From: Rhizaria sp. SCN 62-66 | Lineage: Eukaryota | DNA: 55,441 nucleotides | Assembly (NCBI GenBank): GCA_001724265.1 | Contig: MEDY01000038.1 | Coordinates: 62,001 to 117,441, forward strand | Reading direction: 5' to 3' | Shown: positions 1 to 55,441 of the stretch, in pieces | How the letters are laid out: every line of letters starts with the position of its first letter | Numbering within the stretch: position 1 is the first letter of the stretch | Position numbers and translations under genes: made by a program | The notes under the pieces: generated by a model | Seen by the model: the letters and a program-made list of their open reading frames with translations, nothing else | What the model was told of the DNA's origin: nothing | Databases searched by the model: none

Positions 1-1037
1 CCGAGAGGATGGGCGGGGAGCCGCTGCCGAGCTACACTGGCAGTGATGTCAGCAGCGTGAATGACAGCTGCACCGGCGGTGGCGATGATGAGGTCGAAGA
101 GAACTATGACCAAGATGAGTTCGAAAACGACGACGGTGGCGATGATGATGACTATGAGGGCGACAGCTTCGTTGACCTTGACGCTGATGTGAACGAAGGG
201 GACTATCTGGACGAAGACGAGGGCGATTTTGACTGCGAGGGTGACTGGGATGATTATACCTCCGATCAAGGCGATGCCATTGACAACACTGACAATAGCG
301 ATGACATTAACGACGTGAATCAAGTTGACGCTGATGCGGACGGCTACGATGACGATGCGCTTGAGGACGGCGCGTTGACCCCGCACACCAAGCTGGCCGC
401 GTCTTATCACCCCCACACTTTTTCTCGGAACAGTAACAACGCCGCCCTTAGCGCTGCAACTGCAACGGGCGGCCTCGATGCCGACTGCTCTCTGCTGGCT
501 GCCGTGCCGCCCCCGTTGCCCGGCACGGCCGGCGCGCCCTCCCCGTTCGCAGCCCGCCGTAGCGCGTCCAACACAGCGAGCACTGCGAGTGTTTACAGCC
601 AGTCAGCCCAGAGTCATAACAGCGACGGCTCGTACAAGAGTGACCAGGAGCAACAACAACAACATCAGCAGCAAAGCAACGGTGCAGATGAGAGCGTGGA
701 CGTCAGCGTTGAGGTCAGTGTTGATGCAAGCGGCGACAACGCCAACGCAAATACCCACCATCACGGCAACCCGTTGCTACAGCCTAGCATCAACATTGGC
801 GCTGATATCGACGCCGGCGACGCCGAGTTCGAGTCCGACGCCGGCTCTGCGCGCCGCTCGCTGCTGCTGTCTCCACTGCACGCGCCGCCGCTGTCGCAGC
901 AGCACTTGTACAACGACGGCGTCAACAACACGCTCGATAGCGCGGTGGGGCTGCTGGTTCTCGGAGCTGACAGCGGCCGGGGCAGTGGCAGCGAGGTCGG
1001 AGACAACGCGCGCAACCCGCTCGTGTTCAATTTCTAA
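1..1037 (+). CDS. 3' part of a gene encoding a highly acidic, low-complexity (probably disordered) C-terminal region; 5' end probably upstream of the window
   Basis: Frame is open from the window edge (codons at 3-8 are sense) to TAA at 1035-1037. Coding-like GC content drops to AT-rich sequence after the stop. D/E-rich tract and poly-Q; no recognisable domain. Confidence 0.7.
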   Translation, partial: ERMGGEPLPSYTGSDVSSVNDSCTGGGDDEVEENYDQDEFENDDGGDDDDYEGDSFVDLDADVNEGDYLDEDEGDFDCEGDWDDYTSDQGDAIDNTDNSDDINDVNQVDADADGYDDDALEDGALTPHTKLAASYHPHTFSRNSNNAALSAATATGGLDADCSLLAAVPPPLPGTAGAPSPFAARRSASNTASTASVYSQSAQSHNSDGSYKSDQEQQQQHQQQSNGADESVDVSVEVSVDASGDNANANTHHHGNPLLQPSINIGADIDAGDAEFESDAGSARRSLLLSPLHAPPLSQQHLYNDGVNNTLDSAVGLLVLGADSGRGSGSEVGDNARNPLVFNF

Positions 1038-1456
1038 CACCGGTCGACGTGAACGAATGCTTAGCGCACGCTTGACGAACACTAATGAATGATATCTAGA
1101 TAAATCATAACAGCAAACAATATGTTAGCAACCTATGTTAATACATCTTACATATGAATTACATGAACCTACACTGCATTAATGTTCAATGTGAATCTGT
1201 ATTTGAGTGGCCGGATAGACTCGGCTTTGCCACGCTTGACATAATTGATCCACTAAGAACAAAGGTGGGACATAACACGCGTTACTTGTTAAAAACTAAA
1301 TTATTCATATCTAATTACAAAAAGAACAATATAAAACTACAATGACGATGTCTCTCGACTTGCATAAACAGCGAGGCTCCACTTGCATCTTGCTCTTGGC
1401 GTACATGTTGTTTTGCTATGTTGCTAAAGATGTTGTTGCTGCTATTTGCCTTGCGC

Positions 1457-2980
<1,524 letters not shown>

Positions 2981-3722
2981 GGTTTGCTTGTGTTGCGACA
3001 AGACTGTGCGGAAAGCAGGCGACGCGACAAGAGAAGAAGCGGCGGCGCGAGCGGAGGAGCGGCGGAAAAAGGAAAACACCTCGGTTGGGGGCGCGAAGAG
3101 CGGGGTCGCGCGGGAGTTCTACGGTGTGAAGAGTGTGGAGAAAGTGGTTCCCGGAAAATTACGCATGTGAGACAGAGATGTTATTTTAAAGGGAGAAATT
3201 TCAATATAGTATATTTTACTATACATATCAATGCATTCTGTTCTTAATTTTCCTAAGTTACGATCGAAAGATGCGCTGCAGACGTAACAAAAGCGACCTC
3301 CGTGGCTACCACGAACACCATTTTTGCGAACCGAAAAAGTGCGTGGTCTCGTCGTTCGCGGTCACCACAATCGCTGAAACGAACTCTAAAATCGCATTAA
3401 CTCCTCTATATGTGCACTTTTGCAAACAAATATAAAATATGATAACATTCAGACAAATAAATTTTGTGAAAAAATGTTATTAATACGTTTTCTATTTATA
3501 CACTGCGTTTCTTCGTGCAACAAAAAATTGCACCTAGCCAAAACGCTGCACAAGAACGATCAAATTAAAATCACCATAAATAACCATATAACACTTTAGA
3601 CACAACAAACCCGCAGTCACTGCACTACAAGTGTTCTATACCTGGCGGTTTCACGCCTCACTGTTACGTGCTCTGCTTCATTTTGAGAGCTTTGCTACGT
3701 ACTATGTGTGTGTATGTAGTGC

Positions 3723-4682
3723 TTACTCCTTCTTGGGGGCGGAAACGACCCAGGGCGCCTTCTTCTTGTTCAGGAACGCCTTGAGCCCGGCCTGGCCCTC
3801 CTCGGACACGCGGATGCCCGCGATGGCCTTAGTCAGGAAGCCCTTGGTCTCCTCCTTGTCAAGCGTGAGGTTCTTGGACTGAGTGACATCCTTAACCAGC
3901 TGCTTCGCGGCGCGCACGGCGGCCGGCGAGTTGCCCGCGATGACGTTGGTAACCTTGTCGACGGCAGCGTCGAGCTCCTCCACAGTTGGGTACACCGCAG
4001 ACACGAGCCCGATGCGGTGGGCCTCCTTAGCGTCGAAGCGCTCGCCAGTGAGGAAGTAGCGCGAGGCATGCACGGCGCCGATCTTGTCGATGCAGAAGCG
4101 CGAGATGACGGCTGGGATGAGCCCCAGTCCGACCTCGGTGAAGCCCAGCTTCGCGGACTCGAGTGCGAGCGCGAAGTCGCAGGCGGCAACGAGCCCCGAG
4201 CCGCCGCCGAGCGCGGCGCCGTTGACGCGCGCGATGACGGGCAGCGGGCACGCGTGGATCGAGTGGAACATGTCGTAGAGCGCCAGGGAGTCGACGCGGT
4301 TCTCCTCCTCGGTGTACTGCGCCATCTTGGCCATCCAGTTAAGGTCGGCGCCCGCGGAGAAGCTGGGTCCGTTGCCCGCCAACACGACGGCGCGCGGGAT
4401 AGCGAAGGACGCGTCGGCGACTGGGTGCGCCGCGGTGTGCGCCGCGACCTGCGCTGAGATGGACTTGAAGGCGTGGGTCAGCTCGGCGATAACCTCTTCG
4501 TTGAACGCGTTGTGCAGGTCCGGGCGGTTGAGCGTGACGAACATCGTGGGGCCGCGCTGCTCCTTGGTCAGGTACTTGTACTCATGGGCAGCGGCAGTCG
4601 AGAGAGAGCGCGCGGCGAGGGCGCCGACGCGCGCGGTGCGAAGGACGGCGGTCGAGAGGGCGGTGCTGCGGCGGGCAAGCAT
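3723..4682 (-). CDS. Enoyl-CoA hydratase/crotonase family, methylglutaconyl-CoA hydratase (LiuC-like), with predicted mitochondrial targeting peptide; intronless, 319 aa
   Basis: Motifs LNRPDLHNAF, FSAGADLNWM, VIARVNGAALGGG, FTEVGLGLIP, EEGQAGLKAFLNK. N-terminus is R/S/T/A-rich and free of acidic residues (MLARRSTALSTAVLRTAR...RSLST). Stop is TAA. Confidence 0.9.
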   Translation of the reverse strand: MLARRSTALSTAVLRTARVGALAARSLSTAAAHEYKYLTKEQRGPTMFVTLNRPDLHNAFNEEVIAELTHAFKSISAQVAAHTAAHPVADASFAIPRAVVLAGNGPSFSAGADLNWMAKMAQYTEEENRVDSLALYDMFHSIHACPLPVIARVNGAALGGGSGLVAACDFALALESAKLGFTEVGLGLIPAVISRFCIDKIGAVHASRYFLTGERFDAKEAHRIGLVSAVYPTVEELDAAVDKVTNVIAGNSPAAVRAAKQLVKDVTQSKNLTLDKEETKGFLTKAIAGIRVSEEGQAGLKAFLNKKKAPWVVSAPKKE

Positions 4683-5216
4683 GTGGGAGAAGGGGTTCTG
4701 TTGGTTTGAAAGGGATTCAGAGCAAGTGTGACATAGGAATTATGTGATGATGTGAGTGCGACGAGCGGAAGAACAAAGAAGGGGGAGTGTGCGAAGAAGT
4801 GCGGTTTCGAATGGGATAAGTGGCTGTTATAGGTGTATAATAAAGGGAATATAGACAACAGTCAGTATTATCCAGGGATGTGATTGTTGTTTCGCGAGTG
4901 ACAATGCGCCGACGTCGTAAATCATAGTGACGATTGTAGATTCGCGGGGTCGGATCTTGGGCTGCAGGAGCAGTGACTTGCCCGTCGCTCTACTTTGATT
5001 TCATTGATCGCCACAATTTGATCGTCAAACACTCCTTCAATGCAACTTCCTGAATTCAATATGTGTTTTATCTTTGATGTCCTTATTGCATTTCTTGATG
5101 TGCTCATTACCTCACTGTATCACGCCCTCTGTACAGCGAGTCGTTCCTCTCTCTCTCTTCGATTCACATTAGATTGCTCTTTCGCAGACAGCGTTTCCAG
5201 CTCAACCCACAGCTCC

Positions 5217-6145
5217 ATGAACCCTCCCACATCCAAGCCGTCTTACACTCGCATGGGTGAGAGCGCCTTTGCTACCATGGAGAAAGTTGTACGTCATCCA
5301 CGCTTAACCAAGAACCGTCACTAGCTCCGACCAACATACTTGTATCTTCCCGAACTGCCGACCTCGATTTCACACTCACTCTTGCCCTCCACTTGATTCG
5401 TCAACGATTCTAACCTTGTTCTACTTATGCAGAACGCTGATCTTTTTGTGATGACGTACGGTGCCTTTGTGGTCCAGCTTATCAAGGACTACAAGGACAT
5501 CAACATTGTCAACGCTGAGCTCCACAAGATGTACGCCTATAAACCTTTAATGTCGCGTGTCTTGTCTCGTCAGGCGCATACTGCCCGATTTCATTGGCGC
5601 TTTAATGTATATGCTCAGAATTTATATTTATTTTTATTACGTTTTCCTGAAATCATGTTAGTCTATATTCGAAACCTTGCGAACTACGTATTCTTACAAA
5701 CGTGTCATCACTTTTTCTGCGTTGCTTCACTTCACGCCACAGGGGCTACAACATGGGCATCCGCCTGATCGAGGAGTTCCTTGCCAAGTCCGGCGTCTCT
5801 CAGTGCGAACATTTCAAGGATACGGCGCACGTTGTGGCCAAGGTCGCGTTCAAGATGTTCCTAGGCATCTCGGCCGAGGTCTCGCAGTGGTCCCCCGACA
5901 ACCGCAGCTTCACGCTGACGTTCCGCAACAACCCTCTGAACGAGTACGTCGAGCTCCCGCCCTCGTGCACGGGACTCGAGTACTCGAACGTTATCTGCGG
6001 CGCGCTCACGGGCGCGCTGCGCATGGTGCGCCTCAACGTCAGCTGCACGGTCACGCAGGACGAGCTCAAGGGCGCCAGCGAGAGCGCCATCAAGGTCACG
6101 CTCGTCGAGGTCATGACCGAGAAGCTCGAGGGCTACGACGAGTGA
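5217..6145 (+). CDS. TRAPPC3: TRAPP complex subunit 3 (Bet3); exons 5217-5288, 5433-5530, 5743-6145
   Basis: Spliced product reads MEKV|NADLFVMTYGAFVVQLIKDY...LHKM|GYNMGIRLIEEFLAK...NPLNEYVELP...YSNVICGALTGALRMV, the Bet3 signature. Introns are GTACGT..CAG and GTACGC..CAG. Stop is TGA. Confidence 0.93.
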
Positions 6146-6484
6146 GCGCGACTGGGCTTCAGTGTTGTGCGTCTTTGCGTCGCAATGAGACCCTCTTGTT
6201 ACGTCAGTCGGGCCAGTTTACGGGTTTGTGAAGCTCATTATGCTCGAATACGTTTGAGTTGTTGATGTGTAGAGGGATTAAAAAGGTCAATTGTGTATTC
6301 AGTCATACAGCATGTAATTTTCGTATAAACGTAGTAAAAGTTATCAAAAGCATATTTCGCGTATCATATCTAATTTTAATCTAAAACAAAAGTAATGTGA
6401 ACAAAGAGACAGCTGCAACCTCAGCAGTGAGACTTTCCCTCTCACCCCCATAGTTGCGGGCTTATGCCTTCCCCCACAGTCACT

Positions 6485-9400
6485 TTAGTCGTCCTTGTTG
6501 AGCACGAGCGCGGTGCCCTGGAGGATCCAGTGCGACTCGTGCACGGGCGTGGCCAGGTCGGCCTGGAACACGAGCCCGACGCCCATGGCGTTGCGGCGCG
6601 CCTGCGTGACGTACACGGGCGTCTTGAACGTGTTCTGCAGCTTGAGCTTGTTGGTCTCGATCGGGATGATGTGCAGGATCGGCAGCTCAACGGTCAGGAT
6701 CTTGGGGTCCTGGCGCTTGAGGCACGAGTTCTCCACGTCCCACCCGGCGCCCTCGAGGTGCAGCCCGGTGACGTAGCAGCCGTCGCGGGGGCGCTCGGTG
6801 ACCTCGGCCGCGCTGAGCATGCGCGTGACCTTCGTGTAGACGGTGGACTTGTCCAGCGGCCAGCCCTTGCGGCGGCACGTCGTCTGCACTAGCGCCGTCA
6901 CGTACGACTCGGGGATGTGCAGCCCCGAGAGCCACATCACCATCGGGTCATGGTTGCTCTCGTCGTCGACCCAGCGCACATACTGTTCGTAGCGGCGCTG
7001 GAAGTGCGCCATCCACGAGCCCAGGTTCTTTTCCGTCGCGGGGGCCAAACGGCGCCACGCCGCGGGCAGCACGCCGTTGAAGAGCGACACCGCGAGGTCG
7101 TCGAGCTCGGCGCTCATGCCCACGAGGCCCGCCAGCGCCTTGAGCAGCTCGGCCAGCGACTCCTGCATGCGCGTCACGAGCCTGTTCCAGCGCTCCAGCT
7201 CCTGCAGCAGCACCACCGTCGTGGGCGAGATCGCCGACCGCGCGGCGGCCGCGCCCGCGGAGAAGGGATCCACGGCGCCCCCGCTGCCGGAGCCATCGTC
7301 GCCGCCGGCCGCGCCAGCACCGGCGCCAGCGCCAGCGCCGCTGCCATCGCCGGTGATGAGCAGCTGGCCGCCCGCGCCGCCCGCAGCAGACCCGCCGGCG
7401 CCCCCGCCGAGCGCGGAGGGGTCGGCCAGCATATCGCTGCCCCCCGCGCTGCCGCCGAGGCCGCCGCCCGAAGCGAGCTCGAGCTTGCGCGCATCTGCAG
7501 CGCGCTTCTCGAGGTCGCGACGGACGACGGCGAGGTCGAAGGGCTCGGGGACCTTGGCCTGGATCTCGCGCGCGACCTTGGAGACGTACTCCTCGCGCGT
7601 ACCGCCGCCCGCAGCGGCCTCAGTGCGCGGCTGCAGCGCCACCAGGTCGCCCCAGATGGACCGCACGGCGTTAGAGTTGTAGCGGATGTCGGCGTTGGAG
7701 TGGAGGCCGAAGACCTCGGGTGAGTTGTCCAGCGGCAGGTGATCAATGGCGCCGCTATAGCTCTCCAGCGGGCCCCACGCCGGGATCGTGTAGTCGAAGC
7801 CCGTGCGCGAGAAGTAGTACGGCTGGCAGTCGTCGAAAAGGAAGTCGCCCATGTACTCGTCCAAATACGTGACGAGGATGCGGCGATCGAGCGAGTCGGT
7901 CACGCGGCCGCCGTACATGGCCTCACCGATGAGGTATCGCAGCGAGCCCCAGGGGATGGGCTGCTCCGCCGCGCCCGGCGCGCTCTCCGTGTTCTCGTAC
8001 GCCTTGGTGAGGTACATGCGCAGCAGGCGGCGCGAGACGTTGAAGTCGCTGTCATTGAAGTCGTAGGCAACGTTCCAGCCCAGCTTGCCGTACTTGCGGC
8101 GCTCCTGCACCACGGCGTGGAAGAAGGATAGCACGTAGACCAGCGGGCGGTACGCGCGGTGCGGGCACTCCTCCAGCTCCTCGGAGGGGATCTTGCTGTA
8201 GCTCGACTTCATGTTGAGCTTGAGACCGTCCGGGGGCTCGGTGACGACCTTGAGCGAGCGCTGCAGGATGCCGAGCGGAAAGTCGGGGTGCGGATCAGTG
8301 GTGAGCCAGAGCCGGAAGTCGGGGTGTGGTTTGAGCATCGAGTTAAGCAGCTTCTCGAGCGTCTTGAGCCACTTGGTGAGGAGGTGGCAGTTGGCCAGCA
8401 CAAGCCAGTGGCCGCGGTGGTAGGCCGTCTGCAGCAGCGTCTCGGCCGCCGACGCCTGGCCTTGGCCCAGCGCGAGCGACTTGAACTTGGCCGGGAAGAA
8501 GCCCTTCTGCGTCGCTAGCGCCTGCAGCGCGCTCTGCGGGTCCGCGCCGGGCGACAGGATGAACACGATGGGCGTGAGCGGGCTCGCCAGGCGGAGGATG
8601 CGCTCGTAGTTGAGCACGGGCGGCTGCACGAAGTACGAGCCCAGCTCGGAGATGACAAACGACTTGATGCCCGCGTACACGCGGTCGGGGCGAAAGCAGC
8701 GCAGCACGAGCATGCGCTGGAACAGCGACAGGTGCTGGCTGTACTCGCCCGGCATGATCGAGCGGTTGCGCGACGCGAGCTCGTTGACGCTGCCCGACTT
8801 GTTCGTCGCAACCGAGCTGTCGTCGCCGGGGTTAGCGCCGCCGTGGCTGGCGGCGTCGCCCTCCGCGTCGACCTCGGGCGCCGTGACGTCATACCACTGG
8901 CGCCACGCCTCGTGGTTCACCGCCACGTCCTGCACGATGCTCGCCAGCAGCTGCTTCGCCGCCAGCGCCGAGGCCGCGTCGACGGCGAGACGCTGCGAGC
9001 GCTCGGCGGCCTGGCGCACGGCCACGGCGGCGGCGGTCTTGTCGTCGTCGTCCTCCTCCTCGTGCGCGGCCTCGCCGTGGCCGTGATGCTCAGACTTGGC
9101 GGCCGCGTTGTTCTGACCAGCACCAGCAGCGTGGGCGTTGCTGTTGGAGCTGTTCTTGAGCTCCTCGAGCCCGATGGCGCTGACCTCTGCGAGGCGGCAC
9201 AGGTCGCGCCAGGCAGAGCTGGGAATCCACGGCGCCGGCTTCGGCACCGAGGGCTCCTCCAGCGACACGTTGCCCTTGATGAAGAACTCGAGCTCCGCCT
9301 TGTCGACGCGGCCGCGTGACTCGAGGATGAGGAGCGTGACCTGGAGTGAGAGCATAAGCTTGTGGCGCTCGAAGATGCCCGTGCACGCGTAGTCGTACAC

Positions 9401-12400
9401 GCTCTGCGTCAGCACCTGCACCACGGACCGCACGCGGCCCGCCACCGAGAGCGGGTCGCGCGGCGCCAGCTCCAGCGCGCGGCGGAACACCTCGAGGTAC
9501 GCGCCCAGCGAGAATTCGTACATAGACGAAATGCTCGAGAGACCGGCGACGACGAAGAAAAGCACGGCGCCGCGCCGCGCGACGGGGCGGAAGTTGTCCG
9601 TGACCTTCTCGATGTCGTCAGCGTTGGTGCGCGCCTCAGCGAGCTGCTCAGCCACCGACACAGAGCGCGTCTTCGCGTCCTTGAGCGTGTCGATCAGCGG
9701 CTGGTTGTCGAGGATGTTGGTCTGCGAGTCCATCAGGCCCTTAAGAATGTTGTTCTCCAGCTCGACAAGCGTGATGTTGTTACGCGCAATCGACTGCACG
9801 AGGGCCTCCTTCTGCTTCTGGAGCTCCTCGCGTTCGTACGTGATCACCTCGCCGAGCAGCTGCTCCTCCAGACCGGCGAGCGTGACGGTGTAGTTGATGA
9901 TCGTCGTCTTAGCCGAGATTTCGGGCGAGAACCGCGGGTTGGAGAACTTGGTGATGAGGTACAGCCGGAAGTTGTCGTTCCAGTCGATCATGTTGTCGCC
10001 GAGCATGATGGCCTTGGTATGGCCGTGGCGCTGGATGAAGTTCTTCTCCAGCACGGGGTCGATCACAGGGTCCAGCTCCTCGCCGATGTTCTCGATGATG
10101 AACGCCGAGCCGAACTGAATCGCGAACTCGAGCAGGTGCATCAGGTCGGGGTCCGCGAAGGACCGGATCTTGATCTCCTTCTCGCCGTTGTTGCTCTCCT
10201 TGGCGCGGATCCACCGCGACGCCTGCATCTGCGGGTCGATGCAGAGCGGGAACCGCGGCGAGCGCGTGGTGAGAATGCCGTTCTGCACCGACAGCTCGTC
10301 CTGCGGCAGCCCCTCGGAGGCCCACTTGGCAACCTCGACCTCGGACGACAGCAGCGGCTCGAGCTTGAAGTTGTCCGTGAGAGGCAGCCCGCGCGCGCGC
10401 ACATCGGGCACCCAGTCGTCGTACACCATGCGGCGGCGGAACGGGAATGTGAAGGCGCCGGTGTAGCTGAGGAAGGACGCGGCGACGAGGCAGTCGCCGA
10501 CGAGGCGCACCTCGGTCTGGCGCAACTTATCGCGCTGCACGCCCCAGCGCTCGCGCTCGGAGCCGAGCCCGTTGATGAGCTGCGACGCGGCCTCGAGGTG
10601 GCGCTCCATCTGCTCCGCCTGCGTCTCCAGCTCCTGCAGCTCGGACGACTTGGCGGCGTAGTCGGACGACATCTCCTCGATCGCCACGGCCAGCGCGGCC
10701 AGCTCGGCGCGCGTCTCGATAAGGGACTGCTGCGAGACCTGGATGGCGCGCTCCATGGCCGCGACCTTCTTGCGCCGCGGCTCGACGTTCTTGGCCACGC
10801 GGTAGTACTCGAGCATTGCCTTGACCCACTTGTACAGCCCGTGGGCCGCGCGCGAGATGCGCTGCAGGTTCGTCTCAGTCAGCGCCTGCTTCGGGTCCTG
10901 CATCTTGCGCGAGAGAATCGCCTTGATGCGCTTCACCTGATTCGCCTGCAGCTTGTCCTTCTTGTACCGCTTGAGGTTGGTGTGGAAGTTGGGGTCCGAC
11001 AGCATGATCTTGACAGCCTTCCAGCCGTCCTGCGGGTTCTCCGTCTCGGTCGGCCGCAGCTCGACGACGCACTGAAGCACGGCCACAACGGCCGCGGGCG
11101 GGTTCGGCATCGTCTTGATCTCGGCGATGTCCTCCTTGCGGATCGTGTCGAGCGCCGACGCGGCCTGCTCCAGCGCCGGCTCGGCCTCGCGCAGCTCGCG
11201 CTGGGCTTGTTCGTTCTCGACCAGGATGTGCTGCTCGTCGTTCTTGAGCTGCTGCTCCTTCTCGATGGCGGACCGGCGTTTGGTCTCGACCACCGTCTGC
11301 TTCTCCTTGAGCTGCGCGATGACGGCCGAGCATTCGCGCGACTTGGCGTCAACGACGATCTTCTTCGCTGCAAGCTCGCGGCCGTAGCGCTCCACCTCGT
11401 GGTTGGCCTCGATGAGCTTCTTGATTCCGCCGTCAAGGCGGTCGTACTGGCGCCGGTTCTCCACGCGCGCGCCGTGCAGCTGCGAGCGGTACGTCGACAG
11501 GAAGTCGAGGAAGTTCTTGGGTGTCACGTGGTTGGTGCGGCGCAGCTCGAGCTGGAACTGATGCGAGTACGTCGACACGGACTTATGCACGTGCGTCATG
11601 TGCTCCACGATGGCCGCGCGCTGGCTGGGGGTGGCGAAGCTCTCGTTGCTGAGGTAGTGGTGCGCGACCGAGGACAGCGCAGACTCGGGCCACGCGAAGA
11701 ACCAGTCGATGACAGTGTTGTTGACCAGCCCCGGGAAGCTGCGGCAGCGGTTGCGCAGCACGTCGCCGGCGGGCGTGAAAGACAGCACGATGTGCAGGTT
11801 GTCTTGGCAGACGGACACGAAGTGCTGCCAGCACTCGTCGCGCGAGATGAGCACCTTGCCCTTGAGCTTGGCGTCGGCGCGCGCAGCCTCGATGAGCGGG
11901 CCCTTTTCCTCGTCGCTGAAGAGCGCGGGCACCATGCCCGTCGTGAGCATGTTATTGACCAGCTCCAGGAAGCTTTCGTCCTTGACGTGCGCGTCGGTGA
12001 AGAGGAACACCACGGGTTGGCCGAACACGGCGGGCGCGCTCGCGCTGCTGCCGCCCGCGCCGCCGCTGCCGCCCGCAGCGCCCGCGCCGCCCGCGCCCGC
12101 GCCGCCCTTGCGGTTGTCAGGCAGCGGCACGCCGCCGACAATCGAGTAGAGCGTCTTGAGGTCCGTCATGAAGTCGGCCAGGCTGTAGCTGCGCGTGAGC
12201 GAGATCTGGAAGACCTTGTACTGCGAGGCAAACGCGGCGAGCTTAGTGAGCGACTGCTTGCCCGAGCCACCGACGCCGATGAGCAGCGCGTGGCCGCGCG
12301 GCATGCGGATGATGCGGTGGATGCGCGTGAGGTGCTCGAGCGCGTCCTGGAACAGCACCAGCGACGTCGCGCGCTCGTTCTCTTCGGCGTACGTCATGAG

Positions 12401-15400
12401 CACCTCGTTGAAGATGGCCTTGACATTGTCGAACGAGTCCAGGTCCTCGTAGGTGCGCGCGGCGTGCGCGGCAGCCGGGGACGTGGCCGTGAACGTGGGG
12501 TCAGCCAGGATGGCGTTGACGTGGCGGAAGTCGCCGAAGATCAGGGGCTCGCGCAGAGTCGCCTTGGTCTCGTCAGGGAAGGCCTCCTTGACGAGCTTGC
12601 CGATGATGTTGTCGTTGACGACGCGGCGGTCCTGCTCCGAGATAAGGCGGTCGCAGAAGACACGCGTGCACTCGTTGCGCCACAGCCGCAGCAGCGACGC
12701 CGGCGTGTCGAACTTGTCCGGCGTCGACAGCAGCACGCCTTCGAACACGCGGGACAGGTCGCGCAGATTGAAGATGTAGTGGAACTTGGACGGCGTAGCC
12801 GGGAGCTGCGCGACGATGTCGTTGTAGAGCCGGATGGTGACCGAGGTGAGCTTGCTGGCGACGTTCTTGACGTCCTCGGCGAAGGCGTGCGAGTCCATGT
12901 GGCCCATGAGCATCGAACTGTAGATGAGGTGCAACGCGTCCTCGGTGGGGAAACACATCGAGATTACCGAGAACAGCGACAAGAAACGCGGGTTCACCAC
13001 CGAGCGGCCGCCGCCGGGGGGCGCCATCGCGGAGACATAGAGCAAGTCGCGGAAAGTCTTTTTCGCGAACCGCTCGCCAGCGGAGGAGTTGTTGTTGTTC
13101 GACTTGTTCTTGCCATCGTCTATATTGCGGTCGAACATGACGCCGCGGTCGATGAGGAAGCGCAGCAGCTCGATGGGCTGCTGCGTGCCGTACTCGTCGA
13201 CCTTGGGCATGTTGAGGTCGTCGATGAAGGTCACCATCTGCTTGCCAGGCGTGGGGCCGTAGACGTAGCCCGTGCGCTTCTCAACGTTGCTCTCGATGTT
13301 GGCCTGCACGTCGAGCGACGACGTGCGCGACGACATGTTGATCGTCAGCGATACGAACTTGGACGGGTCCAGCGAGGCCACGTAGTTGCGCACGGTGACG
13401 GTCTTGGCCGTGCCCGAGTTGCCGACGAAGAGCAGCGGCACCTGGTGCTCGAGCATGAGCTTCTTGGTGAACCACGTGTACCGCACCGTGTCGACCGTGG
13501 GCACCACGATCTGGCTAAACGCGAAAGGTGTCGGCGGCACGTAGCGCGCAGCGTGCCAGCGCGTCCAGCGGGGCACGCCGACGAGCGAGAAGTAGTGGTC
13601 GTAGATCAGGTCCTCGGGCAGATGCGTCTTGCCGGCGTTGGGCACCGAGGGGCGGCCCGAGAGCTGCTTGACGAACTTATCGAAGCGCACGCGCGACTCC
13701 TGCGACAGCGCGCCACCGAGCGACCAGGCGAGGCAGAGCACGAAGATGGACTCAATCACCTCGGGGTCGCGCATCGCGCGCGCCACGCGGTAGTGCTCGG
13801 GCGAGTCGATGTCCAGCTCGCCGCGCGCGGCACCGTCGGCCGCAGACTGGGCCGCGCTGGAGCGCTGCGCGTCGTCGGTCGCGGCGGCCGCGGCGGCGGC
13901 GGCGACCTCGTTGTCGACCATCGCCAGCAGCGCGGAGAGCTCGTCCTTAGGCTTGCCGTCCGCGCCAACAGTGGCGCCGGCGCTCGCGGCGGGGTTCGCG
14001 GGAGCATAGAGGCCGTTGTCGGACTTGGACTCCTCCTGCTGGCCGGAGCCGGCGTTGGAGCCCGCGGAGGGCTTGTTGATGCTGTGTGAGTCCTCGGGCG
14101 GCAGCATGACGTTGAAGAGGTGGCAGAACTGCTTCATCATGTTGAGCCCGCTGACGGGGATGAGCTGCGTGAGCGGCCCGCCCTTGACGGCCTTGCCCTC
14201 GTACAGTCCCTCGAGCACGAACTCAACGCACTGCGGCACGTAGCGCTCGTACAGCGCCAGCAGCAGCTCGGCCATCTTGCCGTCGCCGGCGCCGGGCAGC
14301 GCGTCGGCCGCGGTCGCGGGCTGCGGCGCGTGCGCCGACTGGGCGCCCATGAGCACGGAGCTCTGCGCCGCCTGCTGCTGCTGCAGCTGCGCGGCCGCGG
14401 CCTGCGCGACGACCGCGGCGGCCGCAGCGGCCTGCACCTGCGCGTGTGTGAGGTGGCAGCGCGTGCGAACCCAGCGAGAGAAGTAGGGGAAGAAGCCCAG
14501 GTTCTTGGGGTCGACCCACACCATGCCTGCGCGCGAGACGGTGGCCGGGGAGGCGTACTGCAGATCGGCAACCTCGAAAACGAGCTTGCAGTGATCCTGG
14601 AGACGGATACGCTCGCCGTTGGCCAGAGTGAGCAGCTTGTTGTCGTCCATGACCGAGTTCATGTTCTCGACCCAGAGCGCGTCAACGTCAGAGTCGAATA
14701 GGATGTAGCGCGCCTCGTGCTGATCCGCCTTGAGCGGCTCGTTGACCTCGCGGAACGTCTTGGACAGCAGGCCGTCGGTCCAGTCGCGCGTCGTCGGGTC
14801 CAGCACGCCGTACAGCTCAGCGACCGTGAGCGCCTTGGAGCACATCGGGAAGAGCTTCGTGGTGAGCTTGAACGCGCGCTGTTGCGCCTTGGCGAGGGTG
14901 TTGATGACGAGCGACTTGCCGCCACCAGTAGGGCCGACGACCATGATGGTGTGGCGCGTCAGCAGCACTTCGTAGCACTGGATGACCTTATCGACCTGGA
15001 GCTGGAAGCGCACCTCGTCCTTGTGGTGCATGTCGCCCTCGACGAGCACCTGCGTCACGGCCTGCTTGAGCGTCTTCTGCGACAGGCGGGGGCAGTGCAT
15101 GCCGGGGAACAGGTCAGCGATGAGGCCCAGGAAAAGCGGGACGTCCTCGAAGACGAACTTAGGCAGGTTCATGTCGCGCAGCGCACGCATGAGCACGAGT
15201 TCCTCCGAGAACTCGGGGGACGCGCGCTTGAGCGAGCCGGCCATGACGAGCACGGACTTGAGCGCGCGGAGACCGAAGTCGTAGTGGTGCTGCTTTGAGA
15301 GCTGCTCCTGCGCCTGGCGGTACAGCACGGTCATCTTGAGCGAGAGGTTGCGCGAGGTAAGGAAGCCTTCGGAGAAGAGCATGATCTCGCAAATCTGAGG

Positions 15401-18400
15401 CAGATCGGGCACAATCATGGTCACGGGGCGGAAGAGCGCCTTGAGGTTGTCCGGCAGCTCGGTACGGCCCGCGTAGCCGGGGTTCATCGTCACGAAGAAG
15501 CCCACGGTGGCCTTGAGCGGAATGTCGTTGCCGAGGAACTCGAAGCGCGTCTTGCCGAGGTTCAGCGCCGTCTGGATCGTGGTGAGCTGCGAAGAGACGA
15601 CCGAAAGCACTTCGACGTCAATACGGTTGAACTCGTCGAAGCAGCCCCACGCGCCCGTCTGCACGAGGCCGGAGAAGATGGAGCCCATGGCCTTGTAGTC
15701 GAGCCCTTCACCGCAGTTAGTGACGACCGAGAGCAGGCCCATGGCCTTAGCCAGGTCCTTGACTGTCTCGGTCTTGCCCGTGCCGGCGGGGCCGGCCGGC
15801 GAGCCGCCCATGTGGAATGTCAGCGCCTGCGTCAGAGTCATGTAGCAGCGGTCCGTGAGCGGCGTGATGACGAGACGGCCGTTGAGGCCCTGGTACTCGT
15901 AGCCGAACTTGAACTGGCCCGTGCACTGGCGGATCACCATGTCGTCCTGGTCGCGGTTCCAGTAGAAGCGCAGCTGCGACTCCCAGTCGAACTCGCGCGC
16001 GTCGAGGATCGAGTCGCGCACGAACCGGTCGATGATGTCGCGCGCGTGCACGTCGATGATCACCAGCGTGTTGAGCTTTGAGCGCGTCGCCGACGCCAGC
16101 ACGGGGTCGCGAATTGCCGTCACGAGGTCGGAGAGCTGGGCCATGAGCTTCGAGGCGAGCTTCTTCATGGCGAGCTTCTGGCCCTTCTTGACGCGCCAGA
16201 AGGCGTCCTCGACCTCCCACGTCCACCAGATCTGCGAGCCGGCGACGGCGACCATGCCGAGGTTCTCAAGCACCCAGTCCAGGCGCGGCATCTTGGCGTA
16301 GTAGTACACGGCCTCCTTAGTGATCTGGCGCAGCGTCTTGATCATCTCCTGCTCCACCGCGCCCATCCACACCTCGACGGCGCCCTCGGTCGGCACGTGC
16401 GCGCGGAAGGAGAACTTCTCCACGTTGGGCGAACTCATGCCGGTGGCCACCGTGTCGCCGCGCGTGAAGGACAACGCCTTGGTGTTGGCGAACAGCTTCA
16501 GCATGTGCGACTGAACGCAGGTCGGGTTCGAAGAACCGAGGATCGAGAGCAGCTCGTCGTCAGAGATGAAGAAGAAGCGCGGGAACGCGATGCGCTTGCG
16601 CTCAAGGTAGTCGGAGAGCTTCTTCTGGCACTGCTCGAGGTCGGACCACAGCGCACGCAGCGTGTCAATGCGGTGGTCGGCCTGGCACGAGAGCTTGACG
16701 TTGCCGTCGAGCTTCTTGGTCGCTAGCATCACGCGGTGCCACGACACGTCGACGGCCTCAAACTTACGCCACGCCTCGGGGATCTGGTTGCGGATGTCCT
16801 CAGAGCCCTTAAAGATGCCCTCGAGGTACATCCACTTGCGCTGCACCTGCATCCACACAGAGATGCACTCGGAGATGCCGTTGAGCTCGCGCTCCAGCTC
16901 GGCCGACCGAGAGCGGAAGGGTGCCGCGAAGGGCGAGTTGCCGATCTGCTGCAGTGTCACCACGTGGTCCTCGAGCTGTTGTACAAGCTCCGACGTGTCC
17001 ATGAGCAGCATGCCGCGCTGCTCGTCGCCCTCGTAGGGCGTGAGCTCGAACTTCTTGTCGTTCCACTGCTTCTGAATGCTGTCAATCTCCTTCTCGATCT
17101 TGGCTTCCTGCGCTGCGTTGCTGGTGATCTGTGCGATCGTGTCCTTGAAGCGGTTCAGCTGCATCGCCAGCAGGTCCGTCAGCGTCAGCTCCGTGAGGCT
17201 GGTGTTCAGGCTGACGCCCGTGGCCGACATGAGCTCGGCCCAGTGGCGCGGCTCCAGCGTCACACCCTTGAGCGAGCCGATCACCGGCAGAGACTCGGAG
17301 AACTCCTCGACGTGGCGCTGGATCTTGGCGAAGAGCGGCATCTGCGCGTACTCGGTCGCTTGCTCGCCGCCGGCCGGGTTCGCGGCCGCAGCGGGCGCCG
17401 CGGCAACCGGGGCGGCCGGCTTGCTCCCGTCCTCAGCAGCGGTGGCGCCTGATGCGGCGACGGCGGCGGCGAGCGCGGCCTGCGCGAGGGCGGCCTTGCG
17501 CTTGGACACGAGCGCGGAAAGCGAGTTGAGCACGGACTTGACCGTCTTCATCATGGCGTTGATGTCGAGGTCCTTCCAGCCCATCTTGCTCCACACGGCC
17601 ACGTTGCTCTTGTGCGTCTGGTAGATCGCGTAGAGCACGTCCAGCGCGCCGAGCTGCTTCTTCATGTCGTAGAAGTCGCGGTACGACGTCGGCGGCAGGT
17701 CGACGAGCTTCTCCGACAGCGCGATGGCGTCCATGCGCTTCTCGAGCGCGTCGATGTGCTTGCGCGTCTCGGGCATCATGGCCAGCCCGGCGTCGACGTC
17801 AACAGCCGCGGCGCCGGGGCCCTCGGCCTCGAAGGCGGCGCGGAGACGCGCCAGCTCGTCCTTGAAGGCCTCGACCTGGACCGAGGTGGAGAGCTTGAAC
17901 TCGGCCTTGACGTCTTGCAGCTGCATCGACTTGAGCTCGGCCGAGGCGACCCAGTCGCGCCACTGCAAGTGCAGCGTGTGGGCGGCTTCGCGGTCGCTCT
18001 CCTGGCACGGGATGTTGTAGCGCGCCAGAGTGTCAAACTTCTCCGTGATCTGGTCGAAGGTCAGCTCCATGCGCAGGGACATGGCGTGGATCGACGCGAT
18101 AACGTTGAGCACCGTCTTGAGCTCGTCCAGACCCTATTGAAAGCGCAAAACAAAACAAAAAAGCAGAAATGGAAAGATAATTGAGACAATGCCATGTGAA
18201 TAAAGATGGAAATAACACAGTTGAAAAGAAACGATAGAATATTGCAATAGAGTTCGTGACCAACACGTACCTGAGGCTGGACCTGAAGCTTGCGCGCGAG
18301 CTCGACAAGCTCCACGCGCGTGCGGTTGAGCTGCTGCTCGGCGATGATGCGCTGGATCTGCCCGTAGGCGCTGACCCAGACCTGCGCGCGCACGGCGATG

Positions 18401-21400
18401 GCCTCGATGAGCGGGCGGCAGTCGATGCGGAGGAACGCGATGTCGCACTCGGCGGGCAGCTCGCGCACGCTGGCGGCCAGCGTCGAGTACCGCTCCAGCT
18501 TGTGGTCAAAGTAGGCCGGCGGGCGCGACTTGGAGCCGCTGGCTCCGGCGCCGGCACCGCTGGAGCTGGCGTTGGCGTTGTCGGGAGTGGGCATGAGGCG
18601 CGAGAGCGAGTCGAGCTTCTTCTGGTTGAAGAGCTGGTACGTCGTGTTGTAGATCTGCCACTCGTCAAGGAAGTTGCGCGCCGAGCTCATGGCCGACTGG
18701 ACAAGGTAGTAACCCGTGCCGGCGATGTCCTTGACGACCTGATTGCGGTCCGTGTCGCTCGAGAACGTGTAGATCACGGGCTTGTCGTCCGACAGAGACA
18801 CCGAGTGGGACTCGCGGCACGTGTTGCGCATCCAGCGCACGAAGCCCTTGGCCGTCTGCGTGATGTTGCTCTGCAGCTTCGACAGTGTGTCGATGACGTG
18901 CATAACGCCGGGCACCACGGTCACGGAGCAGTCGTTGACGTCTCCGCGCAGGGACGCCGTGACCTTGATGAGTGGCACAAGCGCGCGGTTGAGGTAGGCG
19001 GGCGTGGCCTCTGCGCGCGTGGGCACGACGCCCACGAGCCCAGCGTCGACGCGCTCGCCCTCGCCCACCACGCGCGAGCCGCGGGGCGCCTCGGCCAGCG
19101 GCAGCGGCGCCGGGGAAGACGGCTCGCGGGTCAAGATACGCTGGAAGTCGAGCAGGCCGTTGGCGACCATCGAGGTGATAGCGTGGAAGAGCCGCTGCTC
19201 CCAGTGGCGGTAGTAGCCCGCCATCTGCGGGTGCCACCCGGAGTCGGACTCGCACACGTGCTGCTCGATAATCAGCAGCAGCCGCGCAATAGCGGCGTAG
19301 CGGTCAACCGCGTCCTCGGCCACGGCGGCGCGGTGGCGCTCGACCGTGTCGTAGAAGTCCTCCACGGTCACGGCCTCGGCCAGCGACTCGAAGGCGGCGA
19401 CGCGCATGAGCCGGGCCTCGCGGATGTGGGCCACGTTGCGGTCGATCAGCAGCGCGTTCTTCTTGACGTGGCTGACAATGCCGTCAAGCTTGGCGACCTC
19501 CTTAAGGCACTTGTCAACGAGCGCGTCGACGCCCAGAGAGGCCCACGTGTAAGTCACGAAGCCGGGGCGCATCGACTCCTTAAGCGTGTACACGCGCTGC
19601 GACAGCAACTCCAGCTCCACGGGGCTCAGCCGGGCCAGCACGGCGCGGTACGCCTGCAGCAGCCCCGACAGGCGCTCGGTGAGGTGATGGTACTTATCCT
19701 CCTGGAGCGCGACGTTAATGGCGATCTCGGGGATGTCGGCGCTGAGTCCCAGCTTGTCGAGGTGCTTCGTCTCGGCGATGATGTCGCACAGCGCGGGCGC
19801 GAAGTTCACCTTGATCGGTGTGTCGGGCGCGCCGAGGGGCTCGTCCTGCGGCAGCACGGCGCCCGCGGCGGCGGCGCCGGGGAGCCCACGCATGCGCATG
19901 GCCGTCGCCGTCGCCGCGGTGGTCGTAGCGGTGCCCGCGGAGGCGGCGCCGGGGCCGTTCACCAGCGACGGGCCGCCCGGGAGCAGCGAGCCGAGCCGGG
20001 CCTTGGACTGCTGGCCCGCGGCGAGCGAGGCGCCACCGACGAAGGTCGCGTTGGCGCCGCCCGTGCGCGTGGCGTTGGCCGTAAGCAGGTAGCCCGAGGC
20101 GCCGGCGGGCGTGTGCGTGCCGGTGCCGGCGCCCGAGCCCGAGCCGGAGCTGGGCCCGCCGTGCGCGGAGGGTCGCCCGATGGTCCACGCGGGCCCGGGG
20201 ACGCGGAACGACGACGAGGACGACGACGAGGACATAGCAGAGCTACTGCCCGCACCGCCGGCAGCGCCCGAGGGCAGAGCGGGGCCCATCGCGCCGTTGG
20301 CGTTGGCGCCGGAGAGGTCGTGAACGAGGACCTTCTCGCGGAGCATGGCGGGCGCGTCGCGCTCGACCGACTGCGCCCACTCGAGGAACACGCGCTTCTC
20401 GTAGGACGTCAGAAGGCGCGCGACCTCGACGTATGCCTGCTTGATCACGAGGCCCTCCTCGTCCTCGAGCAGCCCGTCCATAGTCTTGAAGCGCAGAATC
20501 GGCTTCTTGATGCGGTGGAAGAGTGAGCGCGCCCAGGCGATGGCGCCCGCGACGCGCGGCTGCGACTTGGAGATGGGCGGGCAGTCCTTGTACCGCTCAA
20601 ATTGGCGGTGCACGAGCTTGAGCTCCTCGCCGAACTGCTCCAGGATGTTGCGGTACTTGTCCTTGAGCTGGTCGCGGATCGACCGGCGCAGCACCAGGTG
20701 CGAGAAGTTCTGCAGCAGGTTGAACGCGCCCTCGGCGGAGCGGAGCTTCTTGAACGACTGATGGATGAAGAGCTTGGTGCGCTCCTCGATGAGCAGGACT
20801 TCTTCCTTGAACTCCTTGCGCTGCTGGTCCCACGAGGAGCCGTAGCGCGGGTCGAAGACATGGAACGGGAAGTGCTCCAGCGGGATCACGAGCCGCTGCA
20901 CGCGCTGCACCACGTCGTCGATTGAGTGCGGGTCGCCCGTGATGGCCTTGAGCTGCGGCGAGAGCAGCTTGTTGAACTGGTCGAGCGTCTCGGCCACCTC
21001 GAGCAGGTGCCCGCAGACCGAAGACATGTAGTCGGTCAGGTCGAACAGCTTCGAGCGGTTGAACTCCCACCGTGCGGATCCCGACTCCTCAATGCGCTGG
21101 CGCGTTTTGCTGTACTCGGTGTGCCACGTGTTGAGCACCTCGCGCGCGCTGCGGATCAGCGCCATGGCCTGCTGCGGCGGCATGCGGAACACGGTGCGCA
21201 CCGAGACTTCCTTGGCGACGCGGTCAGCGATCTCGCGCGCAATGAGCGTCAGCAGCGGGAACATGCGCGAGTCCTTGTTGTAGTGGCGCGAAACGACCCA
21301 GACCATGCGCAGCGAGTTGAGCATCGTCACGATCGTGTCCTGCAGGGTCGACAGTGAGCCCGTCGCGAGGCTCTTGAAGTGCCGCTCCAGAGTCGACAAG

Positions 21401-22642
21401 AACTTGACGTTGTCCTTGGCTTCTGTGTAGAGCTTGAGCAACTCCGCCAAGTGCTTGTTAAAGTGGACCACTGCGGTCAGCCCAGCAGCGCGCAGCACCT
21501 CGACGGCGGTCTTAACGCGCGGCACGTTGAGCTGCTCGTACACGGCCGCCAGCGCGGCGTCGCGATCGCGCCAGTACAGCACCTCGGACATCGGGCGGTC
21601 GCCCACGCGGCGCTTGCGGTGCTCGTGGTCGATCACGTTGGCCATGCTGGTGGTCCACTCGTCGAGGTACGACTCGACGCGCGACACCACGTCGGGGTCC
21701 TTCGACGCGCGCTCGATGCCCTGCGGCGAGGGGTCGAGGTGGAAGTCGGGGATAGAGACGTGCATGGAGCCGGTGACCTGCTGGATCACGTGCGAAAGGT
21801 GGCTCGCGAACTTGTTCAGGTTCACCGCAAACTCCTCACTGTGTGGAACATCAATAAGACGTGGAATTAGAATATAGATGTGAGATTATGAAAATATCAG
21901 TGTAAAAATGATATAACACTGCGAATAATATCTAGAAATAACAACATCAGTTCATAACAGTTCAATATCAACAATACATATTTTGTTTAGTGAAGAGAAG
22001 AGAAACGTACCGGAGGTGGTCGGTGGCGTCGCTGGCACGCTCGCCGTCGCCGGAGCCGGCAGCGCCACCGGCAGCACCGGCGCCAGCACTGCCGGCCGCG
22101 GCACCGCGGCGACGGCCAGAGGCGCGCGTCGCAGTCGCCGTCGCGGTCGTAGCAGCAGCCGTCTCGGCGTCCCCGTCGGCGACCGAGGCGGAGGCGTCGT
22201 CGGCCTTGCTCTCAGTGCTGCTGCTGTCGGTCGTCGCGGGAGCGGCCTTCTTGGGGGGCGCGGGCACGCCGAGGGGCTTCTTCTTGGCGCTGGCGGGTGC
22301 GGCGCCGCTGGTGTTAGGGTCTGAAGGCTCTCCGAAGGCGGTGGAGTCGGCGCCGCCAGTGCTCGAGGTGGCGTCAGCGTTGTTGTTACCGCTGTTCTCG
22401 ATCGTGGGGAGGTAAATCTCACGGATAACGCGCTCGAGCTTAATGAGCGAGTAGCCGGGGCCCGTCGACGCCGATTCGGCCGCGCCCGCAGCCGCAGTCG
22501 CAGCGGAGGCGGACGCGGACACGGAGGCGGAAGACGGCGAAGCGGCGGTGGAATGGGGCACAGAGGACGTGGGGGAATCGGGGTGGGAGAGGCCACCGCC
22601 GAGCCCGCCGTGGCCGCTGGGGCTGTGAATGGAAGGGTCCAT
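6485..22642 (-). CDS. DNAH10: Axonemal dynein heavy chain, most like inner-arm I1/f alpha (DNAH10/DHC1); exons 22642-22011, 21838-18271, 18133-6485; ~5,282 aa
   Basis: Four P-loops (GPAGTGKT, GPTGGGKS, GNSGTAKT, GVGGSGKQS), CFDEFNRI, MNPGYAGRTELPDNLK, stalk coiled coils, long N-terminal tail and C-terminus HWILQGTALVLN. Two GTACGT introns (22010-21839, 18270-18134) join three ORFs in frame. Subtype comes from recalled motifs; the start codon is less certain. Stop is TAA. Confidence 0.9.
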
Positions 22643-23346
22643 CGCTGTGTAAGCGCTAGTGACGAACGGAAAAGAGACCGGTCAGTCAAAAGAGGGACGA
22701 CAGACGACGGGAAAGGTCGGTCGGTCAGTCAGGCTCTGGAGCTCAAAAGTGTGGCGCGGGAAAGGGCCACAAACAGAGGAGCGTAAAGAAGCCTAAGAAA
22801 TACAAGCAAATGGGGAAATAGAAAAGTTCGCTTTGGCGTGAGTGCGGCGACGAACATTTAAACGGCAAAGGTCTGAGAACGAGGCATGTCGAAAGAAGCA
22901 GATCAAGAGCAGCGCGGTGTAGGACCAAGATGGGACTGCCAAAAAGCGTGGATAGGGACACGGAGATCCGTCAAATAGACATAGAGAGCAAATTAAATTA
23001 TCTCGCGTCAGCCATTCAAACAATATTTCAACTAGGATTCAAAAGGCTTCTGTTATGATACAGAACGTGCTATAAATCCTCTCCGTCGGTTACCCTGTTC
23101 AAACCCGCCAGCCGATCGAATCGAATCGAACGAACTCAAGGACAAGAACTTGATTTTTTACGAACCCGACCGAGGCTTCAAAAAATGTACAAAATCAAGT
23201 ATAACTTTGTATATGAGACGTCTATCGTGCTGGAGACGCGGTAGAATAAATATTGAGTATAAATACAACCAGATATCGTGTTAAAATTACTACGTAACCA
23301 AATTAAACTCTTCAAAACTGTGATTGATCCTTAAGAGCACTCCCAC

Positions 23347-26300
23347 TCACTTGGCGCTACCACTGCCCTCGCCCGACAGCGGCAGGAAGCGCACGACGGC
23401 GTCGACGGGCCGCTTGGTAGGGATGGCACCCGCGTTGGGCTCCATAAGCTGCTCGGGCAGCGCGTCCCAGCGCACCGAGTCGACCTCCCGCAGCGGGGCG
23501 ATGAGATCGCCCACGGTCGCCAAGGTCTCGGCCCACAGGGCGCGGGACAGACAGAGCTTCTTGACCGGGGCCAGGACCGCGCAGTAGAACTCGGACTGAG
23601 ACTGCTGAGACTGCTGCTGATGCGACTGCAAGGGTGACGGCGACGATGAATGTGACTGTGCGAGTGTGATGATGCGGGTCCTCAGGCGGCCCAGCGCCTC
23701 TGCGCGGCGTAACATCTCGCCGCTCGACATCGAGAATAGCGGCAGCGGGCCCTCAGTGGCGTCTAAAGCGGCGCTGTTTGCACTGGCGCCAACGTCAACA
23801 ATCGGGGCGACGCCATCAAACGCTGCCTTGACAGCATTATTTGCACCGCTGCTACGGGAAGCAATAGTGACAACAGCCGGCTGGAGCAAGAACGTGATGT
23901 GCTTGTCAGTAACCTCTGCGGTTGCAGCCAGCAAGGCGTTGCGTTCTTGCTTGGCAGCAGAAGCCTTGTCAAAAACAGCAGCCTTGCTATTATCGTTCGC
24001 AGAGTGAGCATTCTTGCTGTGAGTGCCTTTCGTGTTGTTGCCCTCAGTTGCAGCCTCAGTGCTCGCGGTAGTCTTACTTTCATTGATACTCTTGCTTGCA
24101 CCGTTGCTGCCGTTGCCACTGCCGCTGCTGCTCCCATTGATGGCGAGCTGCTTCGTGCGTTGCGCCTGCTGCACCCGGTACTGCTGCGTCGCGGCGAGCA
24201 CTTTGTACAGAATGCGCGCGTTGGTGATCACACGCGTGACCGTGAGCATGCCTGCCAGCGGCAGCGTGTCGCCGCCGCTCTTACCGCTACTGCTCACGCT
24301 CAAACCGCAGTGCGCGTCCTTGACGGCCGCAACCGCGCGCAGCAACTGCCAGCCCCAGTAGGGCGCGGACAGCGCGGCCACCTGCTCCGCCGCGAGCAGC
24401 ATGTCTCCGGCCGAGCGCGCGCTGAGCAACCGGCCCAGCGACGCCTCCGGCACGGCGCCGCCGCCCTGCGAGCGCGGCTGCAAGCGCCTCGCTTCGCCAT
24501 GCGCGACGAGCGCGGCGGCGTTGTTGTCGGCGATTACCGTGAGCGCGCGCTGGGCCATGACGGCGTCCACCGCGGTCGCGGGCGGCGCGGTCTGCGAGGC
24601 GAGGAAGACCGCCTCGAGCAGGTCGGCGCTGAAGCTGTGCGGCACAGCAGCGAAGTCGTCGGCGTTCTCGGCAGTGTACTTGCTATCGCCTTCACTCTTG
24701 ACAGCCTCTGACTCAACGTCAGACAAAACGTCACCCAAGATCTTGCTCTCCCTCTTATTATTGATATTGCTAGCGACAGCATTGTTGTCCGATAACCACT
24801 CGCGCAAAAACTCCGTGACAACAGCCGCACTGGCGTCATCTTGACTCGTATTACTCTTATTATGAGTCTGAGCCAACGCAAAAGCCGCATCGCCGCAAGT
24901 CACACAGTTCGCAAGTGTGGTTTTGCTGCCGGATGGAACGTTGACACCGCTAAGCGTGTGAAAGAACTCGTACACGTCCTGCTTGCGTCCCCACTTCCCA
25001 AGCCCCTGCAGCACAACCTTGACGTTCGCCTCGGTGACCGGGAGCCCGACGTCGCGCACAGTGGCCACGGCCTCGGCGCCGGCCCGGAGCGAGAGCGCGA
25101 ACCCGTAGGACAGCAGCAGACCGGACAGCGAGGGGTCGGCGATCGCGCCGGACTGGGACGACGCCATCAGGAGCGACCGCACGGCGGACAGCGCGCGGCC
25201 ACCGCCAGCAGCAGCAGAGGCAAAGGCAGTTGCAGCTGCTGTTGGCGTTGTGGTGGTGAGGATAGCGCGGACGAGGGAGCGCAGCAGGCGCAGTGTCAGC
25301 AGCATGTCGAGCGATGTTGACAGCGAATACAGGTGTGACACTAGCACAGAGCGCGGGTGGAAAGCGGGCAGGTGGTGCACTGCGGCGCGGGGGAGACTGG
25401 GAACGCTGGGCTGAGAGCTCGCAGGGGCGGCAGTGGAGTCCTTTAAGGAGCCGCGACTAAACTTGGCGTTGCGCTCAGGGCGGCCCTTAGGAGAAATTGA
25501 ACTCGTGCTTGCATTGCTGTTCAGTTGAGCCGTGTTGTTGTTTTGCTCAACAACTGTGAAGACATCAAGCAAATGCGCGAGTGTCGAGGGGCCGAAGAAG
25601 GCAGATGCGTCGCGCATCGAGGTGTTGAGTCTGCTTTGCGTAGAAGGCGAGCCGCCCCCGTGAATCCCGCTCATAGGGACGACGACGGGCACTGCAGAAG
25701 CAGCAGCCAAGCTCGACACGCTTGGAATGCTGTCAATGTTGCTGTTAGGACCAGCGTTATAGTTATTCGTAGTTGAGTCAGAGGAGCTGTTGTAACTATT
25801 TTCCGTCTCGACATCGTTGCTTGAAGTTGCGAAACCAGCGCCAGCCATCATTGCTGACTGTGCAGTTGTCGTGACAGAAATGGGGTCCAAAAAGAACAGC
25901 TTGTCCGCCGGAACATGTGTCGCCGCGTGCTGCTGCGCCAGATACTGTTGATGCTCGCTCGCGCTACTGGTACTTGCGTTGCTATGAGCGACTACACGGA
26001 GGCTGTGCGCGGTAAGCGGGTCAAAGGCTGCGAGGTACCTGGCAAGGCTGCTGGGGTATGCAGCAGCATTCGTCGCAGCATGAGTGTCACGTTCATTAAT
26101 TGCGCTCGCCTTGTTGTCAAACCTGTTGTTGGACTTGATCTTGCTCTTGTTGTTATATGTACAGGTGGAGTCAACCTGTGTCACATCATTCTGAAGCTGC
26201 TGGTCGCGGTCAGCGCTGTTGTTGCCGCCACTGTGAGTCGCCGTGAGCAGCGCCGGGTAGCGCTCCAGCGATGGCACGCGGCCCTGCAGCGCCAAGTGCC

Positions 26301-29300
26301 AGTCCACGCAGGGAAACGCGGACACGGCGGCCCGGATCACGTCGGCGTCGCTGCCGACGATGCTGTCCCAGTCAAACTGCGACTGCAGCGCCTGCAACGC
26401 CGCCGCGGTCTCAGCCTTCGTCGGGGCCGCGGTAACCGCAGCGGCGGCAGCGTCGTGGCTTTGACTGGGGCTGATAACGTGACCGTGACCGTGAGCGTCA
26501 TGGGTGTCTGAGTAGTACCGGTGGTCGTCACTCGAGATGTCGTTGTGCGTGATGATGGGCAAGGGAATGTAAGTAGCTGGAGCACTCACGCGCGCCGCAT
26601 TAGAGCTGTCAGCGTAGTCAAGCATCCCGGCAGCAACGGAGTCGTTCGCAGTGGCCGTGAGCGCCGCCGCCGCCGCCGTCGTCGCCGCTGTGGAGGAGCC
26701 AGGTTTAACTGGGGTGACCGTAAGCACCGAGCTCGGCGCCAGCGCGCGCTCCACGGCGGTCTTGACCGAAGGCAGCGCGCAGAGCAGCGCGACGGCGAGC
26801 TCGCTGCAGAGCAGCCAGTCGCCGGTGCGCGCCGCGAGGAAGAGCAGGTTATCGATCGCGGCGGCGGTGGGGTGAGACAGCACCGCGCGCGCGACCGGGA
26901 ACGAACCCGTGGGGACGCAAGCGCTGCCAGAGCTCGCGGCGCTGCTCGGGTGGAAGTAGCCGGCCGGCCCGTCTAAGGGGCTCGGACCAGCTTGCTGCGC
27001 GCGCAGACAGCCCGCTGCCGCAGCCAGGAGCTGTGCGGGCGTGAGCGACGATGACAGCGCCGCAATTGCCTGGAGCAGAGTCGACTGCAGAGAGGAGACA
27101 GCGGTCGGCGTGGCGTGCGCGATGCGGCACCACACGGAGGGGGTACTTAGACCGGCACTTAGACTCGACGCAGCGGTATTGGCGTCGACTGATGTGGTGT
27201 AGACTGCGCCGTCGCTGCCCACGGCCACGCCAGTGATTAGGATAACCGCAGGATCAGCCTTCGCAGTCGCCGCGAGGTGTGGCTGCTAGTGGGAAAGGGC
27301 AAAGAGATGCGCAGTGATCAAGTCACACGCAGCGCGGCCGTTGCCGGCGATGATGAATGCGCGCGCAAGCTGAACCACCAGCTCGGCACTGACACCAAAG
27401 ACTGAGACTGAAACGCCACCTGCACTGGGACCAGTCGAAACAAGCACCTCACCTGCAGCAACAACGCTCTGGTTAAAGACACGACACACATTCGCGACGT
27501 TATCCAGTGCAAAGTCCCTCGCCAAAGCGCCAACACTCAGAGCAGCCGCGCTCGCGCTCGGGCTCGCGCCGCCGTGTTTATGCGCGTCGGCGTTCATGGC
27601 GGTGACCGCGAGCAGCGCGGTCCTCAGCGTGTCCGCCGCAGAGCGAGGGCGAGCCTGCACCAGCGACGGCGGCAGCCAGGGGGCCTGGCGCAACTCATCC
27701 TGGAGGCGACTGCCCCAAAAGTAGGCCGCCTTGTCCGTGGCCGCGGCGTCGCCGTCGCTGAGGGTGCGGGACGTCGGGTGGAGCGGGTGAGATTGTGAGC
27801 GCAGGAAGGCCAGGGCCTGCTGGGCCCAAAAGGCGACTTGTGGTGAGACGGACGACAGGGGGTAGAAACCGCTCGCATGCGCCACGCCAGTCAGGCCCAC
27901 AGCGGCAGCAGCAGTGGCCGCGGCAGCAGCAGTGGCCGCGGCAGTTGCAGCTCCAAGAGCGGGAGCAGCAGCAGGAGTCGCGTGAGCAAGACTGATTGCG
28001 TTAATATTGTCAATGCTGTTGTTATACACTGACGCGTAGTCGGCATCGAGTTCTGCTGTTGCAGACGCGTCGGCGTCGGCGGGATCGTTGTAGTTGTCGT
28101 AGTCGCTGGCAGTGTACACGTAACTGTGCGAGTACGCGTCGTCACTCGCACCGGCGCCAGTGCGAGCGCCCATCGAGCTGCTCGGATCGGTACTGTCGCC
28201 AACGCTTCCGTTAAAGCTGTTAAACAGGTTCATTTTGATCCTGTGCACGTTCGCGGCAGAGCTCGCAGCGGCAGTCGCAGCGGCGCCGGCAGCGGCGACC
28301 GTAACAACCTCGAGCAGGTCAGTGACGCGCTGGATGCCGCCGACGTTCTCAGTTGCACCCGCACTGACGCTCGGGATGTCACCGCTACTATCGCCAACAT
28401 TCGCGTGGCTCTGACCGCGCATGCTCCGAGGGCCGCCCTTAGAGCTGTCCTTGGTAGCACTATTGCGAGCATCGACATTCGGCAGCAGACGCGTGAGCCG
28501 CCTGAGCGCGCCCTGCACGGTGTGCGGCGCCGGGGTATAGCCGAGCTGCAGCAAACCACGCAGCAGAACTACGGCAGCGGCCGCGAACGTGCCGGCGCTT
28601 GCGCGAGTCAAGTCAGGCTGGATGAGCACCGGGAACGTCGTCGTCGCGAACCGGTTGTCGACACGACTCGTGGCCTTTCGTGAAGCACGGCCGTTGCGCG
28701 CACTAGAAGAGAGGCCACCACCATCATCGCCACCGTCAGCATAATCATATTCACCGTCTTCGTCGCCCTTGTCGTAGTTGTTCCGGTGGCTGTGCGCGAC
28801 GACCGCGTCAGCGACGTCCCGCAACAGCAGAAACTCGGCGCCCGCCTCCGCGCCCACGTCGGTGAACGCGCCGGGCAGCGTCGCCCGGTCGGCGGCCACG
28901 GTCGCGGCAAGCACGAGCGCGTCCAGCAGCGGCCGCAGCTGCTGCGGGCCGAGCAGCAGCCGCACCGGTGGCGCCGCGGCGACGCCCGCGGCAGCCGCGT
29001 CCGCGAAGGCTGAGGCGGCGGCGGCGGCGGTCGCAGTATCGACCCCGCTCGCGGAGACAGGAGAGCCGGTGGAACCTGTGACACCTGTGCCAGACTTAGC
29101 GTGCGAACCGTTGCTGCTAAGGCCGTCGCTGCTGTTGTTGTTGCTGTTCGGAGAGTCAGTCGCAGCAGACTTGTTGTTGAGAGCGCTGAGCATGGCCTGC
29201 GCCTGCGCCTGCGCCGCTAGCGTCATGTAGCGGTAGCGCTCCGGGGACAAGAACGTGCTGCCTGCGACGGGCTTGAAGCGGTACCACTCGCTGGCTACCG

Positions 29301-30243
29301 CGTCGTTGTCTCGAGGCACGCCGAACATGTCACTGGAATTCTTCTGACGCTTGCCACCGTGCGTGCTCGCATGAGCGGTGCTGTTGTTGCCGTCAAACGC
29401 GCCACTGTGTTTGTTGTTATAGTGAGCGTTCGCGTTGTAGGACTGGCCGAGTCCCTTGAGCGTCGCGTTTACATCAACAAAGAAGGGCGGGTGGTTGCAG
29501 TAGTTCACTGCAAAGAGGTTCAGGTAGCGCATCATCGTCACAATGCGGCCCGCTCGCGCCGTGCGCGTAATCATCACGCTCCAGTCCGCGTAGCTGCGCT
29601 CCACCGGCGGCGTGGCGTCAAAAAGCGCGATCGCATCGTCAATGCCGGTGTTAAGTGCAGTGGCGAGCGCAGCTGTCGGACCGGCCAGGAAGAACTCGAT
29701 GACGTCGTCGTTGGCGTCGGAGCCAAAGCCGCCGGGCAGCGCGGAGGAGGCCGCCGCGGCCTGCATGTGTCTCGCAGCCGATGCCAGGTCGTGGTGCTGC
29801 AGCGGCGACAGAGAGGAGGGCAGCGTTGAGAAAGGCGCAAACGGCGAGGAGGAGGACGATGTTGATGCGGAGGGATACGTGGCGTAGCAACGTGCCGAGC
29901 TCGTCGTCGCAGATGCGGCCGCTACAGTGTGTAAGAGGGGGCGGTGCGCGTGGTGCGAGAGAGACGAGAAGCCCGGCACTGCCACTGTTGCGGTCGCAGC
30001 AGTCGTCGCAGTCGCTTTCGCAACGGTGGCGATCTTGCAAGCAGCAGCAGTGGTCGCGGCAGAGGCGGAGACAGGGACAGTGTGTACCAAAGGCTTTGCG
30101 AGCAGAGAAACGTATGTCACAGGCGCTGTCGCTAATCCCGCTGCCGTTGCGGTCGTGGGAAGTGTCGAATTGGCCGCGGTGACGAGCGCGGCGTGGCCGC
30201 ATGATGCAGTGTGAGCGACGGCTCGAGTGACGGCGCGGCGCAT
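23347..30243 (-). CDS. Very large divergent PPR-like, probably organelle-targeted protein; one 2,299-codon frame with a single internal TAG at 27286-27288
   Basis: ORFs 27286..30243 and 23347..27228 are in the same frame, joined by TAG plus 19 sense codons (QPHLAATAKADPAVILITG). PPR-like helices occur on both sides (DDAIALFDATPPVERSYADWSVMITRTARAGRI; VGLPVTEANVKVVLQGLGKWGRKQDVYEFF). N-terminus resembles a presequence. Terminal stop is TGA. Confidence 0.6.
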
Positions 30244-30739
30244 CTGATACGGAGGGAATAAAGAGCACTGAAGAAAAGATAAGAAATAATCTGCGTAAAA
30301 TCGTCAACAATGTTGACGATATCAAAATTTTGTGCAAGATAACGATGCTACCGTGGAGAACGACGCGTGGATAAGACAAGCCCGCAAACTGGTTTGCACG
30401 CTGGCGTGGGCGTGCTTTTGAGGAGTACCCTTGGGGGTCGACATAAAATGATGCACAGCGCCTCATTTTGTTCGTCAATAGCTCTGAAACTCAGTGTGCC
30501 TTAGTCACTGCTTTGTTTGGATTTTTAATTTAAACCGTTTTCTGTACAGTCACATTTACCTTTCTGTGTACCTTCTTTCTTCTCCTTCATCCCCACCGTC
30601 GTCGACCGAAGCCAGCTTTCTCATCCTCTCTCAATCCAGCGCCTCTGTATCAAACCCACTGGCTCTGAAGCTTACAAGCCACTTTTTCCACGCGCTTTTA
30701 TTGCGCAAACAAATCTGTTTGTGGTGACTATCGCTCGCT

Positions 30740-31228
30740 ATGTCCTACCACGGCGGCCCTAACGCGGCCAGTCCCCCGCCCTCCCAGTCCGACGGCCAGC
30801 TCGTGGCGCAGCACCGTCCCCCGCACTTCCAGCCCGACGACCAGCTCATGGCGCTGAACACGCTGCTGCACCGCGCGATTTGCTGCGCGAGCAACGTCAG
30901 CACGGCCGCCTCCGAGGGCAGCCAGGCCTCCAGCTCCGTGCAGCAGAGCTCGGCCGCCGCCAAAGACAGCAACGCGCGGCGCGTGGAGCGCGTGACGGAG
31001 CTCTCCAAGGCGCTGCGTGAGCTCCAGGCCGCCGGGCTGGCGCTGGACCCGTCGATTACGGTCCCGATCGAGGTCATGAGCGCCGTGGACAACGGCATCA
31101 ACCCGGCGCTGATTGTGTACGACGCCGTTGAGCACCTTCGCGTCGTGGGCGACCAGGCCCGCGGCGGCGCTGTGGGCGCCGCGCTGGCCGCCGCAGCCAT
31201 TGCCGAGCAGCTGAAGAACGAAAAGTGA
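30740..31228 (+). CDS. MED10: Mediator complex subunit 10 (Nut2)-like, 162 aa
   Basis: ITVPIEVMSAVDNGINPAL...DQARG resembles the Med10 VPxEVxxxIDxGxNP...xxxKG motif, and the size fits. GC-rich codons. Stop is TGA. Confidence 0.7.
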   Translation: MSYHGGPNAASPPPSQSDGQLVAQHRPPHFQPDDQLMALNTLLHRAICCASNVSTAASEGSQASSSVQQSSAAAKDSNARRVERVTELSKALRELQAAGLALDPSITVPIEVMSAVDNGINPALIVYDAVEHLRVVGDQARGGAVGAALAAAAIAEQLKNEK

Positions 31229-32014
31229 GTATATTTTGTACATGTACTTTAGTACAACGTACATGTACAACGTACATGTCCATTATAATAGTGATGTGAT
31301 TTTGTCTCGGGAGTGACTTCCCACGGATATACGCGCTGCTCGAGATCGGACAGACATATTGCAAGAACGGAGGGCCAATATCTCAATACACGTTTATATA
31401 GCTTTTAACTCGAATCTTTTTTCTCATACGCATAAATGGCTTCCAGACATAATTCGTGGTGAGACTCCATGTTGCTCACGGTCACTCCAGTTGCCTTGGC
31501 CCAGGTGACGACGGCCGACTCGCTCCGACCACCAACGGCCGAGCGCCATCAGACCAGTGCCAAAAAAACGGCGTACGACCGGTGAGAAAGTGGTTCCAGT
31601 GGGGGGAAGTACCGCACTAGAGATATCGCGCTTTAATTATTCTTTAAAGCGGTGCGCGTTGTGCTACATATCTATTGTTGCGCACGTTCAGTCGGGTGCA
31701 TGGGCACCAAAATGAGGCATTGTGGCGCTGGAAGTCGTTTGCTCAGCAAATCGGCCTACCACGAATCGGCACCTCTCAACCCACCGAAACAGCTTCACTA
31801 TCCCCTCAAACCTAAATCACGTTCTTTATTCACGATATTCCTTGTCCTATTCGTTGCTCACGTGTTGCTCTCGCCCTATTTTCATTCTGTCTCCCGTGCC
31901 CAAATCCGCCGCCCTCACACGCGCACAACTGCCCGTCTGTTTCTCGCCCGCGTCCCTCCGCTTCCGCGCGTGCGCCCTGCCGCTTTCGCTGTTCCCGCAT
32001 CCCCACCCCAGGCT

Positions 32015-33858
32015 ATGAGTTCCTTCCGGAAGCCTACCGCTCCGCAGCCCGCGCCCGCGGCCGCCGCGGCCCACGCCCGCAAGCCCCTGTACACTGGCGC
32101 CGCCCCCGCCACCAACTCCGCCGCCGCCGCCGCCCCCGCGGGCGCTGCCGCCGGCGGCGCCACTGCCGCCAAGCCCGCCTCCGCTGCCGCGGGCCCCGCA
32201 AGCGCCGCGTCGGGCGTCAGCGCCGGCAGTCTCGCGAAGCAGATGTCGTCCCTGGAGATCGTCAACCGCTCCCGCCGCCGCCTCTCCGTGATGGGCGGCG
32301 CCAACAAGGGCGAGGAGGCCGACCTCGACGGCCGCAAGAGCGGCGACTGCGACGCGGACCACTCGGACATCATCCGCCAGGTGCTGGAGCAGTCGGAGCA
32401 GGAGAGAGCGCAGCCCAAGGAGGTGTACAAGTCCTTCTACTCTCTCTCCAAGGTCGGATACGTGCCCTTCAACCCCTACAAGGTCAATCAGGTTCGTCTT
32501 TCAACTAAAACTCGAGATATCTCCGCCATATTTTGGACCCAACGCAAACTACACATAGTACAGTACTGATGTCTATTTTCTGTCGTGTATCACAATGCAC
32601 AAATTTAACTTTAGCGAAGTTTATCATGTAGTACATCAAACAAATATCTCACAACCACTCCACTTTATTTGGCTTGCCTTGCTTTTCCCTTGTGGCGTCG
32701 CCCTATACGCGTCCCCTCGCTCTTTCAGGACCGTGCGTGCGAGGTCGCGCCCTTCGGCAAGCACACCGAGCGCGCCTTCTTCGGCGTCTTCGACGGCCAC
32801 GGCCAGCACGGCCACATCGTGTCCCAGTATGTCGCCACTACCCTGCCCAAGTTCGTCGCCCGCGCTCGCGACCTCGAGACGGCGCCCGCCGCCGCGCTGT
32901 CGGCCGCCTTCGTCGCCTGCAACTCCGAGCTCGCCACGGGCGGCCGCGTCGACTGCACCTTCTCTGGCACCACCGCCGTCACCGTCTACCTTGACGGCAA
33001 CCAGGTACGCTTCATGGACACTCAGGCAGCAGTCAAGATAGATTGCATGAGAACAGTCTTTGCTTGATATCTCGACAGATATAATGCCTTTCAAGCTTCA
33101 ATTGGACAAATGGGATCTTGTGGTATTTCGTGTCTATATCAGCACTCTATTTCACCCCTCTCACATATACCTTCATTTTTATGTCATCAATGCGACTCTA
33201 TTTAGGTCTATTGCTGCAACGCCGGCGACTCCCGCGCCGTCATCGGCCGCCAGGGTCCCGGCGGCAAGCTCCGCGCCCTCGCGCTGTCGAGCGACCACAA
33301 GCCCGACCGCGAGGACGAGCGCCGCCGCATCCTGGCGAGCAACGGCCGCGTCGAGGCGTGCCGCACGGCGTCGGGCATGGAGATTGGCCCCGCGCGCGTG
33401 TGGCTCAAGACGCAGGACGTGCCCGGTTTGGCCATGACGCGCTCCTTCGGCGACCTCGTGGTACGTCGCTTTGCCGCTGCATATGTAACTTTCACAAGGT
33501 CTTCATTTTCATCCAAATTATGTTTCGCTTAGTCAAATCCAGTTCAATTATCTCACATGCTTGTCCTCAATCCCTTGTTTTGTGCTTCTGCGCTACTGCG
33601 CGCGGGTAGGCCGCGTCAGTGGGCGTGATCGCACGGCCCGAGATCGAGTCCCACACGATCGACGAGGCGGACCGCTTCATCATCATGGGCTCTGATGGCG
33701 TGTGGGAGTTCATCACGTCGCAGGAGGCAGTGGATATCGTTGCCGAGGCCGCCACGCCCCAGGAAGCATGCGAGCTGCTGCTCGCCGAGAGTGACAAGCG
33801 GTGGCGCAATGAGGAAGAGGTTGTGGATGATATTACGGCGCTCGTGATCTTCTTCTAA
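32015..33858 (+). CDS. Protein phosphatase 2C (PPM family); exons 32015-32491, 32729-33004, 33206-33460, 33610-33858; ~418 aa
   Basis: Motifs KVNQ|D, FFGVFDGHG, SGTTA, NAGDSR, DHKP, GLAMTRSFGD, GSDGVWEF, DDIT. Three phase-0 GT-AG introns. Stop is TAA. Confidence 0.93.
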
Positions 33859-36208
33859 GTGTGCGTGAGTTCCTTAGATATCGGCACATGTGATTGTTTA
33901 GGGACATGAGGTTGCGGACTCGTACATGCCTGCAGCATGAATAACGCTCAATGCGGCCACACGAACACAAACACACTCACATGTTTACCTATTTGCACAC
34001 CTGCACACAGACGCACAGCACACGTACCCAAGCGTACCCGTGTGTACCCCGTGCGCTCCCCCACACACCCCTGTACTCTTGTTCCCACACAACAATATTT
34101 ACTTGTTTCTGTTTCCACAAAATCAACCACTCCCCGTTTGTCTCTATCTCCTCCTTTGGCGTCACTATGTGTCCTCCTCGCGTCGGGTCAGGCTCTGTTT
34201 GCGCTCGCACACACACGCACGCGTCAGCCAGTCAGTCACCTCCTGCTTACGGTCACCGAATTAGCGCTCTTAGCCACTGCCAATGCGGGACCACGAGTGA
34301 CGAACGTATCACAAACAAGACATAGCACGCAAAACACAGCATAACTCCTGTTATTCGCTGTGTGTGTTTGTCTTGTTTGGTTTTGACTTGTTTTTGTATA
34401 CCTTTGTTCTTTTTATCGTTCCGTTTGTTCGCTCTCCTGTTTTTTCCTCCGTTTTGCACTTAGGCTTTTGTATCACAACCACACGTGAACGCAATATCGG
34501 TCGAGAAGAGCAACTTGATACCAGTTAGCAGATGCAATAATAATACGTTGTAGGTTTGCTCCATCGAGCATTGCCTGTTGTCGAATGTTGTTGTCTTTGC
34601 TTGATGGTCTTGCTCTTGTTGCATGTATTACTGTTACTCTTCCCGTCGTTGTCAAAAGTTCTGGTTTTTTCGTTTTTTTCACTCTAACACACGCATGCAC
34701 GATCGCGTTTCTCGTCTCATCGTCTCACAGCTTCACCGTCACGTCACAGTCACACAGCCGCCATAATGCGTTTATCCACACGTCTTTTGAGTTCGATTTC
34801 TGGATTAGAATAACAAAAATGAAAATCACACTTGGAATACTAGAAGTATTAAGAGTTCTATTATTTAAAATCAACGTTATAGTTTGTGTTTTCATTTTCC
34901 CTTCACTGCGCAAGTACTTTGCCGAGGTTAAGCCTTTCCAGCCGAGCCGAAGTTAAGCTCTTCAACTTAGCTCTGCTTCGGTCTTGCTGAGCTTTTGCCT
35001 CTGCGTTGTGTTCACTTCTCTATTATACCATAGTAGCCCGCTGCTGCTTCTGATAGACTGTGTGTGCTGACTCCTGCGACCTGCCGCTGCCACTGTCTGT
35101 CACTGCCACTGCCGCTGCTTCCGGCCGCTCACAGTCACTCAGACACAGTCGCAGTCGTCGTTGCTGTTACTGTCGCTGTAAGCTGTAAGCTGTTAGCTGT
35201 TGCCATTTCGCACTGGTGCTGCTGCTGTTGTTGCTGCTGCTGCTGTATTGCGTTTTGTGTCGCCGTTTTTTTTTTTGTGACTGTTTGTCTCTGTTGTCGT
35301 TGTTTGTTTGTCGCTTTGTGCTTTCACTTTTTTTTGACCACAACAAGCATGCTCTTCGTCGTCATCTTATCATCGTCATCGTTGCTCATTGGTGTTGTTT
35401 TATGACGTCGTTGTGTGTGGCTGCTGGTTGTTGTTGTTGTTGTTGACATCTTTTCTTCTCTTTTGCTTCTTCTTTAGTGTTTTTTTCCCCCGTCCTGATG
35501 TAGATATTGGTATTTTTATCGTTATTGTTGACTGTATGCACTTAGTCGAATTGTAGAAATTTAGTTTATGTTAGTTTAGTTAGCTCTTTTGTCGCGCGTG
35601 TTGATATGGGATATCTACAAACGTCGTTTGTTTGTTGTGTTTCATTCTGCCTCACACTTTGTTCATATCAGCTGTATTTCTGTTTCTTACGGCTGGCTTG
35701 TGTGTGCCAACTGGGACTGTTGCAGTGCAAACGCACTTTACAGCTCTCCGCATCCACCGCCACTCGAGTCTCTTCACAGTCGCACTCGCTCTCTCGCTCA
35801 CTTGCGCTTACATCATCCACACTTGCAGCATACAGCTAAGTCACAGTCAAACTCAGTCAGTCCATCAGTTTTGTGTTCTCGATCATTCAAAAGTAACCGA
35901 ATTAGTACACGTGTTGACTAGCACATCTTCTTTTTTTTTAACCAAAAAGAAAAACAATCTCTCTCATCGAGATAAGCGCGCTCCACGATTGACTCTGACT
36001 CTGGCACGGCAAAGAATCATACAAAACCCTCTCTGAATCACACAATCGACTAATTTATTAGTGAGACCACTCGAAATAACGAGACAGATTTGATTTTCAC
36101 TGGATGGAGAACATACTATGTCTCAACTATTACTCAGTGTTCACAGAAAAACTCTAAGACAGCCATTATCAAAATTCTGCATTCTGCTAGTGGTCAAGCT
36201 CTTCTGAT

Positions 36209-36228
36209 CTTCTCGAATCTTCGGGAAG
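36209..36228 (+). promoter_or_regulatory. Heat shock element (four alternating nGAAn units)
   Basis: cTTCtcGAAtcTTCggGAAg, about 105 bp upstream of the DnaJ start codon; matches the canonical HSF-binding arrangement. Confidence 0.75.
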
Positions 36229-36332
36229 CCTCGACTGGGGCGGCAAGCTGGGTTTGGTCCACTTTGCAGGTGTCTCGATCGAAGTCGTGCAAACGTCAAT
36301 TGTGCACAGTACATACGTGAGTATATACTACC

Positions 36333-37777
36333 ATGGGTAAAGGTACGTTTTATTGAATTCGTTTATTCCCAAATTGTTGTGATGCGTGGCAAATCCGCCT
36401 TGGACCCCACATCCCTCTTCTTAACAGACCACCACAAGCACTTCCAGCGAGCGCCTCCTTGCTTCCCACTTGTTGTCCTCACTGTTCCAGTCTTCCCCGC
36501 TCATCTCTCATTCCCTACAACTGTTTTATTTGCTTTACATAGACTACTACGCGATTCTGGGCGTGCCCAAGCGCGCCGATGCGGACGCCATTAAGAAGGC
36601 CTACCGCAAGCTCGCCGTTAAGTACCACCCCGACAAGAACCCCGACAACGTCAAGGCGGCCGAGGAGAAGTTCAAGGAGGTCACCGAGGCCTACGAGGTG
36701 CTCTCTGACGCCAAGAAGCGCGAGATTTATGACCAGGTCGGCGAGGAGGGCCTCAAGAACGGCGCTGGCGCCGGCATGGGCGGCATGGGAGGCGGCATGG
36801 GTGGCATGCCTGGTACGTTCTCTGCTCCAACTTTCAACGCATATATCTCTCTGAAATCGATGTAGCGCTCTGTGAAACCTACGCAGCACGCTTGACTTCT
36901 TTCCGTATTCCGAAATATCAACTTGTTTTTTCCTAATTTGCTCACCCTTTGTCTTTATCTTTCTTTTCTTAACTTTTGCCCCCCATTTTTTTTGCATTCG
37001 CACGCAGGCGGCTTCTCGTCCTTCTCCTTCAGCGGCCCCGGCGGCAGCAGCGGCGGCTTTCGCCCCGGCAACGCGCGCGACATTTTCTCCCAGCTCTTTG
37101 GCGGCATGGGCGGCGGCATGGGCGGCTTCGGCGGCTTCTCGATGGGCGACGACGACGACGATGACGGCCACGGCCACGGCCACGGCGGCGGCCACGCGCA
37201 CGCCGGCCCGCGCGGCCCCGGTGGCATGCGCCGCGCGCCGCAGCCGCCGATGAAGGCGCCCGCGGTGCAGTTTGACCTGGCGCTGACGCTGGACGAGTTG
37301 TACACCGGCACGCGCAAGAAGATGAAGGTGACCCGCAAGCGCAAGGGAGAGAACGAAAGCAAGGTGCTCGAGATCGACGTCGCAGCGGGCTGGAAGGAGG
37401 GCACCAAAGTCACGTTCGCCAACGAGGGCGACGAGATCGCCAACGGCGAGGCCGGTGATGTCGTCTTTGTGATTAAGGAGAAGCCGCACGCGACCTTTAC
37501 GCGTGACAAGAACGACCTCCGCATGAAGATGAAGATCTCGCTCACCGAGGCGCTCTGCGGCTTCAAGCGCACCATCGAGGGGCTCGGCGGCAAGACTTTT
37601 GTGGTGGACACGGCGTCGACCAAGGAGGTTACCGCGCCCGGCAAGAGCAAATACTTCTGGGGCGAGGGTATGCCGCACAAGGGCGGCAAGGGCAACCTCG
37701 TCGTCGACTTCGAGATTGTCTTCCCCACGTCGCTCTCCGAGGAGCAGCGCAGCGTCATTCAGCACGCTAACATCTGA
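36333..37777 (+). CDS. DnaJ/Hsp40 class B (Sis1/DNAJB-like); exons 36333-36342, 36543-36812, 37008-37777; ~349 aa
   Basis: [14 protein letters not shown] motif, G/F- and G/M-rich linker, no zinc finger, C-terminal [10 protein letters not shown]...ISLTEALCG...GEGMP. Two GTACGT introns. Stop is TGA. Confidence 0.93.
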
Positions 37778-39307
37778 AGTGCGGCACGCAAAACTGCTGG
37801 ATTTGATCAATAACGACGATTGCAACAAAAACAAATGCTAAAATCGAGTGCTAATGCACCGCTTGAAGCAAGATACTGTGTTTGAAGTTGTCGGTGTGTT
37901 ATTCAAATGAGCAGGAGCTGACTTGAAGAAATGGTATAGTCGCGGGAAGAGCGACGGGTTTAGTTTATTTGACAACGAAAGTGGGCTTTTGGCGGATATG
38001 TATAGTGCGTGGTACGCTTGCGCAATGTATATAGAGACAGAGTGTGTGTGCTTTGCTGTTTGAGAGGGCGGCAGGGCCATCATTCTTTGCAATGGATTAT
38101 AACCGCAGAACGGACTTAAGAGAGACCACAGCGCCGTATAATAAAACGGTCAAGCAATAAAAACAAGACTATAAGATTAACCACGTGTATCTTTATTCCA
38201 TATGTAAATAAAAAATCAAACGATCTTTATCTTGATACCGAACATTTGAATACTAGGAACACCGCTCCCACCTCATCTCACTGGGCCAGTCGGCTGGTAT
38301 GACTGTGGGCACAACACCGACTTAGTTAAGTCGCCACCCTGTGTTTGGGTGTGGGCGGTCAAAAACCTACTCATATCTTGACCATACCTCTGGTTTGGGA
38401 GGCAAATAATGCACGGTTAAACTGACTGCGGTGGGGCTCATGGGTTGTTCTAGTTGCTGCTGCTGTCCAACCATAATTCATTGTTTGCGCGGCAGATTTA
38501 TCGCCTCGAAACACTCCTTCCAAGACGCCTCCCACCCTGACCTGTGGTCCACCCTCGAAGAAGCAGCTCCTCTGCCTGCCTTCGGAACCGCGCTCTCGCG
38601 CCGCAAACTTGACTCGAGCCCTGCCTATGGGCTTGTGCTGCTTGTGCCGGTGCTGTTTGTGTCCCACAGCGCGGGCGTTGCCACGGTTGGAGTCGGCAGA
38701 CGGCGCGTGTCGATTGCCCTAAACGCCCCCCTAACGAGCAGCTGCTCTCAACTTGTCTATCTTGCGATGTTGTGCTCGTTCGCCACGTTGTCCGCAGCTG
38801 GCACTTTTTCATTTCGTAGCAAACTCAGTGGCACAAATCGTTCATTTGTTTTCAGACGCAAACTCACTCTGTTGCACGCGTATTCTCGCTTTGTATCTGA
38901 CCCTCTTTTTGCTCTGCCTCCTCCCACAGGCTAGATCGGCACGTCCTCTCAAACCTTGCCCTTCCTCCCACGCTTCCCCCTTTCTCTCCCACTCTGTGAG
39001 TCTTGCAGGACTGTCCTGAACGCTCTTTGCTGCTCTGCGCCCTTTGTCGCCCTCACGCGCTAACCCTGTTTCCCGCAGCACAAACACTTGTTTGTCTCGT
39101 GGGCCTCCTCTTACCTCCCCCTTAAAAAACCACCACCCCAACTTCAGCTTCTCCTCGTTGGTGCGTGCTCTCTGCAGACAGCCCGTTTGCACTCCTTCCC
39201 TTTCTACCAGCCCCGTCGGCCCTCCCTCTTTTCAGCCCTTTCTCAGCCCGTTGTCCCGCTCGTCGTGTGTCGCGAGTTGTCCTGCGTGTTTCTGACCTCT
39301 GCTCCTC

Positions 39308-40892
39308 ATGGCTTCCGTTCCCCTGCCGGACCATAATACCGGTGCTGCCCCCACCTCCGTTTCCGCTTCTAATAACGCCGCGGCGGGTGGTGCTTCTTCC
39401 AGTCTCGCTGCCGGTTCTAATGCGGGTGCGGCCACAATGACGCTCGTCCCGACCAACCCGGCCGCGGCGGCCAGCGCCGAGCAGAGCGCCAAGAAGTCGT
39501 CCCGTCAGTCGCTGAGCTACGCCGCCGAGCGCATCGTCGGCAACGGCTCCTTCGGCGTCGTGTACCAGGCCACGGTGATTGAGACGAACGAAGTGGTCGC
39601 CATCAAGAAGGTGCTGCAGGATCGCCGGTACAAGAATCGTGAGTTTGACATCATGTCAATGCTCAAGCACCCCAACGTCGTCACTCTCAAGCACTCGTTC
39701 TACTCGCCCAACGAAAAGGGCGACGTGTTCCTCAACCTGGTGATGGAGTTCATCCCCGAGACGGTGTATCGCACGCTGCGCACGCACACCAAGGCGCGCC
39801 GCATGGTTCCGCTCATCTACACCAAGTGCTACATGTACCAGATCTGCCGCTCACTCGCCTACATCCACTCTCTCGGCATCTGCCACCGCGACATCAAGCC
39901 CCAGAACCTGCTGCTCAACACGCGCACGCATGAGGTCAAGCTCTGTGACTTTGGCTCGGCCAAGGTCCTCGTCAAGGACCAGGTATGTCACGTCACACGC
40001 TCTCTTAGTCCACTAATTGTCCACCTATATCGCTTTGAATGAACGTGATACGCAATATCAGCGCAACTTTTTGATTCATTCACGCTTATCTTTTTTCTCT
40101 TTCAAAATCACATATCTCACGCGTCTTGTGTCTTCTTTTCTTTTTTCCATCCGTTACGTCGGTTGCCTCTTTTCACAGGAGAACGTGTCGTACATCTGCT
40201 CGCGCTACTACCGCGCGCCGGAGCTGGTGTTCGAGGCCGTGCACTACACGACGATGATCGACATCTGGTCCCTGGGCTGCGTGCTGGCCGAGCTGCTTCT
40301 GGGCCACCCGCTTTTCCCGGGCGAGGCTGGCGAGGGCCAGCGGTTCGAGATTATGAACACGATGGGCACGCCCACGCGCGAGGAGCTGGCCGCCATGAAT
40401 AGCCAGTGCCCGCACTCGCGGTTGCCCAACCTGCCCAACCAGCCCTGGAGCAAGGTCTTCCGTGCGCACTCGTTCCCCGAGGAGGCCATTGACCTCGTCA
40501 CGTGCCTGCTGCGCTACGACCCCACCAAGCGCCTCACGGCTTTCGACGCGCTCGCGCACCCGTTCTTCGACGCGCTGCGCGACCCCGAGACATCGATCGT
40601 CACCGGCTCGCACAAGCCGCCGCCGAACATCCACAACTGGACGGCCGACGAGCTGACGATGATGGCGCAGCGCCGCCTCGCCAACCGTCTCATCCCGCCC
40701 TACGTCGCCATGCAGATGTCCGAATCGGCGCTGCGCCGCGCCGGCTACGACTTCACGGCCCCCGGTGCGATCCCCGTCAGCGCCGCTGGCTCCGTCGCGG
40801 CACAGCCCGTGTGCGACAGCAGCAGCGGTGTCGCCGCCGGCGCGGGCGCTGCGGGCGGCGAGAAGGAGAGCGTTGTCGCTGCGGCCAACTAA
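39308..40892 (+). CDS. GSK3: Glycogen synthase kinase 3 / shaggy-like kinase; exons 39308-39982, 40179-40892; ~462 aa
   Basis: Motifs [58 protein letters not shown]. Phase-0 GTATGT..CAG intron. Stop is TAA, followed by TGA. Confidence 0.95.
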
Positions 40893-43800
40893 TGAGTCGG
40901 TTGCTCCAAGTGAACAATCACAATTTTCTTCCTCAAAGTTGTCGCACGAATGTCGTTACTTGCGGCTCATACCACCCCCCACCCACTAACTGGCTGACTT
41001 GAACTCTCATGCACACATTTCTATATAGTAGCTTGGTCACAGTACTAGTTGTTAGTACGAAAACAAAGTTACACTGCTGTTGCGAATGCTTACAAGCAAA
41101 AGTCACAACGACTCCTAGACGACGCTGAACACACGAGCATGTATCATTCAGAAGACAACCGTAAACAATCACTGCAACAAAGCAAAGTGTAAGCTTTCAT
41201 TTTCACAACACGAGCAGCCACAACGAATCGTAGCTAAGATTCATAACGAAGTTAAGATCGTTGCTATATGCCTTGCTGGTTTGTTGTTGCTTTGCCGCTT
41301 CTTTTTGTTTTCTTCACCACCTGGGCAACTTATCGCGCTCGGCAAGTGATAAGTGCCGCTGAGCTTTGCGTCTGTACACACACACACTACACATACGTCT
41401 CACTCGAGTGCTATAGTGACGGCGCACCAGTGAAACTGACGACTGGCTGAATGACTGACTTGACTGCCGCTGACTCCGACCCGTCAGCCCTTTTGACAAT
41501 GGCAACAACAGTGCTCTAGGATTTGAGAACAAGGAACAAGAAGACTTAATTAGGACGAGAATGAAACTCAAAAACACAACAGTGATCACGATAGTAACAA
41601 TAATAACAACGTCGTAGTACCTAGCACTACTTTGCATTTTGTTTTTTTTTGCTCCTTGCCTTTGTGTGTGATGCTTGTTTGCACCTCTCAGTGCGGTGTG
41701 TGTCTTTGTGTGCGTTATATTGACTCTGACTGTGACTCTGTGACAACGTTACTAGTGCTCTTAGGACCCTCTTAGTACTGTAGTATGATAACAACAACAC
41801 CGCGCGCGCGCGCACACACACACACGCTCACGCGCATGCACACGAAGGCACGCTGAACGGATGCGACGACTGAACGAAGGGTACGCCTGTAAGTCTACGG
41901 CAAAGTACTGCTTACATCTCCGCTCTCCTAGTCCGCCTCCGTCCGTTGTTGCTGGTCCTATCTCTTGCTTGCTTGAAAGCACTTTGATCTTGTTTTAAGC
42001 CTCCTGATTTCGGTTTTGTTTTTTGTTTTTACTCTTTATTATGTTTGTTTTGCTCTTGTTTCACCTCTGCTTGGCGTCGCCTAGCGTTGGTCTTGTCTAG
42101 TTTTCTGCAGGGTTTTTTGTGCATACTTGCCTTGTCTGTATACGCCTCCATCCCTCCTTGATACGCGTTTGTCTGTTTACACTTTTTTTGCTTGGTTTCC
42201 TGTTCTGTGTTTGCTTCTGTTCTCTACTTCGCCTCTGGTTCGTGTTTTTTTCTGCTTTTCGTTTGAGATTAAGTTGGGATGGGGCTGCGAATTTGTTTGT
42301 ACATGTATGTGACTGTGCCACCAAACATAACTGCGATCATGTGACTAGCCTGCTGCAGCAATACTTGCTTACACGCACTTGTTATCACTGTTGTTTGTCA
42401 CAACAGTACTTAACCGGTGCGCATGTGGTACTTGTTGTGTGTGCGCTTACAACGTCCCTTTATGCTCTGCTTGCCACAGCTATGAGATTGTTTTTATAGC
42501 CAGGTTTTTAGTGTAAGTATGTACATTGCAACAGCAACAAAGTTAAGACAGCGAAAAAAGAAAAGAAAAAATAACAAAAATATTCCCAAATCATGACAAA
42601 CCTTTTGTCGTTTTATCGCTGTCGTGGTGTTGTTGCGTGTACAGAATGTATCTTCATTCCTTTTGTAATCAGTAATAATAACAAGAAAAAAAAGAAAAAA
42701 GATGTGTTTTAAAGCAATTTAGTTTTAGTGCCGTTTGTTTGTTTGTTTCGCTTTCTCTTTGGCTCTACGAAGAAAAAGCTTGTTTTTCGTCATTCTTAGT
42801 TTGTGTGTTTTCTTACTGTATGTGTTTCCCCGCTAACTTGCTCCTGCTCGCATTTGGCTGTGGTTTACTCTCTCACTGTGCTTGTTGTTAATGTTGTGTC
42901 GCACTAAAAATTGTGGTTATTTTAAATCAATGATACTATTTGTATTGTATTGACACCTCTAATCGCCACCATCTGCTTCCCTCTATCACAAACGTAACGC
43001 AACCGTGTTACTTGCAAGATCGACGACGACGACAACGACAACAACAACACAATGACGACACCCACGACAACGGCGACAAACGAGTTACCGCTCTACAGCT
43101 ACAGTTCAACATTTAGTCCACAATTACAATTACAACAATTACTACTACTACTACGATTTACGCGTTTGTTGCGTAATAAAACAGCACAACACAACAGCAC
43201 ATGGCTGTCGTTCACCGTACCTGTACGGAAAGATATTAGTATAGAAAAGATATAGAGAGACCTCTTTTAGTTTCATCAATCATTACAATAATTCACGCTC
43301 TTTACTATTCATAGTACGTACTATCTTCCTCTATCTTCCCGTCGTCATCAATCATCATCATCATCATCCCATTGTAACTAATGTTCCGTACATCCATGTC
43401 ACAATGCTCTGAATTGTTTCTCGATATTAGACGTTGTTGACCTTGCCGTTGTGGCTTTTTTTTACAAGTTTGTTCCGCGCATTGCATTTTTTTTTTGTGT
43501 GTGTCAGTCAAAGAATGACCCACACGCACACGCATCTGAAGCTTCATTCGCTGCGCTGTATTACAGTTGTTTTTGTTCTCAAGCTTACTATAGTAGTCAC
43601 ATTTACAGTCATATTCATCATTACTGTCATTGTCGCAGTAATTACCTCAATCACCCATCATCACTGTCACTGCTTCTGCCTTAAGTGTACATTAAGATCA
43701 CTGTTACGTCGGTATGTCCTACTTTGCGTTACCTTCGCCTAAACTTCTCTCTCTCTCTCTCTGGTTTTTTGATCATCATGCTGCGTTTCTGTGCTTAAAC

Positions 43801-44665
43801 CGTCTTCTTTTCTGTACTTTGTGTGCTCTCGTCTCTTTTTGTGTTTGTTTCCCTCTCTTTTAGTTTCTTCTTTCTCTTTTCGACAATTCTTCATGTGTTT
43901 GTTGTTTGCTTTGTCGTTGCTTTTTTGTATACTCCCACGTTCAGCGCATTACTGCTGATCATTAACAACAAACAAGAACACACAGTATCACACCTGATCC
44001 TCGCTAACATGCTGTCTCCTTCCACCTCTTCTCATCAATGACGACACAACACGCACGATCTCGCACATATTGTATCTAACACCCAACACTTGTTGCTTTC
44101 CTTGTTGTTGCTCTCACTGATTCTGTGAATGTGTCTCAATGCTCCAAGAGTGTGTGTCACTGTTGTTTCGTACATGTCTATGCGCCTCCTCATTCTTTTA
44201 TGCACACTTTACTCGAATTATAATACATTGTGATAACAATAACAAAATTTGAACTCGCATCAATTGTGTCCGAAAATGGACCTGTTGTTCCTTTGTGAAT
44301 GCTAAAGGATTCTTTTATTTGTTATGATCAATTCTCGTTGAATATGTGAAATTTTCGACACAGAGACAAACCACTTGAAAGAAAACGCACAGTGAACTAC
44401 ATATCGAGCGGAAGAAAAAGGTAAGAAGATATTGATGTGTGACAGCGTGTGACTATGGGAAATGCTCACAGTCGTATCACAGGAGATCACATGAACACAA
44501 GAAGAAATAAAGAATGAAATGATCAGGATAGATAATCAATGATAAAGGAACAACAAAACGGGTGAAATATGCGCAAGTGCGCATGACACAACAAATCATG
44601 CAAACAACACCAAGTGATAGTGAGCACAAAAATGCCATCGCTCATGTTTGCTACACCTCGCTTCA

Positions 44666-47600
44666 TTACATCGCTTGCTGCATGAGTGAATAAACCATCT
44701 TGAGCGCATCGCTCTCGCCCTTGTCGAGCCCGTCCTCGCCCACAAAGGAGTCCGCGCCGAGCCCGCCACTCACGCCCGCGAAGCTGAAGGTGCCCACGGT
44801 CATGTTAGAGTGCGAGCCCGGCCCGCATTGCTGCGTGTTGCCGAAGCCGTGAGGCCCGAGCCCGGTGACGGGGCCGACGTCGCTACTGCGCAGCGTGGCC
44901 GTCAGCGCGGCGTACTCCTGCGACACGCGCTGCGTTTCGGTCGCCGCGGCGACACAGAGGCGCGCCGTGCGCAGGTGCGCGGCCGCACCCGAGTCGGAGC
45001 CAGAGGCTGAGCCGATGCCGCGGCTCTTGCGCGCCGCCGCCAGCGCCTGCTTCATCGTCGCGACCCCGGGGGCGTTGCCCGCCGTGGCGCGCGCGTTGAG
45101 CGTGTTCATGCTGTTGGCGTGACTGCTGCTCAGAGACACGGCGCCGGACTGAGACAACACTCCGCCGCGGCCGCTTGCGCCGAGAGCGACGCCCGCAGCG
45201 CCGGCGCCCCCCGTGATGGGGAAGCGGCCCAGCGCGATGTCGCGCTCGCGCTCGCGGCGCAGCGTCTCCTGCCGCTCCCGCAGCCGCGCCACCTGGCGCG
45301 CGCGCTCGCCGCGCAGCAGCGCCACGCGGAGCTTCAGCGCGCGCGCGAGCCGGTCCCGCGCAATGAGCTTGACCGCGAGCGCCTCGCCGCAGTGGCGGCA
45401 CGCGGCGGCCGAGGCGGAGCTCACGCCGGAGCCCTTGGTCGACCCCGCACCACCTCCGCCGCCGCCGACGCCGCCAATGGCTCTCGCGCTGGCGCCGAAG
45501 ACGCGCGCGGTCGCGACGGCGCTGCTGGAGGTCGTGCTCGCGAAGGCAGACTGCGCCGAAGGGCTGTTCACGCTCTTCGGCGTCGCGCCTGCGCTCGCGC
45601 TCGCGGGAGAGCCGTTGGCGGTGTTGCTGGGGAGCGGAAACGTGACCTGTTGTACGTCGTCGTCGTACAAGCTGTCCTTGTTCGCGTCGAAGGAACAGCC
45701 GCCTCCGCTGCCGGCGTGGCAGAAGAGCGCGTAGCACGCGAGCTGGTGCAGCGCGACCTCGTCCAGCGCCTCAGCAGCGCCCACGTCGCTCTCGCCCGCG
45801 CCGCCGCCGTCGCCGGCGGCGATGCGGGCACGCACGGCGGCGGCGGTGGCGGAGGCGGCGGCGGGCGTGGCGACGAGCTCGGGGAAGCGCGAGCGCAGCG
45901 CGCTGTAGTACGACAACGGGAATGAGAACGCCACCGCTGGCTGGACGGCGATCTTGCGGGCAGAGGCGTCGTCCGCAGAGCTCTGGCTCGCGGCGAACGA
46001 GAACGGGAAAGCGTCAACAGTGTTGCCGCTGTGGCTGCTGTTCTGAGCGGTGTCGATGGGGTAATTGTGGTTGTACGCAGCGGAGTTCGTCTCGAGAGAC
46101 AGTGGGTGCGTGAACGTGCCGTAAATTCCGTTGCTATAACCGCTTACCCCGGCTCCGGCAGCGCTGCTGCTCGACACGCTCAGTGCAGCCAGCGCGGCGA
46201 CCGCGTCGCTGCTGCCGCCGTTGCAGCCTGTCGCGCCGTCGTAGCCGCTCTTGGGGAGGCTCGTCAGCACTGCGCTGCGCGACAGCAACTGTGCGAGCGC
46301 CTGCGACTGTGTCAGTGCCTGCGAGTTGGCGAGCCCCGCGCGGCTGCGGCCGCGGCTCTGCCCGCTGCTGCGCAGGTTCGACCGCAACAGTAGCTGCGAC
46401 TGCCCAAGTGGCGAGCCCTCGCCCGCGCCCGCGCCCACGCCCGCGCCCGCGCCGTCGCACACGTCAGCGCTGAACGTGATGGTGCCGGTGCTCGCGGTGC
46501 CGCTCTTGCCCTTGCCGTAGCTGCTGGTGTTCGCGCTGGCGGGCGCAGCGGTGAGTGCAGCGGGAGACACGGGCTCGACGGTGAGCGCGCGCTGCACGCG
46601 CCGCATGTCGGCCACAAGCGCGTTGAAGGCATCGCCGAGCGTGATCTGCCCATGCACCCGCGTGCCCGCAGCGCCCCCGCGCGCGCCATGCGTGCCATGC
46701 GCGCTGGGGGTGGAGGCGAAGAGCAGGCGCGCGACGGCCGTGGCCGCGGCGGGGCCGACCTCGCTGGCGAGCGCGCGCGTGAGGTACGTGCGCGAGAGCG
46801 GCAGCGCCAGCACGCGCGCCGTGAGCTGTGACAGCGACTGCGCGGCGGGCTGCGGCGGCGCCAGGCGCGTCGAGTAGCCGCCGCCGCCGCTCGCGCGCAC
46901 GGTCACGGCCAAGCTCGCGCTTCTGCTGCCGATGTTCAGAGACTCCGCAGTGGAATCGACGCTAGCGTTGTTGTCCTCGTCGTCGTAGTAGCCGTGGTTG
47001 TTGTTGTCAACGGGGTTGGTCTTGGTGGCGTAGACGGAGGACTGGGTGAGAACGCCAAGCAGCGCGAGCGTGCGGAGCGCAACAAACACGCGCGCGTGCA
47101 GCACAGACACCACAAAGTGGCCGAAGAGCACCATCAAACCGCTGTTAGGCCCGCTAGCGCCCGCGCCCGCGCTCGCGATGGAGATGAGCGCCTTGGTGAG
47201 CGCGGCGAACTTGAGGTAGGCCGCCACGAGCGCCGTGGCCGCGCTGGCCCCGACGCCCGCGCTCGTGCTGCCGGTGCTGGTGCTGGCGCTGTTGCTGCCG
47301 GCGCCACCGGCGGTGGTCGACGAGAGGAGCTTGCGGAGGTGCGGCGGCGACAGCAGCGCGTCCCAGCAGCAGCACTGCGGCGCCGGCGAGGCCGCGGTGG
47401 TCACGCCCGCGCTCAGCACGCCATGCGCAGAGGCCGCCGCCGCCGTCGCAGCGGCTGCGGCGGCCGCGGTGGAGCCAGTGCCAGCGCCGCCACTGCCCGC
47501 GCTAGCGAGAGCGTTGTTACTGCCGCCGCTGCCCGCGCCGAGACCGCTCACGCCACCGATGTTGCTGTTGTTGTTGGTGTGGCCATGGCGGAGGGCGCCG

Positions 47601-50276
47601 CCGGTGTGGGCGAGCGCGAGCACGGGCGTAGTGGGCGGGCGGTAGTACTGCTGCGCGGCCGAATAGAGCGCCTCGGCGCAGGCAACGGCGCGCGGGTCGC
47701 TGTCGTCGACGCTGTAGAAGTCGCCCTCGAGCGCGCCCGTGAGGCGCACGCCGTAGGACGGCGCGGCGGCGACCGCGGCGGCGGCCTCGGCCACAGCCAG
47801 CGGCACCGCGGTGGCAAAGGGCAGCCGCGTCAAGTGCGCCAGCGCGGGCGTCAACGTGGGCGACGCCAGCGTCACCAGACCGGCGCTGCTGCTGCTGCTG
47901 CTACTGCTGTTGCTGTTGCTGCTGTTGGCGGTGACGACGGTGGTGCCGATCGTGGCGCAGCCACGCACGGGGTAACTCAAGCCGCTGGGGGTCGTCGCCG
48001 TGTCAGAGCAAGCGCCAGCGCCAGCGGACGTTGTGTAGGCCAAGGCCGAGGAGTGCAGGTGGGGGAAGGGAAAAGCAGTGGCAGCCAGGGGGGCGACGCG
48101 CGAGGCGGCGGGGCGCCAGGCACGCGTGCCGCTCACGGTCACCTGCGACGTCGACGCAGAAGAAGAAGAAGAAGAAGAAGAAGAAGACAGCGAGGAGTCA
48201 TCGTCGGAGCTGAGACTGCCAGTGCCGTCCTTGGCGAGCGTCGCGTTGGCCTTGCCGGAGGGCGAGTGGGGCGCGAGTGCGTTGTTGAACCGCTTGCCGG
48301 TGACCTGCGCGACAATGAGCGCCGAGAGCGCCACCGCGGTGCGTGGCTGCGCGAGCAGTGCGGAGACCAGGTCGCCGGGCGCGAGCGGCGCCGAGAGGCT
48401 TGCGCTCGAGACGCCCGAGGCCGCCAGCGGGCTCAGGCCGGCGGCCGTGACGGGGGGCTGGTTCGTGCTGGGGACGCCGAACGTGGAGGCGCTCACGGGG
48501 CTGCTGGCGCTGGCGCTGGCGCTGGCGTTGGGCAGGTAGGGCTCGGCGACCGGGACGAGCGTGGCGAGACCAGAATAGGCGCTGTGGACACCGGCAGCCT
48601 TTGTCTTCGCAGTCTTCGCGTTCGTGCTGCTGCTCGTGCTGTTTGGGGAAAGGATGTTGGCGATGGCAGCAACTGTGGCGACACCTAACGGAGACGCCGA
48701 TGACAGCGACGACAAATCATCACTCGAACTCGAGCTAGAGCTAGAGCTAGAGCTGGGATTGCTTAAGAGAGAGCTCGTGACTGGGATGAAAGGGTGCGGC
48801 GACAGCAGCAGCTCCGTCATATCCCCCGCACTGGCGCTCGCACTCGCGCTGCCGTTGGTGCTGGCGCTAGCGTTGTCGTCGTTGTCGGCGGTGATCGCGT
48901 GAGTATGTGTGGTGGCGAGCTGGAGCTGCTCCAGCGTGGGCGCGGCAATCGCCCCGGCCTTGGAGTGGAGGTACTTGAGGAGGGCCGCTTTTTGCTGGCC
49001 GGTGAGGCCGTCAAGCACGGGCAGACCGCCCTCCCAGCCGCGACTAAGCCCCTTAGACTGCCGGATAAGCGCTCCATTAGATCCATCAGCAGCGTCACTC
49101 TGGTGATGCTGCTGATCCAAATCATCACTACTCATACTATCAGAGGGAGAATGGGGAGAGACGCATGTGTTGCCGCCCCATCCGCGCTGCGCGCGCGTGT
49201 CGAGGCGCGCCCGGGCGTTCGCGCGCGCGGTAGTCTTGCCGGTGTCGACACCGTTGGCCACGGCGCGCGCGGCGGCGACCGAGAGGCAGGCGTCGTCCGA
49301 GGGCGCCAGATGGCACGCCGCGGCCGCCGCCGAGGTGGGCGCGAAGCCCGCGGTCACGCCGAGCGTCGGGGCGGGCGCCGAGGGGGGCGCCACGGGCAGA
49401 CAGGCGCCGGAGCAGCCGCCGCCGCCGCCTGCCCCGCCAGTCGCGCACAGGCTGTTGTTGGTGCTATCGCCATGATTGGCTGCGGAGGCGGCGGTGGTGG
49501 CAGAGTTGGGGTTGATAGTGCGCGCGTGCTGGTAGAGGTCACCGTCAATGGGGCAGCCCTGCTGCGCGAGGAACTCGACGGCCTGCGGGTAGAAGGGCGT
49601 GAGCAGCCCGATGGCTTCGTGGTCCTCCAGCTCCAGCGCGCGCCGCAGCGCCGCGGCCGTGGTGGGCCGCACGGCGTACTCGGACAGGAAACGCAGCAAC
49701 AGCGGCATGTTGCCCGTCTCGGTCAGCGCGAGCAAGCACGAGTCGGCGGCGGCGGCGCGGGAGAGCGCGAGGGAATGCGAGTCGGCAGCACGCGGAGCGA
49801 AAGGCCGGTGCGCCATAAGGAGCGCGACAGTCGAGTCGAGCCCCATCCAGATCGCGGTCAGCACAGCGCACTAGACGCCGCGGTAGTACGGCACCACGGG
49901 GTCCGCGCCCGCCTCGAGCAGCGCCGAGACGGTCGCGTCGGCGGTGGGCAGGCGCGAGCGGACGGCCAGCGTCAGCGCCGTCTGCTTGTGCACGGGGGAG
50001 ACGAGGTTGGGGTCGGCGCCGTGCTCCAGCAGCAGGCGCACGATCGAGCGACGGCCGTTAACGGCAGCAACCATGAGCGGGGACAGGTGCGTGTAGCAGT
50101 GGAGCACGTTGAGGCGCGCGCGGTTGTCGCAGAGCATCGTCGTCGCCGTGCCCAGGTAGCCCTCCTCGCACGCGTAGAAGAGGCGCTCCGTCGCGGGCGG
50201 CATGTGCGGGGCGGAGAGTGCGGACTGGGACAGCATGTGCGAGGCCGTGACCACGGTGTTCGTGCCAGCGGTCGAT

Positions 50277-50309
<33 letters not shown>

Positions 50310-50632
50310 GCAGCGGCAGCGGCAGCGGTGGCAGAACCAGAGCCGGAGCCGGAGCCAACAGTCACAATTTTGCCAGGGATGGTGCTGTTGTTGTTGTTGT
50401 GCACGGACGATGACTGGGAGGAAGGCGCTTCAACCACCATCTCGGGCTCAACGCCGGTGTTAGTCCAGGCGGGCAGCGCGGGGAAGCGACGCGCGCGGCG
50501 GTAGTCGCAGTAGCCGTGGTGGCTGACCTGGTACTGGGTGAAGCTCGAGGTCGAGCTGGCGACGCTCGAGTACGCCTCCGTCGTGCTCTTCAGCAGCGGC
50601 GGCGCGCCGACGAGCGCGGGGGGCGACTGCAT
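44666..50632 (-). CDS. Large ankyrin-repeat protein with a long low-complexity body and C-terminal predicted coiled coil; one 1,989-codon frame with a single internal TAG at 49871-49873
   Basis: Ankyrin repeats (LFYACEEG, SPLMVAAVNGRRSIVRLLLEHGADPN, TALTLA...LLEAGADP) continue in register across the TAG (RGV*CAVLTAIWMGLDSTVALLM). ORFs 49871..50632 and 44666..49864 are in frame, two codons apart. Terminal stop is TAA, followed by TGA. Confidence 0.75.
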
Positions 50633-51173
50633 GAACTAAAGGTGTGACGGGGAAAGCGCAAAAAGGGCACAGGAAAAGCGTGGAAAGAGCGCAGGAGGCG
50701 AGTGCGGTAGCGAGAGACTGTACAGGACTGGGAGAACTTGACTGTGGGAGAGCCTGTGCGAGTGTAGAAAAGTAATACAGGACAAAATATAAAACGTGCA
50801 AAGATTATACATTGAGATTATCCATTTGATCAAACCTTATATCGAAATGACGAAGTCTTCCTGTTGATTCAAAGGGGTTTCATAACAGTCGTTTCTTCTC
50901 TGCGGTGACTGGTGAGCAACTGCCAATTTTTTTTGCTTGGCCCTTAAGCTCAGATGTCACCACAACTTTCGACTGAATGAAGTTCCGCTAAACAGAACTG
51001 TCATGCGATCTACCAAACTGCTACTACTGTTTAGAATATATTTCTTACTATGTTCACTGAGTAAACGCAAGTAAATGTTACGGCCAACTGCAGTGGAAAG
51101 GTGCGCAAAAGCTGTAGTTAAATTTTTATTTCAGCGAGGGGGGACACGGTGCAATTGCAACTCAGCGTTGCGT

Positions 51174-51174
<1 letters not shown>

Positions 51175-51214
<40 letters not shown>
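51175..51214. repeat. (CA)20 microsatellite
   Basis: Perfect CA dinucleotide run in intergenic DNA. Confidence 0.95.
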
Positions 51215-51216
<2 letters not shown>

Positions 51217-51338
51217 ATCAATGGCCTTATATTAATATCACATCCCCACGTAAACTACAGTAGTATAGGTAACTGCGTATTCGACAAACATAAACAAATT
51301 TGTTCTTGCAAAAAAGGTACAATTAGCATTTCGCAACG

Positions 51339-52386
51339 TTAGTTCTTCCCACTCTTGCTCTTCATGACCTCGGCAACATCCTGGCTAAACTTCGCGCGAA
51401 CGGCATCCTTGGCCTTCTCGCACTGCTGTTTGACCCGCTCGAACTCGCCCTTGTCCTCGGCCTCGCTGAGGATCTGCTGGCAGTTGTCCGAAGCCAGGAA
51501 GTCGACGCCGCACGCCGCCAGCGCGGCGATCTGCGCCACGGCCTGCGCGCCGTGGCACGCCTCGTCGGCCGCGCTGGCCGCCGCGGAGAGCTCTGTCCCG
51601 GCGGCCACAAGCTTGAGCACGGTGTTGGCGTTGCACTGGTAGAGCATCGCCATCGCCAGCGGCGTGCGGCTGAAGCAGTCCTCGACCAAGTTGGGGTTCG
51701 CCTTGTGCTTGAGCAGCAGGTCCGCGATCGGGCAATCGCCCACGGGCGTCGGTGCGGAGTCGTCGCAGACCATGTGCTCGCTGTACGCCACGTGCAGCGG
51801 CGTCGCGCCGTCGACGTCTTGTGCGCTCACGTCCGCGCCGGCCTGGAGCAGCGCCTGGGCCGCGGAGAGCGAGTTGGCGTCCACGGCGTAGCGCAGCGGC
51901 GTGAACTGGCTGTAGCACGCCTTGCATTCCAGGTCGGCCCCGGCGGCGGCCAGGAGCGCGACCGCCGCGGCGTCGCCGGCCTTTGCGGCGTAGTGGAGCG
52001 CGGTGTGCTCGTTGAAGTCGCCCGCGGCAGTGTTGAGCTGGTCGGGGGTGAGGCCAGCCAGCGCGGCGGCGCCAGAGGACTTGACGCGCTCGTACAGGGC
52101 TACCGTGAAGTGATGAAATTGTCAGCAAAGGCATGAAAAAGTGAGAAAATGAAGATTTTGCGACGAGAGACATGAATGAGAGCGAGACAGATTCGACAAC
52201 AATGAGTTTCACTGATGCGAGACAATGTGATTTTAATCTAAAGTTAAGTCATCGTATGAACATAAGACTCTGGTGGAAACATAATCAGTCCTAAGTGAAA
52301 TTGGCCTGGTCTAGAGTGCATTCTATGTTAGAAAAGTGCTTTGACGTACCGAGACTTTGAGAACTTTCGTCTTCGTTGTCAGACAT
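51339..52386 (-). CDS. Small ankyrin-repeat protein, tandem copy A; exons 52386-52350, 52099-51339; ~265 aa
   Basis: MSDNEDESSQSL|ALYERVKS...HTALHYAAKAGD...TPLRYAVDAN...GATPLHVA...RTPLAMA. GTACGT..TAG intron. Stop is TAA. Confidence 0.85.
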
Positions 52387-53224
52387 GATAGATTTGCGAC
52401 TAGTTGTACAAGCACCGGGGATAAGTTGCAGTAGTAGTGTTGTGATAGTGCCTCTAATGATCTAGGGACAGAGTAAAGCTTGAAAGAGCTAGATAGAGAA
52501 ATGATTGTAGTAACAATAAGTGAGTGAGGCTACGAGTGTTTCCTAGAAAAAGAAGCAATATGGAAGGGATGAAGATGAATTATCAACAGAAATCGCTGGA
52601 TAAGCAAGCTTCTCTCGCATATGTACGTTGTGGTACGGCTGCATAATACGAACCAAAGATTGTCGCATGGTATATGCGTGGAAAGAAGAACGACTGTTTG
52701 AGCGCCAGAGTGGGACAGCAAAGGTGGATATCCCCATCTCTCACGCACCCGAGAATAAAATGAAATAAAGTACAGAAACATATAATGCGTAATCAAACGG
52801 AAATTTCTGCAGACAGAACTATTTGACGGACTTATGACCTCGAACAGCTCTTCACAAAAGTGTCATCTGCTCAACCTCCATCCCACCACCAACGCAAAAC
52901 AAGAAGACGAACATGAGTAACTTGCACACACGCGCAGTCTGTCACTTGAAAACGGCACAATCCGTTCTATAAACTTGAAGTCATCAGTATTGGCAGTAGA
53001 TCTTATATCCCCTTCTCTCAACTCGTCAAATAACAAAGTCTCTCATGAGTGCGCTTGTCGCGCACCCAATGTCACGTCACACAAGAAAAACGCAATTTCA
53101 GACTGTATTTCAATCATAATCAGTGTCATTCTCTCACAATCTAAAATGAACAAAGCAAAACCTCGACATACTATACTCCACAAAAATATTGCGTGCTCTC
53201 AACCCACGCAAGTACTGAATTGAA

Positions 53225-54301
53225 TTACTTATTCTTATCAGCCTTCATAACCTCCGCCTTCATAACCTGCATGCGAAACTGTTCGCACACGTCCTGCTTC
53301 ATCTCCAAGCACCGCTTCTTCACCCGCTCAAACTCTCTCTTGTCATTTGCCTTGTTAAGAATCTCCTGGCAGTTGTTCGACGCCAGAAAGTCCGCCCCGC
53401 ACGCCGCCAGCGCGGCCACTTGCTCGACACTGACTGCGCTGTCGCAGGCCGGGGTCGTCTCCGAGTCGGCGTCTTCCTTGGGCAGCTGCGCGAGCGCGGC
53501 CCCCGCGGCGGCGAGCCGCAGCACCGTGGCCGCACCGGCATTGTGCTGCAGTGCGTAGTTGAGCGGGGTGCGGAAGAAGCACGACTCCGCGAGGTTGGGG
53601 TCCGCCTTGTGCTGCAGCAGCAGGTCGGCGATCGCACACGTTCCCGCCTCGTCACTATGTGTGCAGCCGCAGTGGCCTGCGGCGCGGGTGGTGCCTTCGC
53701 TGCTACTGGGGGAGCCATCGGCAGTGCTCTCCTTGGCCTTGACCATGTGTTTTCGATAGGCAATGTGCAGCGGCGTCTCGCTGTCGACGTCTTGCGCGTT
53801 CACGTCCGCGCCGGCCTGGAGCAGCGCCTGGGCCGCGGGGAGCGAATTGGCGTCCACGGCAAAGCGCAGAGGAGTGTATTCGCCATAGCACGCTTTCATT
53901 TCGATGTCAGCCTTAGCAGCGATCAGGAGCTTGACAGAAGCAGCATCGCCGGCCTTGGCAGCGTAGTGAAGTGCGGTATAGGAGTCAGAGTCACCAGCAG
54001 CTGTGTTGAGCTGATCATATGTTAAGCCGGCCAGTGCGGCGGCGCCGGTGGACTTGACGCGCTCGTACAGAGCTGATGAGAGCAAATGAACATTGAACAA
54101 TACAAGAGCGATTATATCAGCAAAAATTGCATCACATAATCATCGAAATTTGGCTAAGTTATGACACTTCCATTATTGTGATACATATTTGGGTTTATAA
54201 TGCAATGACGTTTGTTCAGTGTGATCTCTAAGTTGTTAAATGCCAAGAAACATACCAAGGCTTTGTGAATTATCTGGCGTCTCGTTGTAAGAATCGGACA
54301 T
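53225..54301 (-). CDS. Small ankyrin-repeat protein, tandem copy B; exons 54301-54256, 54072-53225; ~297 aa
   Basis: MSDSYNETPDNSQSL|ALYERVKS...YTALHYAAKAGD...TPLRFAVDAN...ETPLHIA...RTPLNYA. GTATGT..CAG intron at the same position and phase as copy A. Stop is TAA. Confidence 0.87.
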
Positions 54302-55441
54302 AGTTGTGCTACTATCCAAACAGGCCACTAAGGAAAAGCAGCGCTGGTGGTTTTGTGATCGTGTGTCTGTAGTGCGAAGGCAGAGGGTGGCTGTAACTAT
54401 GGTAATGAGTTGGAAACAGCGAATGTAACACGGGAGAGTTTGTTGGCGTTCAAAGGGAATCGGTTGATATGCAGGGGAAAAGAAAGGCTGGTAAGAAAGA
54501 TACTTTCTAGTGAAAGAGAAAACCCGCTTGTTCGAACAGAAATCTGCGTGTTTCGCGCTGTGGTAAAGAGTGTCGCGCGTGAGACGTGTAGGAATAGCAA
54601 GAAACGGGATGTCTTTTGCCTTCGCTTTTAGTCGCCAGACACAGCGCGCTGCAGCACTAGATATGAGCCTCTTTACGGAACAAACAAGAAAAATCAAATT
54701 CAAAAAATAAAGATATACTTAGTTTTGATCCCAAAACTAATGCTCATATGACTAAAGAACGAACGCTCACGCGATGTAATTGACTAACATAAATCTGACT
54801 TGGGTCAAAGTGCGAAACACTAACACGGGGGTCGCGAATTGGGCCGATTGCTGTTATTGCCGAAATCTTGATGGATATCTTGTATAATCGCGTTTCAATA
54901 AGTGCACATCATCTCAATCACCAATATACACATTATATTTCATTGTCATTTTTTGAGGACGTAATTATGCGGAGATCTGGTCAATTTAGCGGTTTTCCCA
55001 GTCACTTTTTCACTGTGGCGTCGGTCAAAAAACGGTTTCGCCCACCAATTTGCAGTCAAACTAAGTGCACTTTGGAGGAAGATCTAACCGTATCAAGACC
55101 GTTAAGTTCATATATGATTGGGTGTGTGGTTTTTTGGATGGGTTTTATGTTTCGATTTTTATTTTTATGTCTCATCTTTGAAATCTTGGGGGGTTTTGGG
55201 TGCGCCTTAATTTAGGTCATTTTCTACAGTCAAATCGAGGGGTCAGAGTTTTCCTCCAGACGCGCCACAATGAACTTAAATGGCTAAATTAACTTTGTAT
55301 TTCAATTCTTGACTTTATTTAACATAACATATATTGGATTTCATTTTCAATTTCGATGTGTTTTCGCCGTATTCTTCCCTGCCACAACAGTCAACTTCTC
55401 ACGCCTAGCATATGTGAGGACCCTTTCTTGCGCCAACATCA

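Follow-up and report, generated by a model that had tools for sequence, protein, structure and literature searches.

The window, by which we mean the whole stretch of 55,441 nucleotides that was analysed, belongs to an uncultured protist of wastewater bioreactors whose genes are poor in introns and rich in GC3, and the stretch is present in runs of six studies, with X1-X4 among the runs that contain the organism. The host is probably a rhizarian, because its dynein groups with Bigelowiella, the only named member of a fully supported clade in a FastTree tree of this one gene. Two long genes on the minus strand, called gene 1 and gene 2 below, each contain an in-frame TAG:

23347-30243, minus strand: gene 1, an orphan low-complexity gene of ~2,298 codons (985 before TAG1 and 1312 after it) that ends in TGA
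27286-27288, minus strand (CTA on the plus strand): in-frame TAG1, inside gene 1, in the context CAC TAG CAG CCA CAC
44666-50632, minus strand: gene 2, with an ankyrin-repeat N-terminus and a long orphan low-complexity tail, ~1,988 codons (253 + 1734), ending in TAA TGA
49871-49873, minus strand (CTA on the plus strand): in-frame TAG2, inside gene 2, in the context GGC GTC TAG TGC GCT
50636-50638, minus strand: a further TAG in the frame of gene 2, one codon before the probable start ATG (50632) and probably in the 5' UTR

An earlier note on this DNA had described one in-frame TAG in each of two long genes, with frames that stay open for more than 1,300 and more than 1,700 codons past it. Both observations were reproduced, since CTA is read on the plus strand at both sites and the downstream frames run for 1312 and 1734 codons. 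At TAG1 the stop-to-stop ORF 27286-30303 (1005 aa) is followed in frame by 23347-27285 (1312 aa), and at TAG2 the ORF 49871-50635 (254 aa) is followed in frame by 44666-49870 (1734 aa), all of them on the minus strand. When TAG was taken as a residue, they merged into ORFs at 23347-30303 and 44666-50836. Across both TAGs, in-frame stops are otherwise absent and the other frames contain stops. The surroundings of the TAG at 50636-50638 and the region upstream of it have a non-coding appearance (GC3 of 0.60 over 50 codons).

The base composition at third positions indicates how far the coding character extends around the two codons. At TAG2, GC3 is 1.00 in the preceding 50 codons and 0.84-0.96 after it. 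At TAG1, GC3 is 0.58-0.62 in the adjoining 150-nt windows and 0.76-0.88 farther away, and on either side of the codon gene 1 has values of 0.71 and 0.74. From TAG1 to the first ATG (codon 221), GC3 is 0.78 and there are no in-frame stops, while the other two frames have 4 and 3. Because this stretch lacks an ATG for 220 codons and yet looks coding, the part after TAG1 cannot be a separate gene. The possibility that two adjacent genes meet at the TAGs was rejected on these grounds, and also because an AT-rich spacer is absent at both. An intron at either site was rejected as well, since both contexts are exon-like and the real introns of the window are AT-rich with GTAYGT...YAG ends; neither a GTAYGT donor nor an AT-rich stretch adjoins TAG1 or TAG2. 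The introns and the non-coding TAGs associated with them or with the PP2C region are as follows:

18134-18270, minus strand: phase 0 intron of the dynein gene, 137 nt, with the ends GTACGT...AATAG and an AT- and T-rich sequence
39983-40178, plus strand: kinase intron, 196 nt, GTATGT...CACAG, with the Pfam kinase halves on both sides
33203-33205, plus strand: TAG forming the 3' end of an intron (TTTAG before a PP2C exon), not coding
33607-33609, plus strand: a second TAG at the 3' end of an intron, likewise not coding

The dynein intron is flanked by Pfam DHC_N1 and DHC_N2/AAA matches in different frames, and the kinase intron is spliced out in a contig of the RNA-labelled run X5 (record 20), which skips the 196 bases with their GT..AG ends. 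Apparent in-frame TAA and TGA codons all fall within introns or at gene ends. The two TAGs thus lie inside continuous coding frames and are neither introns nor gene boundaries. The proposal of the earlier note, that UAG is a sense codon while UAA and UGA remain stops, is supported in part: the pattern is visible and introns and gene boundaries are excluded, but TAG is absent from the conserved genes.

The earlier note had listed nine genes ending in TAA, four in TGA and none in TAG, and our independent reconstruction agrees. The terminators are as follows:

1035-1037, plus strand: TAA of the first, 5'-cut gene
1457-1459, minus strand: TAA of Dim1
3723-3725, minus strand: TAA of enoyl-CoA hydratase
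6485-6487, minus strand: TAA of a two-exon dynein heavy chain gene of the I1-alpha / DNAH10 type, with no more than 5,087 codons
33856-33858, plus strand: TAA of PP2C
40890-40892, plus strand: TAA of the kinase
44666-44668, minus strand: TAA of gene 2
51339-51341, minus strand: TAA of an ankyrin gene
53225-53227, minus strand: TAA of an ankyrin gene
6143-6145, plus strand: TGA of a TRAPP subunit gene (Pfam)
23347-23349, minus strand: TGA of gene 1
31226-31228, plus strand: TGA of Med10
37775-37777, plus strand: TGA of DnaJ
21968-21970, minus strand: TGA of a possible 14th gene, a small unnamed ORF

UAG is thus unused as a terminator in the window (0/13 genes), in what is a small sample. The probability of this outcome, which the earlier note had put at about 0.024 or 0.005, depends on the share of TAG that is assumed: it is 0.028 if TAG makes up 24% of stops, as in 12/50 long environmental dynein ORFs, and 0.081 if it makes up 18%, as in 3/17 GC3-rich dynein ORFs. 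The absence of TAG terminators is no proof of reassignment, however, since the standard-code Guttulinopsis also nearly avoids them. Guttulinopsis vulgaris is a sainouroid, a rhizarian and a relative of the organism exLh; according to PMC5304391 it uses the standard code and ends almost every gene in UAA, although UAG in all likelihood still terminates translation, and its lone in-frame UAG is a sequencing error. The genes of both organisms are nearly or wholly free of UAG terminators, but the window has two in-frame TAGs and Guttulinopsis has no confirmed one.

In the 12,296 codons counted in the window, in-frame TAG occurs twice and in-frame TAA or TGA not at all. The rarest sense codons in the same set are ATA (6), AGA (7) and CGA (9), and TAG is rarer than any of them; for comparison, CAA occurs 42 times, TTG 75, CTA 24 and TTA 15 times. 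The conserved genes (dynein, kinase, DnaJ, ECH, the Dim1 exon, TRAPP, Med10 and the ankyrin genes) contribute ~8,000 codons and TAG occurs in none of them. In-frame UAG spread over many genes, conserved ones included, was thus not seen in the window, which is perhaps too small to show it. The earlier note had attributed the rarity of TAG to avoidance in GC-biased genes. This explanation fails, because TAG ends in G and is nevertheless rarer than CAA, TTG, CTA, TTA and ATA, so that GC3 bias cannot account for it. The same note had counted no TAG in ~5,280 dynein codons; the absence of in-frame TAG is confirmed, but the gene is shorter than stated. A relative with an 89% identical dynein, on contig L001, likewise has no in-frame TAG in ~5,000 codons and ends in TAA, which is uninformative; this contig carries a frameshift in a T7 homopolymer. 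Two eukaryote contigs found inside bacterial MAGs, L081 and L082, were considered as further close relatives and rejected, because they are intron-rich with a GC content of 0.47-0.51. The window contains no tRNA gene, no eRF1 gene and no Rfam match.

To place the two genes, we searched protein collections of 1.84 and 5.8 billion proteins. Gene 1 gave no match in a Pfam family search, and among the 1.84 billion representative proteins its sole match was its own post-TAG ORF, P0130, which begins shortly after TAG1. Gene 2 has a Pfam match to Ank_2 (E 6e-12) that stops 8 residues before TAG2, and its homologues in the collections were limited to generic ankyrin proteins. No homologue spanning TAG1 or TAG2 was found in these collections; because both genes are orphans, no residue can be aligned to either TAG. 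An ankyrin repeat spanning TAG2 was apparent by eye and in a three-sequence MAFFT alignment. We do not rely on it, because the Pfam match ends 8 residues earlier, no Ank match lies beyond it and BLASTP to a paralogue stops short; the alignment of the neighbouring ankyrin paralogues across TAG2 is not significant. AlphaFold2 applied without an alignment to the ankyrin region read through TAG2 gave a mean pLDDT of 47, which is unusable.

P0001 (1726 aa, on 3 contigs) begins at the first ATG past TAG2, and P0132, from a 2,148-base Logan contig, has a C-terminal end, ...PYYRGV, that lies exactly before TAG2. Each of the two post-TAG ORFs, P0001 and P0130, recurs without change on 3 contigs from the sources MGnify, ENA and Logan, and a read-through version of gene 2 is absent from the protein collection. 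The exact 24-base sequence adjoining TAG2 had 0 matches in metagenome contigs and 0 in genome contigs. Since a break at or just after the TAG recurs in several assemblies, a one-off assembly error was excluded.

A broader class of artefact or hidden processing comprises a base error in shared reads, the assembler's choice of a heterozygous allele, U to C RNA editing, or an unconventional small intron. Contigs of runs X3, X4, X5 and X7, the last a poly-A RNA run, were compared with the window over the region 34000-53900, in which TAG2 lies but TAG1 does not. The depth of the organism in these runs is only ~5-7, no contig piece among those listed bridges TAG2, and contigs with the same break may go back to one data set. 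Assembly errors do happen, as the L001 homopolymer frameshift illustrates. Against such an origin, X3 differs from the window once over 19.9 kb, with 0 other letters in the listed pieces (8), and none of the 40 of 65 difference rows listed from the four runs has another letter at 49871-49873, where cover of the site itself is unproven. Two stop-making substitution errors in 55 kb would moreover be unlikely, and the surroundings of both TAGs are exon-like, unlike the AT-rich introns. Taken together, we regard an origin of this kind as improbable.

A more serious alternative keeps the standard code and takes both TAGs as recent nonsense mutations, fixed or present as major alleles, in dispensable and fast-evolving orphans whose downstream frames are still open for want of time. 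Both genes are of low complexity and have no homologues among the 1.84 and 5.8 billion proteins, and such genes tolerate nonsense. From the codon usage of genes 1 and 2, 62-75% of single-base nonsense changes would give TAG, so the fact that both stops are TAG weighs little. The absence of TAG from the conserved genes and from the L001 dynein is as expected under this alternative. The population data are also compatible with it: X4 shows 0-2 other letters per listed piece, and because the populations of X3 and X4 are nearly identical to the window in the pieces listed, a young allele could be everywhere. X4 and X7 also contain a kinase copy, from a relative or a paralogue, whose differences are mostly synonymous.

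Lone in-frame stops are known from metagenome contigs, too. Among 80 metagenome dynein loci we counted 17 lone stops, of all three kinds, with at least 200 open codons on each side, in 279,156 codons of long ORFs that were not de-duplicated; about 5 of the 17 have flanks as long as those of TAG1 and TAG2. Two of the loci, L043 and L054, have single TAGs inside their dynein ORFs, and L043 also terminates in TAG. At a rate of ~5/279,156 codons, which also takes in in-frame introns, errors and other codes, 0.22 such stops would be expected here, but two were found in ~14 genes and 55 kb (P(>=2) ~0.02). A search for a second stop or a frameshift past TAG1 (1312 codons) and past TAG2 (1734 codons) detected none, and the GC3 periodicity is retained downstream of both, although a very recent mutation would still be compatible with this intact periodicity. 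The lack of TAG terminators also speaks against nonsense alleles, as does the sole gene 2 difference listed (at 46049), which is synonymous but is a single data point. We consider nonsense alleles a real possibility, though a somewhat doubtful one; if the TAGs are nothing more, the finding is an ordinary one.

Programmed, site-specific readthrough of UAG under the standard code, by which each gene would yield two proteins of different length, was also weighed. The type I readthrough motif of the tobamovirus type is UAG-CAR-YYA (Firth and Brierley 2012, PMC3542737). The codons CAG CCA after TAG1 fit this motif, and CAR followed by YYA is expected at only 3.6e-4 of sites (452/12,296 x 120/12,296), but the match was noticed post hoc. 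TAG2, followed by TGC GCT, fits neither this nor any other known motif. The predicted RNA structure downstream of both TAGs is ordinary, with z values of -1.31 and -0.25 versus shuffled sequences. Known readthrough extensions are generally short, whereas those in the window run to thousands of codons in all (1312-1734 each) and make up most of the protein. Readthrough would also leave the 0/13 TAG terminators unexplained, and we judge it very improbable, slightly more so than an artefact.

The reading that we tentatively prefer, while placing it somewhat short of an even chance, is that TAG is decoded as an amino acid in the host. Ribosomes would, always or some of the time, insert an amino acid at UAG, UAA and UGA would end translation, and genes 1 and 2 would each be made as one long protein across the TAG. 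UAG would no longer be used to end genes, and its great rarity may reflect poor decoding or a young change, such that only genes under weak constraint retain it. That both TAGs are translated, and by which residue, we infer. If TAG is a sense codon, proteins of this host are wrongly cut in public collections.

One form of this reading places the host at an early or ambiguous stage of reassignment, in which UAG has lost its role as a terminator and is decoded inefficiently, at ~1 per 6,000 codons. Here a young suppressor tRNA, or near-cognate tRNAs together with a weakened eRF1, would decode UAG, which would so far occur in only a few weakly constrained genes. We think that such a stage is rather unlikely, though by no means far-fetched. 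If true, it would be a naturally occurring case of the intermediate postulated by theories of code change, and a second UAG-only change in Rhizaria, independent of or related to that of exLh. The rarity of UAG could then reveal the first steps of stop-codon reassignment, in an accessible free-living host that recurs in wastewater communities. In the literature from 2018 on, supplements aside, we found no report of a UAG genetic code for Rhizaria or Cercozoa. A search for reports of variant-code eukaryote MAGs from activated sludge, again supplements aside, found none either.

Nuclear codes that reassign UAG alone are known from only a few lineages, namely one rhizarian, one fornicate and three phyllopharyngean ciliate groups, and two candidate residues of equal standing can be suggested by analogy. 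Leu is a candidate from the rhizarian exLh, in which UAG encodes Leu and UAA and UGA are stops (Panek et al. 2017, PMC5304391). In that study, 384 in-frame UAGs were found in 71 genes of exLh, many at conserved Leu positions, and the codon is least frequent where expression is high. As in exLh, only UAG occurs in frame in the window and UAA exceeds UGA among the terminators (56:15 in exLh and 9:4 here), and the supergroup may be the same, judging from the grouping of the window dynein with Bigelowiella in the one-gene FastTree tree. The window differs in having 2 TAGs in ~14 genes, neither of them in a conserved gene, and exLh lives in an insect rather than in wastewater reactors.

Gln is a candidate from Iotanema spirale (Fornicata) and from near-cognate readthrough. 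In Iotanema, UAG encodes Gln, with 204 in-frame UAGs in 126 genes; it is a minor codon (~8% of Gln codons), and the terminators are UAA (104) and UGA (15), as given in PMC5304391. The window resembles Iotanema in having UAG in frame and UAA more commonly than UGA as a terminator, but the lineage is unrelated and TAG, if it encodes Gln here, would be only 2 of ~454 Gln codons (0.4%).

In phyllopharyngean ciliates, UAG encodes Leu or Gln and UAA is the preferred stop (McGowan et al. 2024, PMC11687900); this case came to light by mining genomes and metagenomes, and it includes suppressor tRNA genes. The sense use of UAG is widespread there, against 2 in-frame TAGs here, and, unlike those ciliates, the window is GC-rich, has a dynein that falls in the clade with Bigelowiella and holds no tRNA gene. 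The two cases share the UAG-only pattern, the preference for UAA as the stop and a derivation from metagenomes.

Both in-frame TAG codons stand at the coordinates given in the earlier note, 27286-27288 (TAG1) and 49871-49873 (TAG2); they lie on the minus strand, and our sequence and ORF check put each in one long frame. The claim that the frame stays open for more than 1,300 and more than 1,700 further codons also held, the post-TAG ORFs having 1312 and 1734 aa. The two genes concerned and the others of the window are:

23347-30243 (-): gene 1, 1005 + 1312 aa stop to stop, joined by TAG1 in the same frame
44666-50632 (-): gene 2, 254 + 1734 aa stop to stop, joined by TAG2 in the same frame
51339-52121 (-) and 53225-54139 (-): two ankyrin genes in tandem (Pfam)
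Dynein gene (Pfam): axonemal heavy chain (I1-alpha/DNAH10 type) of no more than 5,087 codons, with a single 137-nt intron
Other window genes (Pfam): rRNA adenine dimethylase, enoyl-CoA hydratase, TRAPP subunit, Med10, PP2C phosphatase, DnaJ protein and protein kinase

No second lesion was found downstream of either TAG in the post-TAG frames. Gene 1 matched no Pfam family; gene 2 starts with ankyrin repeats, whose Pfam match stops 8 residues before TAG2, and beyond them no family was matched. The 1200 residues around TAG1, searched among 1.84 billion representatives, matched nothing beyond the gene's post-TAG ORF and a single weak hit. For the region around TAG2, the matches were confined to its own pieces and to ankyrin proteins of a generic kind. 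Judged by sequence comparison, both genes are orphans, which leaves no residue alignable to either TAG. The tandem ankyrin paralogues adjoining gene 2 have an N-terminal motif (ALYERVKS.GAAALAGLT.DQLNTAAGD) and a C-terminal one (EFERVK) in common.

The window is eukaryotic DNA with a gene GC3 of 0.7-0.93, AT-rich spacers between genes, and few, short, AT-rich introns with ends GTAYGT...YAG. Genuine introns have a GC far under that of exons and clear GTACGT/GTATGT donors, and the kinase intron is spliced out in one contig of run X5. An intronic origin of the TAGs was ruled out by exon-like sequence around both, where only the other two frames have stops: at TAG2, GC3 is 1.00 ahead of the codon and 0.84-0.96 beyond it, and at TAG1 it is 0.58-0.62 in the adjoining windows and 0.76-0.88 further away. 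Two neighbouring genes at each TAG were likewise ruled out, the AT-rich spacer being absent; the first ATG after TAG1 is at codon 221, and the intervening sequence has a GC3 of 0.78 and 0 stops, whereas its other frames contain 4 and 3. The PP2C gene has two more TAGs in frame, which are the 3' ends of introns and not coding.

A one-off assembly error was ruled out by the same breaks in other contigs, which may share reads. A 121-aa predicted protein (P0132), from a separate 2,148-base Logan contig, ends ...PYYRGV exactly up to TAG2, and the post-TAG ORFs of gene 2 (P0001, 1726 aa) and gene 1 (P0130, 1291 aa) occur in 3 contigs each (MGnify/ENA/Logan). The protein collection has no longer version of gene 2. 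In a contig comparison that covered TAG2 alone of the two sites, and of which 40 of 65 difference rows were listed, none of the listed pieces spans TAG2. Run X3 differs from the window at one place in total, 46049; at most, this hints that TAG2 is unchanged in other populations. We regard an artefact or hidden RNA processing as improbable.

Our own reconstruction agreed with the earlier count of 9 TAA, 4 TGA and 0 TAG terminators in 13 genes; a possible small 14th gene ends in TGA. With TAG shares measured on environmental dynein ORFs, 0/13 has a p of 0.028 (share 12/50) to 0.081 (share 3/17). The kinase gene (40890-40895 +) and gene 2 (44663-44668 -) both end in tandem TAA TGA. Within frames, the 12,296 codons counted (later exons of PP2C, final exon of Dim1, J-domain exon and small ORF not included) contained no TAA or TGA and 2 TAG, fewer than any sense codon (ATA 6, AGA 7, CGA 9) and far fewer than the would-be synonyms (CAA 42; TTG 75, CTA 24, TTA 15). 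If TAG were used at the ATA rate, two or fewer would have a p of ~0.06 (Poisson). The proposal that GC bias makes TAG rare was not borne out, because TAG itself ends in G. No conserved gene of the window has TAG in frame, including the dynein gene, whose length had been overstated at ~5,280 codons.

The proposal of UAG reassignment, with UAA and UGA kept as stops, stood in part: the frames are continuous and no gene ends in TAG, but TAG is very rare and missing from conserved genes. Uninterrupted frames, no second lesion, no TAG terminator and TAG as the only stop in frame count in its favour, the last as in the known UAG-only codes of the rhizarian exLh and the fornicate Iotanema (PMC5304391). 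Alternatively, both TAGs may be recent nonsense alleles in two dispensable orphan genes under the standard code, a doubtful but serious possibility that fits both the scarcity of TAG and the lack of it in conserved genes. From codon usage, 62-75% of random single-base nonsense changes in genes 1 and 2 would give TAG, so two out of two are expected ~45% of the time. However, nonsense alleles need a coincidence of ~0.02 and leave the missing TAG terminators unexplained. The baseline for that figure comes from 80 metagenome dynein loci (279,156 codons), where 17 lone stops have long open flanks, ~5 of them as long as here. Site-specific programmed readthrough of UAG seems very unlikely: TAG1 (27283-27297 -) is followed by CAG CCA, the tobamovirus-type motif UAG-CAR-YYA (PMC3542737), a hexamer expected at ~3.6e-4 of sites from window codon usage, but no motif follows TAG2, and the structure downstream is not unusual at either site.

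That TAG is decoded as an amino acid, whether completely or leakily, is the reading we tentatively favour, at somewhat less than an even chance; probability beyond reassignment, nonsense, readthrough and artefact was left unassigned. A mature reassignment such as that of exLh or Iotanema is unlikely because of the rarity of TAG, its absence from conserved genes, the nonsense bias, the lone-stop baseline and a standard-code sainouroid in which nearly all terminators are UAA (Panek 2017, PMC5304391), whereas a young or inefficient one is plausible. The window contains no tRNA genes and no Rfam matches. If real, this would be another UAG-only reassignment, a kind already known, and with UAG so rare may represent an early stage.

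A relative with an 89% identical dynein (L001) has 0 in-frame TAG in ~5,000 codons of that gene, whose terminator is TAA. Its contig has no introns over 15 kb and is probably a transcript; at 6030-6045 a 7-T run in a conserved ...FF.TMNPGYAGR motif shifts the frame, likely a homopolymer error. Two other metagenome dynein contigs have one in-frame TAG each inside the dynein ORF (L043 6748-6750, L054 3231-3233); L043 also terminates in TAG, so its in-frame TAG is an error, allele or readthrough site. L081 and L082, eukaryotic, intron-rich and dynein-bearing within genomes filed as bacterial MAGs (one labelled Verrucomicrobiaceae), are mis-binned eukaryote DNA.

In a dynein tree (FastTree, 34 rows) the window fell inside a 13-member clade, its local support being full, whose sole named member is Bigelowiella natans, the others being metagenome proteins; the host is therefore probably rhizarian, on one gene and a quick tree method. 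Because 44000-53900 recurs in runs from six studies (bioreactor, wastewater and activated sludge), the contig is of metagenome origin. An antisense 1,579-aa open frame opposite dynein (9350-14089 +, GC1 0.93) is not a gene; as a by-product of extreme sense-strand GC3, it means that long ORFs alone count for little here. A GC-rich, Ala/Gly/Pro-rich ORF of ~237 aa (21968-22681 -) separates dynein from gene 1; it has no Pfam family, scores coding-like over 22007-22561 and is uncertain as a gene. Two AT-rich stretches of 2.5-3.6 kb, 33900-36450 and 41000-44600, have a GC of 0.40-0.45 and are T-rich on the + strand. Neither contains a coding-like ORF or an Rfam match, yet contigs of run X5, labelled as RNA, cover them; they include most population differences (11/15 among the full-depth differences listed). 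In the kinase exon 39511-39946 (+), contigs of runs X4 and X7 differ at 21 listed places, 18 of them synonymous; these contigs represent either a related species or a paralogue, evolving under purifying selection in these communities.

Follow-up and report, generated by a model that had tools for sequence, protein, structure and literature searches.

An in-frame TAG within the ankyrin repeats of a long gene from a probable rhizarian: a stop codon that ribosomes may pass

An ankyrin gene with an internal TAG

The window, i.e. the whole analysed stretch of 55,441 nucleotides, carries on its plus strand a CTA (positions 49871-49873) that reads on the minus strand as a TAG and is in frame with two open reading frames (ORFs) that adjoin each other. 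The features of the locus are:

49871..50635, minus strand: upstream ORF, with an ATG at 50632-50630 and 253 sense codons
49874..50632, minus strand: upstream gene part (ATG plus 252 codons), with an HGY.DYR motif that is conserved at the N-terminus, and with the first ~3.3 ankyrin repeats
49873..49871, minus strand: in-frame TAG, residue 255 of P0001 (the translation with the TAG read through), in the context GGC GTC TAG TGC GCT
49844..49846, minus strand: first ATG past the TAG, 9 codons downstream (Met264)
44666..49870, minus strand: downstream gene part, 1734 sense codons in the same frame, with a TAA at 44666-44668
49556..50200, minus strand: predicted ankyrin stack, residues ~146-360 of P0001, from an AlphaFold2 model
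45221..45445, minus strand: C-terminal block (C..CG...coiled-coil), residues 1731-1805 of P0001, common to the orthologue P0260

The gene is thus laid out as an ankyrin stack at the N-terminus followed by a long low-complexity tail, and its upstream ATG stands after a pyrimidine-rich tract and an AG. The downstream part continues in the same frame as far as its TAA, with a GC3 of 0.86 and without further stops or frame breaks; the original prediction had described this direct continuation correctly, although its count of 1,732 codons has to be amended to 1734. The flanks of the TAG are GC-rich, as had also been predicted (GC of 0.67 for 49801-49900 and 0.78 for 49901-50000), and the in-frame GC3 remains at 0.82-1.0 in 40-codon windows on either side, so that the codon bias is unbroken. 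Existing database gene calls break the ankyrin gene in two, namely P0245 (residues 133-253) and P0004 (1726 aa, from residue 263; its match covers residues 263-1199 of a query that begins at the ATG). P0004 starts at the ATG at 49844..49846, where translation might reinitiate should the TAG act as a terminator. Close upstream of the TAG-bearing gene there are two small ankyrin genes.

Around the TAG, shown as an asterisk, the translation reads ...LLEAGADPVVPYYRGV*CAVLTAIWMGLDSTVALLMAH..., and by direct reading the segment GADPVVPYYRGV*CAVLTAIWMG matches the preceding repeat, GADPNLVSPVHKQTALTLAVRSR, residue for residue, with the asterisk opposite a Q. Re-reading of the translation bears out both the peptide and the repeat-to-repeat register as they were first quoted, with the TAG in register inside an ankyrin repeat.

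A HMMER scan of 1.84 billion representatives, with the first 1199 residues as query and the TAG read as X, recovered the gene's own pieces (P0245 and P0004) together with three proteins that match across the TAG (P0260, P0282 and P0276), amid thousands of generic ankyrin hits. The addition of P0392 and P0393 by cluster look-up gave five orthologues in three clusters. The alignment of the window's protein with these five shows conservation of the (K/H)HGY.DYR motif and of the ankyrin block in all of them, and has no gap across the TAG: PYYRGV-X-CAVLTA in the window is set against PYFTGI-P-SPIVLA, PYFTGI-A-SPLWIS (in two orthologues) and SRFSCV-E-SPILLA (in two). This indicates that the TAG stands for exactly one residue, in a column that varies among the orthologues (P, A, A, E, E) and points to no one amino acid. 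P0260 (1725 aa) and P0282 (1351 aa) are single uninterrupted ORFs, and their C-terminal blocks match the downstream ORF in colinear order. In BLASTP comparison with P0260, the read-through translation matches over residues 139-347, spanning the TAG, with 37% identity (E 1e-38), and then through colinear downstream segments at residues 1544-1588 (E 0.007) and 1731-1805 (E 4e-8, 28/76 identical); the ankyrin domain that is interrupted by the TAG is the best-conserved part of the protein. As colinear segments are found on both sides of the TAG, the ancestral gene spanned both ORFs, and sequence comparison identifies the 253-codon and 1734-codon ORFs as one gene. When the ankyrin region was used in a word-index protein search, generic ankyrin proteins dominated the matches, and the window's own P0004 was the sole relevant one. 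Likewise, a scan of metagenome contigs with ankyrin patterns gave at least 78 loci of 28-63% identity, and neither an orthologue nor the window's own contig was among the matches listed.

Profile searches recognise the repeats directly, with Pfam Ank_2 matching residues 152-247 (E 5.9e-11, 43.2 bits against a cut-off of 27.3) and Pfam Ank with an E of 5.7e-08. AlphaFold2, run on the above alignment, predicts a helical repeat domain at model residues 121-335, with a mean pLDDT of 66-94 per 10-residue block (most 83-94) over residues 121-330; the overall mean of 61.9 reflects the disordered flanks. In this model the TAG is residue 230 (X230) and is placed in a loop between helix pairs, just before the fourth pair (helices 232-239 and 242-249). 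VIA-align re-alignment of the top PDB chains from Foldseek matched the model to DARPins, gankyrin and ankyrin B/G with Z-scores of 17-18.7, in alignments that span the TAG. The top match is 5lec (Z 18.7, rmsd 2.4, 158 residues aligned, model residues 118..296), while 6moj_A extends further (Z 17.7, 199 residues, model residues 121..340). About 109 confidently modelled domain residues precede the TAG and about 105 follow it (~215 in all), which agrees with the earlier claim that termination here would cut the repeat array. The ankyrin fold, as modelled, needs both sides of the TAG. With a gapless orthologue alignment and a predicted ankyrin stack both running through it, the placement of the TAG exceeds chance.

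The second TAG, the terminators and the host

A second in-frame TAG lies 22.6 kb from the first, in the gene P0244, where it is the single in-frame stop and is accompanied by no further lesion. It is given here together with the 13 gene ends that were judged in the window:

27288..27286 (motif 27280..27288), minus strand: second in-frame TAG, in P0244, flanked by 1005 codons upstream and 1312 downstream
TAA ends (9): gene A, Dim1, ECH, dynein, PP2C, kinase, the TAG-bearing ankyrin gene and two small ankyrin genes
clear TGA ends (2): TRAPP and DnaJ
doubtful TGA ends (2): Med10 and P0244, each TGA lying inside a GTGAGT-like string that is a potential 5' splice site

No gene in this small sample ends in TAG, even though coding GC3 is about 0.9. 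The window as a whole is a mosaic, in which big ORFs with a GC3 of 0.86-0.93 are separated by spacers and introns of ~35-45% GC. By an approximate tally, in-frame TAG occurs twice in ~12,700 recognisable codons of the window and is absent from the ~5,090 codons of the dynein gene. Both genes that bear a TAG are fast-evolving and of low complexity. A search for orthologues of P0244 returned only its own downstream piece, P0395.

In P0244 the TAG is followed by CAG CCA, and thus conforms to UAG-CAR-YYA, which is described in the relevant passages of PMC3542737 as the classic context that stimulates readthrough. CAR-YYA is what follows in 7 of 9,392 codon pairs of four big coding stretches, so that this context is expected at ~0.1% of positions by chance. 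The original prediction had regarded the ankyrin-gene TAG as the cleaner of the two sites, a fair judgement as the other has the leaky UAG-CAG-CCA; it had also seen nothing leaky in the 3' context TAG TGC GCT, and we too find no match there to any leaky motif known to us. Folding of the 103 nt of RNA from the ankyrin-gene TAG onward gave a structure no better than those of shuffled sequences (z -0.50; 62/200 shuffles were at least as stable), and folding after the second TAG likewise gave nothing unusual (z -1.53). No tRNA gene was found in the 55 kb of the window, and eRF1 is not encoded there either.

The stretch occurs in metagenome runs from bioreactors and wastewater that date from 2015 to 2025, which points to an uncultured eukaryote as its source. 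Introns were verified in three genes, and are AT-rich, with GTACGT at the 5' splice site and YAG at the 3' splice site:

18134-18270, minus strand: dynein intron, AT-rich, GTACGT...AG
~36813 to 37007: DnaJ intron, AT-rich, GTACGT...AG
after 33462: PP2C intron, AT-rich, GTACGT...AG

A trypanosomatid-like intronless genome had been considered for the host, and was rejected once these real introns were found. The dynein gene of the window encodes a DNAH10-type axonemal heavy chain, whose best matches are metagenome proteins of 60-62% identity and whose best-scoring named match is from Bigelowiella natans (56%, 1174 bits). In a FastTree phylogeny (LG+gamma, 25 sequences, 4,317 columns), for which 24 rows were hand-picked from 120 listed, the window's dynein groups with seven metagenome proteins and Bigelowiella natans to the exclusion of 16 other eukaryotes, with an SH-like support of 0.999. 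This suggests that the host is probably a rhizarian, and hence probably belongs to the supergroup that contains exLh (see below), although the placement is tentative as it is drawn from a single gene with thin sampling. Two metagenome-assembled genomes labelled as bacterial (G001 and G002) carry eukaryotic dyneins that are 66-71% identical to that of the window; our query drew no ankyrin-gene orthologue from either of them (best hit 23 bits), in-frame TAGs do not occur in runs in their dyneins, and both are uninformative on the code of the window's organism. Viral contigs gave no match to any dynein pattern.

Readings of the in-frame TAG

Our preferred reading, which we hold tentatively and with a probability of roughly 0.45, is that ribosomes pass the ankyrin-gene TAG at a sufficient rate for the full-length protein to be made, and that TAG acts in this organism as a weak stop that has largely fallen out of use. 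Its basis is that the two ORFs are one gene, that the fold needs both sides of the TAG, that the TAG takes the place of exactly one residue, that the base call is real (see below), and that there is no other lesion; to this are added the unbroken coding signal, the lack of TAG terminators in the window, the leaky context of the second TAG and the sole inter-assembly difference inside the gene, which is a synonymous ACC>ACA at 46049. Against it stand the sequence GUC UAG UGC GCU, which fits no leaky motif that we know, and the extreme rarity of in-frame TAG, with its absence from the dynein gene. On this reading TAG might be a sense codon, ambiguous and at an early stage, or else a stop that is leaky in general. 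Translation would continue beyond it with the insertion of some residue, and the agent of passage might be a near-cognate tRNA, a suppressor tRNA or an altered eRF1. The original prediction had favoured decoding of this TAG as sense: its structural argument stands, but the decoding itself is only partly supported, in view of the P/A/E column, the lack of a tRNA gene in the window and the TAG-free ~5,090 codons of dynein. Pyrrolysine and selenocysteine were rejected as the inserted residue, as neither is known to use TAG in any eukaryote.

The strongest rival is that the TAG terminates and is a very recent nonsense mutation, i.e. a loss-of-function allele that is segregating, heterozygous or newly fixed. 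The product would then be a fragment of 253 residues holding about three ankyrin repeats; the tail would be absent, or would be produced in small amounts through reinitiation at Met264. Such a mutation is of the commonest kind, in that 240/351 (~68%) of the one-step nonsense paths in the ankyrin gene lead to TAG; for the same reason, little weight attaches to TAG being the in-frame stop in both genes, since random nonsense would give two TAGs about half of the time. The variable column makes an ancestral GAG or CAG plausible, each one step from TAG. The lack of a leaky context and of special RNA structure downstream also speaks for this reading, as do the lack of TAG from dynein and the splitting of the gene into P0245 and P0004 by the database callers. 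Furthermore, the population looks nearly clonal, with a single difference between assemblies inside the gene, so that drift could fix a bad allele. Both TAGs also sit in fast-evolving genes of low complexity, in which a nonsense allele would do the least harm.

Nevertheless, nonsense mutation would have to account for two affected genes among 13 in 55 kb, each with exactly one stop and no other lesion. A dead gene of 6 kb, with ~351 nonsense paths in addition to indels, would by our estimate gain a second lesion at a few tenths of a percent divergence, and both events must therefore be very young. The search for further lesions or a decay of codon bias as marks of a pseudogene found none in the 1734 downstream codons, which retain their high GC3; this too is compatible with a very young allele. 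Chance alone must also have provided the second TAG with a context expected at so few positions, none of the 13 gene ends uses TAG as a terminator, and the domain that is cut is the one best conserved, at 37% identity to P0260 over residues 139-347. The original prediction had named a recent nonsense mutation and a sequencing error as the alternatives. Only the former is still a strong rival, in view of the 240/351 paths to TAG, and we consider it quite possible without thinking it probable.

A clean switch of TAG to a single amino acid throughout the genome, as in Iotanema or the rhizarian exLh, with only TAA and TGA left as stops, would account at once for the lack of TAG among the gene ends and for both in-frame stops being TAG, and the dynein tree places the host probably in the supergroup of exLh. 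We nonetheless judge it improbable. Two TAGs in ~12,700 codons, and none in the dynein, are far from the 384 in 71 genes given for exLh in the passages of PMC5304391 that deal with it. In addition, the TAG column has no consistent residue, the window has no tRNA(CUA), and the CAR-YYA of the second site would be superfluous for a plain sense codon. That second site fits a weak stop better than it fits clean reassignment.

That the TAG is an error of sequencing or assembly, the true codon being a sense codon, is very improbable. A Logan contig of run X2/X3, assembled separately, covers 49625..50270 with no differing letter. The contigs of X2 and X3 are identical and are counted as one run, probably one data set; X2 is a different sample from the same study as the likely source, so that the base is confirmed by this one further run. 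The depth of the contig over the TAG is low (3.05), which leaves the error reading its slender support. None of the 4 runs compared has a different letter listed at 49871-49873. The presence of a second in-frame TAG of the same kind in the window also speaks against an error.

Equally far-fetched is the notion that the TAG is removed or bypassed in the RNA by a tiny intron, or that the two ORFs are separate genes, though GT...AG strings of 24 and 27 nt do end at the AG of the TAG, and there are two small ankyrin genes close upstream. The verified introns of the organism are AT-rich, longer than 130 nt and start with GTACGT, whereas the region of the TAG has 67-78% GC; excision of 8-9 residues would moreover produce a gap that is absent from the five-orthologue alignment. 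The earlier argument that the TAG is not intronic, made from its GC-rich flanks, is thereby strengthened. As for separate genes, both parts are covered by single orthologue ORFs, and the N-terminal part bears only weak similarity to the small ankyrin gene next to it. PolyA-RNA contigs of run X7 match the downstream ORF without differences at 44872-45424, 46553-46889, 47003-47500 and 49133-49301, which is evidence for passage of the TAG, though weak owing to possible DNA carry-over; none among the pieces listed crosses the TAG.

If ribosomes do pass the ankyrin-gene TAG, a wider interpretation may be entertained, namely that the host is a protist, probably a cercozoan, which is at an early stage of losing TAG as a stop, so that TAG no longer ends its genes. 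A suppressor tRNA or a weakened eRF1 would then let TAG be read, and new TAGs would be only beginning to arise, in long and weakly constrained genes. We regard this extension as unlikely on the present evidence.

Comparison with known systems

Changes that affect TAG alone are rare among nuclear codes, and the intermediate stages of stop-codon reassignment are mostly inferred and seldom observed. An early loss of TAG, if true, would provide a natural example of the ambiguous intermediate and would be the second TAG-only change to have arisen independently in Rhizaria. In an organism that tolerates a few in-frame TAGs after giving up TAG as a terminator, such an intermediate would be open to direct test. 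Condylostoma, Blastocrithidia and Amoebophrya have context-dependent codes in which codons serve as both stop and sense, with many in-frame stops per gene and with other codons involved. They share with the present case the idea of an in-gene stop read as sense while other signals bring about termination, but the window has no comparable density of such stops.

An ordinary premature-stop allele or a young unitary pseudogene would look similar in presenting a lone nonsense codon of the commonest mutational type in an otherwise intact, fast-evolving gene. The window differs in having two such genes among 13, no further lesions, one leaky context and no TAG terminators. If the TAG is a young nonsense allele the finding is an ordinary one, but even then the ankyrin gene shows how gene calling of the prokaryotic style fragments such genes, here into P0245 and P0004.

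The nearest parallels in nuclear codes are the two TAG-only cases treated in PMC5304391, which its relevant passages present as the first: exLh, a rhizarian of the Sainouroidea in which UAG encodes leucine, and Iotanema spirale, in which it encodes glutamine. As in these, the in-frame stops of the window are TAG only, its genes end in TAA or TGA, and its host, like exLh, is probably rhizarian. The same passages describe Guttulinopsis as having UAA at all transcript ends but one, which resembles the dominance of TAA among the gene ends of the window (PMC5304391). Unlike in exLh, where the in-frame UAGs are described as lying at conserved leucines (PMC5304391), TAG is very rare in the window, is absent from the conserved dynein and occupies a variable P/A/E column.

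A second parallel is Type I programmed readthrough (UAG-CAR-YYA), as of the tobacco mosaic virus replicase, in which, according to the pertinent part of PMC3542737, a single internal UAG likewise has to be passed for the functional long product to arise. The motif described there is matched exactly by the second TAG (UAG CAG CCA) and is absent at the ankyrin-gene TAG, which is followed by UGC GCU (PMC3542737). The ankyrin-gene TAG further departs from this type in belonging to a cellular gene and in lying inside a folded domain rather than between two modules.

Stop-codon use and the second in-frame TAG

TAA terminates nine of the 13 gene ends in the window (1035, 1457, 3723, 6143, 6485, 23347, 31226, 33856, 37775, 40890, 44666, 51339 and 53225), a strong skew despite a coding GC3 of ~0.9, and TAG serves as terminator at none of the 13. 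The TGAs that follow Med10 and P0244, the other long gene with an in-frame TAG, fall within GTGAGT-like strings, and these may be intronic. P0244 spans ~2,300 codons and is interrupted by a single in-frame TAG:

27280-27288, minus strand: second in-frame TAG and the next two codons, within the ORFs 23347..27285 and 27286..30303

This TAG is followed by CAG CCA, which yields the UAG-CAR-YYA readthrough motif. P0244 had no Pfam match, and a search for its orthologues found none.

The ankyrin genes and their flanks

The region upstream of the minus-strand ankyrin gene (44666..50632) contains the following features:

50636-50720, minus strand: long pyrimidine-rich tract with a terminal AG, immediately before the ATG of the gene
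about 51175-51216: (TG)n microsatellite of ~40 nt, in the spacer between this gene and a small ankyrin gene
51339-52121 and 53225-54139, minus strand: small ankyrin genes P0002 and P0003, tandem paralogues

The pyrimidine-rich tract could serve as a 3' splice site for an intron in the 5' UTR. Both small ankyrin genes terminate in TAA, and their ORFs start at ...ALYERVKS.GAAALAGL and lack an early Met; the start codon of each therefore probably lies in an upstream exon.

The two sequencing runs whose Logan contigs cover the TAG of the long ankyrin gene, X2 and X3, are identical in contigs, depths and differences, though the samples and studies on file differ; they are probably one data set filed twice.

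The dynein heavy chain and its relatives in public genomes

6485-21885, minus strand: dynein heavy chain of the DNAH10/inner-arm I1-alpha type, ~5,090 codons

The sole interruption of the dynein within these limits is one AT-rich intron of 137 nt (18134-18270), and the ORF 21952..22728 may represent an additional 5' exon. Two public metagenome-assembled genomes, G001 and G002, carry bacterial labels, in one case Verrucomicrobiaceae. Both encode many long eukaryotic dynein heavy-chain genes (loci L079, L106 and L108 in G001; L100, L107 and L109 in G002), with identities to that of the window reaching 69%; judged by these genes, the two assemblies are at least partly mis-binned eukaryotes.
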